Shown one piece after another: positions 1 to 64,000 of a stretch of DNA of 64,000 bases (positions within the stretch are counted from its first letter, which is position 1; each line of letters begins with the position of its first letter). The notes beneath the pieces were generated by a model, which saw nothing but the letters and a program-made list of their open reading frames with translations, was not told where the DNA came from and ran no database searches. The translations under genes and the position numbers were made by a program. Origin of the DNA: Mediterranea sp. (GTDB lineage Bacteria; Bacteroidota; Bacteroidia; Bacteroidales; Bacteroidaceae); NCBI GenBank assembly GCA_031258135.1, contig JAIRNG010000022.1, forward strand, positions 5,689 through 69,688, written 5' to 3'.

Positions 1-337
1 TGCCGGCTTCAAAAGCCGCCAGATGGGCGCGGCCATATTCACGGGTTCCGGCCGGCTCGACTTTACCTCCGTTGGTATAGGATATATATTGGGCGCCGTA
101 ACAGATGCCCAGGATTGGATATTTCCCACGAATCCCGCTCAGGTCGACCTTGAACCCATTCTCATCATATACCGAAAACGGACTGCCGGAAAGGATGACC
201 CCCTTCACCGTTTCATCCCCAAACGGGAACTTGTTGTAAGGTACTATTTCGCAGTAGGTATCCAGTTCGCGGACCCTACGCCCGATAAGCTGTGTGGTCT
301 GCGAGCCGAAATCGAGTATGATTATTTTTTCTTGCAT
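1..337 (-). CDS. guaA: GMP synthase (glutamine-hydrolysing), 5' part; runs off the window edge
   Basis: Not in the ORF track. Manual translation from ATG at 337 gives [38 protein letters not shown]...[12 protein letters not shown], the GuaA GATase N-terminus. Confidence 0.93.
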
Positions 338-470
338 ATAATACGGAGATCAGTTTGGATTCGCCCACAAAAATACAACTTTTATCAAGACTTCGTTCAA
401 GGCAGGGCGCTTTCACTTATCTTTTTTTTATTTTGATGCAAAATGAAGAGTGAATATAAAAACAATTTTG

Positions 471-478
471 TACTTTTG
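471..478 (+). promoter_or_regulatory. Bacteroidetes sigma-A -7 element upstream of gap
   Basis: TACTTTTG matches the TAnnTTTG consensus, about 85 nt upstream of the gap start. Confidence 0.55.
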
Positions 479-555
479 CAACGCAATTTGAAAAAGGAAT
501 ATGCAGTGCTTCTACATATTTAAGAAATTAACATTATAAACCCTTAAAAGTTTAA

Positions 556-1566
<1,011 letters not shown>

Positions 1567-1604
1567 CCGGAAGGTTCTCCGGAAGACTGTCTCCGACAGG
1601 AATG

Positions 1605-1642
1605 AAAACGGGTGGGAATCAGATTTCCCACCCGTTTTTTTT
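1605..1642 (+). terminator. Rho-independent terminator of gap
   Basis: AAAACGGGTGGGAA-tcagat-TTCCCACCCGTTTT hairpin followed by a T run. Confidence 0.88.
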
Positions 1643-1657
1643 GAATCCCGCTAAAAT

Positions 1658-1800
1658 CCTGTTAAACAACCCAACTTCCGTGTTTAACACGGACACCCGC
1701 TTTGTTTAACACGGACACCTGCGCTGTTAAACACGGCTATATGCTTTGTTAAACACGGGCGCCTGCTTTGTTTAACACGGAAGTTGGCGTGTTTAACAGG
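1658..1800. repeat. Array of 7 palindromic TGTTWAACA nodes at 21-22 bp period, bounded by inverted repeats
   Basis: Nodes at 1660, 1681, 1703, 1725, 1747, 1769 and 1790. The first ~32 nt are a near-perfect reverse complement of the last ~32 nt. Confidence 0.88.
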
Positions 1801-2104
1801 AAAGTTGAACTGTTCTACCTGAATTTGGTTGACTATTTTTTATCTTATCCCTATAGTCGGTTGACGCGTTTAATACTTAAAACTGTATGCAGTTGACCGT
1901 TTTGTTTTTATCTCTAAAAGCGGTTGCCCCTTTTTAAAGATAAAAATTCCTTCCGAGGTGAATAAACACTAAAAAGAACTCTTCATTGACCAAACTAATA
2001 AACAAAATTGCTAATTTTGTCATTTATCGAAATAAGCGAATAACTTTACGATATCTTTATACATGAAAAGATTAAACGTAATATTAATCTAAACAAAAGA
2101 ATAT

Positions 2105-2602
2105 ATGAAGATCAAACACATCATACCTTTGTTATTGTTACCGGTGCTTGGCGCATGCAGCCAGACCGACGATGTGATAAAGATATTCACGGGTAAAAGA
2201 TGGAAGTTGACTAACATTAACGATAGCGGAGGAGGAGATTGTACGCCCGAATATTTCTCAAACGAGGCGCAGTGGGAAGAATCCATGAAGTTATTGAGTG
2301 AAAAAGGAAATTTCGTCATTACCTTTACCGGTGCGGAAGTTGACGGAGAAGTTATCGGCGCATACAATGGCCGTACCGCCAGAGCGGCAATCTCCGGAAA
2401 ATGGAAAGCGAACGGTAAGAACAATGCGTTTGAAATCAGCGGGCAAGCCGCTCCGGGCAACAGTGAAGATGTGCTGGGCAAGGTTTTCGTCCATGCACTG
2501 ATCAATGCCTATAAATATGAAGGAGATACTGCCGGTAACCTGACGATATATTTTAAAGAGAATCGCGCCGACAAGTATCTTCTGTTATACGCCAATAACT
2601 GA
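2105..2602 (+). CDS. Lipoprotein, DUF4847-like
   Basis: Lipobox LGAC and IFTGKRWKL motif; sits upstream of dCMP deaminase as in Bacteroides. Confidence 0.7.
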   Translation: MKIKHIIPLLLLPVLGACSQTDDVIKIFTGKRWKLTNINDSGGGDCTPEYFSNEAQWEESMKLLSEKGNFVITFTGAEVDGEVIGAYNGRTARAAISGKWKANGKNNAFEISGQAAPGNSEDVLGKVFVHALINAYKYEGDTAGNLTIYFKENRADKYLLLYANN

Positions 2603-2607
2603 CACGG

Positions 2608-3039
2608 ATGGATGCAGCGCATAAACAGACCGAGCTGGATAAACGATACATCCGCATGGCCATGATCTGGGCCGGTAATTCATACTGCGAACGCCGCAAG
2701 GTAGGGGCGCTTATCGTTAAGGATAAGATGATTATATCCGACGGTTATAACGGTACGCCTTCCGGATTTGAAAATGTGTGTGAAGACGAAAACAACATCA
2801 CCAAGCCTTATGTTCTTCATGCCGAAGCCAATGCGATCACTAAAATAGCCCGTTCCAATAATAGCAGCAACGGGGCGACGATGTACGTCACCGCCGCTCC
2901 TTGCATAGAATGTGCCAAGCTCATTATTCAGGCGGGAATCAAGCGGGTCGTCTATTCCGAGAAATACCGCATTGAGGATGGAATAAACCTATTGAAGCGC
3001 GCCGGGATCGAGGTGTTATACCTCCCGGTCGAGAGTTGA
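2608..3039 (+). CDS. dCMP deaminase family protein
   Basis: HAEANA and PCIEC zinc-binding motifs, GYNG. Confidence 0.93.
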   Translation: MDAAHKQTELDKRYIRMAMIWAGNSYCERRKVGALIVKDKMIISDGYNGTPSGFENVCEDENNITKPYVLHAEANAITKIARSNNSSNGATMYVTAAPCIECAKLIIQAGIKRVVYSEKYRIEDGINLLKRAGIEVLYLPVES

Positions 3040-3111
3040 AAATATGAATGGGTCTCACCAAATAAGCGAACAGGAAAGCAAATAGTAAATAGTCTAATAG
3101 TAAATACCAAG

Positions 3112-4848
3112 ATGAGTACAAAGAAATCATTTCGTTTCACGCCGGTCATTATTGCACTGAGCGTAGTGGCCGGGATTCTTATCGGGACTTTCTATGCCAG
3201 GCATTTTGCCGGTAACCGGTTGGGGATCATTAACGGCTCCACAAATAAACTGAACGCCCTGCTGCGCATCATAGACGATCAATATGTAGACACGGTCAAT
3301 ATGGCCGGCCTGGTCGAAGAAGCCATGCCGCAGATATTGGCAGAGCTTGACCCACATTCCATATACATTCCGGCGAAAGACCTGGAAACCGTTAACTCCG
3401 AATTGGAGAGCAGTTTCAGTGGTATCGGCGTGCAATTTACAATTCAGGATGACACCGTCTACATCAACAGCGTCATAGAGGGCGGCCCATCCGCAAAAGT
3501 CGGGCTTATGGCGGGCGACCGTATCGTATCTGTCGATGACAGCGCCTTTGTCGGTAAAAAGCTGAACAGCCAATTGGCGATGAGAACCCTTAAAGGCCCC
3601 AAAGGGTCTGAAGTCAAACTGGGCGTTAAACGCGCTACGGAAAAAGAAACGGTCTTCTTCACAATTGTGCGCGGCGACATTCCGCAAAATACGGTAGACG
3701 CAGCATACATGATCACGGATAAGTTCGGCTATATCCAGATTTCCAAGTTCGGGCGCAACACACACATCGAACTGCTCAATGCACTGGCTGTCCTGAACCA
3801 CAAAGACTGTAAGGGACTCATCATTGACTTGCGCGGAAACACCGGCGGCTACATGGAAGCCGCTATCCGGATGGTCAATGAATTCCTGCCCGAGGGAAAA
3901 CTTATCGTATACGCCCAGGGACGCAACTACCCCCGCACGGACGACTATGCAAACGGTACGGGAAGCTGCCAGAAACTGCCTGTCGTGGTGCTGGTAGATG
4001 AAGCGTCGGCCTCCTCCAGCGAAATATTCGCAGGCGCCATTCAGGACAATGACCGCGGCACAATCGTCGGCCGCCGGTCGTATGGTAAAGGACTGGTTCA
4101 GCAACCGATAGATTTCAACGACGGCTCAGCCGTTCGCCTGACCGTAGCCAGATACTACACGCCATCCGGGCGTTCCATCCAGAAGCCTTATCAGAACGGC
4201 AGGGACAGCAACTACGAGATGGATGTGATCACCCGTTATGAACACGGCGAGTTCTTCTCCAGGGACAGTATAAAGATGGATGAAAGCCTGCGCTATTCCA
4301 CCGGCCTTGGCCGTCCGGTCTACGGAGGTGGAGGCATCATGCCCGACATCTTTGTTCCGCAGGATACAACAGGCGTTTCATCATATTTAAGCACCGTATT
4401 GAGCAAGGGGCTAACCTATCAGTTCACATTCCAGTACACAGATCGCAACCGGAGTAAACTAAGCTCTTTTGACGACGAAGAATCATTATTGAAACACCTG
4501 CATCGCCAGGGACTGATCGCACAATTCGTCAGGTATGCGGAAAGCAAGGATGTGAAGAGAAGAAACATCCTTATCCGGAAGTCGTATAAACTACTGGAAA
4601 AGAACATCTACGGACATATTATCTACAACATAATGGGCAAGGAAAGCTACATCAAGTATTTCAATAAGAGTGACGCTATCGTTAAAACGGCGCTGGACCT
4701 CCTGGAAAACGGTGAAGCATTCCCCAAAGCCCCGGCACAGGAGTGGGTTGAAGAACCGGTAACCGGAATCAGAAATGAAGGAAAGAAAAAAAGAACTGCG
4801 CAGACTGATTGCCCTGAGAAAAGCATCCCTGCCCGACGCCACGCTTAA
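3112..4848 (+). CDS. S41 family carboxy-terminal processing protease (PDZ + peptidase)
   Basis: LDPHS, GIGVQ PDZ, IDLRGNTGG, SASSSEI, GKGLVQ motifs. Confidence 0.93.
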   Translation: MSTKKSFRFTPVIIALSVVAGILIGTFYARHFAGNRLGIINGSTNKLNALLRIIDDQYVDTVNMAGLVEEAMPQILAELDPHSIYIPAKDLETVNSELESSFSGIGVQFTIQDDTVYINSVIEGGPSAKVGLMAGDRIVSVDDSAFVGKKLNSQLAMRTLKGPKGSEVKLGVKRATEKETVFFTIVRGDIPQNTVDAAYMITDKFGYIQISKFGRNTHIELLNALAVLNHKDCKGLIIDLRGNTGGYMEAAIRMVNEFLPEGKLIVYAQGRNYPRTDDYANGTGSCQKLPVVVLVDEASASSSEIFAGAIQDNDRGTIVGRRSYGKGLVQQPIDFNDGSAVRLTVARYYTPSGRSIQKPYQNGRDSNYEMDVITRYEHGEFFSRDSIKMDESLRYSTGLGRPVYGGGGIMPDIFVPQDTTGVSSYLSTVLSKGLTYQFTFQYTDRNRSKLSSFDDEESLLKHLHRQGLIAQFVRYAESKDVKRRNILIRKSYKLLEKNIYGHIIYNIMGKESYIKYFNKSDAIVKTALDLLENGEAFPKAPAQEWVEEPVTGIRNEGKKKRTAQTDCPEKSIPARRHA

Positions 4849-5320
4849 GTCGCTGTCTATGGATATCCTCGGAACACTGGAGAGCCATCCGGTGTTCCGT
4901 TCCTCAAACACCATATTACTCTACCATTCAATGAAAGATGAGGTTTACACCCATACTTTCATTGAGAAATGGAGTAAACGGAAACATATTCTCCTTCCCG
5001 TTATACAGGGCGATGAACCGGCGATCCGCTCCTACCGCGATTCCAACGGCCTTACCACAGGAGCCTATGGGATAAAAGAACCTACGGGAGCCGTTTTCCA
5101 TGATTATGCCCGGATCGACCTGGCTGTTGTGCCCGGGGTTGCATTCGACACTTCCGGTTCACGCTTAGGACGTGGGAAAGGATATTATGACAAATTGCTG
5201 CCTGAACTTACCGCCTACAAAATAGGGATATGCTTCCCGTTCCAGTTATTGGATGAAATACCCACGGAAGAATTTGATATACGGATGGATGAAGTGATCT
5301 TCAACAGAAAACGATATTGA
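4775..5320 (+). CDS. 5-formyltetrahydrofolate cyclo-ligase
   Basis: VPGVAFD..G.RLGRGKGYYD motif. Confidence 0.93.
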   Translation: MKERKKELRRLIALRKASLPDATLKSLSMDILGTLESHPVFRSSNTILLYHSMKDEVYTHTFIEKWSKRKHILLPVIQGDEPAIRSYRDSNGLTTGAYGIKEPTGAVFHDYARIDLAVVPGVAFDTSGSRLGRGKGYYDKLLPELTAYKIGICFPFQLLDEIPTEEFDIRMDEVIFNRKRY

Positions 5321-5591
5321 CAATCACCCTTGCGCCCACATGTTCGTTCAGCTTGCGGATGATCAGGCTCTTGCCCATAAGCAGCTCTTGCCGGAGCGCC
5401 GCAGAAGATAAGTGAACATATAAGGTCTGGTTGCGGATATACAATTGTGTGGTATAGGCAGCAATGGGCGCACCCATAAGCGCACCCCAGGAATCCAGCA
5501 GCCTCCGCTCGTTCAGCGGCCCCTCCAGGCTTTCCTGGCGAAGATATTTATAGACAAGCTGCCCTATGGGTTCCGCATCACGCCGTTTCAT
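5301..5591 (-). CDS. DUF721 / DciA-like protein
   Basis: Likely start is ATG 5591 (MKRRDAEPIG...), overlapping the recF end; LYVHLSSAALRQEL motif. Confidence 0.8.
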   Translation of the reverse strand: MKRRDAEPIGQLVYKYLRQESLEGPLNERRLLDSWGALMGAPIAAYTTQLYIRNQTLYVHLSSAALRQELLMGKSLIIRKLNEHVGARVIVNIVFC

Positions 5592-6699
5592 CGCTTCCCT
5601 CTTTCGTTTCGCATATCCGCCCCTGTACCACTTTAAACATCTTGTAGTCGCTCCCCGCCTCATATAGCATACGATCCAGATGCTCACGGTTCGTATCCGT
5701 AATGAATATCTGCCCGAAACCGTCGCCGGCAACCAGTTTGACGATCTGCTCCACCCGCGAAGCGTCCAATTTATCAAATATATCGTCCAGCAGGAGCAAT
5801 GGCACGGCACGGCCGGTTCGTTTCAGAAAATCAAACTGCGCCAGCTTCAATGCTACCAGATACGTTTTATTCTGTCCCTGGGAACCCTCTTTCCTGATCG
5901 GAAAGTCTCCCAACAGCATATTCAATTCATCCCTATGAATGCCATGCAAAGAAAAGCCCAGTATCTTATCTTTCATACGGCCATCCTTCAACACCTCCGA
6001 CAAGGATGCATGGCGTGCATGCGATTCGTAGGTCAGCCCGGCCTGTTCCTTATCCAGAGAAATAAAAGAATAGAAATTCCGGAATATGGGGATAAACTCA
6101 CGGATGAACGCCTCCCGCTTACGAAATACGATCTCACCGGTCTGCGCCATCATCTCTTCCCAAATCAGGAACAGCTCTTCCTCAACGGGCCATTCGCTTT
6201 TAAGCAATGTATTCCGTTGCTGCAAAGCCTTATTATACCGGATCAATGCATCCAGGTATTCCTTATCATACTGGGAAATAACAACATCCATGAACTTACG
6301 GCGTTCATCGCTTCCTCCCGATATCAACTCCGAATCTTCCGGTGACACCATGACCAAAGGGATGAAACCGATATGATCCGACAAGCGGGTATACTCCTTC
6401 TTATTCCTCTTGAATTGCTTCTTCTGCCGGCGTTTCAGCCCACAGTAGATTTCCTCCGGCGTTCCCTCCGCCGTTTCATAGAATCCCTGTATCACGAAAA
6501 ACTCCCGGTCATGACAAATATGCTGGGAATCGACAGGATTTCCCACACTCTTACAGAATGACAGGAAGTAAATGGCATCCAGCAAATTCGTCTTGCCCAT
6601 ACCGTTTTGCCCGAAGAAACAGTTCAGTTTACCGGAGAAGTTCAGGTCCACTTCCTCCAGGTTCTTGTAATTAAGTATGGATATACGTTTTAATATCAT
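5578..6699 (-). CDS. recF: DNA replication/repair protein RecF
   Basis: Start MILKRISILNYKN; Walker A GQNGMGKTN, GSQGQ signature, LLLDD. Confidence 0.95.
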   Translation of the reverse strand: MILKRISILNYKNLEEVDLNFSGKLNCFFGQNGMGKTNLLDAIYFLSFCKSVGNPVDSQHICHDREFFVIQGFYETAEGTPEEIYCGLKRRQKKQFKRNKKEYTRLSDHIGFIPLVMVSPEDSELISGGSDERRKFMDVVISQYDKEYLDALIRYNKALQQRNTLLKSEWPVEEELFLIWEEMMAQTGEIVFRKREAFIREFIPIFRNFYSFISLDKEQAGLTYESHARHASLSEVLKDGRMKDKILGFSLHGIHRDELNMLLGDFPIRKEGSQGQNKTYLVALKLAQFDFLKRTGRAVPLLLLDDIFDKLDASRVEQIVKLVAGDGFGQIFITDTNREHLDRMLYEAGSDYKMFKVVQGRICETKEGSDETA

Positions 6700-6859
6700 A
6701 TAAATCCCTTGATTCTTAAGGTACAAAAGTAGCAAGATTTTCGTGGTTTAGGAACGGCAGACATAAAAAAGATACCGCTAAATTTCGTTTATATATATAA
6801 ATCAACTACTTTTGCTGACCGAAATATCCATATCTTAAGAACTAAAGAAACAATATAAA

Positions 6860-7540
6860 ATGGCAAATCAGAAAAACCACAAAGAAGAATTAAATGTGGA
6901 AGAAGCGCTTACCCAATCGGAAGCGTTCATTGTTAAGTATAAGAGTTCAATCATCGGAGCGGTCGCTGCTATCATCCTGATCGTAGCCGGTATTTTGATG
7001 TATAAGAACTTATACGCCGATCCACGGGAAGAAAAAGCGCAAATCGCCCTATTTAAAGGACAGCAGTTGTTTGAACAGGACGCCTTTGAAATGGCCCTGA
7101 ACGGCGATAGCATCGATTATAAGGGATTCCTTCATGTGGCCGGCGAATTTAGCGGCACTAAAGCCGCGAATCTGGCAAGAGCTTATGCCGGAATTTGCTA
7201 TATGAACCTTGGCGAGTACGAAAAGGCTATCAGGGAATTAGACAAGTTCAGCGGCGATGACATCATGGTTGCCCCTTCTGTTCTGGGCGCTATCGGCAAC
7301 AGCTATGCCAAACTTGAGCAACTGGATAAAGCGACATCTTATCTGATTAAGGCGGCAGATCAGGCGGACAACAATACGTTGAGCCCAATCTTCCTGATGC
7401 AGGCCGGTAACATTTACGAAAAACAAGGAAAGTTTGCCGATGCCGTAACAGCGTATACCAGGATCAAAGACAAGTACTTCCAGTCTTATCAGGCAATGGA
7501 CATCGATAAATATATCGAAAGAGCCAATCTTCAGAAGTAA
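6860..7540 (+). CDS. Membrane-anchored TPR protein (YfgM-like)
   Basis: N-terminal TM helix followed by TPR helices; lies between recF and ribH. Confidence 0.8.
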   Translation: MANQKNHKEELNVEEALTQSEAFIVKYKSSIIGAVAAIILIVAGILMYKNLYADPREEKAQIALFKGQQLFEQDAFEMALNGDSIDYKGFLHVAGEFSGTKAANLARAYAGICYMNLGEYEKAIRELDKFSGDDIMVAPSVLGAIGNSYAKLEQLDKATSYLIKAADQADNNTLSPIFLMQAGNIYEKQGKFADAVTAYTRIKDKYFQSYQAMDIDKYIERANLQK

Positions 7541-7559
7541 TTCTTGAACTCATCGGGAA

Positions 7560-7596
7560 GAAGCTATCCTGTAAGCAATGCGGGATAGCTTTTTTC
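7560..7596 (+). terminator. Terminator-like hairpin between the TPR gene and ribH
   Basis: AAGCTATCCTGT...GCGGGATAGCTT stem followed by TTTT. Confidence 0.55.
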
Positions 7597-7616
7597 ACGT
7601 CAAAAAATCATTTCCC

Positions 7617-8111
7617 ATGGCAACAGCCTATCACAACTTGTCGGAATATAGCCTGACCTCCGTACCCAATGCGGAGCAAATGAAGTTCGGTATCGTCGTT
7701 TCCGAATGGAACGACCGTATCACCGGCAAGCTCCTTCAAGGAGCAGTAGAAACGTTAAAGAAACACGGCGCCAAACCGGAAAACATTCTGATAAAAGCCG
7801 TTCCGGGAAGTTTTGAACTGACATACGGGGCCAACCGGATGTTAGAAAACTGCGAACTGGATGCCGTAATTGTTCTGGGATGCGTAATTAAAGGAGATAC
7901 TCCACACTTTGATTATGTATGTATGGGCGTAACCCAGGGAATCGCCCAACTAAACGCGACCGGCGACATTCCGGTCATTTATGGTTTAATTACCACGTTA
8001 ACAATGGAACAAGCCGAAGACAGAAGCGGTGGAAAGCTGGGAAACAAAGGCGATGAGTGTGCCGTTACTGCAATAAAAATGATTGATCTTGCTTGGAGCT
8101 TAAACAAATAG
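7617..8111 (+). CDS. ribH: 6,7-dimethyl-8-ribityllumazine synthase
   Basis: Start MATAYHNLS; [25 protein letters not shown] motifs. Confidence 0.96.
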
Positions 8112-8137
8112 TCGTACCTTTGTTCCGCTTTAAAAAA

Positions 8138-8220
8138 GGGCAAATACCAGAGTGGCCAAATGGGGCAGACTGTAAATCTGCTGTCTTTCGACTTCGGTGG
8201 TTCGAATCCATCTTTGCCCA
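8138..8220 (+). tRNA. tRNA-Tyr (GTA)
   Basis: GGGCAAA/TTTGCCC acceptor stem, anticodon loop CTGTAAA, long variable arm, GGTTCGAATCC T-arm. Promoter -7 TACCTTTG at 8115. Confidence 0.95.
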
Positions 8221-8235
8221 CAAAATAGTAATGTT

Positions 8236-8308
8236 GCGGAAGTAGCTCAGTTGATAGAGCATTAGCCTTCCAAGCTGAGGGTCGCGGGTTTGAGCCCCGT
8301 CTTCCGCT
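8236..8308 (+). tRNA. tRNA-Gly (TCC)
   Basis: GCGGAAG/CTTCCGC acceptor stem, TAGCTCAG D-arm, anticodon loop CTTCCAA. Confidence 0.93.
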
Positions 8309-8330
8309 CTCGAAAAAGAGGATGTTTCAA

Positions 8331-8749
8331 TGAAATGCACCCAAAAAGTTAGATAAAAAACTTTTTGGGTGCATTATTTATGTCAGGACACACCTTTATG
8401 GAACGTATCATTGAACAGGAAAAGACACAATTGCTTGCATTTGCCCCAAAAAGCTGCCTGCAAAATCTAAAAAGCTGCCTGCAAAATCTAAAAAGCTGCC
8501 TGCAAAATCCAAAAAGCTGCCTGCAAAATCCAAAAAGCTGCCTGCAAAATTCAAAAAGCTGCCTGCAAAATTCAAAAAGCTGCCTGCAGAATTTACAGGT
8601 CATTAAAAAACAATGAAAAGACAGGTCTACGGGATATAGAGACCCAAAATTCTTTGAACTTAAAATCTTAGCGATGCATGAGAAAAACTATGCATTTGTC
8701 GGATGAACCATATTTCTTTTTATCCGCCCAACTTTTAGGTGTCACTTCA
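8331..8749. mobile_element. Possible non-autonomous IS3/IS150-like remnant (MITE) after tRNA-Gly
   Basis: TG...CA ends with an imperfect 23-bp terminal IR (TGAAATGCACCCAAAAAGTTAGA vs TGAAGTGACACCTAAAAGTTGGG, 16/23 identical). No transposase and no clear target duplication. Confidence 0.45.
8448..8594. repeat. Tandem repeat, 7 x 21 bp (AAAAAGCTGCCTGCAAAATYY)
   Basis: Directly visible; translates as (KSCLQNx)7 in ORF 8365..8616. Confidence 0.95.
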
Positions 8750-8770
8750 AATGAAGTGACACCCTTTTTC
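8738..8770 (+). terminator. Hairpin/terminator downstream of the tRNA pair
   Basis: GGTGTCACTTCA-aa-TGAAGTGACACC perfect inverted repeat followed by CTTTTTC. Confidence 0.65.
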
Positions 8771-8800
8771 TTTATTAATCAATATCAATCAATCATGTTC

Positions 8801-9157
8801 TTATTTTATCTCTATGCCCCTGTTCTGCAAAGTTACGTTCATTAATTTTATATACTTTGCATACTGTTCGGGAGAAAGCGTCTGCTTCATCAGTTTCAGG
8901 TTACCGTAAACTGCATTTTGGAGCATTTTGCCTTGATTCTTTTTAGCTCTGGTCGCTCTTCCCATTTGTTCGTCGAAGAACACGCTGATGTTTGCTACTT
9001 CTTCAGTCTGTGCCGAAGACAATTTCAAATAGTTGCTCAACTTGGAAATGTTGATGTTACCTTCCCATGTAGTTGCAGTGACAGGTTGTTTACCCGCTGC
9101 AAAACTACTTGCAGATAGACAGATTACTGCCATGGCTGCCAAGACTAAACCTTTCAT
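8801..9157 (-). CDS. Secreted hypothetical helical protein
   Basis: Signal peptide (…SASSFA) and an helical body; own -7 element TATATTTG (9262-9269, minus strand). Confidence 0.75.
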   Translation of the reverse strand: MKGLVLAAMAVICLSASSFAAGKQPVTATTWEGNINISKLSNYLKLSSAQTEEVANISVFFDEQMGRATRAKKNQGKMLQNAVYGNLKLMKQTLSPEQYAKYIKLMNVTLQNRGIEIK

Positions 9158-9416
9158 AATAATACCTACTTAAATTTGTTATACCTAAAAACCTTTTAAC
9201 CTTAAAAAAACTATTACCTGTTGAAACAGGACTAAGCGCTTAGTTTTTCTTTTTACTTGTGCAAATATACTATATATGTTTTACAACATATAAATCTATA
9301 CGGAAAAATATGTCCAATAACAGTTTTTTGTGTTCTTCAAGGTTGATTTTATACTAAAATGAAACATTTTTGTAACAACTATCTTTGATTATTTATGCGA
9401 ATCAGCAGTTAAGGAG

Positions 9417-9776
9417 TCATCTATTGCAGTGCAGTTCTACCCCTGCGCAGGTTATATCTGCTCCCATGGGTGGATTTTGTTTGGAAAGCTTAATGTCAAT
9501 AGCTTCGATCGTGAGATATTCGGCAAATAATCTGCGTACGATCCTTCCGGCAACGTGTTCCAGGAGTTTGGACTGAATGGCCATTTCCTCAGATACGCTC
9601 CGGTACACATCCGCGTAGCTCACAGTCCGGAACAGATCGTCACTCTCTATTGCTTGTCCGAGATCAACTTTGAGTTTCAGGTCAATATGGAAAACATTGC
9701 CTACTTTGGTTTCTTGCGGAGATACTCCGTGATAGGCATAGATGGATATATTGTCCAAGTAAATATAGGAATCCAT
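9417..9776 (-). CDS. folB: Dihydroneopterin aldolase
   Basis: YAYHGV..QE, TVSYADV, LLEHVA, K.NPP motifs. Confidence 0.94.
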   Translation of the reverse strand: MDSYIYLDNISIYAYHGVSPQETKVGNVFHIDLKLKVDLGQAIESDDLFRTVSYADVYRSVSEEMAIQSKLLEHVAGRIVRRLFAEYLTIEAIDIKLSKQNPPMGADITCAGVELHCNR

Positions 9777-9801
9777 TATTCTTTCTTTTTTTAATTCTCA
9801 A

Positions 9802-12507
9802 TCAGAACTCCGGATCCCTTCCGGTTTGCTTAATGAGCTTTCTGATCTTTTTATTCAGGCTGTCTGCCTTCATAAGTTGTTCGAGTGTCAGGTGCATCCG
9901 GTAACACCAATAATGTTTAGGATTGGCCGGAACATTGATACGTTCTCCGTGTGCGTTCGGATTTCTCCATTTACCATCTATTGCCATCCAATCCTGAAGA
10001 GCGAGAATACATAACATTGAATTACTGTAAAGATGGTTGCGTACTGCTTCCTCACACAATTCGGGAGTCGCTACGGCCGGAGCGGCGCCATAATGGCCTA
10101 ACCAGTGGTTATAGTAGCGCTGTGTCTGTTGAAAATCTTCCTCCCACCAACCACGTAAGGTAGACATATCGTGTGTGGATATGGTACAAACCGAGCGATA
10201 TGGATATTCATTCAGTACACCGAATTCGCAGGACGAATTTTTAGGCATACGCTGAACTTCCAGGCTAAGTATATGTAAATCATTCATAGCGGTAGCTACG
10301 CTGTCCGGAATCATCCCTAAGTCTTCGCCGCAAACTAACATTCGGGTAGATTGCGTCAGTTGAGGCAGCTTATGCATGGCCTGTTGATACCAGAAACTGT
10401 TATGGCGGTGATAATAGTACTGATCATATAACCGGTTGAATGTTGTTTGTTCCCAGCCGGATAGCGCACGATAGATAAAATCGTGTTGCACACTGATCCG
10501 CGGGTGATATTTCTCTTTATCTTTGTGGTCGCGTACAAAGAGGACATCACTGATCAAGGAATACAGTCCGTCACGGATCCATATACTGTCGTTATCGTTC
10601 TTTCCGGCAAAAAATGCTTCAACTTTTCGTTGCGTATCAAATTCCGGTCGCATACGATATATTTCCCAGCGATCTGTTGTCTCGATGAATGTTTCTTTTA
10701 CATATCCGGTATGCGGCCCGAATATCTGTTGAAGGAATGATTCGTGGATATACGGCTGCAGAAAGAAGTCTTCACGGAAACTCAATCCGTAACTTTCGAT
10801 TTCTTCACGCGACATAGGCAGTGCAGGTGCGAACTGTCCCAACAGACCGTGTACGGCATTCATGGGAATCTGCCAGATACGGAAGAAGCCGAGGATGTGG
10901 TCAATCCGGTAGGCATCGAAGTATTCCGACATCTTATGGAATCGTTTCATCCACCATTTATAGCCGTCTCTTTCCATCACGTCCCAATTGTATGTCGGGA
11001 ATCCCCAGTTTTGGCCGTTGACGGAGAAATCATCGGGTGGAGCGCCTGCCTGTCCGTCAAGATTGAAATAATAGGGCTCTATCCATGCTTCCACGCTATT
11101 CCGGCTAATACCGATAGGAATATCTCCTTTCAGAACCACGCCATGTTCGCGGGCGTATGTCGTTGCCTCCAATAACTGTAAGTGGAGATTGAACTGTATG
11201 TAGTAGTAGATGGCGATTTGCGGATAATGTGCACTGTCGGGCCGGCAAAGGATATCAATCTCTTTGCGGCTATATACGGCGTGTTCCGGCCATTCGCGGA
11301 AGTTCGCAGTTTTATAGATGTCGCGCAGGTAGCTGAATGCCGCATAAGGTTGCAGCCATTCTTTGTTTGATTCGAAAAAGAGACGGAAAGTCTCTGATGC
11401 CAACACCTTATTTCCTTCCTGTTCAAAAATTGACTTGAAGTATTCCCATTTAGTCCGGTCAACAGCTTCGTAATTAACGGTGGGCAGCGCGTTCAATTCC
11501 TTTTGCTTACCGGAGAATTCCGCCATTTTCCCTTTATCCTTAAGTTTCCCTATTTTGCTCATGTCCATATATAGCGGATGGAACGCATAAATGGATATGC
11601 TATTGTAGGGATAAGAGTCTGCCCGGGTATGGGTAATGGTGGTATCGTTGACCGGCAGGATCTGGATAAACTTCTGGTTGGTGCAAATGGCCCAATCGAC
11701 CATCTTCTTCAGGTCACCGAAATCACCGATACCGAAACTGCTTTCCGAGCGCAACGAAAAAATGGGGATAGCTACCCCGCTACCTTTCCATACCGGCAAA
11801 TCAAAGTAGACATAACGGTCGGATATGATGCAGGTTTCATTTTCCTTTATCTGTGGGTCAGCCACATAGCGGTTAGGATTATTTTCCCATGCTTCCGGCT
11901 TACCGGTTTTCCTGTTATACAAAACAAACTTATATTCCAATGGGAACTCCAATCCGGATGCATCTAATTCAGCTTGCCACTCCGGGAAAGCGACATCGCT
12001 CATAAGCCATGCTTTGCCGGCATCCCAATTGCCCAGGACTTTCCGGTTACCGGAAATAGCCAGGCAATAGTCTTCGCTGATGCGCGGAGCATAAGCCTTG
12101 ATCATCAATCCTCTTTTGCAGTCTTTTACAGGTTCTTCTTTGTTGGGATGTACCAATAATGATTCGGTAAAGGCTGAGCTATAAAAATGCTGTTGCTCGG
12201 GAATATTCTTCCAACAGTCGTAAGTCCGGTACCGCTTTTTGTTGTTACCGGACAGGTAGATGCGACGGGAGAAGCTTTTCCATTCTCCACGTACAGGTTG
12301 CCCGTCACGATAGATGTAGTAGTTATACGCTATGATCCTGTTTTCCGGAATCTGTATCTCTCTTTCTACAGACCAGTGAGTCCCGTCTACCGTCTGAAGT
12401 GAAACGGCTTGTTCCGGATCATTCTTCCCCAATTCGGGTACGGAGCCGAGAATTCTGACTTCTTCTCCCCAGTTGGTACGGTATTCAACATGAAATGATA
12501 TAATCAT
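9802..12507 (-). CDS. malQ: 4-alpha-glucanotransferase (GH77 with two N-terminal CBM20)
   Basis: GSVPELG and LGNWD CBM20 motifs; YRIDHILGF, GEDLG, STHD catalytic motifs. Confidence 0.93.
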   Translation of the reverse strand: MIISFHVEYRTNWGEEVRILGSVPELGKNDPEQAVSLQTVDGTHWSVEREIQIPENRIIAYNYYIYRDGQPVRGEWKSFSRRIYLSGNNKKRYRTYDCWKNIPEQQHFYSSAFTESLLVHPNKEEPVKDCKRGLMIKAYAPRISEDYCLAISGNRKVLGNWDAGKAWLMSDVAFPEWQAELDASGLEFPLEYKFVLYNRKTGKPEAWENNPNRYVADPQIKENETCIISDRYVYFDLPVWKGSGVAIPIFSLRSESSFGIGDFGDLKKMVDWAICTNQKFIQILPVNDTTITHTRADSYPYNSISIYAFHPLYMDMSKIGKLKDKGKMAEFSGKQKELNALPTVNYEAVDRTKWEYFKSIFEQEGNKVLASETFRLFFESNKEWLQPYAAFSYLRDIYKTANFREWPEHAVYSRKEIDILCRPDSAHYPQIAIYYYIQFNLHLQLLEATTYAREHGVVLKGDIPIGISRNSVEAWIEPYYFNLDGQAGAPPDDFSVNGQNWGFPTYNWDVMERDGYKWWMKRFHKMSEYFDAYRIDHILGFFRIWQIPMNAVHGLLGQFAPALPMSREEIESYGLSFREDFFLQPYIHESFLQQIFGPHTGYVKETFIETTDRWEIYRMRPEFDTQRKVEAFFAGKNDNDSIWIRDGLYSLISDVLFVRDHKDKEKYHPRISVQHDFIYRALSGWEQTTFNRLYDQYYYHRHNSFWYQQAMHKLPQLTQSTRMLVCGEDLGMIPDSVATAMNDLHILSLEVQRMPKNSSCEFGVLNEYPYRSVCTISTHDMSTLRGWWEEDFQQTQRYYNHWLGHYGAAPAVATPELCEEAVRNHLYSNSMLCILALQDWMAIDGKWRNPNAHGERINVPANPKHYWCYRMHLTLEQLMKADSLNKKIRKLIKQTGRDPEF

Positions 12508-12603
12508 AATATTAAATTTAGTTCAATTCCAAAGGATGACGCAAGATATTATATTCCAACCCGACTGCAACCGCGGACGTTCTTTGAAATAAAAATAATC
12601 CTA

Positions 12604-12617
12604 TGCAAACGTTTGTG
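12604..12617. promoter_or_regulatory. Candidate LacI-family operator upstream of malQ
   Basis: TGCAAACGTTTGTG contains the perfect palindrome CAAACGTTTG with central CG. Confidence 0.5.
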
Positions 12618-12637
12618 CTATCCATGCTTAATAACAT

Positions 12638-12665
12638 AAAAAGGGGTTCATGAAGAGCCCCTTTC
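12638..12665 (-). terminator. Terminator of nrdJ
   Basis: GGGGCTC...GAACCCC stem followed by TTTTT on the minus strand. Confidence 0.65.
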
Positions 12666-12689
12666 TCTCATCGATCAGAATACACCCGG

Positions 12690-15230
12690 TCATCCGCATT
12701 TGGATGTTCCGCATGCGGTGCAAATCAGACATCCTTCCTGGTAAACCAGCGTTTCGTTTCCACAGTTCGGACATTTCTTGCCTTTTATTTCCGTTCCGTC
12801 CTGAATATATTTCTTAAGTGCCCGTTCAACACCGTTCTTCCAGGTATTGATGTTTTCACTGTCTAATTGTAACGAACTTACCAATTTGATGACCTGTTCA
12901 ATCGGCATTCTCCAACGGAGTACGCCCGATATCAGTTTCGCATAGTTCCAATATTCTTTGTTGAACTTTTCGGATAGTCCTTCAATCGTGGTCTTGTATC
13001 CGCGTTTGTTCTGGAACTGGAAGTCGTATCTCTTGTTTCCATGTTCGTCAATGTTCTTAATGATCTTACCCGTGGTGACGCTCTTCGGCAACAGGATACC
13101 TTCATCATCATCCTGCAAACCGGTAAAGATTTCATAAGGCCTGCCATCGAGCAGCCCGACGAAAGCCACCCATTTCTCTTTGTTATTCTGGAACCGGACC
13201 ACATCGGCATCAAGACTTTGCGGGCGGGTTTCCACTATTGCAGGCGGTTTACATGGGGGAAGCTCATCTTTGTCTTTCTCGCTCTTGGCGGCAATAAGAA
13301 CGCCGGAGCGCGAACCGTCGCGATAAACGGTACATCCTTTACATCCTGATTTCCAGGCTTCCACATATAAGCGGTTTACAAGATTCTCATCGACATCGTT
13401 GGGAAGGTTGATCGTTACGCTGATGGAGTGGTCGACCCATTGCTGGATCCTTCCCTGCATTTTCACCTTCATCAGCCAGTCTACATCATTAGATGTCGCT
13501 TTATAATAAGGTGATTTCTCAACAAGGGCGTTGATCTCTTCCTGTGTGTAATGTTTCGCCGGATCATATCCGTTGGCTTCCATCCAGGTAACGAACTTAT
13601 GGTGGAATACAATGTATTCTTCAAATGTGTCGCCGGTTTCATCAACGAAATCCACACGTACCTGCGTATCGTTCGGATTAACCTTTCTTCTGCGCTTATA
13701 TACCGGGAGGAATACGGGTTCAATGCCGGAAGTGGTTTGGGTCATCAGGCTGGTTGTTCCTGTCGGCGCGATGGTCAGGCAGGCAATATTGCGTCTGCCG
13801 TATTTCTTCATATCCCTGTATAGCTGAGGATCGGCTTCACGAAGGCGGTTAATGAACGGATTGTTTTGTTCTCTTTCCGTATTGTAGATTTCAAATGCGC
13901 CACGTTCTTTCGCCATATCTACGGATGAACGATATGCGCCGATAGCGATCTCTTTATGTACTTTTTCCGAAAATCCGGTCGCTTCTTCGGTACCATAGCG
14001 CAGACCCAATGCGGCAAGCATGTCTCCTTCCGCCGTGATGCCTACCCCGGTACGTCTTCCCTGACCGCTCTTCTTATATATCTTTTTCCATAATATAAGC
14101 TCGGTGCGTTTCACTTCCTGATCTTCCGGGTCTTCATTGATCTTTTCCATGATCCGCTCGATCTTCTCCAATTCAAGGTCAATGATGTCGTCCATGATCC
14201 GTTGCGCCAATCCTACATGCTTTTTAAACAAATCAAAGTCAAAGTAAGCATTTTCCCTGAATGGGTTGACAACGTACGAATAGAGGTTGATGGCTAACAG
14301 CCGGCAGGAATCGTACGGGCACAACGGAATCTCACCACACGGATTTGTCGATATGGTCTGATAACCCAGATCGGCGTAGCAATCGGGGACGGATTCACGA
14401 ATGATCGTATCCCAGAACAGCACTCCCGGCTCTGCCGACTTCCATGCGTTGTGCACGATTTTTTTCCATAAAGAAGAAGCGTCTATCTGTTTTGATATAA
14501 GCGGATCCGTTCCGTCTATGGGATATTGTTGGGTATAACTCTGTCCTTCGATGGCTGCTTTCATGAAGTCATCATCCAGTTTAACGGAAACGTTGGCGCC
14601 GGTCACTTTCCCTTCGGTCATCTTCGCATCGATGAACGATTCGGAATCAGGATGCCTGATCGATACGCTCAGCATCAGGGCGCCGCGGCGCCCATCCTGC
14701 GCCACTTCGCGGGTAGAGTTGGAGTAACGTTCCATAAACGGTACGATACCGGTGGATGTCAGCGCGGAATTCTTGACCGGCGATCCCTTGGGGCGTACGT
14801 GCGAAAGGTCATGTCCTACGCCGCCGCGCCTTTTCATTAATTGTACCTGCTCTTCGTCTATTTTGATAATAGCGCCGTATGAGTCGGCCGCACCATCCAC
14901 ACCAATAACAAAGCAGTTGGACAGCGAGGCTATCTGGCAATCGTTTCCGATGCCTGTCATCGGGCTTCCCTGCGGTACAATATACCTGAAGCGGTCGAAC
15001 AGGTCGTAAAGTTCTTTCGCACTGAGCGGGTTGGCGTATTTTGCTTCTACCCGCGCTATTTCATTGGCGATGCGCCAATGCATGTCTTCCGGAGATTTTT
15101 CATATATATTTCCAAAAGAATCTTTTACTGCATATTTGTTTACCCAAACTCTGGCAGCTAACTCGTCACCCTGAAAATATCGCAAAGATTCCTCAAAGGC
15201 TTCATCATAAGAATAAATTTGTTTTTCCAC
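12690..15230 (-). CDS. nrdJ: Adenosylcobalamin-dependent (class II) ribonucleotide reductase
   Basis: SNCFV, TNPCGEIPL, IAPTGT, KGCTVYRDGSR and C-terminal CxxC motifs. Likely GTG start at 15230. Confidence 0.93.
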   Translation of the reverse strand: MEKQIYSYDEAFEESLRYFQGDELAARVWVNKYAVKDSFGNIYEKSPEDMHWRIANEIARVEAKYANPLSAKELYDLFDRFRYIVPQGSPMTGIGNDCQIASLSNCFVIGVDGAADSYGAIIKIDEEQVQLMKRRGGVGHDLSHVRPKGSPVKNSALTSTGIVPFMERYSNSTREVAQDGRRGALMLSVSIRHPDSESFIDAKMTEGKVTGANVSVKLDDDFMKAAIEGQSYTQQYPIDGTDPLISKQIDASSLWKKIVHNAWKSAEPGVLFWDTIIRESVPDCYADLGYQTISTNPCGEIPLCPYDSCRLLAINLYSYVVNPFRENAYFDFDLFKKHVGLAQRIMDDIIDLELEKIERIMEKINEDPEDQEVKRTELILWKKIYKKSGQGRRTGVGITAEGDMLAALGLRYGTEEATGFSEKVHKEIAIGAYRSSVDMAKERGAFEIYNTEREQNNPFINRLREADPQLYRDMKKYGRRNIACLTIAPTGTTSLMTQTTSGIEPVFLPVYKRRRKVNPNDTQVRVDFVDETGDTFEEYIVFHHKFVTWMEANGYDPAKHYTQEEINALVEKSPYYKATSNDVDWLMKVKMQGRIQQWVDHSISVTINLPNDVDENLVNRLYVEAWKSGCKGCTVYRDGSRSGVLIAAKSEKDKDELPPCKPPAIVETRPQSLDADVVRFQNNKEKWVAFVGLLDGRPYEIFTGLQDDDEGILLPKSVTTGKIIKNIDEHGNKRYDFQFQNKRGYKTTIEGLSEKFNKEYWNYAKLISGVLRWRMPIEQVIKLVSSLQLDSENINTWKNGVERALKKYIQDGTEIKGKKCPNCGNETLVYQEGCLICTACGTSKCG

Positions 15231-15572
15231 GTTATCCTGCAACTAATAATTAATAAATAAGTAATGATTGTAGAAGTTATACTTATTATTGATAAACGTC
15301 CGGCAAAGTTAGAAATGTTTTTCGTTCTCCCAAAATAAAAAAACAGGGAAATCCGTTAACGGATGCAAGGTTTCCCGTTTCAATCTTCCAACCGGCTGAT
15401 AATTAAACAGATGCAATTTGCGGCGGACTGAAAAGTTTTCCAAAAATGAAAACCGGATATGTAAATTACGTCTGTGATGTTTCCCGGAATGGTGAACTTA
15501 AATAAAGTGTTTTTAAAGATTACAATGACTTAACTACGATTCTTTGTCTTATCTTTGCAGGAAAAAGACAGC

Positions 15573-16310
15573 ATGGAATCAATGAAAAACAGACGGACGG
15601 TACGGAAGTATTTATCCAAGGAAATTTCTTCCGGGTTATTGAATGATTTACTGGAAATTTCGTTCAGGGCTTCCACAACAGGCAATATGCAACTTTATAG
15701 CGTCGTCGTAACGCGCGATCCGGAAATGAAGGAAAAGCTGGCTCCCGCCCATTATCATCAGCCGGCTATAAAAACGGCTCCGGTCGTATTGACTTTCTGT
15801 GCGGATTTCGGACGGTTTACGAAATGGTGCGAGCAACGGAAAGCTGTTCCGGGATATGATAATTTCCAATCTTTCATGAATGCTTTCATGGATGCCATCA
15901 TTGTGGCTCAGACATTCTGTACGGCTGCGGAAGAAGCCGGACTTGGTATTTGCTATCTGGGAACGACTACATACAACCCTCAGATGATCATCGATACCTT
16001 GAAATTACCAAAGCTTGTATTTCCCGCTACGACGATTACGGCGGGTTATCCCGATGGTATGCCGGAACAGGCGGATCGCCTTCCGCCGGATGGTATCATA
16101 CACCATGAATATTATAATGATTATACTTCAGCAGATATAGATCGCATTTATGCGTACAAAGAATCATTGGCGGAGAACCGGCGTTTTATTACAGAGAATG
16201 TCAAAGAGACTTTGGCGCAGGTATTTACTGATATAAGGTATACAAAGAAAGATAACATAGCGATCTCTGAGAATTTCATGAAAGCGCTTCAACAACAAAA
16301 GTTCTTATAG
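15573..16310 (+). CDS. NADPH-dependent flavin/nitroreductase family oxidoreductase
   Basis: RRTVRKY, ASTTGNMQLYS, GLGICYLG. -7 element TATCTTTG at 15550 supports the ATG 15573 start. Confidence 0.9.
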   Translation: MESMKNRRTVRKYLSKEISSGLLNDLLEISFRASTTGNMQLYSVVVTRDPEMKEKLAPAHYHQPAIKTAPVVLTFCADFGRFTKWCEQRKAVPGYDNFQSFMNAFMDAIIVAQTFCTAAEEAGLGICYLGTTTYNPQMIIDTLKLPKLVFPATTITAGYPDGMPEQADRLPPDGIIHHEYYNDYTSADIDRIYAYKESLAENRRFITENVKETLAQVFTDIRYTKKDNIAISENFMKALQQQKFL

Positions 16311-16313
16311 GGC

Positions 16314-17720
16314 TTATCTCTTTTTCTTCATGGAGGTTTCTATGTTTTCCAGGTCTGCCCGGAATGTCTTGTCCACTTCACATAGTTCCTTTACGATCTT
16401 GCAGGCATGTAAAACGGTGGCATGATCTTTGCCTCCGATGAGTTGTCCGATCTTGGATGAAGAAGAATCCGTATGTTTTTTAGCCAAGTACATTGCTATT
16501 TGCCGTACCTGAACAACTTCTCTTTTTCTTGATTTCGTATGGATCGCCGACGTATCAATCTCAAAGTGCCGGCAAACCGTATCGATAATGGAATCTATCG
16601 TAATCGCTTTGACTTCATTATGTACAATCTTGCGAAGAATACGTTGGGCCAGATCTAAATCAATATCCTTATTATATATAGTGGAATGCGCCATGATGGA
16701 AATAATAACTCCTTCCAGGTCACGCACGCTTTCGTGTACATTCTCCGCTATATAATCGACCACTTCAGCAGGAAACTGCAGGCCGTCACGATGCAGTTTG
16801 TTATTCAGGATATCTTTTCTTAGCTCGATGGATGGTTTTTCCAATTCAGCCACCATTCCCCATTTAAAACGGGTAAGTAGCCTTTCTTCCACGCCTTGCA
16901 GTAAGACCGGCGCCCGGTCGGAAGTCAGGATCAACTGTTTACCGTTCTGATGCAGGTGATTAAATATATGGAAGAACGTGTTCTGCGTTTTGGTAACCCC
17001 TGCGAACTCCTGGATATCATCTATGATCAGAACATCAATTGTCTGATAGAAGTTGATGAAATCATTGGTCGTGTTGTTGCGCACAGAGTCGGTGTATTGT
17101 ACTTGAAACAGATGGGCGGATACATATAATACCCTCTTTTCGGGATATAGTTCCTTAATTTTGCTTCCTATGGCATTGGAAAGGTGAGTTTTACCTACTC
17201 CCGACGCTCCATGAAGAAACAGAGGATTAAAAACCGTTTTAGCCGGATTTTTCGCTACGGCTTCCGCTACACTTCTTGACAACTTATTACTATAGCCTTC
17301 AATGAAGTTCTCAAAAGTATAGTCCGGATTCAATTGTGAGTCCAGGTCTTGCACGGCGGGAGCTTTTAATAAGTTGGGAGCTTTATTGCCGCCGTTGCGG
17401 GTCTTGGAAGACGGAGTGACCGGACGGTTGCTTGCTTCAAGATCTATAGAAGTCTTGGAGTTGCTATCGAGCATTACATTATATATCAGTTTAGTTCCTT
17501 CGCCTATCTCTTTATATAAGGTTGCGCGCAACAGATCTATGAACTTATCTTCTATAAACTCATAAAAGAATTGACTCGGGACTTGCAAGGTCAGCGTTTT
17601 GTCCTTATATTTTAACGGTTTAATTGGGATGAACCAAGTGTTGTAAGTCGTTTCCGGTACGTTGTCTCTAATTATTCGGAGACAACGTTCCCATAATCCG
17701 ACATGATCAAATTCTCTCAT
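16314..17720 (-). CDS. dnaA: Chromosomal replication initiator DnaA
   Basis: [38 protein letters not shown] domain IV. Confidence 0.98.
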
Positions 17721-18065
17721 ACGGCTATCAATACATGATTATAATTTAAGCTAAACTTCTACAATGCAAAGTTGAGAATCTTATTTCAATAAAACAAATG
17801 CTTTTTTTCTTGCGTTTTTCAATCCTGCAATAATGTATTTAATTTCAAGGAGTTATAAGATTTACGAAACTACTCGTCTCCGAATAACGTTTCTGTTGAT
17901 TTAATCCCCTGATTTTTAGTATATTGTCTTGTTTATAACCCGTTTCTTTCAAAAGCCGATCTTGAAGAAAAACGCGCTCAGCTTAGGTGGAATGCCTAAA
18001 TTGCGGGAATTTTTCAAAATGAAAAAAGGGATACTCACTATTTAGATAAAATCTAAATAACGGGA

Positions 18066-18971
18066 TTATTTTGTTTTGTTTTTCCTGCCAAAAAGAGAAA
18101 AATGAACATAACGTTTCGGGTGCGCTTGCAGATCTTCCAAAAGACTTGCAGCATTACCTGCGGTAGCGTTTAGCTTATTGTAAAAGTCGGGATCATTCAA
18201 TAACAGTCCCAGCGTATTATCTTTCCTGTTTAATTTTTCTGTAACAATTTTTACATTGTACAGAGTAGAGTCTATTTTGCTGAAAGTGGCATCGAGATCG
18301 ATTCTTTTCAACTTGTTGCTTATGGTGATGAAATTATCCCCTATTGTATTCATTTTAGTTGTTAACTGTGGGATATCCCGACGCATCAACGTGTTTAATT
18401 GTGCAGTTGATACTTCCAGATTTGCGGTCGTGTTTCTTATAGACTGCAAAGTTGCAGGAATATTTTCATCTCCCAGGATACGGTTGAGTGAGGTTAATAT
18501 AGAGTCCAGTTTGGGAAGCATTTGTTCTACTTGCGGCAGAAGGGCGCTCACACCGGCCGTCATGCTTTTGTTTTCTTTTCCGGGGATGGTATCTCCTATG
18601 GCATAACTTTCCCTGGGGTTGTTGACCAGCATAAGATTCATTTTTACACTTCCCAGCATTTCGGTCTCCAATTCGGCCCAACTTCCTTTGGGGATACGGG
18701 TGTGGGTGTCGAGTTCCACTACAACGACTACATTACCGGGATTATTATAATCGTAATGAACGTCGTGTACCAGACCAATTTTGTATCCGTCGGCATATAC
18801 CGGGCTCGAGACGGTTAATCCATAGATATTTGTATATTTGACATAGAAATAACTGGAGGGTTTGAACAGGTTTATCCCCTTTAGATAGTTCATTCCATAA
18901 ACGAGTATAAACAGGGATACAATGCCGACTATTCCTATTCTTACTTCTTTGGTAAATTTAGATTCTATCAT
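18066..18971 (-). CDS. MlaD/MCE family protein
   Basis: N-terminal TM, GL..SSPVYADGYKIG MCE motif, helical C-terminus, DLQAHPKRY. Confidence 0.9.
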   Translation of the reverse strand: MIESKFTKEVRIGIVGIVSLFILVYGMNYLKGINLFKPSSYFYVKYTNIYGLTVSSPVYADGYKIGLVHDVHYDYNNPGNVVVVVELDTHTRIPKGSWAELETEMLGSVKMNLMLVNNPRESYAIGDTIPGKENKSMTAGVSALLPQVEQMLPKLDSILTSLNRILGDENIPATLQSIRNTTANLEVSTAQLNTLMRRDIPQLTTKMNTIGDNFITISNKLKRIDLDATFSKIDSTLYNVKIVTEKLNRKDNTLGLLLNDPDFYNKLNATAGNAASLLEDLQAHPKRYVHFSLFGRKNKTK

Positions 18972-20203
18972 TGTTTGTTGTTTTTCTTTTTAAATTCTGC
19001 TATGGCCGCATTGATATTCATTTTCTTACCGTTCTTAAAGGCTACAATAAAAGAGCCCACATATTTGCCGGTCAGACTTTTGCGGAGACGAACCATTTCA
19101 TTATAGTTTTCGGAAGCGCCATACGTATATTTATATAATCCGTCTTCCATATAGTTATCGACACCTTGCAAGCCTTTGAATTCTTTATGGTTTGCTCCCA
19201 ATTGTCTGGCGGAGGCAAGTATCTGCACTTTAAAGATGATCTTATCATCGGCAGGTTGAGGGATACTCATTGTTTTGGGTGTTGGCCCGGCTTCGGTCGT
19301 TGGTTTGGTTTCAGCCGGTTTGCTCGGAGCAACGGGCGTGTGATTGACTACAGGAGGTGTGGTCTCGACAACGGATTCCGGCTGATTCGATGAATCGGAG
19401 TATTCTCCGGATGCAAACCGGATCTGATATTCTTCTTTATATTGAAGAAATGCACTATATATCCCTCTGGATAAGTTGTCGACGCCTTCTTTCGAATTCA
19501 TGTACCGTTCTTCTTCCGGCGTTGAGATGAATCCTAATTCAACAAGAACACTGGGCATGGCGCTGGCTTTCAGTACAAGGAATCCTCCCTGGTGTACTCC
19601 GCGATCGGTACGTCTGCAAATGGTTTTAAAATGTTGTTGAACGATTGAGGCGAAGCGTACGCTTTGTGACATGTACTTGTCTTGCATAAATTCAAATATG
19701 ATGTAGGATTCGGAAGAGTTCGGGTCAAATCCGGCATACGTTGTCTGATAATCATCTTCATACAGGATAACGGAGTTTTCGCGTTTCGCCACGCTCAGAT
19801 TGGCTTCGGTTTTGGCCAGACCTAATGTCCAGGTGGAAGCTCCTTTAATCGTATTGTTCTTTGCCAGTGCATTGGTGTGTATAGAGATAAAGAGGTCGGC
19901 TTTGGCATTGTTCGCAATTTCGGCCCGGCGGTTCAGGCTCACGAATACGTCTTTGTTTCGGGTATATATGACTTTGACGTCTTTGCAATTGCTTCGGATC
20001 AAGCTACCTAATTTCAATGCTACTTTCAGATTGATGTCCTTTTCCCTGGAAATCTTTCCGATAGCGCCCGGATCATTTCCTCCGTGTCCGGCGTCAATAA
20101 CGACGACAAATTCTTTGGCTGCGGTATGGATGGCGCATAAGGGTGATGCCGGCCACCAGAAACAAATAAGAGCGAATAATATGTACTGTCTACGAAATAT
20201 CAT
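18968..20203 (-). CDS. N-acetylmuramoyl-L-alanine amidase (Amidase_3)
   Basis: IDAGHGGNDPGA, FISIHTNA, PSVLVELGFIS. ATG 20203 lies downstream of -7 element TATATTTG (20221-20228, minus strand). Confidence 0.93.
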   Translation of the reverse strand: MIFRRQYILFALICFWWPASPLCAIHTAAKEFVVVIDAGHGGNDPGAIGKISREKDINLKVALKLGSLIRSNCKDVKVIYTRNKDVFVSLNRRAEIANNAKADLFISIHTNALAKNNTIKGASTWTLGLAKTEANLSVAKRENSVILYEDDYQTTYAGFDPNSSESYIIFEFMQDKYMSQSVRFASIVQQHFKTICRRTDRGVHQGGFLVLKASAMPSVLVELGFISTPEEERYMNSKEGVDNLSRGIYSAFLQYKEEYQIRFASGEYSDSSNQPESVVETTPPVVNHTPVAPSKPAETKPTTEAGPTPKTMSIPQPADDKIIFKVQILASARQLGANHKEFKGLQGVDNYMEDGLYKYTYGASENYNEMVRLRKSLTGKYVGSFIVAFKNGKKMNINAAIAEFKKKNNKQ

Positions 20204-20230
20204 GATATGGAATGAAAGCACAAATATAGA

Positions 20231-20275
20231 GAAAAAAGCGGAAAACTCTTGTGGAGCGAGGAGTTTTCCGCTTTC
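20231..20275 (-). terminator. Terminator of the TonB-dependent receptor gene
   Basis: AAAGCGGAAAACTC...GAGTTTTCCGCTTT stem with a T tract on the minus strand. Confidence 0.75.
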
Positions 20276-20290
20276 AACCGGTGTTTTTAT

Positions 20291-20402
20291 CAGGAGTTAA
20301 GGAGTTATTACTCGCTTCGCCCGTTAGGCGTTAAAGCTCAATCACCATCCTACGCAGTACCTGATAACTCCTTTAACTCCTGCGCGAAGCGCTAACTCCT
20401 TA
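20291..20402. repeat. REP-like intergenic element (AGGAGTT/AACTCCT family)
   Basis: CAGGAGTTAAGGAGTTAT...ATAACTCCTTTAACTCCTG inverted arms. Shares TAACTCCTGCRCRAAGCGCTAACTCC with 50078-50103. Confidence 0.75.
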
Positions 20403-20403
20403 A

Positions 20404-22461
20404 TTACCGATTGGCATAGTTGATCCTATAGTTTATGCCTGCCCTGAGCCAGATGCCGGGCTGGGGGATATTTCCCAGGTCATAGTATTTACGGTCCAGC
20501 AGATTGCCGGCTTCGGCATAGATCGTATGGTTGTCTGCGTTCCACGATATTTTTAAATCGAGCAGACAGAATGATGGATAGGATACGAGTTGGCCTGTGG
20601 ACTGATGTTCTTTATTATAGTTGACATAGCTGCCCATGCGGTCTTGCCAGCGGAAAGCCCAGCTTGCATTTAACTTATTCCATATCCGGTGGTTAAGACG
20701 GGCTACGAACTTATGGCGCAGATACTCCAAAGCATAGTTGGATTTGTATATTTCCGTGTCATCGCGCCTTTTCTGATAGATATAGGCGTATCCAACGGTT
20801 AGCCTGTCGATGAAAAAGTTCTCATTTCCGGGTTGCCTGAAACGGAAGGTTGCGGAGGTTTCCATACCCATATTGTCCAGCCTGAAATTGGCGGAATGAT
20901 AGCTGTCACCAGCCGTATACATTACCCAGTCTATCATGTTCTCGCCTTTATGGTAGAAACCGTTCAGAGTGGCGTCTACGAACGAGTTCCGGTATTTGGC
21001 GCCTGCACTCACCGCTTGTGTCTTTTCAGGTTTCAGTCCGATATTGCCCTGAATCGTAGGACTTTTATAGTACAGGTCCGTGAAGGTAGGCATGCGTAGC
21101 GCTTTGTTCCAGGAGGCGAACAGTTTCCATGTTGTTGCCGGTCGGTAGGAAATATCTATTCCGGGATAATACCGGAGCTTATGATCGAGCGCGGTGTTCA
21201 TATTGGCCATGATTCCCATGGATATGGTCACTTGTTTGAGCAGGATATTGTGTTCCAGATAATAGCTGATGTTTGTCCGGTTATCCTTTTTATTGAATAG
21301 AACCTCTTTTTCGCCGGGAACATCTATATATTGACTCTCTTCCAGCGGTTTTCCCAGGTTCGTACTCAGGATGCCTTCGTTGCGAAATTCGGCTCCGAAA
21401 GCGGTTTTTCCGGCGATTGTGTTGAAATGTACATTCAGGTTTGCGCCATAAACATCGACGAGATGGAAATTCTCTCCGGTAGCCGTACCACGTATCAACT
21501 GAAAATGGTCGTGCGCCCGGTTCCAGTAAACGGTAGGAGTGAAGCGCAACCATCCTTTCGTTTCTGCCTGCACGGAAACCATGTACCGTTGAAGCTCTTC
21601 GAACTGATCCGGGTATGCGGCGGAATAAAAGGTATTTGCACCGAAAGATTGATTGCTAAATCCGAGTTGCCATCGCACATTTGCTTGCGGAGAGGTGTAG
21701 GCGCCTTGATAGTAAGCGCGTCCGGTATGGAAATCACTGTTTTGCGTTGCGCCGTCCGAACGGTTCAGGCTTCCGGAAATCTGGTTACTGAACGCATTTT
21801 TGGTATGGTTTACCCGCGCGTTGGCGCCGAACAGACCGTAGTCTCCGCCCATGAGGCCGGCTGACAGGTGGCTTTGCTTGTCGTTCCGCGTGACGATGTT
21901 GATGGCGCCGGTAAATGCCGATGTACCGAATATACGCGCTGCCGGACCTTCGAGCACTTCTATCCGTTCGATATCGTTCATGGAAACAGGGAAATCGGCC
22001 GAGTGATGGCCTGTTTGGGGATTGCTGATGTTTATCCCGTTGAGAAGAATGGTAATCTGATCGAATGTGCCTCCGCGTATGGAAATGTCTGTCTGCGTTC
22101 CAAATTCGCCCCGCTGGCGAACGTCGACACCTGCCGCATATTCGAGGAGGTCGTTAATGCTGTGTACCGCCGCCGCCTGAATATCTGCACGCGAGATTAC
22201 GGTTACCATTCTGGCTGACTGTGCTTCAGTCAGCGGGACGCGCGTACCGGTTACTTCAATCTCTTCCAGTTCGTAGTTTCTCAGTTGAGCGGGATTTTCG
22301 TTTTGAGCCGAAACGGATTCAACGCAGGTGAAGGTCAATGTAGTAATTGCCAATACACCAATATGAACTTCCTTTTTCAAACTGGAGAAAGCAGCGTAAC
22401 TTTTTCGACTGAACTGTCTCCAACGGATCGAGTCCCTTTGAGTTAATTTGTTTTCTTTCAT
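20404..22461 (-). CDS. TonB-dependent outer-membrane receptor (BtuB-like plug + barrel)
   Basis: EVTGTR, ISIRGG, IERIEVLEGPAA..FG plug motifs; beta-barrel C-terminus. Confidence 0.9.
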   Translation of the reverse strand: MKENKLTQRDSIRWRQFSRKSYAAFSSLKKEVHIGVLAITTLTFTCVESVSAQNENPAQLRNYELEEIEVTGTRVPLTEAQSARMVTVISRADIQAAAVHSINDLLEYAAGVDVRQRGEFGTQTDISIRGGTFDQITILLNGINISNPQTGHHSADFPVSMNDIERIEVLEGPAARIFGTSAFTGAINIVTRNDKQSHLSAGLMGGDYGLFGANARVNHTKNAFSNQISGSLNRSDGATQNSDFHTGRAYYQGAYTSPQANVRWQLGFSNQSFGANTFYSAAYPDQFEELQRYMVSVQAETKGWLRFTPTVYWNRAHDHFQLIRGTATGENFHLVDVYGANLNVHFNTIAGKTAFGAEFRNEGILSTNLGKPLEESQYIDVPGEKEVLFNKKDNRTNISYYLEHNILLKQVTISMGIMANMNTALDHKLRYYPGIDISYRPATTWKLFASWNKALRMPTFTDLYYKSPTIQGNIGLKPEKTQAVSAGAKYRNSFVDATLNGFYHKGENMIDWVMYTAGDSYHSANFRLDNMGMETSATFRFRQPGNENFFIDRLTVGYAYIYQKRRDDTEIYKSNYALEYLRHKFVARLNHRIWNKLNASWAFRWQDRMGSYVNYNKEHQSTGQLVSYPSFCLLDLKISWNADNHTIYAEAGNLLDRKYYDLGNIPQPGIWLRAGINYRINYANR

Positions 22462-22566
22462 TAATACAAATGTTTTAGTTTAAAAATTCGCTGCAAAGAT
22501 AATCTTATTTCCCAAATCGAAGTAATTTTGCCAAACTGCTTCAATGTACAAATTGTAATTACCGTC

Positions 22567-23454
22567 ATGCTTAAACTTTTAAAAAACTGGGCGCTTCCTG
22601 TCGCCATGCTTGTGGGTGCGGTGGGATATCCGTTGTTTATCCGGCTATCTTTTCTGACTCCGGCGCTTATTTTCGCCATGTTGCTGTTGACTTTCTCCGG
22701 GATATCGTTAAGGGAATTGAAGCCTAAACCGTTGCATCTTTGGTTGTTGGTTATACAGTTGGCAACTGCGGTTGCGGTTTATCTGCCGTTGCATGGCGTC
22801 GATGTCGTGCTGGCGCAGGCAGCCATGGTTTGCGTGATTTGTCCGACGGCGACATCGGCGGCTGTGATAACAGCCCGGTTAGGAGGAAGCGCCGCCAGTC
22901 TTACTACCTACACGTTATTGATTAATATAGTAGTCGCCGTTGTGGTACCCGTCCTGTTTCCTTTCATCGAGCCACACCCCGGAGTGAACTTTTGGACTGC
23001 CTGTTCCGTTATTTTGGGAAAGGTTTTTGTGTTGCTCATTTGCCCTTTTCTTCTATCCCTGTTTCTGAGGCGGGTTTTGCCGAAAGCCCATCATACATTG
23101 TTGAGCCTGCACGAACTGGCTTTCTATCTCTGGGCTTTTGCTTTGACTGTTGTTACTTCACAGATCGTTTTTTCTTTATTGAATTATGCCGAGGATATCA
23201 TGATCGGAGTACTTATTGCGGTTGTTACTGCTGTGATCTGCTGCCTGCAATTCTTTTTGGGCAAAACGCTGGGAAGTGTATATAACGATCGCGTGAGTGG
23301 CGGACAAGCTCTGGGACAGAAGAATACGATCCTGGCGATCTGGATGGCCCATACCTACCTGAATCCTTTATCGGCGGTCGGCCCGGGCTTTTATGTGATC
23401 TGGCAGAATGTGATTAACTCCTGGCAACTCTGGAAGAAGAGAAAAAAGGGTTAA
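22567..23454 (+). CDS. Bile acid:sodium symporter (BASS)-like transporter
   Basis: Multi-TM protein with CPTATSAAVIT..LGG and GQKNT motifs. Confidence 0.8.
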   Translation: MLKLLKNWALPVAMLVGAVGYPLFIRLSFLTPALIFAMLLLTFSGISLRELKPKPLHLWLLVIQLATAVAVYLPLHGVDVVLAQAAMVCVICPTATSAAVITARLGGSAASLTTYTLLINIVVAVVVPVLFPFIEPHPGVNFWTACSVILGKVFVLLICPFLLSLFLRRVLPKAHHTLLSLHELAFYLWAFALTVVTSQIVFSLLNYAEDIMIGVLIAVVTAVICCLQFFLGKTLGSVYNDRVSGGQALGQKNTILAIWMAHTYLNPLSAVGPGFYVIWQNVINSWQLWKKRKKG

Positions 23455-23512
23455 ACACAGAGTCACGGAGTCACGGAGTTAACGTTCACTTCGCTCGCCG
23501 GGAGTTAAAGTT

Positions 23513-24820
23513 TCAGGGTATATCTTTTCTGTTGCGCACCATTTTAAGTAGCGGAAGGATAAAAACCAGCAAGACCGGCATCAAAAACACAATACTTTTG
23601 TTCTTGCTGCTGAAGTCGAAAACACTGTCCCGCGACATGGCTTCCACCATGGAAAACAGTAGCAGGAACACTTCAAAACTCAGCACGATGAAGAGGGTAA
23701 TCATATAATCCCTATTCTTGTTCAGGTAACAGGGAAATGCCGGAATCGTCCAGTACAGCGTGAAAAACAATATGATCAGAATGACGATTACCAGCAAAAT
23801 CGCGGCGTATATTTCCCAATTATTTTCAGGATAATCGCTGTTAATCAAATCAACAATATCGGAGTCACGAAATTCATAAGGGGAAGTGTACGGCAACTCG
23901 TTGGGATAACAGAATCCCGCTAAATAAAACTGGTCTGTCACTTTGGTCAACAGAAAATAATCGTCGGCATCTTTCTTTGTAATGACTGTTGTTCCGGCAA
24001 ACAGACGGTCGGGATCGCTGCCATCGAGAATAAAAATACTGTCGGTCATACTGGCAATGCAGGAAAGATATTCCCGTTCCGATGCGCCTCTTTCGCCGAA
24101 AGAAAAATACACTTTCAAGCTGTTTATCGTTTTCAGGGAGATGAAATCCGTAACCAAAGCAACCGATTTGGCAAACTGCGCCATCGCACGTTTTTCCCTG
24201 AATGAGAAGTCGGGAAAATAAAAGTTCACGCCGCGGATTTTCCCTTGTTCCGCCGAATTGGTTTGATGGATGTATCTGAAGAGTTGAATAAGATAGGTAT
24301 TGACTAAACCCGGCGATCTCAGGAAAAAATCCGTATTCATTTCGCCGCGGCACTCAAACATGATATCCGCATTTCGGTTTATGCGGGCAAGCGTATCCGG
24401 TACGGGTGCGGGATTATAGCGCATGAAGGCCGTGTCGGGCGATGCGTAAAGTGAAAAAACACCGCGTATCCATCTCTTTTCGGAAAAACCGGGCGCAGTC
24501 CGCAACATGGGCATAAAATAGTTCAGATACACTTCTTCGGGCGAATAGCGGCGGGTACTGTCCATGAGGTTAAGATACAGGAGAAACCGCCGGACGTACC
24601 TGTCATAACTTATACCCAATTTCTCTGTAATATCATTGAGATCGGATATGAAAATATAGGTCGTATCGTGCAGGAAAACCGTATCCGGCGTATATGTATA
24701 GTATTCATCTTCGTCTTCATCTTCATCCGTTTCATCATCCTGTGCGGACAAATAAAGCGGAAAACAGACAACGAGTAGCGCCAATGCCATTATTCTGTGT
24801 AATATCCCTGAGTTTTTCAT
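23513..24820 (-). CDS. Membrane protein: signal peptide, degenerate GH18-like domain, three C-terminal TM helices
   Basis: FLRSPGLVNTYLIQL...RGVNFYFPDF...AMAQFAKSV resembles the GH18 core but lacks the DxxDxDxE acids. Starts 3 nt after the ATPase stop. Confidence 0.6.
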   Translation of the reverse strand: MKNSGILHRIMALALLVVCFPLYLSAQDDETDEDEDEDEYYTYTPDTVFLHDTTYIFISDLNDITEKLGISYDRYVRRFLLYLNLMDSTRRYSPEEVYLNYFMPMLRTAPGFSEKRWIRGVFSLYASPDTAFMRYNPAPVPDTLARINRNADIMFECRGEMNTDFFLRSPGLVNTYLIQLFRYIHQTNSAEQGKIRGVNFYFPDFSFREKRAMAQFAKSVALVTDFISLKTINSLKVYFSFGERGASEREYLSCIASMTDSIFILDGSDPDRLFAGTTVITKKDADDYFLLTKVTDQFYLAGFCYPNELPYTSPYEFRDSDIVDLINSDYPENNWEIYAAILLVIVILIILFFTLYWTIPAFPCYLNKNRDYMITLFIVLSFEVFLLLFSMVEAMSRDSVFDFSSKNKSIVFLMPVLLVFILPLLKMVRNRKDIP

Positions 24821-24823
24821 ATC

Positions 24824-26095
24824 TTAACCGTTAATTAGTTTTCCTTCTTTAAACTGTTCCTGCGCAATAGCCTGTTTCAACAATTCGGGCGTAAGCGTCG
24901 CCCGGCTTTCGCCATACAGCCGGATGGCACACCGCTGAATCACATTGACGATGCTGCCACCGGATAAAATATATTCCGACGCCTTGTTCAGAAGTGTTTC
25001 GCTATCGTCAGGCAACCATTCTCCGGGCAGCATTTTTTGCCATAGCCGATAGCGCAGCCGCTCGTCGGGCGTAGGGAAAAAGAGCACCGACTGGAAACGG
25101 CGGGAAAATGCCTCGTCGATGTTTTCCTTCAGGTTAGTCGCCAGGATAACTATGCCTGCAAAATCCTCAATGCGTTGCAACAGGTAGGCAACTTCCTGAT
25201 TGGCATGGCGGTCGTTGGACGACTGTGTTTCGGTACGGCGTCCGAACAGGGCGTCGGCTTCGTCAAAAAACAGAATCCAGTTCCGGTGTACCGCCTTATC
25301 GAAAATTTTGGCGAGGTTTTTCTCCGTTTCGCCGATGTATTTGGATACAATCATTGACAGGTCCACGCGGTAAACGTCCATTGCATTTTGTTTACCGATC
25401 AGGGTTGCCGTAAGCGTTTTCCCCGTACCCGGCGGACCGTAAAACAGGCAGCGGTAACCCGGTTTGACGATGCGGTCCAACCGCCATCGTTCACGGATTT
25501 CCTTCTGATGGCGTATCCACCGGACAACATCGTTTATTTCTTCGTTCAGGTTATAGGGCAAAACCAGATCCGGCCATTCCAAAGGCGTGGTAATCCGTTT
25601 GGCAGGGAAGCCTGCGCTGTATTCCGGCTCGTATTGTTTGCCGTTTATGCGGGATAGAACTTCTTCCGGTACGATCAGTTTCCCGCTTAATAACGGTTCG
25701 TTTTCGCCCTGTCCTTCCAGGGGCAGGTTGGGGATTTCCATGCCCAACTGTTTCAAAAGGAATGCGGCGGTCTGTCCGGTAGGCAGGAATCCGGAATGTG
25801 ACATACCTTTCCAGCCCCCAAATTCGGTATACGGACGGTCTAACTCTTTGTTTTGCACAAAGAGAATATCGAGCGTCTGTGGTGACAGGTGCGGCATCAG
25901 GGCAAGCAGCCATACGACCGCCTCCTCTGTCGAGAGCGTTTCCGCCTGCACCAAACCGGCTAACGGTTTTAAATCCGGCGGCGCTATCCGTTCGAGCGGA
26001 GTTGCGTCATCCGGTTGAAAATACCGTTGTAAAGCCATTTCAAGGAGCTTCCAAAACCACTCTATATACATCTTCCAATTTTCTCCGTGATCCAT
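24824..26095 (-). CDS. eCIS AAA+ ATPase (Afp15/Pvc15-like)
   Basis: GPPGTGKT, VDLSMIVSKYIGETEKNL, LFFDEADALFGRR, DRHANQEVAYLLQR. Confidence 0.92.
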   Translation of the reverse strand: MDHGENWKMYIEWFWKLLEMALQRYFQPDDATPLERIAPPDLKPLAGLVQAETLSTEEAVVWLLALMPHLSPQTLDILFVQNKELDRPYTEFGGWKGMSHSGFLPTGQTAAFLLKQLGMEIPNLPLEGQGENEPLLSGKLIVPEEVLSRINGKQYEPEYSAGFPAKRITTPLEWPDLVLPYNLNEEINDVVRWIRHQKEIRERWRLDRIVKPGYRCLFYGPPGTGKTLTATLIGKQNAMDVYRVDLSMIVSKYIGETEKNLAKIFDKAVHRNWILFFDEADALFGRRTETQSSNDRHANQEVAYLLQRIEDFAGIVILATNLKENIDEAFSRRFQSVLFFPTPDERLRYRLWQKMLPGEWLPDDSETLLNKASEYILSGGSIVNVIQRCAIRLYGESRATLTPELLKQAIAQEQFKEGKLING

Positions 26096-26104
26096 ACGTA
26101 TTCC

Positions 26105-28852
26105 CTATCTCCATTTAACGTTCATTGTTTTCTTCATCCAACCGTATTTTATGGTTCTGAAATTCCACGGGCAACTGTCGAGAAGTATGTCGTAAGTCCT
26201 TTCTTCTACTGTCAGCTGGTAAAAATCTTCTTTTTCTTCCGATTTTCCGTTCCGCTGCAAAAAGCCTTCGCGAAATCCGGCGGGGGAGGTGTTTTTCAGT
26301 TTTTCCCAATGTTGCAATATGCCCTGAAGCATTGAATTTACCGTTTCCGTTTCCTGTTCCGTCAATTCAATGCGGCGAGGGATGGGAATGCCTGTTTCAA
26401 ATCCGGTCAGCAGTTTGTTCAGGGTCATTTCGTATTCGGGATATTCACGATCCGCCTGTCCGGACAGGACGTACTGTATCAGAAACATGGCCCGGATTTG
26501 GGCGTCGCGGTCTTTGAACCGGTTGTTTTCCGTCAGTTCCAGTATTGAAAACAGGCGGGGCAGGTAAGGTGAAAGCAGCGTAATACCGGCATTGCCGATA
26601 AACGTACCGGCCGGCTTTTCGGTTTCCCTGCCTGTTTCCGCTTTGTCTTCACCGGTTTTCCTGCCGCCTGTATGAGTGTCTTTCCGTTCTTCCGTCCTGA
26701 TTTCGCCGATGGTTTTCCTTAACTCCTGCGCGGCGGGAAAATCGACAGCCACATAAAAATAATCCAGTAATTCGATAAACGAAAGGTTGTAATGCGAGGC
26801 TATCCGCCGGAGTGTATGGCCGACAAACTGTTTTTTATTGAAAGCGACATGTTGAAATTCAAGTAAAACTTCAAAGATGAATTTCCGCTTGATCTCCTCG
26901 AAATTGCCGGAAACCTTGCCTTGCAGGTTGCCCTTGTCACGGTAAACGTCCATGCTTTCGGAGCAGGTCCGGACAAGCAGCCTGTCTTCGGGCGAGAGAA
27001 TGTCCGGTTGTTTGACCGCGCCGCGGCGGGTGTTTTCTTCGTGAAGCAGACCGGCAAGGATCTGTTGCAGTTGGAAAGGCAGGCGCCTGTTTTTCATTTC
27101 CTCCGGTTGGAAATAAAGCAGTAAATCCAAAAAGGAAAGGTTGTAATGGGCGGACAGTCCGCGCAACACGCCGCTTACAAAATATTTCCGGCTGAAACGG
27201 TGTTCCGCCATTTCGTCCAATACGGTGAATACAAACCGCCATTTGACATCGCGGAACTCCCCGCCGGCTTTCCCCTGCAAACGGTTGGTTTCCTGCAGCA
27301 TATCCAGGCTCCGGACGTAGGCGGCGATGAACGGGTTTTCTTCGGGAAAGCGGTGGTTGAGAAAGGCGTAGCGGTCGTTCTCGGGAAAGGACTTTAAGGC
27401 TCTGAAAGACTTTAAAGACTTTAAAGTCCTTGAAGTCTTCACGGAATATGAAGGAGTTGGGGATGATAGCGCCAATTCCCTGAAAATCCGCAGCAACTCC
27501 TTGTCCAGCCGTTCCAATGATCCGGGGTTTGTGAGAAAATAATCGAGCAATAGCGCCATTTCAATGTTGTAGTGGGCGCTTACCTTCCGCAGCACCCTTT
27601 CCACGAAGTATTTGCGGTTAAATCCCGCACCGCCGTTTTCAAAAAGGACAGGAAAAATGATCTGCCATTTGAGCAGGCGGAACTCGCCACCCGCCTTGCC
27701 CTGCAATGCGCCTTTTTCTTTCTGTTCGTCGAGCGATCTCGCTGTTTCCGTTACAAATCCGCTTTCTGCCGGTATGACGACCGGCGTTAAGCCGATAATT
27801 TCCTTTTCGCGCATCTGTTGCAGGAACAAGCGGCAGGAATCGACCCCGGACAGTATCGCGATCAATGCTTCGCGGCTGTCGGGCGATATTTCTCCGGCGG
27901 TGTTGTTCTTCAGCACGGAACGGATGATTTTATAGAATCTGGCGGCGTCTGCCGAATTGGTGTTCCACTCTTTTTCCGACAGTTCCCTTTGCAGGTTAAG
28001 GAGAATAACGAACAGTTCGGACGGAATGGTCAGCGACAGGGTAAATTGTTTCAGTTCGCTTGTAATCAGTTTCAATAGTTGTCCGTAGCCCGAATTGTAT
28101 TTTGCCGCCAAACCCGTTATGGTCTGGGCGACGAAATTTTTCCTGTTGAAATATGAACCGCGATTGTTGAGCAAATAGGCGTAAACGACTAACCAGACCG
28201 TATGGCGGTGATCGCTTTCGCGGATGCCTGCGGGTTGCGCCGTTTCGCTGTATCTGGCGCGCAACAGGCGGACGTACGAGCAGATGAAACCGCCCGATCC
28301 GGGTGACAAAAGGGATACGCCTTTTTCCAGCTCCGCATCGTCCAGTTGATAGACAAGTCTTTCCTGCAATGAGGTGTAGTGTCCGTAGGTTCGCAGGAAT
28401 TGCAAGAGTTGCCTGCCGTTCCGGCGCAACACTCCGGCAAAAAGGCGGCGAATGTCGCGCTGTTTGCCGGAAGCCGTCCATGGCAGCGTTCCGTGCAGAA
28501 GGAAGTAGGAGAGTGTCTCAAAATCGTGGGCTTGTGCGGGGATTCTTTTTATCTGCGCCGGATCGCCTGTTTGCCGCTCCCGGTGGATACATTGCAGCAA
28601 GGCTTCTTCCAACTGCGTCCGGAAGCGGAGCGGAAACTGCCGGTCGAAACCGGCTTCGCCGAGTGTTCCCAAATCCAGTTGTAAGGTGTTTATTTCGAGT
28701 GTTTCGGAGGGCGTGTCGTATTTGGACAGGACGGCGTCGGCAATGCGCTCAACGTTCCGGGCGAAGAAATTGTCCCAACGGCTGTAAAGCGCACGGGCGA
28801 AGGCTTCGTTTTCCATCCTGAAATCAAACTTCAGACACTCGATGCTGTTCAT
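26105..28852 (-). CDS. Contractile injection system tape measure protein (Afp14-like)
   Basis: N-terminal LQLDLG / YFLLHGTLPW; C-terminal NAGITLLSPYLPRLF...FLQRNG...DILLDSCPW; four internal repeats. Confidence 0.88.
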   Translation of the reverse strand: MNSIECLKFDFRMENEAFARALYSRWDNFFARNVERIADAVLSKYDTPSETLEINTLQLDLGTLGEAGFDRQFPLRFRTQLEEALLQCIHRERQTGDPAQIKRIPAQAHDFETLSYFLLHGTLPWTASGKQRDIRRLFAGVLRRNGRQLLQFLRTYGHYTSLQERLVYQLDDAELEKGVSLLSPGSGGFICSYVRLLRARYSETAQPAGIRESDHRHTVWLVVYAYLLNNRGSYFNRKNFVAQTITGLAAKYNSGYGQLLKLITSELKQFTLSLTIPSELFVILLNLQRELSEKEWNTNSADAARFYKIIRSVLKNNTAGEISPDSREALIAILSGVDSCRLFLQQMREKEIIGLTPVVIPAESGFVTETARSLDEQKEKGALQGKAGGEFRLLKWQIIFPVLFENGGAGFNRKYFVERVLRKVSAHYNIEMALLLDYFLTNPGSLERLDKELLRIFRELALSSPTPSYSVKTSRTLKSLKSFRALKSFPENDRYAFLNHRFPEENPFIAAYVRSLDMLQETNRLQGKAGGEFRDVKWRFVFTVLDEMAEHRFSRKYFVSGVLRGLSAHYNLSFLDLLLYFQPEEMKNRRLPFQLQQILAGLLHEENTRRGAVKQPDILSPEDRLLVRTCSESMDVYRDKGNLQGKVSGNFEEIKRKFIFEVLLEFQHVAFNKKQFVGHTLRRIASHYNLSFIELLDYFYVAVDFPAAQELRKTIGEIRTEERKDTHTGGRKTGEDKAETGRETEKPAGTFIGNAGITLLSPYLPRLFSILELTENNRFKDRDAQIRAMFLIQYVLSGQADREYPEYEMTLNKLLTGFETGIPIPRRIELTEQETETVNSMLQGILQHWEKLKNTSPAGFREGFLQRNGKSEEKEDFYQLTVEERTYDILLDSCPWNFRTIKYGWMKKTMNVKWR

Positions 28853-29073
28853 ATTTCCGGTTTAATAAAAAGTAATCGCCGTAGTTATCGCCATGAATCT
28901 TCAAATTTAAATGCACGGACCAAGGCTTTTAACATGACTTGTAACGTTTAAAAGATTAATATTCAAAGACTAATGTTTTGTTCACGTTATGAAGATACGA
29001 CTCTTTTCCCATATCCGGTTCTTTTTTCCAAAAAAGATAGTTAAATTATACAAACGTGCGAGTTGCAGGCGTC

Positions 29074-29422
29074 CATGTATGTGTTGGCCCGTCGTCAATG
29101 ACATGGAGCAAAAACATCTATGTGTTGGCCCGTCGTCAACTACATGGAACAAAAACATAGATGTTTTTGCGCGTCGTCAACTACATGGAGCAAAAACATA
29201 GATGTTTTTACGCGTCGTCAACTACATGGAGCAAAAACATAGATGTTTTTGCGCGTCGTCAACCACATGGAGCAAAAACATAGATGTTTTTGCTCGCCGT
29301 CAACTACATGGAGCAAAAACATCTATGTGTTGGCTCGTCGTCAACTACATGGAGCAAAAACATCTATGTGTTGGCTCGTCGTCAACTACATGGAGCAAAA
29401 ACATGTATGTGACGGCCCGCCG
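29074..29422. repeat. Tandem array, ~8.5 x 41 bp, inside the eCIS cluster
   Basis: CGTCGTCAACTACATGGAGCAAAAACAT... units start at 29090, 29131, 29172, 29213, 29254, 29295, 29336 and 29377. No unique spacers. Confidence 0.95.
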
Positions 29423-29442
29423 ACGGCGTCGGGAAGAAAAAA

Positions 29443-29512
29443 ATCCGTGCAATCCGTGAAATCCGTGTCTGAATATAATCTTAAGGACACGGATTTCACG
29501 GATCACACGGAT
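29443..29512. repeat. REP-like inverted repeat built from 9-bp ATCCGTG units
   Basis: ATCCGTGCAATCCGTGAAATCCGTGTC ... GACACGGATTTCACGGATCACACGGAT. Confidence 0.8.
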
Positions 29513-29521
29513 GATAAACAG

Positions 29522-29549
29522 GTAGAGACGCAAAATTTTGCGTCTCTAC
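29522..29549. repeat. GTAG-type REP palindrome
   Basis: Perfect 28-bp palindrome GTAGAGACGCAAAATTTTGCGTCTCTAC. Confidence 0.85.
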
Positions 29550-29617
29550 TTAATCGGAGATTTAAAAGGTTTACCGGTAGACTAAAACACCTGTTCAGCC
29601 ATTTAATGGCTTTTTCT

Positions 29618-30169
29618 CTATATGTTGACTTTCTTCTGCACGGCCTTTTCTCCCATCCTGTCCGCCTCGTGTTCCAGTCCTTCATTATCATTCACATTCA
29701 CTCCCTGCAACTGCATCGTCGGCTGTACCCGCCCCTGCATCTGTTGCACCACATGCCAGGCCTCGTGCCCAAGATGCTTCTCCTGACCGGGCGCCACGTG
29801 AATATCCGTGCCTTGCGTATAGGCGAGGGCTTGCAACTGTGCGGGTTGGGGAGAGTTGTAATGCACCCGCACATCGTCCATGCTGAGGCCGGAAAGGTTT
29901 TCGATGCCGGATTTCAGGTGGTCGGGCAAGCCGGTTTTGTTTTCGCTTTTGGCTTGTAGCGGTAGTTCGTCTTCATCCAAACTTGCCATTTGCGCCGTAT
30001 CGGAGAACTTGCCCTGCAGCAGCTCGTCTTCATCCGGCATGGCCTCTTTTTGTACTGTTTTGTTCAGGTACCGCTGCAAGATTACGCTTGCCGGCGCCTG
30101 CTTTGCCGCCCGCGGATCGGAGTCCATTGCGCGGGAGACTGTTTTGCGTTGTTGTACGGTTACTTTCAT
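29618..30169 (-). CDS. DUF4157 (eCIS core domain) protein without a C-terminal toxin
   Basis: [48 protein letters not shown] motifs; stops about 13 aa after the domain. Confidence 0.9.
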
Positions 30170-30205
30170 TATGGTTTTTATTTGGGGTATTTATTTTCCG
30201 GTTGT

Positions 30206-31615
30206 TCATCGTTCTTTTTTTAATTCTTCCCTCAACTTGTCGGCGCAGGCCGCCATCCATGGCCTGTTCTGTTCGGACAGGGATTGCCTCCAGGCGGCAT
30301 ACCGTTGCCAAAAAACGTTGTGCCGCTCCGCGCTCAACCACAGGAAACGGACGTCTACATGTACGGGAAGCCTCGCTCTCAAAAACAATTCGTACTGTTT
30401 CCGGCTGTTGTCGTCAGCCGTTGAATATATCGCCACTGTCAGCCTGTTGCAATCGTCGGTGCTATCATCCAACAAGATGTGTTCCACCCAGTAGACCCTT
30501 ACTGCCGTTTGTCCGAAAACGGCAGCGGCCAACTGTTCGACAGGCGGCGTGTTGTGCCTGCCGGTTTGCAGGATGTTGAACGAGCGGAAACGGTGCGCGT
30601 TCCATTTCGGGATGCGGCAGATCAGGCGGGCGCGTTTTTCGTTTTGTACCGTCAATGTGCTTTCGTCGGCAAAAAATGTTTCGGCGTCTTCGCCGTACAT
30701 CGCGTAGAGCAGGCCGATCCACAGGGACTTTTGTCTATGCCGGTTTTCCACATCCAAAAGGCCGTTTTCTGCAAAACGCGCCTCATCAATCAGGTTTTCC
30801 ATGTCGTCTATCATAAAGTCGGGGAGGTAGGGCGGAGGCGTGCGTTCCGATAAGTCCATCAGGCGGGCTACTGTCCGGCTTTGATGCAGAACGTTTGACA
30901 TTATGAAGTCGAAAATCAGCAGATAGGCTTTCAGTTGCCGTATCAGGGCTTTCCGTTCGGGTGTAGCGCCGGCCGGAACGCCTTTTTCGTTTATGCCGTA
31001 GGTGTCGGGAAAATGGTTCTGAAAAGAATAGTAGGCTTGCGTGGAAACCTCTGAATGTTTGCTTGCTGTGTTTCTCGCTGCAAATTCGGGCGCAATGGGG
31101 GAAATGTTATCATTATCTTCCCCGTCGCCGTCTATCTTTTTAAAAACCGTTTCGCCCAATGTTTCGCAAAAATTGCGGCGGGCATGATAGTATTCGTTTA
31201 TCTGTTTTTCCAATAATCCTCTGTCTGCATTTCTTTCCGGTTCTATTTCTATCCGGTAGCGGCAGTCGGGCGCAAGGCTTACGCGGCAACGTTTTACGCC
31301 CTTTACTCCCGTCCGGATGGATTGCTCGTAATCGGCAGGCGTAACAAGACTCGGTGCGGTCAGTTCCTTTGCCGGAAACAATCCGAATTTGCCATAGCAC
31401 AGTTTACCGTTTTCCGTCAGGAACGATTCGAAAGGCTGTTCCAAAGCCAACTGTAAATCCAGAAGCGCGTAATGCACCGCTTCCAGAATGGTTACGCCGG
31501 GATCGTGAGCGTTGAAATCCGTCCAGCGGTTTCCACTCAGTTCCTGAATCATTTCCATGGCTTGCACATACAGTCTTGCGTATGGGTTGTCTTCCTTATC
31601 GTGGCGTTGTATCAT
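30206..31615 (-). CDS. eCIS baseplate wedge protein (Afp12-like)
   Basis: WTDFNAHDPGVTILE, RNFCE, QLKAYLLIFD, VEHILL, LPVHV motifs. Confidence 0.82.
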   Translation of the reverse strand: MIQRHDKEDNPYARLYVQAMEMIQELSGNRWTDFNAHDPGVTILEAVHYALLDLQLALEQPFESFLTENGKLCYGKFGLFPAKELTAPSLVTPADYEQSIRTGVKGVKRCRVSLAPDCRYRIEIEPERNADRGLLEKQINEYYHARRNFCETLGETVFKKIDGDGEDNDNISPIAPEFAARNTASKHSEVSTQAYYSFQNHFPDTYGINEKGVPAGATPERKALIRQLKAYLLIFDFIMSNVLHQSRTVARLMDLSERTPPPYLPDFMIDDMENLIDEARFAENGLLDVENRHRQKSLWIGLLYAMYGEDAETFFADESTLTVQNEKRARLICRIPKWNAHRFRSFNILQTGRHNTPPVEQLAAAVFGQTAVRVYWVEHILLDDSTDDCNRLTVAIYSTADDNSRKQYELFLRARLPVHVDVRFLWLSAERHNVFWQRYAAWRQSLSEQNRPWMAACADKLREELKKER

Positions 31616-32315
31616 TCCAAAGCGATGTTATATGATAATGAATATCCGTATCGTCGTATTTGAAAATTGTTTTTAGTTGCAGTTTTGCACTGTATCCGCC
31701 TTTCGTCTTTTTCCACCGGATTCGGATTTTATTTCCGTAAAGTCCGAAATACGAATCCGTTTTCCGTATTTTTGAGTGATGACCGAAACAGGCGGTGGCA
31801 GTAGCCGTCAGGACGGCATGTTTACCCGAATGTTTTTTCCCCACTACAGCCGTAATCTCTAAAACCCGGCAACCATCCAGTTCGTCGGTGATGTCGTGCC
31901 AGTATCCATCGGCGGGCGCTTTACCCCTGTACAGCGATCCTTCGCGGGCTTCCATTCTGACCGTTCCTCCGAAAACGGCTTCTTTCCCTTTTTCGGTTAT
32001 TCCGACGGAACCGTCTGTCTTTAAGGTCAGCAGGGGAACGCTGCCTGTTTCTTCAAAACGGCGTATTTCGAGGCTGTTTTCCTGATTGATGGCAAACTCC
32101 CACTGTGGTTTGGCGTCGCTCATTTCCTTAAACACAGACAAAACCGTTCCCTTTTCCAACAACGGAGCCAGCCCCATGCCGGTTTCGGGATTTTTGGAAA
32201 AACCGTCGTCAAGAATGTTGAGGGTCGAGTCAATCAAGTGTCCAAAATCCTGCTCGTCCGGCTTTTTCCCTTTCCGGAAGCTTTCTTTCAATGTCTGCCT
32301 GTTTCTTCTTGCCAT
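31596..32315 (-). CDS. eCIS accessory protein with a fibre-attachment ('shoulder')-like N-terminus
   Basis: RNRQTLKESFRKGKKPDEQDFGHLIDS N-terminal motif; beta-rich C-terminus; lies between the baseplate genes. Confidence 0.55.
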   Translation of the reverse strand: MARRNRQTLKESFRKGKKPDEQDFGHLIDSTLNILDDGFSKNPETGMGLAPLLEKGTVLSVFKEMSDAKPQWEFAINQENSLEIRRFEETGSVPLLTLKTDGSVGITEKGKEAVFGGTVRMEAREGSLYRGKAPADGYWHDITDELDGCRVLEITAVVGKKHSGKHAVLTATATACFGHHSKIRKTDSYFGLYGNKIRIRWKKTKGGYSAKLQLKTIFKYDDTDIHYHITSLWNDTTPR

Positions 32316-32319
32316 AACC

Positions 32320-35300
32320 TTAACTTATTATAAGCGATTCGTCAATTACCATCTCGCTGATCCCGAAACCGGTGGTATCATCAGCCTCAATCAAGTGTTC
32401 CCTCGCCGGAACAAAAACGGAACACGGCGTGGAAGGCGACACGCGGCTGTGATTCCTGCCGTATTCGTAGAGCATATAGTTGTTTTCGCTGTATTCGCTG
32501 ATAACGACAAGCGAAAGATGTTGCATGTCATCAATATATTCCTCCTGCAAAATGGCTTGCCGGATAGCTTCCATATCCAGAAAAGAACCGAAAGAGGGCA
32601 AACCGAATGTCTTTTGCCATGGGGCTATCCGGTCATCCAGCAAATCCGTCAGGCAGGTGCGGTAAAGCTCCGATGAATAATGTTTTTTGAAACTTACGCG
32701 GCAACGTACCATCACTTTTTCGTAAAGCGGATTGACGGCATTAACAAAATGTACTTGCGCCGGAGTGCGTCCCGTAAAATACTGTTCAATTTTCAGCAGC
32801 AGCCGCGAACTGGCCATCGGTTCCCGTTGCTCCGCTCCTGAGTGGCCGCTCCTTTGGGGAATAACCGCCAGCATAATCGTATTTTTATCCATCATGAGGC
32901 ATTTTACCTTTGCAATATTCGAAAAGGCTTGCAGGGTCATCCGCTCGTAGTCGCGGGCAGTAACGGCTTTCCCACGGTGACTTGCGTATTCCGACAGGCG
33001 CAGGAGGCGTTCTTCGCGGCTTTCGTCGTTTCGTCCGTGATAGGATGCGACAGACACGCAGCCGGTCAGGGCAGCGACGGATTCTTCCGGTTCCCATTCC
33101 CTGCCGGATAGCTGCCCGAACTGTCCGGCAGAGCTGTATTCCGTTTCCGCTTCGCCGGTATTCAAGTATATTTTCCGGATGGACGGTATCACTCCTTCGT
33201 TCTTTTCAACGCCGACGCATAGCCATATCCTGCCTTTTTCATCAAACAGGTTGTCACCAATAGTATCGGGCAGGCAGATTTTCACGAAACCGTCCATCAG
33301 AAAACTGGCTGTTTTGTCTTCCGTTATGCAGCCATCCGGGATGGTTTCCCACAGGTAACCGTTGCCGAGATACCATTTCACTTGCGGAGTCTGTTCCGAA
33401 GTGATTTCCCTGTTGTAGCGGTTGAAATCGAAGTACAGGCTCAACACGCCGCCTTTCTTTACTCCGGAAAGCAGAATCAGCAGGCTGGCGTCAACTCCCG
33501 TGGCGTAGACGGGCGTAATCACCTGGTTGTCCGTCGCAGGATAGACCTGCCGGTTGCCGAAAGGCGAGATATGACAGAAAGTCGTCTGACCGGAAGAACG
33601 GCGTTGCATGTCAATCGTTTCTTCGGCAATATAATTAATTGTAATGCGCTCGATCAGGGGGGAAATGGGAGCGCCCGGCTCCGGTTTTTCCTTTTTAAAA
33701 AATGGAATCTTTTTAGCAAGGGTTTTACTTACTATATGGTCTGAAAAAAGCGTCCGGTAACGTTTCTCTCCAAAACCGATATCGGGTGAAGTCAGGATAA
33801 AACCGGCAAAACCTGTTTTGGCATGTATCGTGTATTCGTATTGTTCTTCCGGCAGGCGCACTGCGGGCATCTTTTTCAGATTTATTCCCTGAAACGTAGT
33901 TTCCGTCGTCAATGAAGCATCGGGGACCGTTCCGAAAAGCGGATATTCCCCGCAGTCTTTCCATTGGTAGTCGGACAAATATCTTGCCTTAACGCGGAAC
34001 GAAGTGTTGTCTATCTCTCCGCCGTATCCGGCGTAATGTCCTTTCAAGCCCTGTGCGTGGGCGGGCAATTGTCCCCACTGGATATGAACGTCGAGCGACT
34101 GCGTATTTTTGATAGCCATTTCGTAATTTCCAACCGCCATCCACGCTCCTTTTTCGGTGTTGACGCCGAAAGGGACAAAGGGTTTGGAGCAGTCTATTTT
34201 CCCCAGATCGTTATATACGATCACGTCATTAACGCCTTTCACGGCGGTTGTGATGCGGATTTTTTTTATCGGGAACTGTTTCAGCCATGAGTAGGGATAT
34301 AACCACGCATCAAAATTCAGATAAACCATGAGCGCAGGGATATCAGACCGGAATTGATGTGTTTCTTCGTTGCAGGCGGCGGTTGAGGGAAACTCTTCCG
34401 GTAAAGTGAACTTCAGTGACAGGCATGCGTTTTCCCTTTTTACCGTATAATTTTCTACCACTTCCCAGCCGTCAGCCGTACTGAAGCGAATATAGAAAAT
34501 TCGATGAAAGAGCAGATATTCGGATGTTTCCATTGAACAACTGTTCGCTACCGAAAGTCGCCGGACAATTTCATTCAGATAATTTTTCGTATCACTGCTG
34601 TTTTCAGGCTCAAAAACAAGTCTGACCGTCCGTTTCCCTTCGCGCAGCAACAGGATAGGGGAAACAATCATAAATCCCAACGGATGCGCGTCTTCTCCGC
34701 CACTGCCGTTTCCAAACAGGACATTCTCCTGTATATTGCTGTTTAGCAGGTTTTTTACGCGGAGCGAAGTAACGAATCCGAGTCCGGTCGCCGGAAAGAT
34801 GTTTTTCTGCCGTCCGAAATAGACGGATCGCACGTCTTCGATAGCAGCGTTTTCCACAATTACATCATCGGTCAGGTGATAAACAGGCGAATTGGGGTCG
34901 GCTTTCAGGCGAAATCCCAAACCTTTATGCAGGTTGACGGCGCCAGCGGTGTTTTTGGCGAATTGCAGGCAAATCTTGTGTTTTTCAGGCGGCAGGGGTT
35001 TCAGTCCTAACACATCAAAGCAATACCTGAAGGCGGAATCGTCCCAGCGCCGGTTAAACCGCTCCGCAATCTCGTGCAGCTGCCTGAGGAAGGTAAAAAG
35101 CAGGGCTTGCGCCGGTTCCATGTTCCCGTCGGGGACAAAGTTTTCCACGCCTTGCTTGCGGATGGCATCAAGGTCTTGCAGAAATTGGTCGAAATAACCG
35201 TCAATTTCTCCTTTCGGGTTATAGTAACGGATGAAGCCAGCAACCGCCTGTGCCTGCCGCAAAAGCGATTCTATGCCGTTATCAATGGCGGCGAACTTTC

Positions 35301-35349
35301 CCGCTTCACTGATACGTTTCATTCTTTCCACCTGATTCAATCCATCCAT
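32320..35349 (-). CDS. Baseplate J/gp6-like protein (Afp11-like, extended)
   Basis: PAQALLFTFL, LLLREGKRTV, PFVPFG, RLSEYASHRGKAVTARDYE, VKCL motifs. ATG at 35349. Confidence 0.88.
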   Translation of the reverse strand: MDGLNQVERMKRISEAGKFAAIDNGIESLLRQAQAVAGFIRYYNPKGEIDGYFDQFLQDLDAIRKQGVENFVPDGNMEPAQALLFTFLRQLHEIAERFNRRWDDSAFRYCFDVLGLKPLPPEKHKICLQFAKNTAGAVNLHKGLGFRLKADPNSPVYHLTDDVIVENAAIEDVRSVYFGRQKNIFPATGLGFVTSLRVKNLLNSNIQENVLFGNGSGGEDAHPLGFMIVSPILLLREGKRTVRLVFEPENSSDTKNYLNEIVRRLSVANSCSMETSEYLLFHRIFYIRFSTADGWEVVENYTVKRENACLSLKFTLPEEFPSTAACNEETHQFRSDIPALMVYLNFDAWLYPYSWLKQFPIKKIRITTAVKGVNDVIVYNDLGKIDCSKPFVPFGVNTEKGAWMAVGNYEMAIKNTQSLDVHIQWGQLPAHAQGLKGHYAGYGGEIDNTSFRVKARYLSDYQWKDCGEYPLFGTVPDASLTTETTFQGINLKKMPAVRLPEEQYEYTIHAKTGFAGFILTSPDIGFGEKRYRTLFSDHIVSKTLAKKIPFFKKEKPEPGAPISPLIERITINYIAEETIDMQRRSSGQTTFCHISPFGNRQVYPATDNQVITPVYATGVDASLLILLSGVKKGGVLSLYFDFNRYNREITSEQTPQVKWYLGNGYLWETIPDGCITEDKTASFLMDGFVKICLPDTIGDNLFDEKGRIWLCVGVEKNEGVIPSIRKIYLNTGEAETEYSSAGQFGQLSGREWEPEESVAALTGCVSVASYHGRNDESREERLLRLSEYASHRGKAVTARDYERMTLQAFSNIAKVKCLMMDKNTIMLAVIPQRSGHSGAEQREPMASSRLLLKIEQYFTGRTPAQVHFVNAVNPLYEKVMVRCRVSFKKHYSSELYRTCLTDLLDDRIAPWQKTFGLPSFGSFLDMEAIRQAILQEEYIDDMQHLSLVVISEYSENNYMLYEYGRNHSRVSPSTPCSVFVPAREHLIEADDTTGFGISEMVIDESLIIS

Positions 35350-35405
35350 TCTCAACGTTTAATCCTTATCTTATAACTTTCAGGTATTAACTTCCGGTTC
35401 TCAGT

Positions 35406-35804
35406 TCATATATTTGTTCCTTCCATAAAATAAAACGGATAAACCATATTGCTGCGCGAATTGGTTTGCCGTATCCGGTAATCGATGTTGAGCCACAGGA
35501 CGCCTTCCTGCTGGTCTTTGACTTCTACGTCGATTCTTTCTATGTCGATACGCGGCTCGAAATAGAGTATAGCATGTTTGATAGCGTCGATTATCAGCGT
35601 TTTTACGGACAGGTTCATCTCTTCAAACACCCACTGGCGGATATTGCAGCCGTAGTTGAAATTGAAAATCCGTTCGCCCGGCACGGTGGAAAACAGTATT
35701 TCCAGACTTTGCCGAACGTCCTCATCCTTGCTGACCATGCGTGCGCCGTGTCCTTTGACAAATGCCGGCGGAAACGCCCAACCTGTTCCCAAATAATCGT
35801 TCAT
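35406..35804 (-). CDS. gp25/GPW baseplate protein (Afp9-like)
   Basis: LGTGWAFPP, STVPGER...YG, FEPRI, NMVYPFY. ATGA overlap with the PAAR stop. Confidence 0.92.
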   Translation of the reverse strand: MNDYLGTGWAFPPAFVKGHGARMVSKDEDVRQSLEILFSTVPGERIFNFNYGCNIRQWVFEEMNLSVKTLIIDAIKHAILYFEPRIDIERIDVEVKDQQEGVLWLNIDYRIRQTNSRSNMVYPFYFMEGTNI

Positions 35805-36103
35805 CCGCCTATCATTACCGTTGGGCAACCCAAGACGATACTGCCTCCGTGGGCGCAGGTATCGCCCATGCGGGCTGCGGGTTTACCTCCAATCATTACT
35901 GTTGCGGAGCCTTTCAGAATCGTGTCCGGCGGTCCTACACAAACGCAGGAATCACCCATTACTGCGGCGGGTAATCCGCCTATCAGCACGGCCGGCGCTC
36001 CGGGGCCGATTACCGGACCTCCTACGTGCGGAATGGGAACCGGAAAAGCCGGTGTCTGCATCGGACACACATGCATATCTGTTATTCTTGCTGCTAACGG
36101 CAT
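35801..36103 (-). CDS. PAAR-domain spike tip (Afp10-like)
   Basis: PLAARITD, PAAVMGD, PAARMGD repeats with His/Cys metal ligands. Confidence 0.93.
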   Translation of the reverse strand: MPLAARITDMHVCPMQTPAFPVPIPHVGGPVIGPGAPAVLIGGLPAAVMGDSCVCVGPPDTILKGSATVMIGGKPAARMGDTCAHGGSIVLGCPTVMIGG

Positions 36104-36123
36104 CTTTTCTAAATTATTAATCG

Positions 36124-37914
36124 TTAATTAATCATCACCATTGCACCTTTTACTATCGTTTGCCCTGCGGCGGAAATTTCCGCTTTGGCATTTCCCTTGA
36201 CCGTCAACTCGGTATTGGCGGCGGCTTCTATCTTCAAGCCTTTCAGCGTGAGGTTGGATTTGGCTTGTGCATCTAAATTGGCGCCGGCCTCCGTCTTCAC
36301 ATTCATTTTAGCTTTTAGTATCAGGTCTTTTGCCGATTCGATGGTAATCCCGCTGCTGTTCATCACAATTTTATTCTTGTTTTGGTCGGTCAGGGAAATA
36401 CTTTTGTCCTTATCGCTTATTTTCACGATGTTTTTCCCCGGCGTTTCTATCGTAATGACTTTATCTTTGTCGTCAAATTCCACCTTCATCTTTGATTTGG
36501 TGAGTATGGAGTGAATGTCGTTTTCCTTTTTCAGTTCGCAGGGCGACTTCTGTTTGCTGCTGTACAGGCTTCCCAGAATGACGGCGTGGCAGGGGTCGTT
36601 GTTGAAAAAGCCCAATATCACTTCGTCTCCGGCATCGGGGATGGAGAAAGCGCCGTAACCGTTGCTTGCCCAAAAGGCGCTCAACCGCGCCCAGACTTTA
36701 TTGTTCGTACCGTTGAGCAAGGGTATTTCCACTTGTATTTTGCTTTCGCCGGTCGGGTCGCCGTCCAGTTTTACCACTTTACCGATGTGCAGTCCCCCGA
36801 TACCGGGCAGGAAACCCGAAGCGGGCGGCGCCGTTACGTCCGGGTTATCGGTAATATCCGTACCGGGCAAGCCGAGCCCTGCGGTAGTTGTCCACATCCC
36901 TTCTTTGATTTCATGCTCTACGTAACCGACGTATGCCGTCCCATTGAAGCGGACGCCCAGTCCGGCGAGTTCCAGCGTTGTGCCGTGCAGGGCTTTGGCA
37001 GAGCCCTGAAACTTGCAGTAGCCCTGTATTTGCGACAGTCCGGCTTTCAGGCGTTGCGAATCAGCCCATGCCTGCAAGGCGCTTTCTTCGGCGCAGGTGG
37101 TTTGCAGGATATATTTTTCCACGCCTGTGGCTTTTGCCAACTTTGCGGGTGTTGCTGTTCCCTGTTTATTGAGGGAAGGAGTTTTACCCGACGCTCTGAC
37201 AATTTTCTGTTCTTTGGGATTCCAGGCAAAGGCGTCTATATCGCCCTGCCGGTCAGAAGCGGAAAGTTCGCCGCGAAAGGTTATCAGGTCATTGCCGTAA
37301 GTTACTTTCAGCTTTGCCGCTGCGCTTACTCCGGGCTTTTTCACATGGATATTTTTGCCTTCAGTAACGATGACCAGTCCGTTGGCGTCGGCGCGGGAGA
37401 GTATGAAATCCCAGTCGGTGGCGTAATATTGCACCAGTTCGTTGTATGTGGCAGAGGTCGCATCGACCGAGGCGGACATGGGCGAATAGCCGCTCAGAAT
37501 CTGCCTGATGGCGTCGCTGTCTTTTTTCTTCTCGAAAACGGCATTTTTACGCGCCAACGTTGTGGGGAAAGCATAGTCGCGGCACTCGATTTGCAAGGCG
37601 GCGTTGTTCCCTTCCGATACAACAAAGTTGTGGCTAACAACAATGCCCTCAAAAATGGGACTTTCGTCATTGCCGTAACCGGCTTCGATGCGGATGGCTT
37701 TACCGGGGGCAAACGTTTCGTCGTCGCTTTCGGGTACGACATTCCGGGGCATATCGCCTGCGGCGAAGACCAGCGTGGCTCTGCCTATCCGGTTTACGCC
37801 CTTGAACACGTTGGCGGAGATCAAACCGAACACGCCGGTTTTGATTGCCTTGCCATCGCTGAAAACGGAAACGCGAACGACGCCGTCGGAATTTTTATCG
37901 GGTGAATCGGCCAT
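36124..37914 (-). CDS. VgrG/gp27-gp5 spike (Afp8-like)
   Basis: Start MADSPDKN at ATG 37914; VQYYATDWDFILSRAD, WARL...P..GDEVILGFFNNDP, beta-helix C-terminus. Confidence 0.92.
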   Translation of the reverse strand: MADSPDKNSDGVVRVSVFSDGKAIKTGVFGLISANVFKGVNRIGRATLVFAAGDMPRNVVPESDDETFAPGKAIRIEAGYGNDESPIFEGIVVSHNFVVSEGNNAALQIECRDYAFPTTLARKNAVFEKKKDSDAIRQILSGYSPMSASVDATSATYNELVQYYATDWDFILSRADANGLVIVTEGKNIHVKKPGVSAAAKLKVTYGNDLITFRGELSASDRQGDIDAFAWNPKEQKIVRASGKTPSLNKQGTATPAKLAKATGVEKYILQTTCAEESALQAWADSQRLKAGLSQIQGYCKFQGSAKALHGTTLELAGLGVRFNGTAYVGYVEHEIKEGMWTTTAGLGLPGTDITDNPDVTAPPASGFLPGIGGLHIGKVVKLDGDPTGESKIQVEIPLLNGTNNKVWARLSAFWASNGYGAFSIPDAGDEVILGFFNNDPCHAVILGSLYSSKQKSPCELKKENDIHSILTKSKMKVEFDDKDKVITIETPGKNIVKISDKDKSISLTDQNKNKIVMNSSGITIESAKDLILKAKMNVKTEAGANLDAQAKSNLTLKGLKIEAAANTELTVKGNAKAEISAAGQTIVKGAMVMIN

Positions 37915-37922
37915 AATTTTAC

Positions 37923-38591
37923 TTATGAGTGGCGGATGAGTGGCGGGAATACGAGTTGCGTGCCCGGCGGAACGTTCCTGAAACCGGTCAGGCGGTTGTA
38001 GCGGGCGACGTCCGTACAGTAGGAGGCGTCGCCGTAAATGCTGTTGCACCACCACGCGATGTTTTCGCCTGCTTTGAGGGTAATGATGTGGGTCATGTCG
38101 GGAGAATTGCGGTTGGCTTGTTTCGCTTCGGTTGTTTTATCCATGGAACCGGTAATGTTCATGGATACTTTTACCCGCAAAGGAGAACCTCCCGGTGTAA
38201 ACAGCGTGTAATCGTAGGAGGATGAAGAGAGCCTGCCCTTAAAGCTGAAGTTTCCCCAAATGATGTGCAGGTAATGGGTTTCGTGTGAATTTCCATTGTA
38301 ACCGACAACGTTTTCCAGATAATTGATGGCGCCGGATACGCTTTTTTCTTTCAGGTCGATCAATCCGGTACCGTCAAAGAGGGTTTCGAAAGCCAGGGTG
38401 GAGTCTCCATACGCATTGAATTTCCGGTCCGACGCAGAAACGCCCTCTCTTTTGTCTTTCACATACTTTATTGTCTGTGAATGTTTCAATGAATCCGGAT
38501 TTATCTGCAAGTCCATTTCCCCATGTTTCTGAGTATATTTTTCATCGCTGTACCCGATGATTTTCATCTTTATCAATTTGCTGTCCGTCAT
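37923..38591 (-). CDS. CIS tube initiator with C-terminal LysM-like domain (Afp7-like)
   Basis: QINPDSL, WGNFSFKG, YTLFTPGGSPLR, IYGDAS...VARYN.L motifs. Confidence 0.87.
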   Translation of the reverse strand: MTDSKLIKMKIIGYSDEKYTQKHGEMDLQINPDSLKHSQTIKYVKDKREGVSASDRKFNAYGDSTLAFETLFDGTGLIDLKEKSVSGAINYLENVVGYNGNSHETHYLHIIWGNFSFKGRLSSSSYDYTLFTPGGSPLRVKVSMNITGSMDKTTEAKQANRNSPDMTHIITLKAGENIAWWCNSIYGDASYCTDVARYNRLTGFRNVPPGTQLVFPPLIRHS

Positions 38592-38594
38592 TTT

Positions 38595-38756
38595 TTACCT
38601 CTCTTTCCTGTTTGTTACCTGTTTCCTTATGGAATCGTTTATCTCGTTGAGAATACTCCGCCTGAGTTTCTGCAAAACTTCTTCCGGTATTTCCGCCTGC
38701 CGGTCTGAACGTTCCACCGTTGTCCTGACCTGTATTTCCTTGATTACGATAGCCAT
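38595..38756 (-). CDS. Small eCIS protein, DUF5908/Afp6 (plug)-like, 53 aa
   Basis: Not in the ORF track. MAIVIKEIQVRTTVERSDRQAEIPEEVLQKLRRSILNEINDSIRKQVTNRKER fills the gap between tube 2 and the initiator gene exactly. Confidence 0.8.
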   Translation of the reverse strand: MAIVIKEIQVRTTVERSDRQAEIPEEVLQKLRRSILNEINDSIRKQVTNRKER

Positions 38757-38757
38757 T

Positions 38758-39228
38758 TTAATGTCTTTTTAAATATGAATATGCAAACTCCAGCGTTTCA
38801 ACCAGCACGCTGTTCTTTTCCGAATCAAGGGAATCAATATCCCATTTGACCGGATATGCTTTTCCGCAGAGCCATGTGTATATGGGATTTCCGGTATTAT
38901 CCAACAGGCTGATATTCAAATCTTTCGTTTCTATCGGTGGTAAAAGGTCGTTTTCCATGATGCTTTTTATCCATTTGATAAAATCGCTCTTTACCGGTAG
39001 CTGCGCTCTCTTTAACATCAAATTTCCATGTTTGATTTGTTTAGGGAGTTGATGCTGATAGCTGTTGAGTCCTCCTTCGCCGACGGCTTCGGTTTCCATT
39101 TCCACATTCAAACCTGAAACTTCCTTAAAGGGTATCTGTTCATTCCCGACGTCAACCCGGAAGTAAAAGGCAACCGGAAGCCACCGGTCATCATTCTTCT
39201 TCTTATTATTATCCGTCATAACCGACAT
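38758..39228 (-). CDS. Phage tail tube protein, gp19-like (Afp5-like)
   Basis: PVAFYFRV, FKEVSGL, EGG.N...HQLP, AYPVKW, VETLEFAY. Confidence 0.92.
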   Translation of the reverse strand: MSVMTDNNKKKNDDRWLPVAFYFRVDVGNEQIPFKEVSGLNVEMETEAVGEGGLNSYQHQLPKQIKHGNLMLKRAQLPVKSDFIKWIKSIMENDLLPPIETKDLNISLLDNTGNPIYTWLCGKAYPVKWDIDSLDSEKNSVLVETLEFAYSYLKRH

Positions 39229-39299
39229 TTAAACCTGAAGTGAGAAATGAAAAACAAGGGTTGTTTTCCATCGCTCACTTCATTGTTTCATGTTTAATT

Positions 39300-39755
39300 T
39301 CAGCTGTTTGCAATCGTTAGTCCCTCGTGGGCGATTTCCAGCGTTTCCACTGCTACTTCGTTACCATCGGATTTCATATCCGTGCCGGTAATTTTGGTAG
39401 GCCATGCGTTCTTGAGCGTCCAAACCATTGTAGGGTTGCCGCCTTCGTCCAACAGTGATATGGTTACCGACTGCCGTTCGATGGTGTTCATCTTTATTTT
39501 GTTGAACCAATCCCAGAACTTGTTGTCCTTGGCAAAAATCCCCTTTTTCAAGGTTACGTTGCCGAATTTTTTGATGCCCGGCATTTTGATTGTTGAAAAT
39601 TCGGGGCTGTTGCCATGCCTGTACTCGATGATTTGCGCTTCCACGTCCAAACCGGAAACTTCCTGGAATGTGGCGTCCGCCAGATCTTTATCTACTTTTA
39701 CCGAAAAGTAAAACTTCGGTAATGGCCATACGTTATCTTGCTTATCTCCTGCCAT
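39300..39755 (-). CDS. Phage tail tube protein, gp19-like (major tube, Afp1-like)
   Basis: PLPKFYF, FQEVSGL, KMPG...NVTLKKG, AWPTK, VETLEIAHE. Confidence 0.95.
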   Translation of the reverse strand: MAGDKQDNVWPLPKFYFSVKVDKDLADATFQEVSGLDVEAQIIEYRHGNSPEFSTIKMPGIKKFGNVTLKKGIFAKDNKFWDWFNKIKMNTIERQSVTISLLDEGGNPTMVWTLKNAWPTKITGTDMKSDGNEVAVETLEIAHEGLTIANS

Positions 39756-39800
39756 AATGGTAATGTTTAGTATTTATTTTTAATTTGTTTAATTTTTCCG

Positions 39801-41291
39801 TTAACTTTTCTGCATTTGTTGCTGGAAGGTGATTTCAATAAATTCCGCAGGCCGGACAAGGGCTACCAGTACGGTAACGCGCATGATGCCTTCGAGAATA
39901 TCTTCCGGCGTCATGGTCTCGCCCAAACCGACGTAAACGCTGTATGCATCGTCGGGTATGGAGCCTGCCAGACCACCGCGTTTCCATATACCGTTGAGGA
40001 AACCGGAAATCATGCTTTTTACGTTTACCCATGTATTGCCGTCATTGGGTTCAAACACGTAGGCTTTCGCTGCATTCTTTACCGATTCTTCCAGCATAAT
40101 CATTGTCCGGCGAACGTTGATGTAGCGCCAGTCCAAAGAGTTGCCGTCCAGCGTGCGCGCTCCCCAGACCTTGATGCCTTCGCCTATAAAGAAACGGACG
40201 GCGTTGACCGATTTGCCGCTGATGGGTACGTTCAGGTCTTCCTGTTCTTCATGCGAAATGTTCACCGCAGGACCCGTTACCGTGGCGATGCTGACGTTAG
40301 CGGGGGCTTTCCAGACTCCCCTGCTGTTGTCTACCAGCGTATAAACGCCTGCCATGGCTGCCGAGACGGGCAGCAGGTTGAGCGACAGCCGTATTTCCTT
40401 TATAATTTCCCTGTACAGCGGGCTGATTTGTGAGAACACCTTGTGCAGTGTGTTCTGTTCCACGGACGACAGGCCTTCTTTGAGGCTGTCGATGTAAATC
40501 TTCGCCTGCGTTTTTTTAGCATCCGGCATGTTTGATGCGTCCAGTTCTGCGGCAAGCAGTGTTTTCAGGTTCTCGATATCCAGGTTAAGGAAGCTGACTT
40601 CGTTTTCCTGCACGATGGATGTGTTGATCCATGGATAATAGACTGCGCCATAGTCGAGGAAGTTGCTGCCGATAGCTTCGCGGAAGTTGTTTACCGCATC
40701 GCCGCCGGGGTCTTTGCGGTCTTTGTCTCCGCCGTAAATGTCCAATATGGCAAAGCGGTTTTTCATCACGTTGCCGCAATGGTTAAGCACGGCTTGTTGC
40801 AGCGCATAGCAGTCGGCCGGGTCGGAGAGGTTTACCGCTTCGGGGATAACCACCATCGTTGGTTCCTGCTCCTTGACAAGCGGCAGGATGCCGGCTTCGA
40901 TTTTCGCTTTGTCTATTCCGTCGGCTGTGTAGTCGCCCACGGACACGATGTAGCACGGTCCGCCGCCGTTGGCATAGAACAGAAGCATGTTGTAATAGAG
41001 GGTAAATGCGTCTTGCCGTTTAAGTGCATAGCTTTTGCCTCCAAATGAGAGTGTACCGTCTGCCTGGGCTTCTTCCAGCGTAAACCTGGGCATGGGAGCG
41101 TCTCCGAAATAGGTGCGGAACTCTGCCATGGAGGTAATCCGCCACGGCTGGTTAAGTAGTGACTTGTTTCCGTTAACTGCTTTTTCGGTGTAGCCGATAA
41201 AGGCGGGAACGGCGGTTGCTACTTCTACTACTGAATTGGGGAATGCGTTTTTCTCAACGATATAAACCCCTGGTGTTTTCATCACTGCCAT
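39801..41291 (-). CDS. Contractile tail sheath protein
   Basis: KTPGVYIVE, TAVPAFIGYT, RGVWKAPAN, WGARTL, YINVRR, RPAEFI. Confidence 0.96.
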   Translation of the reverse strand: MAVMKTPGVYIVEKNAFPNSVVEVATAVPAFIGYTEKAVNGNKSLLNQPWRITSMAEFRTYFGDAPMPRFTLEEAQADGTLSFGGKSYALKRQDAFTLYYNMLLFYANGGGPCYIVSVGDYTADGIDKAKIEAGILPLVKEQEPTMVVIPEAVNLSDPADCYALQQAVLNHCGNVMKNRFAILDIYGGDKDRKDPGGDAVNNFREAIGSNFLDYGAVYYPWINTSIVQENEVSFLNLDIENLKTLLAAELDASNMPDAKKTQAKIYIDSLKEGLSSVEQNTLHKVFSQISPLYREIIKEIRLSLNLLPVSAAMAGVYTLVDNSRGVWKAPANVSIATVTGPAVNISHEEQEDLNVPISGKSVNAVRFFIGEGIKVWGARTLDGNSLDWRYINVRRTMIMLEESVKNAAKAYVFEPNDGNTWVNVKSMISGFLNGIWKRGGLAGSIPDDAYSVYVGLGETMTPEDILEGIMRVTVLVALVRPAEFIEITFQQQMQKS

Positions 41292-41310
41292 AAAATGTTT
41301 ATATTAAAGT

Positions 41311-42021
41311 TTAAAAATAAAAAAAACTTGCGACTGTTTCCTGTGTGCGAATGGGGGAAAACTGGTCGGGCTGCGGATTGGGAATGGTTTTGCTGATTTC
41401 CCTTTCGCCGCTTTCGCGCACTTCCCATAACTGCATTCGCAGGTTGTTGTTTTGCCTTAGTTTTATCTTTTCCAAGGTGGCAAAACGGTAAATGACCGGA
41501 ATATCCGGCAGTGAAACCTGTTCCGCGCCGGTCAGAGCGGTGCGGTTTTTTTCTTCCGTCATTTTCAGACGGATTCCGGCGGGATTGTATCGGGGGATAC
41601 ACAGGTATTCGTAGTACTTTTCCGCGCTCCTGATGTTTACCGTTATTTCGTTTTGTTTTCCTGCGGCGATGCCGGCCGTGCTGATTTCCAGTTCTTTCCA
41701 GACCAGGGGCGAGGATGAGTCGTTCAGTGAAAACGTTTCATCGCCGGCGGCGGTTTGTGTAACATGGTAGAACTGTGCGTCGCGCGGACGGAGTTCGAAG
41801 CGGAAACACGCTTCTTCATCCGTCAGGTCTCTGATGTGAAAATCTTCTTTCACAATCAGGCAGGCGCCGTCCGCATGGTTGCGGAACAGGATGTCAAAAC
41901 GCGAAAAACAGCGGGCGGTCCGTGCATCGGGCGTCAGCGATACGGGACAGATTCCACCGGCGTAGTATTCGTGTTTCAAATGGATGTCCAGTCCTGTTTT
42001 ATATGTCTGCATTCTTCCCAT
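41311..42021 (-). CDS. eCIS hypothetical protein, possible cap adaptor
   Basis: Overlaps the cap gene and precedes the sheath; N-terminal I.LKHEYY motif. Function inferred from position. Confidence 0.55.
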   Translation of the reverse strand: MGRMQTYKTGLDIHLKHEYYAGGICPVSLTPDARTARCFSRFDILFRNHADGACLIVKEDFHIRDLTDEEACFRFELRPRDAQFYHVTQTAAGDETFSLNDSSSPLVWKELEISTAGIAAGKQNEITVNIRSAEKYYEYLCIPRYNPAGIRLKMTEEKNRTALTGAEQVSLPDIPVIYRFATLEKIKLRQNNNLRMQLWEVRESGEREISKTIPNPQPDQFSPIRTQETVASFFYF

Positions 42022-42565
42022 GTTTACTTTTCGCTTCTGTTTCTTTTCCTGTGATAACCGTTCCTGTCCGTTTAATTTCGCCGGCGTCTATCACGATGTT
42101 CCGTAACTTGCAAAGCAGGGACGGATGGTACTGACCGCCAAGGATGCTCCACAGATTCGACAACTCGCTGGGCTGTATATTGACCGGCTCGACAGAGATG
42201 TTCACGCTTGTCCGGGACGGGGCGAAAGTGTTGTTCGCCTGCAGGAAGGCGACTGCGCCCGACAGGAGTTGAACGCCTTCTGCGTATTGCTTTTCGTTGA
42301 ACACGGCGGCAAGTATTACGTAGAGGTTCAACTGCCAGACCGGCGAGCCTTTCCAATATTGTCCGTCCGTGACGGCTTGCCTGCTGTGGCTGATGCCTCC
42401 TGTGGTTTCGCGTTCGATATTGACCAGAAACAGATGTATTTTATTGTCGGTGGATTTATCGGGGTTTACCGGCTGCAGGGACATGACGCTCTCCGTCAGT
42501 CTGAAAGCGCGTTTCAGGTAGTCGTCCAATAGGAGTGACAGGGTTTGCAGGGTCTTTGCTATCAT
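41999..42565 (-). CDS. DUF4255/Pvc16 (Afp16-like) cap / tail terminator
   Basis: HLFLVNIERE, LNLYVIL, LSNLWSILGGQYHPSLL motifs; first gene of the cluster. Confidence 0.88.
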   Translation of the reverse strand: MIAKTLQTLSLLLDDYLKRAFRLTESVMSLQPVNPDKSTDNKIHLFLVNIERETTGGISHSRQAVTDGQYWKGSPVWQLNLYVILAAVFNEKQYAEGVQLLSGAVAFLQANNTFAPSRTSVNISVEPVNIQPSELSNLWSILGGQYHPSLLCKLRNIVIDAGEIKRTGTVITGKETEAKSKHGKNADI

Positions 42566-42788
42566 GTTATTAATTCCGGACTTTTTCCACTATATTCTTA
42601 CTAAAGGATGGGACATTATCGCCTACATTCGGAAAATCTTAAAAATACAAGCGAATATTGTCGTTTGTGTTCATTAACGGCGTAATGATAGTACATTTTT
42701 TTCAATTTACAAAATATAGCAAAATATATTTTGAAGATTCCGGATATTTTTTTTAAGGCATGGATATGTATACAAAGTTGAAAGTTGG

Positions 42789-42930
42789 GATGCTTGCGGC
42801 TATTTACGATTAGACGATTTACTATTTTACGATTGATATTACTTTTTTTATTTAGTAACTTCAATCGTAAAACAGTAAATCGTCTAATCGTAAAACAGTA
42901 AATCGTCTAATCGTAAATAGCCGCGGCATC
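42789..42930. repeat. REP-like long inverted repeat with an internal 23-bp duplication
   Basis: 42789-42836 is reverse-complementary to the 42861-42930 arm, which duplicates AATCGTAAAACAGTAAATCGTCT. Confidence 0.85.
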
Positions 42931-42941
42931 CGCGGCGTCAG

Positions 42942-43769
42942 TCACGCGTTGGGGTCGATGTAGGTTCCGCCGTTGGGTGGGTCTGCGGGTCCGGTGTCGG
43001 GGATGCCGGGATCGGAGTTGCCGTAATCATCGCTACCGCTACCCGTACCGCCGCCGGTGAGGTGACGGAAGCTGTCGAGCGTGGCGTTGATCTGGTCGAG
43101 CATCATGATCACTTTGTTCTTCACCGCGTCGTCGTCGGTGGAGTGATAGATCACCGGCAGCACGCCCGTGAAGATAAAGCGGAGTTGTTTCTGGAGCGCC
43201 GTGCGGGCTTTGGCGGATGTTCCGAGTTTTTTCCGGAACTCCTTCTCTTCACCGCGGGCGATGACAAGCGCATTGCTTCGTTGCACCAACTGATTGATGA
43301 CCGTCACCTGTTCGGTCAGTCCCAGCGTGTCCACCTTGAGAGCGACGGCAGGCGTTTCGAGCGCCCGGTAGAGGTCTTTGGCGGCGACCAGCAGCGCCAG
43401 CATGGTTGCCGTGCGCCTTATTTTAGTGTAAGGCTCGGCGATGTTGCTTACCACCTTTACGGCTTCGGCGATGTCGGCATCGTCTGTGATTCTGGCTGCG
43501 CGCAGGTTACTGTCGAGCACCCCCAACAGCAGACGAAGGTTGCTTACATCTTCGGTCAGCGACTCCGTATCGACGAGTGTCGGGTTATGTTTCAATATCT
43601 TTTCAAACGCGGTATGTGCCGCCACATAACTATCGTATGGTTTGCCTATCCCGACAGCTTGCGCTTTGGCGGGGGTGAGTGCATTTTCGACTAAGAGCGT
43701 CGAACATTCCAGCATTTCAAAATTGGTTAATGCTTCAAATTTGAACGGTCTAATTAAAGATTGCGGCAT
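42942..43769 (-). CDS. DUF6261 (HagB/HagC-like) helical protein
   Basis: All-helical pattern (L.N.E; VDTLGLTEQV..I; AR..L; ..QIN) with a Gly/Pro/Asp-rich tail. Confidence 0.65.
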   Translation of the reverse strand: MPQSLIRPFKFEALTNFEMLECSTLLVENALTPAKAQAVGIGKPYDSYVAAHTAFEKILKHNPTLVDTESLTEDVSNLRLLLGVLDSNLRAARITDDADIAEAVKVVSNIAEPYTKIRRTATMLALLVAAKDLYRALETPAVALKVDTLGLTEQVTVINQLVQRSNALVIARGEEKEFRKKLGTSAKARTALQKQLRFIFTGVLPVIYHSTDDDAVKNKVIMMLDQINATLDSFRHLTGGGTGSGSDDYGNSDPGIPDTGPADPPNGGTYIDPNA

Positions 43770-43915
43770 GATTGTAAGTTTTAAAGATGAATATTTGACT
43801 TGTCGTCATGTTAGTTATCGCGAAAATAGGTCGTGTGGTTCTTCTTTTTTATACGTCCGCGTGATTAATGGATTTTATCATGTATCTTTGCCCTCCGAAA
43901 ACAGTGATATATGAT

Positions 43916-44950
43916 ATGTCTAAATATCCTCTTTCAGGAATGACGCTTTCCGGACTACAAACGATAGTTAAGAATCTTGGTATGCCTGGCTTTACGGCAA
44001 AGCAGATCGTTTCGTGGCTTTATGATAAGAAAGCGACCTCCATTGATGAAATGACGAATTTGTCGTTAAAGCATCGTGAATTACTGAAAAATGAATATGA
44101 AGCAGGTTTTTCGGCGCCTGTGGATGCTATGCGTTCGGCGGATGGTGCTATAAAATACTTGTATCGCGTTGCCGGGGATTGTTTCGTGGAGGCGGTTTAT
44201 ATTCCGGATAATGACAGGGCTACGCTTTGTGTATCTTCCCAGGTCGGCTGCAAGATGAGTTGCAAATTCTGCATGACCGGTAAGCAGGGATTCTCGGCTA
44301 ATCTAACCGCCCATGAAATCCTGAATCAGATTCATGCCCTGCCCGAAAGAGACCGGCTGACCAATATTGTCTTCATGGGAATGGGAGAGCCATTGGATAA
44401 TCCGGATGAAGTGTTGAAAGTACTGGAAATCCTGACAGCTTCTTATGGATATGGCTGGAGTCCCAGGCGGATCACCTTATCCACCATTGGACTGAAAAAG
44501 GGGCTACAACGATTTCTGGAAGAGAGTGATTGCCATCTGGCGATAAGCCTACATTCCCCGTTGGAAGCGCAGCGTGCCGACTTGATGCCTGCCGAGCGGG
44601 CTTTTCCGGCGAAAGATATCGTGGAGTTGTTGCGTCATTACGATTTTAGCAAGCAACGCCGTCTTTCGTTTGAATATATTATGTTCAAGGGAGTAAATGA
44701 TTCGTTAGTCTATGCCAAAGAAGCGGTGAAACTTTTGCGAGGCCTGGATTGCCGTATGAACCTTATTCGTTTCCATACTATTCCGGGTGTGGACCTTGAA
44801 GGAACTGATATGGAGACTATGGTAACCTTTCGCGATTACCTGACTTCACATGGATTGTTTACTACAATAAGAGCTTCCCGCGGCGAAGATATTTATGCGG
44901 CTTGCGGTATGTTATCAACTGTCAGGCGGCAGGAATCAACTGTGGATTAA
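43916..44950 (+). CDS. rlmN: 23S rRNA m2A2503 methyltransferase RlmN
   Basis: CVSSQVGCKMSCKFC radical SAM motif, MGMGEP, AACGML. -7 element TATCTTTG at 43883. Confidence 0.96.
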   Translation: MSKYPLSGMTLSGLQTIVKNLGMPGFTAKQIVSWLYDKKATSIDEMTNLSLKHRELLKNEYEAGFSAPVDAMRSADGAIKYLYRVAGDCFVEAVYIPDNDRATLCVSSQVGCKMSCKFCMTGKQGFSANLTAHEILNQIHALPERDRLTNIVFMGMGEPLDNPDEVLKVLEILTASYGYGWSPRRITLSTIGLKKGLQRFLEESDCHLAISLHSPLEAQRADLMPAERAFPAKDIVELLRHYDFSKQRRLSFEYIMFKGVNDSLVYAKEAVKLLRGLDCRMNLIRFHTIPGVDLEGTDMETMVTFRDYLTSHGLFTTIRASRGEDIYAACGMLSTVRRQESTVD

Positions 44951-45026
44951 CATAATTTGTAAACTCCGCTTGAAGATATATTATAAGGATTACGTAGATT
45001 TGTGAAAATATAAATCCCCATCAATT

Positions 45027-46052
45027 ATGAAAAGAAGTTTGTTATACCTTAGTTTTGCTATCATAGCGCTGTTGTCTTTCTCCTCTTGTAGTGGTAAAGG
45101 GAATCAGAAAAATCCTTTCATGGCTACGTCCAGTGGCCGTCCTTATGAGATCATTGTGGTGGTAGACCTCGGATTGTGGGAGCGTCCCGCCGGCCGCGCC
45201 CTGTATTCAGCTTTAGAAATGGATGTACCGGGTTTGCCGCAAGCAGAGCGCTCATTCAAAATCATGTATACTTCTCCGCAGAATTTTGATACGACATTGA
45301 AGCTGATCCGCAATATCGTGATCGTGGATGTACAGGATATATATACGCAGGCTAAGTTCAATTACGCCAATGATATGTATGCGGAACCGCAGACGGTATT
45401 GACCATTCAGGCTCCGGATGAAAAAGAATTTGAAACATTCGTGGAAGAGAATAGGGAGGTGATTGTAGACTTCTTTACCCGTGCCGAAATGAATCGTCAG
45501 ATCCGCTTGCTGGAGAAGAACCATAGCGATTATGTCAGGACAAAAGTATCCAGTATGTTCGATTGTGAAGTTTGGGTGCCGGGCAATCTGGTTAGCTCAA
45601 AGGCCGGTGAAGATTTCTTCTGGGCTTCGACAAATGCGGCGACTTCGGATATGAACTTCGTGATTTACTCCTATCCGTATACGGATAAAAGGACATTTAC
45701 CCGTGAATTCTATTTGCATAAGCGTGATTCGGTCATGAAAGTGAATATTCCCGGAGCTAAAGATGGTGTGTATATGGCTACGGATACAATGTCCGTAGGA
45801 ACAAAAGCGATTACGGTACATAGTGAATATGCGTTTGAAGCCAGAGGTCTGTGGCGTATGAAAGGCGACTTTATGGGTGGCCCTTTTGTGTCGCATACCC
45901 GTTTGGATAAGGCGAATAACCGCGTGGTTACTGTAGAGATATTTGTTTACTCACCGGATAAGTTGAAGCGTAATCTGGTGCGTATGATGGAAGCTTCACT
46001 CTATACGTTGAAGTTCCCCAGCCAACAGGTACAGAATAATATTGAGGATTAA
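45027..46052 (+). CDS. DUF4837 family lipoprotein
   Basis: Lipobox FSSC, PGLPQAE, RGLW, MGGPFVS; lies between rlmN and pdxA. Confidence 0.85.
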   Translation: MKRSLLYLSFAIIALLSFSSCSGKGNQKNPFMATSSGRPYEIIVVVDLGLWERPAGRALYSALEMDVPGLPQAERSFKIMYTSPQNFDTTLKLIRNIVIVDVQDIYTQAKFNYANDMYAEPQTVLTIQAPDEKEFETFVEENREVIVDFFTRAEMNRQIRLLEKNHSDYVRTKVSSMFDCEVWVPGNLVSSKAGEDFFWASTNAATSDMNFVIYSYPYTDKRTFTREFYLHKRDSVMKVNIPGAKDGVYMATDTMSVGTKAITVHSEYAFEARGLWRMKGDFMGGPFVSHTRLDKANNRVVTVEIFVYSPDKLKRNLVRMMEASLYTLKFPSQQVQNNIED

Positions 46053-46055
46053 AGA

Positions 46056-47150
46056 ATGGAAAATAAGATAAGAATCGGTATCACCCAGGGAGACATTAAC
46101 GGGGTGGGTTATGAAGTCATCCTGAAAACATTTGCCGAGCCGGCGATGTTGGAGTTTTGCACTCCTATCATATATGGTTCTCCCAAGGTTGCTGCATATC
46201 ATCGTAAATCGTTGGATTTACCTACAACCTTCAGTATCATAAGTTCGGCCTCCGAGGCGAACCACAACAAGCTCAGTGTGCTGAACTGTACAAACGATGA
46301 AGTAAAGGTGGAGTTTTCCAAGCCGGATGCCGAAGCGGGAAAGGCCGCACTGGATGCATTGGAAAGGGCATTGGACGATTACCGTAAAGGGATGATCGAT
46401 GTATTGGTCACTGCACCAATCAATAAGCGTACCATTCAATCAGAAAACTTTTCGTTCCACGGTCATACCGAGTACATTGAAGAAAGAGCGGGCGGAGGCC
46501 ATAAATCTTTGATGATATTGCTGAAAGATGATTTCCGTGTGGCTTTGGTGACCGGACATATTCCAATCCGTGAGGTTGCTTCTACCATAACCAAGTCGTT
46601 GATTCAGGAAAAGATGGAGATATTTAACCATTCCCTGAAGCGCGATTTTGGTATTGGAAGACCTCGTATCGCCGTGTTATCTTTAAATCCGCATGCCGGC
46701 GATGATGGCCTGATTGGCGTTGAGGAGCAGGAAATTATCATTCCGGCTTTGAAAGAGATGGCGGCTAAGGGTATCCTGTGTTATGGTCCTTATCCGGCTG
46801 ATGGTTTTATAGGATCGGGTAATTTTGTTAATTTCGATGGAATACTGGCGATGTATCACGATCAGGGGCTTGCGCCATTTAAAACATTGGCTATGGAGGA
46901 TGGTGTGAATTATACCGCCGGGTTACCCATTATACGTACGTCTCCGGCTCACGGTACGGCTTACGATATTGCCGGAAAAGGAGTTGCTTCCGAAGATTCT
47001 TTCCGTCAGGCTATCTATGTTGCTATCAATGTATTCCGTAATCGTCGCCGTGATGATATGGCCCGTACCAATCCCTTGCGTAAGCAGTATCATGAGAGAC
47101 AGGATGATAGTGATAAGTTAAAACTGGATACGGTAGACGACAGCGTATGA
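46056..47150 (+). CDS. pdxA: 4-hydroxythreonine-4-phosphate dehydrogenase
   Basis: GDINGVG.E, TAPINK, GHTEY, NPHAGD, MYHDQGL, RTSPAHGTA. Confidence 0.95.
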   Translation: MENKIRIGITQGDINGVGYEVILKTFAEPAMLEFCTPIIYGSPKVAAYHRKSLDLPTTFSIISSASEANHNKLSVLNCTNDEVKVEFSKPDAEAGKAALDALERALDDYRKGMIDVLVTAPINKRTIQSENFSFHGHTEYIEERAGGGHKSLMILLKDDFRVALVTGHIPIREVASTITKSLIQEKMEIFNHSLKRDFGIGRPRIAVLSLNPHAGDDGLIGVEEQEIIIPALKEMAAKGILCYGPYPADGFIGSGNFVNFDGILAMYHDQGLAPFKTLAMEDGVNYTAGLPIIRTSPAHGTAYDIAGKGVASEDSFRQAIYVAINVFRNRRRDDMARTNPLRKQYHERQDDSDKLKLDTVDDSV

Positions 47151-48352
47151 CGAAGACGGAAATACAACAAGTAAAACTCAGATTCGGTATTATAGGAAAT
47201 ACGGAGACACTGACGCGCGCCATCGATATAGCTATTCAGGTGGCCCCAACGGATTTATCGGTATTGATTACCGGTGAGAGTGGGGTGGGTAAAGAGAGTT
47301 TTCCGCAGATCATTCACCAGTACAGTCGTCGTAAACACGGGCAGTACATTGCGGTGAACTGCGGGGCTATCCCCGAAGGAACGATTGACTCGGAGCTTTT
47401 CGGTCACGAGAAGGGCGCTTTTACCGGGGCTATCGGAGAGAGAAGAGGGTATTTCGGTGAAGCCAATGGCGGTACGATCTTTCTGGATGAGGTGGGGGAG
47501 TTGCCTCTACCCACTCAGGCCCGTCTGTTGCGTGTGTTGGAGACCGGAGAATTTATTAAAGTAGGCTCATCTAAAGTAGAGAAGACGGATGTCCGTATTG
47601 TCGCCGCTACGAATGTCAATCTCAATGAAGCGATCTCCGGCGGGAGATTCAGGGAAGATTTATATTACCGGTTGAATACGATACCGGTTCAGATACCGCC
47701 TTTACGTGAACGTGGTACGGATGTGGTGCTGTTGTTCCGTAAATTTGCTTCGGATTTCGCAGAAAAATATCGTATGCCCGCCATTCAGTTGACGGAGGAT
47801 GCCAAGCATGTATTGATCGGCTATGCATGGCCGGGGAATGTGCGCCAGTTAAAGAATATAACGGAGCAGATATCCATTATTGAAACGAATCGTGAAATTA
47901 CCGCTGATATATTGAAGATTTACCTCCCGCCACGGCCGGAGAACCAATTGCCTGCCTTGTGGCCGGGTAAGCATGGGCAGAACTTTGAGAATGAACGGGA
48001 ATTTCTCTACAAAGCTCTATATGACATGAAGAAAGAAATGAACGAATTGCAAAAGCTTGTACATGATCTCATGTCGGAAAAAGGAGCGCCGCAAACGGTG
48101 ATCAGTAATCCGCCGCCGGTTTCTACAATCAGTATACAGCGTGTGGACCCTGTGCATACTCAGAGTGAGGACGATGATATTCAGGATACGGAGGAATATA
48201 TTGAAGAGCCGCTTTCGTTAGATGAAGTAGAGAAGGAAACGATACAGAAAGCATTGGGTAAGAATAACGGTAAGCGCAGGGCGGCGGCTAAGGATTTGAA
48301 TATATCGGAACGTACGCTTTACAGAAAAATAAAAGAATATGGATTGGAATAG
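47147..48352 (+). CDS. Sigma-54-dependent enhancer-binding regulator (Fis HTH)
   Basis: GESGVGKE, GAFTGA, FREDLYYRLN, WPGNVRQL, C-terminal HTH. Confidence 0.94.
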   Translation: MTKTEIQQVKLRFGIIGNTETLTRAIDIAIQVAPTDLSVLITGESGVGKESFPQIIHQYSRRKHGQYIAVNCGAIPEGTIDSELFGHEKGAFTGAIGERRGYFGEANGGTIFLDEVGELPLPTQARLLRVLETGEFIKVGSSKVEKTDVRIVAATNVNLNEAISGGRFREDLYYRLNTIPVQIPPLRERGTDVVLLFRKFASDFAEKYRMPAIQLTEDAKHVLIGYAWPGNVRQLKNITEQISIIETNREITADILKIYLPPRPENQLPALWPGKHGQNFENEREFLYKALYDMKKEMNELQKLVHDLMSEKGAPQTVISNPPPVSTISIQRVDPVHTQSEDDDIQDTEEYIEEPLSLDEVEKETIQKALGKNNGKRRAAAKDLNISERTLYRKIKEYGLE

Positions 48353-48863
48353 GAAAATAGCCGGCGTAGCTGTGCTGGCTATGTCAGTATGGCTATGGGC
48401 GGGTTGTAGTATTTCTTATAGTTTTACCGGGGCAGGCTCTCTTGACTATTCAAAATATAAAACGATCTCAATAGCTGATTTCCCTATCAGATCGGATTAT
48501 GTATATGCACCGTTGGGAACCACTTTCAATCAGGAGTTGAAGGATATATTCATCCGTCAGACCCGGTTGACAATGGCGAATGCCGGTGCAGACCTTGAGA
48601 TTGAAGGAGAAATCACCGGATATAACCAGTACAATGAAGCGGTAGCCGCCGATGGGTATGCATCTTCAACAAAACTGACGGTTACGGTGAACGTGCGGTT
48701 TACCGATAATATAAATCACAACAATGATTTTGAACGACAGTTCTCGGCTTTCCGGACATACGACTCGAGAGAGTTGTTGACTGCCGTACAGGACGAACTG
48801 ATTGCCCAGATGGTGAAAGAGATCACGGATCAGATATTTATGGCTACTGTCGCCAACTGGTAA
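48339..48863 (+). CDS. lptE: LptE-like lipoprotein
   Basis: Lipobox WAGC followed by YSFTGA; conserved position after the sigma-54 regulator. Confidence 0.75.
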   Translation: MDWNRKIAGVAVLAMSVWLWAGCSISYSFTGAGSLDYSKYKTISIADFPIRSDYVYAPLGTTFNQELKDIFIRQTRLTMANAGADLEIEGEITGYNQYNEAVAADGYASSTKLTVTVNVRFTDNINHNNDFERQFSAFRTYDSRELLTAVQDELIAQMVKEITDQIFMATVANW

Positions 48864-48866
48864 ATC

Positions 48867-49616
48867 ATGGACCCGTTAAGTCTGCAGCACTGGATGGCTC
48901 ACCCGGAAGAACTGGATAAGGATACGTTGTACAAGCTCCGTACACTGTTGACCCGTTATCCTTATAGCCAGTCGTTGAGGCTGTTATATCTGAAAAACCT
49001 GTATTTACTGCACGACATTGCGTTTGGCGCCGAATTACGAAAATCAGCATTCTATGTTGCAGACCGCCGGGTATTGTTTTACCTGATTGAGGGTGATAAG
49101 TATCAATTGTCCGGGCATAAACGGGAAAGTTCTGTCGCGCAGGTACAACAAGAAGAACCGGGGCTTGACCGTACATTATCCCTGATCGATGCTTTCCTGA
49201 TGTCTGCTCCTGAAACAGATGCCCTGCAAGACCGGTTGGATTATACTATCGATTATATGGCTTCTTTGCCTGTATCCGCAGAGGAATCCGGTCACGACGC
49301 CCTGCCGCCGTTGAGGGGACAGGATTTGATTGACGAATTTATAGCAAAAGCGGAAAGCGGGCCATCAATGAAACTGAAACCCTTGGATGAGGAAGAAGAG
49401 GCTGCGCTTGAAAGGCCGTCGTTTGCTTATTCCGAAGAGGATGAAGAAGATACCTGCTTTACGGAAACTTTAGCCAGGATATACATCAAACAGCGGCGAT
49501 ATCCGAAAGCTCTTGAAATAATTAAAAAGCTAAGTTTGAAATATCCGAAAAAAAACGCTTACTTTGCAGACCAAATCCGTTTTTTGGAGAAATTGATTAT
49601 TAACACTAAAACATAA
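48867..49616 (+). CDS. TPR-containing protein
   Basis: FTETLARIYIKQ...KYPKKNAYFADQI C-terminus. Confidence 0.8.
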   Translation: MDPLSLQHWMAHPEELDKDTLYKLRTLLTRYPYSQSLRLLYLKNLYLLHDIAFGAELRKSAFYVADRRVLFYLIEGDKYQLSGHKRESSVAQVQQEEPGLDRTLSLIDAFLMSAPETDALQDRLDYTIDYMASLPVSAEESGHDALPPLRGQDLIDEFIAKAESGPSMKLKPLDEEEEAALERPSFAYSEEDEEDTCFTETLARIYIKQRRYPKALEIIKKLSLKYPKKNAYFADQIRFLEKLIINTKT

Positions 49617-49624
49617 GAACTAAC

Positions 49625-49981
49625 ATGTACTTATTATTAATCATTCTGATCGTTATTGCAGCCATGTTGATGTGCTTCATCGTTTTGATACAAAACTCTA
49701 AGGGTGGAGGTTTGGCTTCAGGCTTTTCATCATCCAATCAGATCATGGGCGTACGCAAGACTACAGATTTTCTGGAAAAAACAACATGGGTATTAGCCGC
49801 ATGCATTGTCGTGTTGAGCATTGCTACCGCTTATGTACTTCCTTCTTCTATCGGTAAAGATGGAAATATTATCATGGAACAAGCCCAACAGGAAGATCAG
49901 ACGAATCCGATGAACTTACCCGGATTTGCCACACCGACCGAAACGGCTCCGGAAGCATCTACAGATTCTACAGGCAACTGA
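49625..49981 (+). CDS. secG: Preprotein translocase subunit SecG
   Basis: VLIQNSKGGGL motif, two TM helices. Confidence 0.94.
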   Translation: MYLLLIILIVIAAMLMCFIVLIQNSKGGGLASGFSSSNQIMGVRKTTDFLEKTTWVLAACIVVLSIATAYVLPSSIGKDGNIIMEQAQQEDQTNPMNLPGFATPTETAPEASTDSTGN

Positions 49982-49994
49982 TAAAAAAGAAGGG

Positions 49995-50132
49995 AAGGAG
50001 TTAGCGCTTTGCGCAGGAGTTGAAGCTCAGATATTTTTAAGTTTTAACTCCCCTCCCCAAGAGCGTATCTTAAACTTTAACTCCTGCACAAAGCGCTAAC
50101 TCCAACTCCTTCCTCTTTTCCTTTAACTCCTT
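49995..50132. repeat. REP-like intergenic element (AGGAGTT/AACTCCT family)
   Basis: GGAGTTAGCGCTTTGCGCAGGAGTT (49997) is inverted to AACTCCTGCACAAAGCGCTAACTCC (50079). Confidence 0.8.
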
Positions 50133-50138
50133 ACATCA

Positions 50139-51530
50139 ATGAATCAATTTCATCAGACCATGAGAGACTCGGCGCTGCTGAGGTGGGCCACTCTTATTTT
50201 GATTGCATCGACCATGTTTTTTGCATACATGTTTGTAGATGTATTATCCCCTTTACAGACACTGGCGGAAACGCAGTTGGGCTGGTCGCCCGATATATAT
50301 GGAACCTTTGCCAGTTCCGAGTACTTTTTAAATGTATTCGTTTTTTTCCTTATTTTTGCAGGGATCATCCTGGATAAATTAGGTATTCGCTTTACGGCAA
50401 TCCTTTCAGGGGTTGTAATGATACTTGGCGGAGCCATCAAGTTGTATGCAATAAGTCCGTATTTCTCAGAGGGCAATGCGCTGTATGATTTTCTGAATTC
50501 ATTCTGGACGTCATTTCCCGCTACCGCGAAATTAGCTTGCGCCGGATTTGCTGTCTTTGGCTGTGGAGTTGAAATGGCAGGTGTCGTTGTTTCCAAAACG
50601 ATTGTGAAATGGTTCAAGGGGAAAGAACTGGCTCTCGCCATGGGGCTTGAGATGGCCATTGCCCGTTTGGGCGTGTTTGTCGTTTTCCGTTTGTCGCCGG
50701 TGCTGGCTTCATGGGGAGATCCGCTTGTTGTTCGTCCTGTGGCGGTTTGCTGTGGGCTGCTTTGCATAGGTCTGCTTGCATTTATTGTTTATTCGGTAAT
50801 GGATAAGAAATTGGATAAACAACTGGGTGCAGGTGCGGAAATAGAGAAAGAAGATTCGTTTAAGATCAGTGATATCGGTATTTTGTTTACTAGCAAAGTC
50901 TTTTTAATCGTGGCTTTCCTGTGTGTACTTTACTATTCAGCTATATTCCCGTTCCAGAAGTTTGCAACGAGTATGTTGGAGAACCGTCTGGGTATGACAA
51001 CAGACGATGCGTCGGCGTTGTTTTCCTGGTTCCCGATTGGAGCAATGGTGTTGACTCCGTTGTTGGGCTGGTTTCTTGATAGAAAAGGTAAAGGCGCTAC
51101 AATGTTGATATTGGGAGCCATATTGGTGTTTATTTGCCATACTGTTTTTGCTTTGTATCCCTTGCAACAAGGGAATACAGGCAGTATGTTCATTGCTTAC
51201 GGAGCGATTATCCTGCTCGGCATATCGTTCTCTCTTGTACCTGCCGCATTGTGGCCGTCTGTTCCCAAACTTGTGGAAGAGCGTTATTTAGGATCAGCTT
51301 ATTCTGTGATCTTCTGGATTCAGAATATCGGATTGTGGGCATTCCCGATCATTATTGGTAAGGTATTGGCCTGGGCTAATCCTGATGTAGGGCCCGGGAA
51401 CTATGATTATACCTTTCCGATGCTTGTCTTTGCGGGTCTGGGAATACTTGCCTTTTTATTGGGGCTCTGGCTGAAAGCGGAAGACAGGAAGTGTGGTTAT
51501 GGTCTGGAAGAACCGAATATAAAAGAATAG
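50139..51530 (+). CDS. MFS transporter
   Basis: About 12 TM helices; GIILDKLGIR MFS motif A. Confidence 0.9.
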   Translation: MNQFHQTMRDSALLRWATLILIASTMFFAYMFVDVLSPLQTLAETQLGWSPDIYGTFASSEYFLNVFVFFLIFAGIILDKLGIRFTAILSGVVMILGGAIKLYAISPYFSEGNALYDFLNSFWTSFPATAKLACAGFAVFGCGVEMAGVVVSKTIVKWFKGKELALAMGLEMAIARLGVFVVFRLSPVLASWGDPLVVRPVAVCCGLLCIGLLAFIVYSVMDKKLDKQLGAGAEIEKEDSFKISDIGILFTSKVFLIVAFLCVLYYSAIFPFQKFATSMLENRLGMTTDDASALFSWFPIGAMVLTPLLGWFLDRKGKGATMLILGAILVFICHTVFALYPLQQGNTGSMFIAYGAIILLGISFSLVPAALWPSVPKLVEERYLGSAYSVIFWIQNIGLWAFPIIIGKVLAWANPDVGPGNYDYTFPMLVFAGLGILAFLLGLWLKAEDRKCGYGLEEPNIKE

Positions 51531-51605
51531 TTCAGACCTGAAGGGTTACCCGATTCCGGAAAGACGGGTTTATAAAGTTTACAACTCCCTACCCAACAGC
51601 CCGTC

Positions 51606-51819
51606 CGAACGTATGATCTTACTTGTCCCATGTATATGATGTTGCCTATCCCATAGGTATGACAAGGGTCGTCTCATAGTATGATAACCCTTGTGTCATA
51701 GGTATGGTAAGGGTTGTTCCATACGTATGATACGGGTCGTCCCATACGTATGGGATGCCCCGTATCATACTATGGGATGACCTTCATCATACCTATGGCG
51801 AAAGTATTACATAAGTATC
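51606..51819. repeat. Array of CATA-N(1-2)-TATG palindromic nodes with 13-nt linkers (22-23 bp period)
   Basis: Nodes at 51629, 51652, 51675, 51697, 51720, 51743, 51766, 51788 and 51810; the first and last are degenerate. Confidence 0.88.
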
Positions 51820-51881
51820 GTGGAACGGTCATGGTATAACCTAACGGCTATGATCGTCGCACCTCATATTGGGACAGTTCT

Positions 51882-52934
51882 TTATTCCCGGTCAACTTTA
51901 ATCAACGCTCCGGTTACCGGATTAAATGTTACCTTGATCGTTGAGTTTTTGTTAAACAGCGCTGGGGCAAGATATTCAACCGTTCCGAATTGGGTTACGG
52001 GAAATTCTCCTTCGAATATCTTGTTGTTCTTATATACAATCCGTATGCCTGCTCTTCCGGGTACGTTGTAGGCTATGCCCGATACCCCTTTCTTGTCGTT
52101 ATCTTCGGGTAAGGGCGGCGGGGTCAGGCTTTTTATGGTGAGGTATACCGGTTCACCGGCAAGGTCATTGGCGGCAAGTACGCCTAATTTGCGGGAAAAA
52201 CGGAGGAAGACTTCATTGTCCTGCTCCCTGTCGGGGGTCAGTGTGATCGTAATAACTTTTTCTTCTTTGCTCCTGACCCCTGTGAAGAGTTCGAGCATTG
52301 CATTTTCTTGTTCATCAAGGACATTGAGCATCAGTTTCAGTTGCTCTCCGTCTTTAGGCATATTATCCGCCTGCCCGCGTACCAATGCGTTACGGCTTTC
52401 ACGGATATTGTAAATCTCTCTGGCGGTCAACTCAGCCATTTTGGCGGTAGAGTTCGCCATAAGAATTTCTTCTGTAAGGAAGTCTTTGGGATTCAGTGTC
52501 TTCTTTGCAGGTTTTGCTTGCTCTTTCTTTTCGGCGGGCGCGTTGCCGATGGGCATATTAATGGATTTAACGATACCGTCTTCAGTCAGTTCCATCAGTG
52601 GAGCAACGGTTTTGTCCTTCATCTTCACGAAATAAGTGTTCTTATTATCAGGTACACCAATAGATGATACCACCATGCCGTTCAGTTCCCAGTATTGTTC
52701 GGGTTCACCCGACACATCGGATAGTCGGAGGTAACGGTCGGCATACCGGCTGAACTCTCCGGGAGTATAAATGACCCGGGTAACTTTCACGTCGATTTTC
52801 ATTTCAGTTCTCGGAAGGGTGTATACCACTCCGAAATCTTTTCCCCGCGTAACTCCCGAAATCACTTCTGTCTGTGCGTAGACTGCGGTTGCAACAAACA
52901 ATAGGCTTACCGGTAATGCAATTGGCTTCCTCAT
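51882..52934 (-). CDS. DUF4831 family exported protein
   Basis: Signal peptide; YTLPRT, PGEFSRYADRYL, YNVPG, TQFG motifs. Confidence 0.8.
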   Translation of the reverse strand: MRKPIALPVSLLFVATAVYAQTEVISGVTRGKDFGVVYTLPRTEMKIDVKVTRVIYTPGEFSRYADRYLRLSDVSGEPEQYWELNGMVVSSIGVPDNKNTYFVKMKDKTVAPLMELTEDGIVKSINMPIGNAPAEKKEQAKPAKKTLNPKDFLTEEILMANSTAKMAELTAREIYNIRESRNALVRGQADNMPKDGEQLKLMLNVLDEQENAMLELFTGVRSKEEKVITITLTPDREQDNEVFLRFSRKLGVLAANDLAGEPVYLTIKSLTPPPLPEDNDKKGVSGIAYNVPGRAGIRIVYKNNKIFEGEFPVTQFGTVEYLAPALFNKNSTIKVTFNPVTGALIKVDRE

Positions 52935-53043
52935 AGTTGAATTATTTTAAACGGCTCTGCTATCTTTATTGTTTTTACTGTATGTTCAGTTCGCAAAGTT
53001 AATGAAGATATGGAACTTTGCGCTATCGGCCCGGTGAAAAAAA

Positions 53044-54018
53044 CTATAATCCGGCAGTCTGCCGCCCGCTGATATGTCTCCATGCCGCGGGTAGAAACTC
53101 TATGATGTCACTGGCGTTGAGAGATATGGCGCCATATTTCCGCAGGGCAAGATCGCCTGCCATGCCATGTACGTAAGCGCCGGCTTTAGCGGCCTCTTCA
53201 CCCATGTATCCCTGTGACAGCAAGGCCAGGACAATTCCTGTCAGTACATCGCCGCTTCCGGCCGTAGCCATTCCCGCATTGCCTGTCGGGTTAAAATAGC
53301 AGTTGCCTTCGGGGGTGACAACGGCGGAGTAATGCCCTTTCAGGACTATGTGTACGTCGGCCAGTTTTGCCAGCCCACGTGCTTTTGCCAGCCGTTCGTA
53401 TGGATTTTTGCTTTCACCGGTCAGCCTTTCCAGCTCCCCGGGATGCGGAGTTAATACGGAGTTTTTGGGTAATGCAGTCCATATATGCCTGTTTCCGGCT
53501 AACAGGTTGAGGGCGTCGGCATCAAGAACCAATGGACACTGGCTTGTTCGCAGTTGATGGAGCAGGGCGGCTTCGGTTTCTTTCGATTTACCCAGTCCCG
53601 GCCCGATCCCTACTGCGTTATAACGGCCCGTGTCCGTAGGCCCGGCAAAGCATTTTTCGTGTGCATCGGCTTCGACCATGGCTTCGGGGATGGTCGTTTG
53701 CAGGATATGGTTGTTGCAGGAAGGGGCATGTACGGTAAGCAGTCCTATGCCCGAACGCATGCAGGCCCGGGCGGCAAGTACGGATGCTCCTGCCATGCCA
53801 TACGAACCGGCAATTAACAGGGCATGCCCGAAGTTTCCCTTATGGGCGGAGTCCTTCCGTTGTTTAATCAGCGGGCGTATGTCCTCTTCTTCGGTCAGGA
53901 AGTAACCTGCTTCGGCTTGTTCCGCATCTTCGGCATTTAATCCGGTATCAGGGAGTTCCCCGCTGCCTGTATATCCGGCATACAACTCTTTGATCTGAGC
54001 GATTGAAAGTGTCTTCAT
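53044..54018 (-). CDS. nnrD: ADP/ATP-dependent NAD(P)H-hydrate dehydratase, lacking the epimerase domain
   Basis: HKGNFG, GIGPGLG, DADAL, LTPHPGE, MATAGSGDVL. Confidence 0.88.
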   Translation of the reverse strand: MKTLSIAQIKELYAGYTGSGELPDTGLNAEDAEQAEAGYFLTEEEDIRPLIKQRKDSAHKGNFGHALLIAGSYGMAGASVLAARACMRSGIGLLTVHAPSCNNHILQTTIPEAMVEADAHEKCFAGPTDTGRYNAVGIGPGLGKSKETEAALLHQLRTSQCPLVLDADALNLLAGNRHIWTALPKNSVLTPHPGELERLTGESKNPYERLAKARGLAKLADVHIVLKGHYSAVVTPEGNCYFNPTGNAGMATAGSGDVLTGIVLALLSQGYMGEEAAKAGAYVHGMAGDLALRKYGAISLNASDIIEFLPAAWRHISGRQTAGL

Positions 54019-54163
54019 CCTGTCGTTTTCTTTTTCCGGTATGCAAATATAACGTTATTATGCGCTTCCTGTTTGTGGAAAACAGATGATTTGTATGTTT
54101 TTTACCGGATATTTCTTCCGGTTTTGTATCTTTGTATCTATTACATACAAAACAGATTGACTC

Positions 54164-55702
54164 ATGAGTACACTGAAAGGGCATCCGAAGGGACTTTACC
54201 TGGTTTTCGTGACAAGCACGTCCGAACGTTTTAGTTATTACGGCATGCGTGCCATTTTTATCCTGTTCCTCACCCAGGCTTTATTGTTTGACAGGGAAGC
54301 GGCTTCATCCATCTACGGCAGTTATACCGGATTGGTTTATCTGACACCGTTGATCGGGGGTTATATCGCCGACCGTTGGTGGGGTATCCGGCGTTCTATC
54401 TTCTGGGGGGCGGTAATGATGGGCATCGGGCAGTTCTTCATGTTTGCCAGTGCGTCGGTATTAGGTCAGGCAGCCCTGTCCCACGGGTTGATGTATGCCG
54501 GACTGACGTTCCTGATTATGGGTAACGGATGTTTCAAGCCATCGGTATCTTCGTTGGTTGGACAACTTTATGAGCCGGATGACCGACGGATCGATACGGC
54601 CTACACCATATTTTATATGGGTGTCAACGTGGGCGCTTTCCTTGCCCCGTTGGTGTGCGGATATTTTGGTGAAACGGGCAATCCGGAAGATTTCAGATGG
54701 GGTTTCTTAGTTGCCGCCATCGTGATTGTATTGACATTGCTGATCTTTGAGACTCAGAAAGACAAGTATATTATTTCTCCTTCCGGCGAACCTTTAGGGC
54801 TTGTGCCGAAAAAGGCAAGCGTTGAAGAGGGTGGTAAACAAACGGGACGCCCGGCTTCCGCCGGACAGCGGAAGATGCGCCATGCATATATCCTTACCCT
54901 GTTGGCGGTTGCACTTGCAGGCTTGTTCTATTATTTATTCGGTGACGACTGGATTGGCATTGGTATATACACAGCTTGTATTGTTCTGCCGGTTACGATC
55001 TTGCTGGACGGTTCATTAACGAAAGCAGAACGGGACCGCATCTTTGTGATTTATATTATCGCCTTCTTCGTGATCTTTTTCTGGGCGGCGTTTGAACAGG
55101 CCGGAATGTCATTAACGCTGTTTGCCCAGGAGCAGACTGACAGGAATTTGTTGGGATGGGAAATACGGTCTTCCTGGTTTCAGTCTTTAAATCCGTTGTT
55201 TGTGGTGCTTCTGGCATTCGTCATGCCTGCTGTCTGGGACTTCCTGAATAAACGGAAGAAAGAACCGGCTTCGCCCGCCAAACAAGCCATCGGTTTACTG
55301 CTCCTTTCTTTGGGTTACCTCATTATTTGTTTTGGAGTGAAAGGCGTACAACCGGGTATAAAGATGAATATGCTTTGGCTGGTTGGACTTTACTTTGTCC
55401 ACACAATGGGAGAGATGGCCGTTTCGCCCATCGGTCTTTCCATGGTAAACCGTCTGACTCCCATACGTTTTGCATCTTTGATGATGGGTATATGGTATCT
55501 GTCGATGGCCACAGCCAATAAATTCGCCGGCCTGTTAAGCGGGCTTTATCCCGAAGAGGGAAAGGCGAAATCTATCGTTGGCATCCGGATAGAGACCATG
55601 TCGGACTTCTTTCTGATTTTCGTTGTCATATCGGGAATAGCAGCTTTGATTCTCTTCCTCCTTTCAAAAAAGTTGCAAAAGATGATGCATGGGGTGAAAT
55701 AA
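54164..55702 (+). CDS. POT/PTR family di-/tripeptide:H+ symporter
   Basis: ERFSYYGMR, GGYIADR, FYMGVNVG, QSLNP, SPIGLS. Confidence 0.93.
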   Translation: MSTLKGHPKGLYLVFVTSTSERFSYYGMRAIFILFLTQALLFDREAASSIYGSYTGLVYLTPLIGGYIADRWWGIRRSIFWGAVMMGIGQFFMFASASVLGQAALSHGLMYAGLTFLIMGNGCFKPSVSSLVGQLYEPDDRRIDTAYTIFYMGVNVGAFLAPLVCGYFGETGNPEDFRWGFLVAAIVIVLTLLIFETQKDKYIISPSGEPLGLVPKKASVEEGGKQTGRPASAGQRKMRHAYILTLLAVALAGLFYYLFGDDWIGIGIYTACIVLPVTILLDGSLTKAERDRIFVIYIIAFFVIFFWAAFEQAGMSLTLFAQEQTDRNLLGWEIRSSWFQSLNPLFVVLLAFVMPAVWDFLNKRKKEPASPAKQAIGLLLLSLGYLIICFGVKGVQPGIKMNMLWLVGLYFVHTMGEMAVSPIGLSMVNRLTPIRFASLMMGIWYLSMATANKFAGLLSGLYPEEGKAKSIVGIRIETMSDFFLIFVVISGIAALILFLLSKKLQKMMHGVK

Positions 55703-55750
55703 AAGAATCTGCAGGTATCTATCCAAATGTGTGTTGTTTTCATCTTTAAT

Positions 55751-55817
55751 AACGGATGGGTACGCGGATAACACGGATTTTCAATTTAGTTGTCCGCGTT
55801 TATCCGCTTCATCTGTT
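55751..55817. repeat. REP-like imperfect inverted repeat (CGGAT/ATCCG family) between convergent genes
   Basis: AACGGATGGGTACGCGGATAACACGGA ... TCCGCGTTTATCCGCTTCATCTGTT. Confidence 0.6.
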
Positions 55818-55859
55818 GAGGTGTTGTTGCTCTGTGTCGACCGATCCTTACCCCTACCT

Positions 55860-58259
55860 TTACAGTGTAATGCTGCAGGCTTTGCCATTGTAAGAGACTG
55901 TTTTATCTGCCCTTGCCAGAGTATCGCCCTTTCCGTTATCCTGATTTACGATGACCACCCTGAACTTACGTGATTTTAACATACCGGGAAAACTGCCTTC
56001 CCGGCTGCCGATAGTGAGTGTACGTGTAGCATCATTCCACCGGAAATAAATGGTGGAGTGTATTCCCTTCTCGTAATTGTAGTTGTCGTTTTCGTCTTCG
56101 TAGAGTACGAACTCCCCATCGGCTCCCGGATAAATACGTATTTCGAGGTTATCCCATTTCTTTTGGGTGGCATACTGCACTTTGGGACCGAAAGGGATAA
56201 GAGAGCCCGCCCGCACAAAGAGCGGGATTATATCTATCGGCGATTCTTTCTGTACGGTTTGTCCTCCCTTATACGTTTCGCCCGTCCAGAAATCAATCCA
56301 CGATGTACCCTCGGGTAAATAGACTTCCTGCATTTTTACCGTGCTAAAGTCTTCTACCGGATTTTTCCATTTTTCCTGCTTGCCGGAAACATACATTGGA
56401 TCGGTTACGGGAGTTACCAGCAATGCTTTCCCGAACATGAATTGATTGCCGATATGATGCACCTTGGCATCGTTGTTGAAATCCATCACCAAGGCGCGCA
56501 TCATCGATCTGGCATGGCCTGTTACCTGCCACGAAGTGGAATATATATACGGTAAGAGGGCATAGCGCAGGTTAATGTATTTTTCTTCCGAATCATAAGC
56601 CCAGTCGCCCTTTTTCCCCAGATTGTATATTTCTTTGGCTACGCCGCTGCCGTGCGAACGCTGCATGGAGGTAAACGTGGCATACTGAAACCAACGGGTA
56701 TACAACTCCTGATAGGCTTTGTTGGCAACGCCCCCTTCGTAATCCCACAGAAAAAAGCCGCCGATGTCGGTGTTCCAGTAAGGAATACCTGTGAGGGTAA
56801 AGTTCAATCCTGTAGGAATTTGCTTTTTAAGGACTTCCCAGGTTGAACGGATATCACCCGACCAAACATTGGTGGCATACCGCTGCTGTCCGGCAAAAGC
56901 CGAACGGGTGAGCAGTAAAGCACGCTTATCCGAAGTATAATCGCGCTGATTTTCGTACACCCCTTTATTAGCCATCAATGGAAAAGCATTGACTACGCTA
57001 CGGTAAGTACCTAAAGCCGTTGTAATGTCGTAATGTTTTTGGGTAAGATTGAAATGGTCAGGCTCGGTGGAGTCTGTCCACCACGCGTCGATACCCTTGC
57101 TTGTGAGGCCCTGATTCAGGTGGTCGGTAAAGATTTTGCGGGCAGCCGGATTGTAGGCGTCATACACCCTGACGCCTCCGGTCCGCGGCCATGTTTCAAA
57201 GTTGAATAAGGCATTCATTTTTTCCAGTTCCTTATACTGGCGGGTATCGGGACCGAAGGAAGCCCATATTGAAATCATTATTTTCGCATGATTCCGGTGC
57301 ACAAAGTCAATCATCTTCCGAGGTTCGGGAAACTTCGGGTTATCGAAGTTCATGGAGTTCCAGTTGGTGTCCGGCCCCCAATACTGCCAATCCTGAATAA
57401 TGCAATCCAGCGGTACGCCCAGTTCCCGGTATCTGGCCACCACATCCATTGTTTCCTGCTGCGATTTGTACCGTTCGCGCGACTGGAAGAAGCCGAATGC
57501 CCACAACGGATACATCGGCGCCTGTCCAGTAAGGTCGCGGATTTGTGCAATTACACCGTCAGCACTGCCGCCGTACATGAAATAATAATCGATACATTTT
57601 CCTACTTCTGACTCGAAGGACATTTCCTGCGGATTATCGGTAAAAGTTGTCGGTGAATGGTTGTCCCAGAACAGACCATATCCTTTCACCGACTGGATAA
57701 TGGGTACATAGGCATAACCGCCTTCGAATTGTCGCTGACGCATATACATTTTCTGGTTGCGCTGGTTCATGCGGTCGGTTTGTGTTTGCCCCAGTCCGTA
57801 AATGGCCTCGTTTTTCTCCAGAATAAAAGCCTGGCGCGGACTGTAGGTATCATTTCCGGCATCGTTGAACGCAGTGAACTGGGCTCCGTACTCTTTCTCG
57901 ATAAACAGCGTATCGCCCTGTTTATCGTTGAAAGTTATTTTCCCTGTTTTCGAATGATAGTTTACTTGTAAGGCACTGCTTTGGAGGGTAACCATATCTC
58001 CCTTCGCATTCACATTGAATTCCGTTTGCCCGGGTGCTTTTATAACGGACAGGCTTTCTTTTTTGTACTCCTTGTTTTCGGGCGTTTTGTACACCCTCAC
58101 CATTTGAGGTGAATAAAATTCTATCTGCACATCCATTCCCTGTGTATTGCTTTTGATACCTCGCGATGTACGTTGATACGTTTGGGCAGTTACACTTAAG
58201 GATGTAATCAATGCAATCAAGGCTGTAAATGTGAAATGTCTTAAAATTGTTACTTTCAT
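55860..58259 (-). CDS. GH31 glycoside hydrolase (alpha-xylosidase/alpha-glucosidase-like), secreted
   Basis: QDWQYW, WWTDSTEP nucleophile, WSGD, WNTDIGGF, YEDENDNY C-terminal domain; signal peptide. Confidence 0.92.
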   Translation of the reverse strand: MKVTILRHFTFTALIALITSLSVTAQTYQRTSRGIKSNTQGMDVQIEFYSPQMVRVYKTPENKEYKKESLSVIKAPGQTEFNVNAKGDMVTLQSSALQVNYHSKTGKITFNDKQGDTLFIEKEYGAQFTAFNDAGNDTYSPRQAFILEKNEAIYGLGQTQTDRMNQRNQKMYMRQRQFEGGYAYVPIIQSVKGYGLFWDNHSPTTFTDNPQEMSFESEVGKCIDYYFMYGGSADGVIAQIRDLTGQAPMYPLWAFGFFQSRERYKSQQETMDVVARYRELGVPLDCIIQDWQYWGPDTNWNSMNFDNPKFPEPRKMIDFVHRNHAKIMISIWASFGPDTRQYKELEKMNALFNFETWPRTGGVRVYDAYNPAARKIFTDHLNQGLTSKGIDAWWTDSTEPDHFNLTQKHYDITTALGTYRSVVNAFPLMANKGVYENQRDYTSDKRALLLTRSAFAGQQRYATNVWSGDIRSTWEVLKKQIPTGLNFTLTGIPYWNTDIGGFFLWDYEGGVANKAYQELYTRWFQYATFTSMQRSHGSGVAKEIYNLGKKGDWAYDSEEKYINLRYALLPYIYSTSWQVTGHARSMMRALVMDFNNDAKVHHIGNQFMFGKALLVTPVTDPMYVSGKQEKWKNPVEDFSTVKMQEVYLPEGTSWIDFWTGETYKGGQTVQKESPIDIIPLFVRAGSLIPFGPKVQYATQKKWDNLEIRIYPGADGEFVLYEDENDNYNYEKGIHSTIYFRWNDATRTLTIGSREGSFPGMLKSRKFRVVIVNQDNGKGDTLARADKTVSYNGKACSITL

Positions 58260-58286
58260 TCATTGTATTCTTTTAAATTAGGTGGG

Positions 58287-59909
58287 TTAATAGCCCGGAT
58301 TTGGTTTCAGATTGGAATTGGTGAGCAACGCTGAATTCGGTATGGGATATAAATCCCGGTTCTTATCATTCGTTGCATCATGGCTGAACCACGATTTGGT
58401 ACTGAATACACCGAACCGTATCATATCCTGTCTACGGCGACCTTCCTGGGTAAATTCCCATCCCAGTTCGTCTAAGAACCGTCCGTATAGTATGTCATTA
58501 CCTCCCTCAAACGTTGTCCTTTTTTCGTCACGGCGTCCGTAGTCGTATAAGCTTCCCGCCTGTAACTGGGCATCGGTGACCACTGCCTTTTCCGGATTAC
58601 TTTTGAAAGCTCTTTGCCTAACCTGTGTTACCAATTCACCGGCTCCGGACTGCCCTAACCTTAGCATGGCTTCGGCTTTCATAAGCAGTACATCTGCATA
58701 TCTGAACAGGGGCCAGTCATTGCTCAACCGGTTGGTTATTCCTATGGCATATTCGAACTTGCCCCAGCGATATCCATCCACTATGTCAGACCGGTCTATA
58801 TCCGGAACATCTTTCGTATATATAAACGGTTCGCCGTTATCGCTACGGGTAAGTATTTCACCGGAAGCTTTGTATTGTTGACCAAAGATAAAATTATCCT
58901 GCAACCGGGCATCGTCAGAATCGAACGATTCTATGAATTGGGGTATGGCACATACGCCGCCCCAAGGCACATTGGTAAATTGGTATGTTTGCTGGCTTTC
59001 GGATGCTAGGGTATACATGTGGAAGTCGAATGCGTTCCAGTCGGTGATGTAAATTTCATCGAACGGCAGGGCGAAGATAATTTCTTTGGAGTTCTCGTTT
59101 TTGGTAACAAAGATATCTTTCTGGTTTTCTTCCAACTCGTATTCTCCGCTCGCGGTGGCAAACCGGATTACCTCGTCACAGGCGTCGATACACTTCTGCC
59201 ATTGCGGTGTGTCAATCCACACGCCAGCATTGAGGTGCATTTTTGCCAGCAGAGTATAGGCGCCCCATTTATTGATGCGTCCGTAATAATATCCCCGAGG
59301 GGTTTCGGACAGATCATTTATATTGTCGTTGATTTCAGTTATGATAAAATTGAACACTTCTTTCCGGGTCGACTGCTTGGGCAATGAAGTATCTTTAAAA
59401 TCGGTAACAATCGGCACATTGCCATAAAGGTCGACCAATATATAATAGTAAGAAGCGCGCAGTATTTTTAGTTCTGCTATCAAAGGTGTTTTTATTTCAT
59501 CAGTCACATTAATGACTCCGTCTTCAATCTGCGAAAGCAGGCGGTTGCAGGTATTGATTCCCGTATAAGTACGTTCCCACGGTTGTAGGGCAGAATCATC
59601 GTCTGTGGTCCAGGTATGCAGATGCCATCTTTTGTATATGCCACCATCCACCCATCCGTTGGGACGGGCCGGTAGCACATCCTGATCGGCGCATAATTCC
59701 TGTGTCCTGACTACCCCGTTCCAAAGCAGCATGGTTTCCCTCCACGGTACATAAGCGGCATTGACCAGATAGCTGATTTCTTCTTCAGTGGTAGGATTGA
59801 ATTTTTCTGAAATAACTTGTCCGTAGCTGGCATCTTTAAGATCTGTACAGGCGAACAACCCCGTAACAATTGCAAAGGCAGTAAATATATATACTATTTT
59901 TGTTTTCAT
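58287..59909 (-). CDS. SusD/RagB family lipoprotein
   Basis: Lipobox LFAC, LYGNVPI, RYADVLLMKAEA, EGRRRQDMIRFG, NPGY. Confidence 0.94.
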   Translation of the reverse strand: MKTKIVYIFTAFAIVTGLFACTDLKDASYGQVISEKFNPTTEEEISYLVNAAYVPWRETMLLWNGVVRTQELCADQDVLPARPNGWVDGGIYKRWHLHTWTTDDDSALQPWERTYTGINTCNRLLSQIEDGVINVTDEIKTPLIAELKILRASYYYILVDLYGNVPIVTDFKDTSLPKQSTRKEVFNFIITEINDNINDLSETPRGYYYGRINKWGAYTLLAKMHLNAGVWIDTPQWQKCIDACDEVIRFATASGEYELEENQKDIFVTKNENSKEIIFALPFDEIYITDWNAFDFHMYTLASESQQTYQFTNVPWGGVCAIPQFIESFDSDDARLQDNFIFGQQYKASGEILTRSDNGEPFIYTKDVPDIDRSDIVDGYRWGKFEYAIGITNRLSNDWPLFRYADVLLMKAEAMLRLGQSGAGELVTQVRQRAFKSNPEKAVVTDAQLQAGSLYDYGRRDEKRTTFEGGNDILYGRFLDELGWEFTQEGRRRQDMIRFGVFSTKSWFSHDATNDKNRDLYPIPNSALLTNSNLKPNPGY

Positions 59910-59929
59910 ATATGTATTATATTTTAAAG

Positions 59930-62911
59930 TTAAAACTTGATTCCTAAACCGAAGGTAAACGATCGGATGCTGGGATACTGATCTCTGTTGTCATACCCCG
60001 GATTCAGCCCGTTCATATTTACTTCGGGGTCAACTCCGTCGTATCCGGTAATGGTAAACGCGTTGAGTACGGAAGCGTAAAGCCGTAAAGAGCTAATATA
60101 TTTATGGAGGTTATTAAAGGTATATCCCAGCGTAATATTATCAATTTTCCAGTAATCACCGTCTTCCACATAATAACTGTTGAATTCCGGATCTACCTCT
60201 TTGCTGAGCTGCATTTTGCCGAATATCTTATCGTTTACAGATTTCAGGCGGTTTTCCATACGGCTATTTTTCGGGTTCTCGTAATACATGCGCGCCTCGT
60301 TGATAATCTGGTAGCCAAAGGCTCCGCGCATGGTCATGCTGAAATCAAAATTCTTATACCTGATGTTGTTGTTCCAGCCGGCGTACCAGGTGGGTAATCC
60401 GTTTCCGATCACCTTCTTTTCTTCCGGTGCGCGAGAGAAATCGTCGTAATTAATCCGGTTCCCGTCCTTGCCCTCGTATATCCACTTTCCGTTATCGTCC
60501 ACATCCGCAACTTTGAATCCCCAGAAGTTACCTATTTTCTCTCCTACCTGCACCCGGTGCGAGTTTGTTTTTACCGGTTCGGCCAACCATCCTTCATCAA
60601 AGTAATCATACTCGGTTTTGAACACACTGCCATCAAGGCTTTTCAGTTTATTTGAATTTGTGGAGAAAGTTACGCTGGTATTCCATTCAAAATCTTTGGT
60701 TATTACAGGCATACCGGAGAGAAGAACCTCTATTCCGCGATTTTCCATCACTCCACCGTTGGCCCATGTTTTATTGTATAAATTGGGGGGTACGGGAACG
60801 TTGTATTGATAAATCAATCCATCTACTTTACGGTTATAGAAATCGATTGTACCCGATAGTCGCTCTTTCAGCAGGGTAAAATCAAGGCCGATGTTGGTTT
60901 CTTTCTTTTCTTCCCATTTCAAATCGGGATTGGCATTGGACGCAGGCACAATCGTCTGAACCCATTTGCCATTTACATACGCATATTTATCGTACTTAAG
61001 CATAGCAATTCCTAAAAAGCTATTCTTTGGTTGGGAGCCTGTTACTCCATATCCCACACGTACTTTGAGATCATCAAAAATCGTTTGATTCTTCATAAAA
61101 GATTCTTGTGTTATTCTCCAACCTAATGACACGGACGGAAAAGCTCCCCACTCATTATCTGTTCCCCATAGCTGGCTGGCTCCTTCATACCGCAAGCTGG
61201 CCATTAGCAGGTATTTATCGTCAAACGAATACGTTGCCCTTCCGAAAAAGCCGATCAGGTTGGTTGTCCATTTATTGGAATTCGCATCGGCTTTACCTTC
61301 TTTCAGGGCCGCCCCGATTCCTATATTGTGCCATCCTCCGAACTGATCGTCCTGAAAACCGTAATTGGCAAAATACATATCTTCAAAATCAATCTCGTTG
61401 TAGCTGTAGCCGCCCAAAAGGCTGAACTTATGCAAACCAATTTGCTTGTTATACAGTGCAGTAAGTTCCGTCAGTTTTTCCATTTTGGTATAGGCTCCCA
61501 CGGACGACCATCCGGCGTAACCGTCTCTTTTGGCAGAGGCATGGTTCAACGTTTCCGAATACCCGTGGTTTCTGTTCTCGCGCACATATGATAATACGGC
61601 CGTTAGAGTAAGGTCTTTAATCGGATTATATATAATGTTGCTGTTAAAACGGAGTTCGGTATTCTTCACGTTACCATAGCATTCTTCGAGCCGGGCAACC
61701 GGATTTTCATATTCAAACTTGCTGAGGTTTTCATACCAGCCTCCGTCTTCGTTTTTTATCGGGTCTGTAGGATTTCGCAAAATAGCCTGCCGGTATGTGT
61801 ATCCGTTAAAACTACCTGCACTGCTGGTAGAAGCATATTGGCTTTTCTTTCCGAATAATCCAAATTTGAGTTGCAACTTGTCGTCGAACATCCGGTGAGC
61901 AACTTCGATACGCCCCGAAAAAGTTTCCTTTCCCGACTTCAGCATTACACCCTCGGATGAGTTGTAGTTGAGATTTGCCACATAATTTGTTGTGGAAGTT
62001 CCTCTCTGAAGCGACAAGTTATGTGCCTGCGTAAAAGGAATGCGCGTAATTTCGTCCAGCCAGTTCGTGTCGGCACCATGGTCTTCTTGCGGATACATTT
62101 CTCTGAATTCGACTCCGTTGAGCATTTCCAGCTTTTTTACTATTTGCGAAGTACTGATGTAGCTGTTATATTCTACTTGGTTTATCTGTGCTCCTTTCGA
62201 CTTTTTGGTGGTTATGAGGATAACACCGTTTGTCCCACGCGTTCCATAAATAGCCGCTGCAGAACCGTCTTTCAGCACATCCACGCTCTCAACATCTTCG
62301 GGCGCCACGGTGTTGATGCTTCCCGGAATCCCGTCAATCAGTACCAAAGGTTCGGTATTGGCCCCGCCTATGGTGTTGGTACCTCTAAGCCTGAATTGTG
62401 TGGTAGATGTAGGGTCGCCGCTGGGATTGGTGATGGCCAATCCGGCCGCTTTCCCTTGAATCAGATGTCCCACATCTTTAATGGCTCCTTTACTGAAATT
62501 CTCGGATTTTACACTGGATACGGCACTGGTTACTTCACCTTTTCGCTGTATGCCATAGCCGATAACTACGATCTCATTTAAGCTGACAGCGTCTTCATTT
62601 AAAATCACGTTTATTTCCCGGCTTTCCAAAACCGTAATTTCTTTGGTTTGATAACCGACATAGGAAAATACCAGAACTGCTCCTTTGCCGACTTTAATCT
62701 GATATTGGCCATTCAAATCGGATATACATCCTTTGGCTGTTCCTTTTACGGTTACGGATACTCCTATTATAGGTTCGTTATTTGTATCGGTTATGATACC
62801 GCTGATTTGCTGGTCCGATACCTGCGCACAAATTCCATGGAAAAATGGAATCAGAAAGGCCAGTAGGATGACTGGCTTTTTAAGACTGATCATACTTTTG
62901 GGTAAAATCAT
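59930..62911 (-). CDS. SusC/RagA TonB-linked outer-membrane transporter
   Basis: VVIGYG, VLKDGSAAAIYGTRGTNGVILITTK, LKWE, C-terminal F. Confidence 0.95.
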   Translation of the reverse strand: MILPKSMISLKKPVILLAFLIPFFHGICAQVSDQQISGIITDTNNEPIIGVSVTVKGTAKGCISDLNGQYQIKVGKGAVLVFSYVGYQTKEITVLESREINVILNEDAVSLNEIVVIGYGIQRKGEVTSAVSSVKSENFSKGAIKDVGHLIQGKAAGLAITNPSGDPTSTTQFRLRGTNTIGGANTEPLVLIDGIPGSINTVAPEDVESVDVLKDGSAAAIYGTRGTNGVILITTKKSKGAQINQVEYNSYISTSQIVKKLEMLNGVEFREMYPQEDHGADTNWLDEITRIPFTQAHNLSLQRGTSTTNYVANLNYNSSEGVMLKSGKETFSGRIEVAHRMFDDKLQLKFGLFGKKSQYASTSSAGSFNGYTYRQAILRNPTDPIKNEDGGWYENLSKFEYENPVARLEECYGNVKNTELRFNSNIIYNPIKDLTLTAVLSYVRENRNHGYSETLNHASAKRDGYAGWSSVGAYTKMEKLTELTALYNKQIGLHKFSLLGGYSYNEIDFEDMYFANYGFQDDQFGGWHNIGIGAALKEGKADANSNKWTTNLIGFFGRATYSFDDKYLLMASLRYEGASQLWGTDNEWGAFPSVSLGWRITQESFMKNQTIFDDLKVRVGYGVTGSQPKNSFLGIAMLKYDKYAYVNGKWVQTIVPASNANPDLKWEEKKETNIGLDFTLLKERLSGTIDFYNRKVDGLIYQYNVPVPPNLYNKTWANGGVMENRGIEVLLSGMPVITKDFEWNTSVTFSTNSNKLKSLDGSVFKTEYDYFDEGWLAEPVKTNSHRVQVGEKIGNFWGFKVADVDDNGKWIYEGKDGNRINYDDFSRAPEEKKVIGNGLPTWYAGWNNNIRYKNFDFSMTMRGAFGYQIINEARMYYENPKNSRMENRLKSVNDKIFGKMQLSKEVDPEFNSYYVEDGDYWKIDNITLGYTFNNLHKYISSLRLYASVLNAFTITGYDGVDPEVNMNGLNPGYDNRDQYPSIRSFTFGLGIKF

Positions 62912-62978
62912 AGATGGATAAGATTAATGTTTAACATGCTATTGAATTTAATTGGTTATGAATCTACTCATATCGTGG

Positions 62979-63045
62979 CAAAAGTAATGTATAGGGTAAT
63001 GCAGCCGGTAACAACTATGTTGATATGAATAGCAACTATGTTGAT
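62979..63045 (-). promoter_or_regulatory. susC promoter (-7 TACTTTTG) with a tandem activator site
   Basis: -7 element at 62979-62986 (minus strand); CAACTATGTTGAT repeated at 63012 and 63033, 21 bp apart. Confidence 0.65.
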
Positions 63046-63106
63046 TTCTGCATAAATACATACCCTGAGCCCACAGTTTAAAACTACAATTCTTTATTTT
63101 TGCATT

Positions 63107-64000
63107 ATGCTTTATTATATAAGAATCTGTACGTTTTTTCTGTGGGTGCTGGCAACAACCTTTGTCCGTGCTGACGATTTTGTGTTTACCCCGATTAATG
63201 TTTCGCACGGTTTGAGTGATAACCAGATACGTTATATGTTGCAACTGCCCGACGGGCGGATGGTATTTAAAACCAGCGGCAACCTGAACTTGTACGATGG
63301 AACCCACTTTACTTACATCCACCAGGACAGTCGGCACATATACCCCATAAATAACTATGATGGTTTTTACCGTATTTACCAGGATGGCGATTCTCTGCTC
63401 TGGATTAAAGACGAAAAAAAGCTGATGTGTGTAAACCTTTATCAGGAAAAATATGTCCCCCATTTGCAATCTTATTTTGAGCGGGCAGGCATTACCGAAA
63501 CGGTAGACGATCTTTTTGTGGACCTCGAAAACAGGGTGTGGCTATTGATCTCGGACGAACTGTGGTTACATAATAATTGGGGGAAATTCACAAAATTCAG
63601 TATTCGCGACAATGAAGGTATTTTGCAGGATGTGGTTGCAGAAGGTTCGGATTTATATTTGTTCTACAATACAGGCGCTGTGGTGTGTTACAACCAACAA
63701 ACCCGCTCAAGGCGTTATCGTTGTGCCGCTTATCCGGATAGTTTGCAGGATGTATTTAAAAACACATCGTTAGTGGTGAAAGGTAATAACGGTTTCTTTC
63801 AGTTACGTAACGGAACAAAAGGTGGCTTTTTCTTTTTTGATACCGGTAAAAAAGAATGGACGAAATTACTTGAAACGGATTATGTACTTAACACGTTGAT
63901 TGCAGGCCCCGACGGTACAGCCTACGTCAGTTGCCCCAGTGGTTTCTGGAAAATCAATACGCGGAGTGGTTCGAAAGAGCATATTGCCGTATTAAAAACG
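63107..64000 (+). CDS. Hybrid two-component/AraC-type PUL sensor, N-terminal beta-propeller part; runs off the window edge
   Basis: Not in the ORF track. MLYYIRICTFFLWVLATTFVRA-DDFVFTPINVSHGLSDNQIRYMLQLPDGRMVF...LNLYDG is a signal peptide plus Reg_prop repeats; divergent from susC. Confidence 0.85.
   Translation, partial: MLYYIRICTFFLWVLATTFVRADDFVFTPINVSHGLSDNQIRYMLQLPDGRMVFKTSGNLNLYDGTHFTYIHQDSRHIYPINNYDGFYRIYQDGDSLLWIKDEKKLMCVNLYQEKYVPHLQSYFERAGITETVDDLFVDLENRVWLLISDELWLHNNWGKFTKFSIRDNEGILQDVVAEGSDLYLFYNTGAVVCYNQQTRSRRYRCAAYPDSLQDVFKNTSLVVKGNNGFFQLRNGTKGGFFFFDTGKKEWTKLLETDYVLNTLIAGPDGTAYVSCPSGFWKINTRSGSKEHIAVLKT

What the first reader, a model, noticed from the sequence alone, without database searches (positions are those of the whole stretch)
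23513..42565. Compact, apparently intact contractile injection system with no recognisable lysis genes, long fibre or effector
Seen: 17 tightly packed minus-strand genes. In order they are DUF4255 cap, putative adaptor, one sheath, two tubes, plug-like ORF, LysM initiator, VgrG, PAAR, gp25, Afp11-like, a 239-aa accessory gene, Afp12-like, DUF4157, tape measure, AAA+ ATPase and a TM protein, with no frameshifts evident. Known: this is the Afp/PVC/MAC/AlgoCIS/BIS class, so the class itself is not new. Inference: this version is unusual in having a single sheath, no holin/endolysin, no Afp13-type fibre, no toxin and a membrane protein as its last gene. That fits a cell-retained, membrane-associated CIS (compare T6SS-iv or the Streptomyces cytoplasmic CIS) better than a lysis-released particle.
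Basis: partly seen in the sequence, partly recalled or inferred. Interest (0 to 1): 0.8.

Follow-up and report, generated by a model that had tools for sequence, protein, structure and literature searches.

The report
Gut-bacterium injection needle with dead-enzyme anchor
This is a 17-gene phage-tail-like injection machine of a Bacteroidales bacterium, close kin of the membrane-associated SalCIS and BIS systems, whose last gene encodes a predicted membrane protein derived from a sugar-cleaving enzyme that has lost its catalytic residue and so likely tethers the machine to the cell envelope instead of cutting the wall.

Summary
All 17 minus-strand genes are there, without stops or frameshifts. 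The 239-aa gene is an Afp13/Cis13-type mini-fibre. The DUF4157 gene (intact HExxH) resembles the SalCIS effector SalCgo2, and a second DUF4157 gene with a protease-like extension lies elsewhere in the genome. A single sheath and no lysis genes are ordinary for BIS and SalCIS. The membrane-association guess matches SalCIS (Nat Commun 2026), the closest solved system for sheath, spike, cage and cap adaptor. The last gene (435 aa) has the SalCis20 layout: signal peptide, GH18/SleL-like domain, three predicted TM helices. What I did not find in print is this Bacteroidota form: the catalytic glutamate is gone in 46 of 46 aligned homologues and the barrel is truncated. It sits right after the CIS ATPase in 58 of 62 fetched loci and occurs in 15 of 30 other CIS-bearing genomes of the genus. 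An ATPase tree nests BIS loci lacking it among loci that have it. Verdict: new variant of a known kind. A non-enzymatic membrane tether is likely but untested.

The parts
41999..42565 (-). Cap, Afp16/Cis16a (188 aa)
   Evidence: Pvc16_N E 1.5e-28
41311..42021 (-). Cap adaptor, Cis16b (236 aa)
   Evidence: Only PDB hit: SalCis16b 9R9N_C, E 4.6e-5
39801..41291 (-). Single sheath, Cis2 (496 aa)
   Evidence: Pfam; best PDB hit SalCis2 9R9H, 661 bits, against AlgoCIS 366
39300..39755 (-). Inner tube, Cis1 (151 aa)
   Evidence: PF06841 E 2e-50
38758..39228 (-). Second tube/initiator, Cis5 (156 aa)
   Evidence: PF06841 E 3e-36
38595..38756 (-). Plug, Cis6-like (53 aa)
   Evidence: DUF5908 E 8e-5, below cut-off; Afp6 position in BIS
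37923..38591 (-). Tube initiator, Cis7 (222 aa)
   Evidence: CIS_tube E 5e-42
36124..37914 (-). Spike, VgrG/Cis8 (596 aa)
   Evidence: Best PDB hit SalCis8 9RCE_F, 546 bits
35801..36103 (-). PAAR tip, Cis10 (100 aa)
   Evidence: PF05488 E 2.5e-24
35406..35804 (-). gp25 sheath initiator, Cis9 (132 aa)
   Evidence: PF04965 E 5e-25
32320..35349 (-). Baseplate cage, Cis11 (1009 aa); lacks the SalCis11 domain IV extension
   Evidence: Best PDB hit 9RCE_A, E 1e-69; SalCis11 394-552 faces only residues 248-272 here
31596..32315 (-). Short tail fibre, Cis13 / eBAP2 mini-fibre-like (239 aa), no predicted TM helix
   Evidence: Family profile hits tCIS Cis13 N-terminus, E 5.6e-6; model matches fibres and tailspike 6E1R; Afp13 position in BIS; hydropathy
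30206..31615 (-). Baseplate wedge, Cis12 (469 aa)
   Evidence: Position; 48% identical to the 472-aa gene at the same place in L029; weak TIGR02243
29618..30169 (-). Bare DUF4157/eCIS_core protein with HEAWH at 135 (183 aa), candidate core cargo
   Evidence: PF13699 E 1e-10; motif
29074..29419 (.). 41-bp tandem repeat, 8.4 copies, in the 765-bp gap; dispersed genome repeat, not CIS-specific
   Evidence: similar arrays on contigs C142, C96, C29
26105..28852 (-). Tape measure protein, Cis14 (915 aa)
   Evidence: CIS_TMP E 2e-95
24824..26095 (-). AAA+ ATPase, Cis15 (423 aa); Walker A and B present; about 18-aa in-frame deletion near residues 114-123
23513..24820 (-). Cis20-like membrane protein (435 aa): predicted signal peptide, truncated GH18-like domain lacking the catalytic Glu, three predicted TM helices, invariant terminal Pro

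Best explanation
The locus encodes a clade Ib contractile injection system of the SalCIS/BIS lineage that likely stays inside the cell, docked baseplate-first at the inner membrane, with the 435-aa Cis20-like protein likely acting as a non-enzymatic envelope tether. Shown here: the gene set, the relationships, the loss of the GH18 catalytic glutamate and the tight linkage of this gene to the ATPase. Inferred from SalCIS: cap, adaptor, one sheath, tubes, spike and cage assemble into a particle whose length is set by the tape measure protein, and the ATPase loads DUF4157-tagged cargo. The membrane protein would be exported by Sec, with its dead GH18 domain in the periplasm, where it would bind peptidoglycan or another GlcNAc glycan. 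Its three helices would mark the docking site that the short Cis13 trimers contact. On an unknown trigger the sheath would contract and drive the tube through the cell's own envelope into a neighbour, delivering the in-locus DUF4157 protein and the orphan DUF4157-protease candidate.
For: SalCIS is the top solved match for sheath (661 against 366 bits), spike (546 against 440), cage (238 against 130) and cap adaptor. SalCIS has one sheath, a short Cis13 and a signal peptide + SleL-like + 3-TM protein, lies near the inner membrane in tomograms and was not detected in supernatants (PMC13266070). The 435-aa model aligns best with SleL and YdhD (Z 10.2, rmsd 3.0, 154 residues), and the top 37 rows of the wide search are GH18-type barrels. 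Its family profile matches CIS-encoded GH18 + TM proteins of Persicobacter (97.4%, E 9e-12) and Aureibacter (94.5%), which also end in Pro. The gene directly follows the CIS ATPase in 40 of 43 genome loci and 18 of 19 metagenome loci. T6SS-iv systems with Cis13 homologues contact the inner membrane through six densities, and BIS was proposed to be T6SS-iv-like for that reason.
Against: No imaging or secretion data exist for any carrier. The membrane gene was not found in 15 of 30 other CIS-bearing genomes of the genus or in G303, whose ATPase is close to this one, so related systems do without it. The cage lacks SalCis11's domain IV extension, proposed to face the membrane. The fibre's C-terminal domain resembles saccharide-binding phage receptor-binding domains, which also suits a released particle. 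AlgoCIS, in the same clade, is unanchored and found in supernatants. The ATPase deletion may impair this copy.
Confidence: 0.52

Rival explanations
1. It is a lysis-released extracellular CIS like AlgoCIS. The mini-fibre binds a target glycan, and the membrane protein helps release or senses a trigger instead of anchoring.
For: eBAP2 mini-fibres with a 6E1R-like head are the commonest eBAP2 fibres in an eCIS catalogue (PMC12923769), and this model hits 6E1R. AlgoCIS reaches the supernatant unanchored. Half of the related genus loci lack the membrane gene.
Against: No holin or endolysin family in the locus. The only wall-enzyme-like gene has lost its catalytic Glu. The closest solved system showed no release.
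Confidence: 0.25
2. It is a membrane-recruited, self-directed system like the Streptomyces CIS. The periplasmic domain senses wall fragments or stress and triggers firing into the cell's own envelope, for cell death or defence.
For: SalCIS expression pinched the inner membrane and arrested division, and its authors raise a domesticated or defensive role. A dead GH18 domain could serve as a glycan sensor (inference). DUF4157 cargo was toxic mainly in the periplasm.
Against: CisA is a single-pass protein of different layout, and the Streptomyces sheath is distant (132 bits). No regulator or defence gene was found beside the locus.
Confidence: 0.13
3. This copy is decaying: assembly genes are still open, but the ATPase is damaged and the DUF4157 gene is cut short.
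For: ATPase deletion not seen in 57 of 57 relatives measured. The DUF4157 gene ends right after its core and is followed by repeats, whereas 58 of 78 DUF4157 ORFs in related loci exceed 300 aa.
Against: No stop or frameshift in 17 genes. Walker motifs are intact. Ten of those 78 DUF4157 ORFs are 120-200 aa, and the gap holds no detectable coding remnant. Lengths of Cis11, Cis12 and Cis14 match L029.
Confidence: 0.1

Closest known systems
SalCIS of Salmonella enterica subsp. salamae (Ejaz et al. 2026, PMC13266070)
   Same: Single sheath, Cis16a/16b cap, short Cis13, DUF4157-type HExxH cargo, ATPase, and a membrane protein with signal peptide, SleL/GH18-like domain and three TM helices; top PDB match for four proteins tested.
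   Different: Bacteroidota host (the SalCIS-like operons I saw listed are Salmonella, Erwinia, Cedecea, Pectobacterium). One-directional gene block. Membrane protein is 435 aa against about 97 kDa, with a truncated barrel and no DxE. No Cis11 domain IV extension.
Bacteroidales injection system, BIS (Rojas et al. 2020, PMC7394362; PMC12210884)
   Same: Sixteen of the 17 genes have counterparts in the 18-gene B. cellulosilyticus WH2 list, in the same order up to Afp12; single sheath as in architecture 2; no lysis genes listed; ATPases share one clade.
   Different: Extra Cis20-like gene; DUF4157 before the tape measure gene; plug gene present although architecture 2 was described without it; no second sheath or gp25-gp27 hypothetical gene as in architecture 1.
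T6SS subtype iv (Amoebophilus, Aureispira)
   Same: Clade Ib, short Cis13 homologue, proposed inner-membrane contact through six densities and the cage.
   Different: SalCIS authors found no Cis20 homologue in A. asiaticus. Anchoring and secretion are not shown for this locus.
AlgoCIS and tCIS
   Same: Clade Ib structural set with double cap and cage; Cis13 N-terminus shared with tCIS.
   Different: AlgoCIS is unanchored with an Alg19 fibre. tCIS Cis13 has its own TM helix, which this fibre lacks.
Streptomyces CIS with CisA
   Same: A dedicated membrane protein encoded with a CIS.
   Different: CisA is single-pass with a cytoplasmic N-terminus; distant sheath; analogy only.

Membership tests
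SalCIS-like cluster | Sheath close to SalCis2, single copy | tested here: met
   Full-length match, E 9e-198; one sheath in the genome
SalCIS-like cluster | Membrane protein with Sec signal, periplasmic SleL/GH18-like domain and three TM helices | tested here: met
   (layout and fold; predicted, not measured)
SalCIS-like cluster | Direct homology to SalCis20 itself | not testable with these tools
   PDB 9R9A was not returned by any sequence or fold search; link made through Persicobacter and Aureibacter proteins only
SalCIS-like cluster | Conserved DXD hydrolase core in Cis20 | tested here: not met
   Catalytic Glu column is Pro in 45 and Ser in 1 of 46 rows; preceding Asp kept in 1 of 46
SalCIS-like cluster | Short Cis13 fibre | tested here: met
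   trimer state not separately tested
SalCIS-like cluster | Extended domain IV of Cis11 | tested here: not met
   About 160 residues of SalCis11 face 25 residues here
SalCIS-like cluster | SalCgo2 homologue | tested here: inconclusive
   Bare DUF4157 with intact HExxH; likeness to SalCgo2 judged by eye from the supplement, not aligned
SalCIS-like cluster | Sheath X-loop | not tested
   No sheath model made
BIS | Bacteroidales host with the core gene set of Table S4 | tested here: met
   host genus is unnamed by the tools and inferred to be Bacteroides
BIS | Phylogenetic grouping with BIS-type loci | tested here: met
   ATPase clade 100/99 with G003, whose order matches architecture 1; published reference sequences were not in the tree
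BIS | Order identical to architecture 1, 2 or 3 | tested here: not met
   Compared with text and Table S4; Fig. 2 not visible
T6SS subtype iv | Anchored at the inner membrane and firing from the living cell | not testable with these tools
   Needs cryo-tomography and secretion assays
Lysis-released eCIS (Afp/PVC) | Several sheath genes and long fibre | tested here: not met
   One sheath; 239-aa fibre
GH18 hydrolase | Complete barrel with DxDxE motif | tested here: not met
   No Pfam GH18 hit; aligns to residues 134-303 only of a protein whose GH18 domain spans 149-440

The most novel reading that the evidence does not exclude
Bacteroidota CIS loci record an enzyme turning into an anchor and then being lost. 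Outlying loci carry a GH18-3TM protein with the catalytic motif, this clade carries a dead truncated one fixed behind the ATPase, and classical human-gut BIS dropped it. BIS and SalCIS would then be one membrane-docked lineage, about half of Bacteroides-genus CIS would be T6SS-like machines tethered by a pseudo-glycosidase, and Cis20 would work without hydrolysis.
Probability: 0.35. Interest if true: 0.7.

Novelty: new variant of a known kind. Interest (0 to 1): 0.48.

Why it matters
How clade Ib injection systems without a T6SS membrane complex attach to the envelope, and whether BIS is released or cell-bound, are open questions. The SalCIS authors proposed wall remodelling by Cis20 and wrote that BIS has no such protein. 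A widespread Bacteroidota Cis20-like family without the catalytic residue separates anchoring from hydrolysis. It comes with natural controls: motif-intact forms, dead forms and loci without the gene, several in cultured strains.

Tried and rejected
Structure prediction of three fibre copies with the TM domain (residues 322-435) gave no verdict (score 0.10). A single-sequence scan of genome contigs found nothing; the alignment scan did. Foldseek alone gave no significant match for the membrane protein, and PDB sequence searches gave none. The 'longer' homologue search covered only 1564-4465 aa, so it did not test SalCis20-sized proteins. Sheath searches of viral contigs and E. coli genomes were empty. 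TssR was not found in the genome, but no control genome rang, so this shows nothing. Four termite-gut RNA libraries of one study gave contigs, mostly 95-99% alike, in 23-29 of 30 bins of the locus. The flank was covered similarly (15-27 of 30 bins), so transcription is not shown and DNA carry-over is not excluded. The 41-bp array was considered as a CIS element and rejected because it recurs on other contigs. The gap held no coding remnant by tblastn against the fetched loci. The neighbouring amidase was considered as a lysis gene and rejected as a likely housekeeping gene beside mlaD. A holin-like role for the three helices was considered but not tested. Two look-ups of earlier scan findings returned nothing.
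Full report
Observation. The window lies on contig C158 of G000 (2.43 Mb, 171 contigs, 82% complete). Seventeen open minus-strand genes run from the cap (42565) to a membrane protein (23513), with the families listed under parts. Fifteen of 16 junctions are within -23 to +71 bp. The exception is a 765-bp gap after DUF4157 with 8.4 copies of a 41-bp unit that recurs on other contigs. The flanks are housekeeping genes. The ATPase keeps its Walker motifs but is about 18 residues shorter in its N-terminal part than 57 of 57 related ATPases in which both marker motifs were found.

The fibre is present. BIS Table S4 assigns the gene between Afp11 and Afp12 to Afp13 (PMC7394362 supplement 4). A profile of 36 family members hits the N-terminal 40 residues of tCIS Cis13 (7B5H, E 5.6e-6), with weak hits to AfpX13 and other fibres (All3316 = Cis13). 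The model (pLDDT 80) has a helical N-terminus, a beta-rich shaft and a confident C-terminal domain. It matches the Bdellovibrio Bd2133 fibre (E 2e-4) and tailspike 6E1R (E 2e-3), the structure cited for eBAP2 mini-fibres (PMC12923769). The TM-scores are low (0.23-0.33). No TM helix is predicted.

Candidate cargo is present. The in-locus DUF4157 protein has an intact HEAWH. SalCgo2, encoded in all SalCIS-like operons, has an HExxH at 99-103 needed for mild periplasmic toxicity; by eye, the matching gene in the supplement is a similar bare DUF4157-type protein. A second DUF4157 gene lies on contig C112 (464 aa, among housekeeping genes). Its extension has a His...Cys pattern and a predicted fold near C80/CHAT/C25 cysteine peptidases (TM 0.42-0.67, below the tool's naming bar, so a lead only).

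Closest solved system. SalCIS ranks first for the sheath (661 bits; AlgoCIS 366, tCIS 335, Streptomyces 132), spike (546), cage (238) and cap adaptor. No BIS structure appeared in these lists, so this ranks solved systems only. BIS-type sheaths are also close: 60% identity to a P. distasonis plasmid copy and 55-68% within the genus. The SalCIS paper describes one sheath, a short Cis13, and SalCis20 with a Sec signal, SleL-like domain and three TM helices; particles near the inner membrane; and no detectable release. The cage here lacks SalCis11's domain IV extension.

The membrane protein. Hydropathy gives an N-terminal segment (6-24) and three C-terminal segments (337-355, 374-392, 410-428). 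The model (pLDDT 74) aligns over residues of about 86-287 with GH18 barrels, best SleL and YdhD (Z about 10, rmsd 3-4 A). The family is small: 80 representatives at 50% identity. Its profile matches GH18 + TM proteins annotated inside CIS clusters on Persicobacter and Aureibacter plasmids, which share the terminal Pro. In that alignment the Persicobacter DFE faces YFP. The Glu column is Pro in 45 and Ser in 1 of 46 rows, and the last 135 or so residues of the GH18 domain have no counterpart. A nearly invariant Asp follows one residue later, so an altered chemistry is not excluded. SalCis20 itself could not be compared.

Linkage. Of 43 genome loci, 40 have the gene directly after the CIS ATPase, one directly before, one two genes after, and one shows no CIS gene at a contig start. 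Of 19 metagenome loci, 18 follow the ATPase and one starts its contig. Some loci in the two sets are near-duplicates. Carriers span Dysgonomonas, Bacteroides, Alistipes, Tannerellaceae, Paludibacteraceae and Crocinitomicaceae. In the genus, 31 of 250 genomes have the CIS_tube gene. Fifteen of the 30 others have the membrane gene, all 15 beside the ATPase; the 219 CIS-negative genomes were not searched for it. In an order-wide sample of 401, 26 had CIS_tube over the cut-off and three of these had strong matches, with one marginal hit (E 5e-4) in a genome without CIS_tube. Only four candidates per genome were scored, so this is a lower bound. The Persicobacter protein matched 15 of 23 other CIS-bearing order genomes and 0 of 15 genus genomes lacking the dead form. 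Seven of 15 such loci encode C-terminal TM segments and a terminal Pro, six of them keeping the Glu; four of the seven lie in or near a CIS cluster.

Tree. ATPase trees (105 rows, quick, five carrier loci skipped for broken or missing ATPases; 46 chosen rows, careful) place all carriers of the dead form and the genus loci lacking it in one clade (100/99). The latter nest inside, and monophyly of the carriers is rejected weakly (AU p 0.035). This fits loss in classical BIS. It rests on one gene, my choice of outgroup and no published reference sequences, and gene transfer could give the same pattern.

Mechanism. The most likely reading is a cell-retained particle docked at the inner membrane through short Cis13 trimers and a glycan-binding, non-catalytic Cis20-like protein, firing DUF4157 cargo outward (0.52). 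Rivals are release by lysis (0.25), a self-directed system (0.13) and decay of this copy (0.10). Composition, relationships, motif loss and linkage are shown; localisation, binding partners, target and expression are not.

Literature seen. PMC7394362: parts 1-3 of 6 of the text and supplements 1 and 4. PMC13266070: parts 1-4 of 10, passages, supplement 1 parts 1-2, supplement 2 part 8, supplement 5 part 1 and headers, and a term search of six files. PMC12923769, PMC8894136, PMC12210884, PMC12237407 and bioRxiv 10.1101/2024.01.29.577165: passages only. PMC8894135: passages and one section. Searches returned no description of a catalytically dead Cis20 in Bacteroidota. Figures were not visible: SalCIS Supplementary Fig. 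1 names SalCis20 homologues in an image and could include Bacteroidota, one source-data file was too large to read, and dbeCIS was not consulted. The general GH18 DxDxE motif is recalled knowledge.

Verdict. The feature is real and its class is known. The part I did not find in print is the dead, truncated Cis20-like family that links BIS to SalCIS. New variant of a known kind; interest 0.48.

Noticed in passing
L074:6171-7565 (G000:C112): Orphan DUF4157 gene (464 aa) with a predicted cysteine-peptidase-like extension, standing among housekeeping genes; its HExxH reads HKAWH.
   Followed up: partly
window 25726-25756: ATPase deletion site; one RNA-library contig from a related strain stops aligning at 25742 with 32 unaligned letters, a hint that the deletion is strain-specific or an assembly error.
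   Followed up: partly
window 42942-43769: DUF6261 gene just upstream of the cap; tblastn finds relatives on 12 other contigs of the genome, so it is probably not part of the CIS.
   Followed up: partly
window 42796-42924, 1681-1814, 8446-8592, 29443-29512, 51649-51798: Many short tandem and palindromic intergenic repeats, including a 39-41 bp inverted pair upstream of the cap gene.
   Followed up: no
window 16314-17720: dnaA lies about 6 kb beyond the end of the CIS, so the cluster may sit near the replication origin.
   Followed up: no
L081 (G260), L083 (G132), L069: Longer (676-710 aa) Cis20-like proteins with the degenerate GH18-like domain apparently duplicated; in G260 and G132 the ATPase and membrane genes precede the cap gene.
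   Followed up: partly
L059 (CP034120.1): Record titled Glaciecola amylolytica carries a CIS whose ATPase groups with Fluviicola and is nearly identical to a metagenome contig; possible mislabelling or transfer.
   Followed up: no
L003, L004 (G008, G024): Lone sheath genes, 59% identical, with no other CIS gene matched in the 33-34 kb examined.
   Followed up: no
L134 (NZ_OY725765.1, 47977-51868): Parabacteroides distasonis plasmid record with cap, adaptor, sheath and two tube genes at its end; the first 20 kb of the record was not viewed.
   Followed up: no
L039, L041, L042, L052: CIS loci with several split genes, either decay or assembly errors.
   Followed up: no
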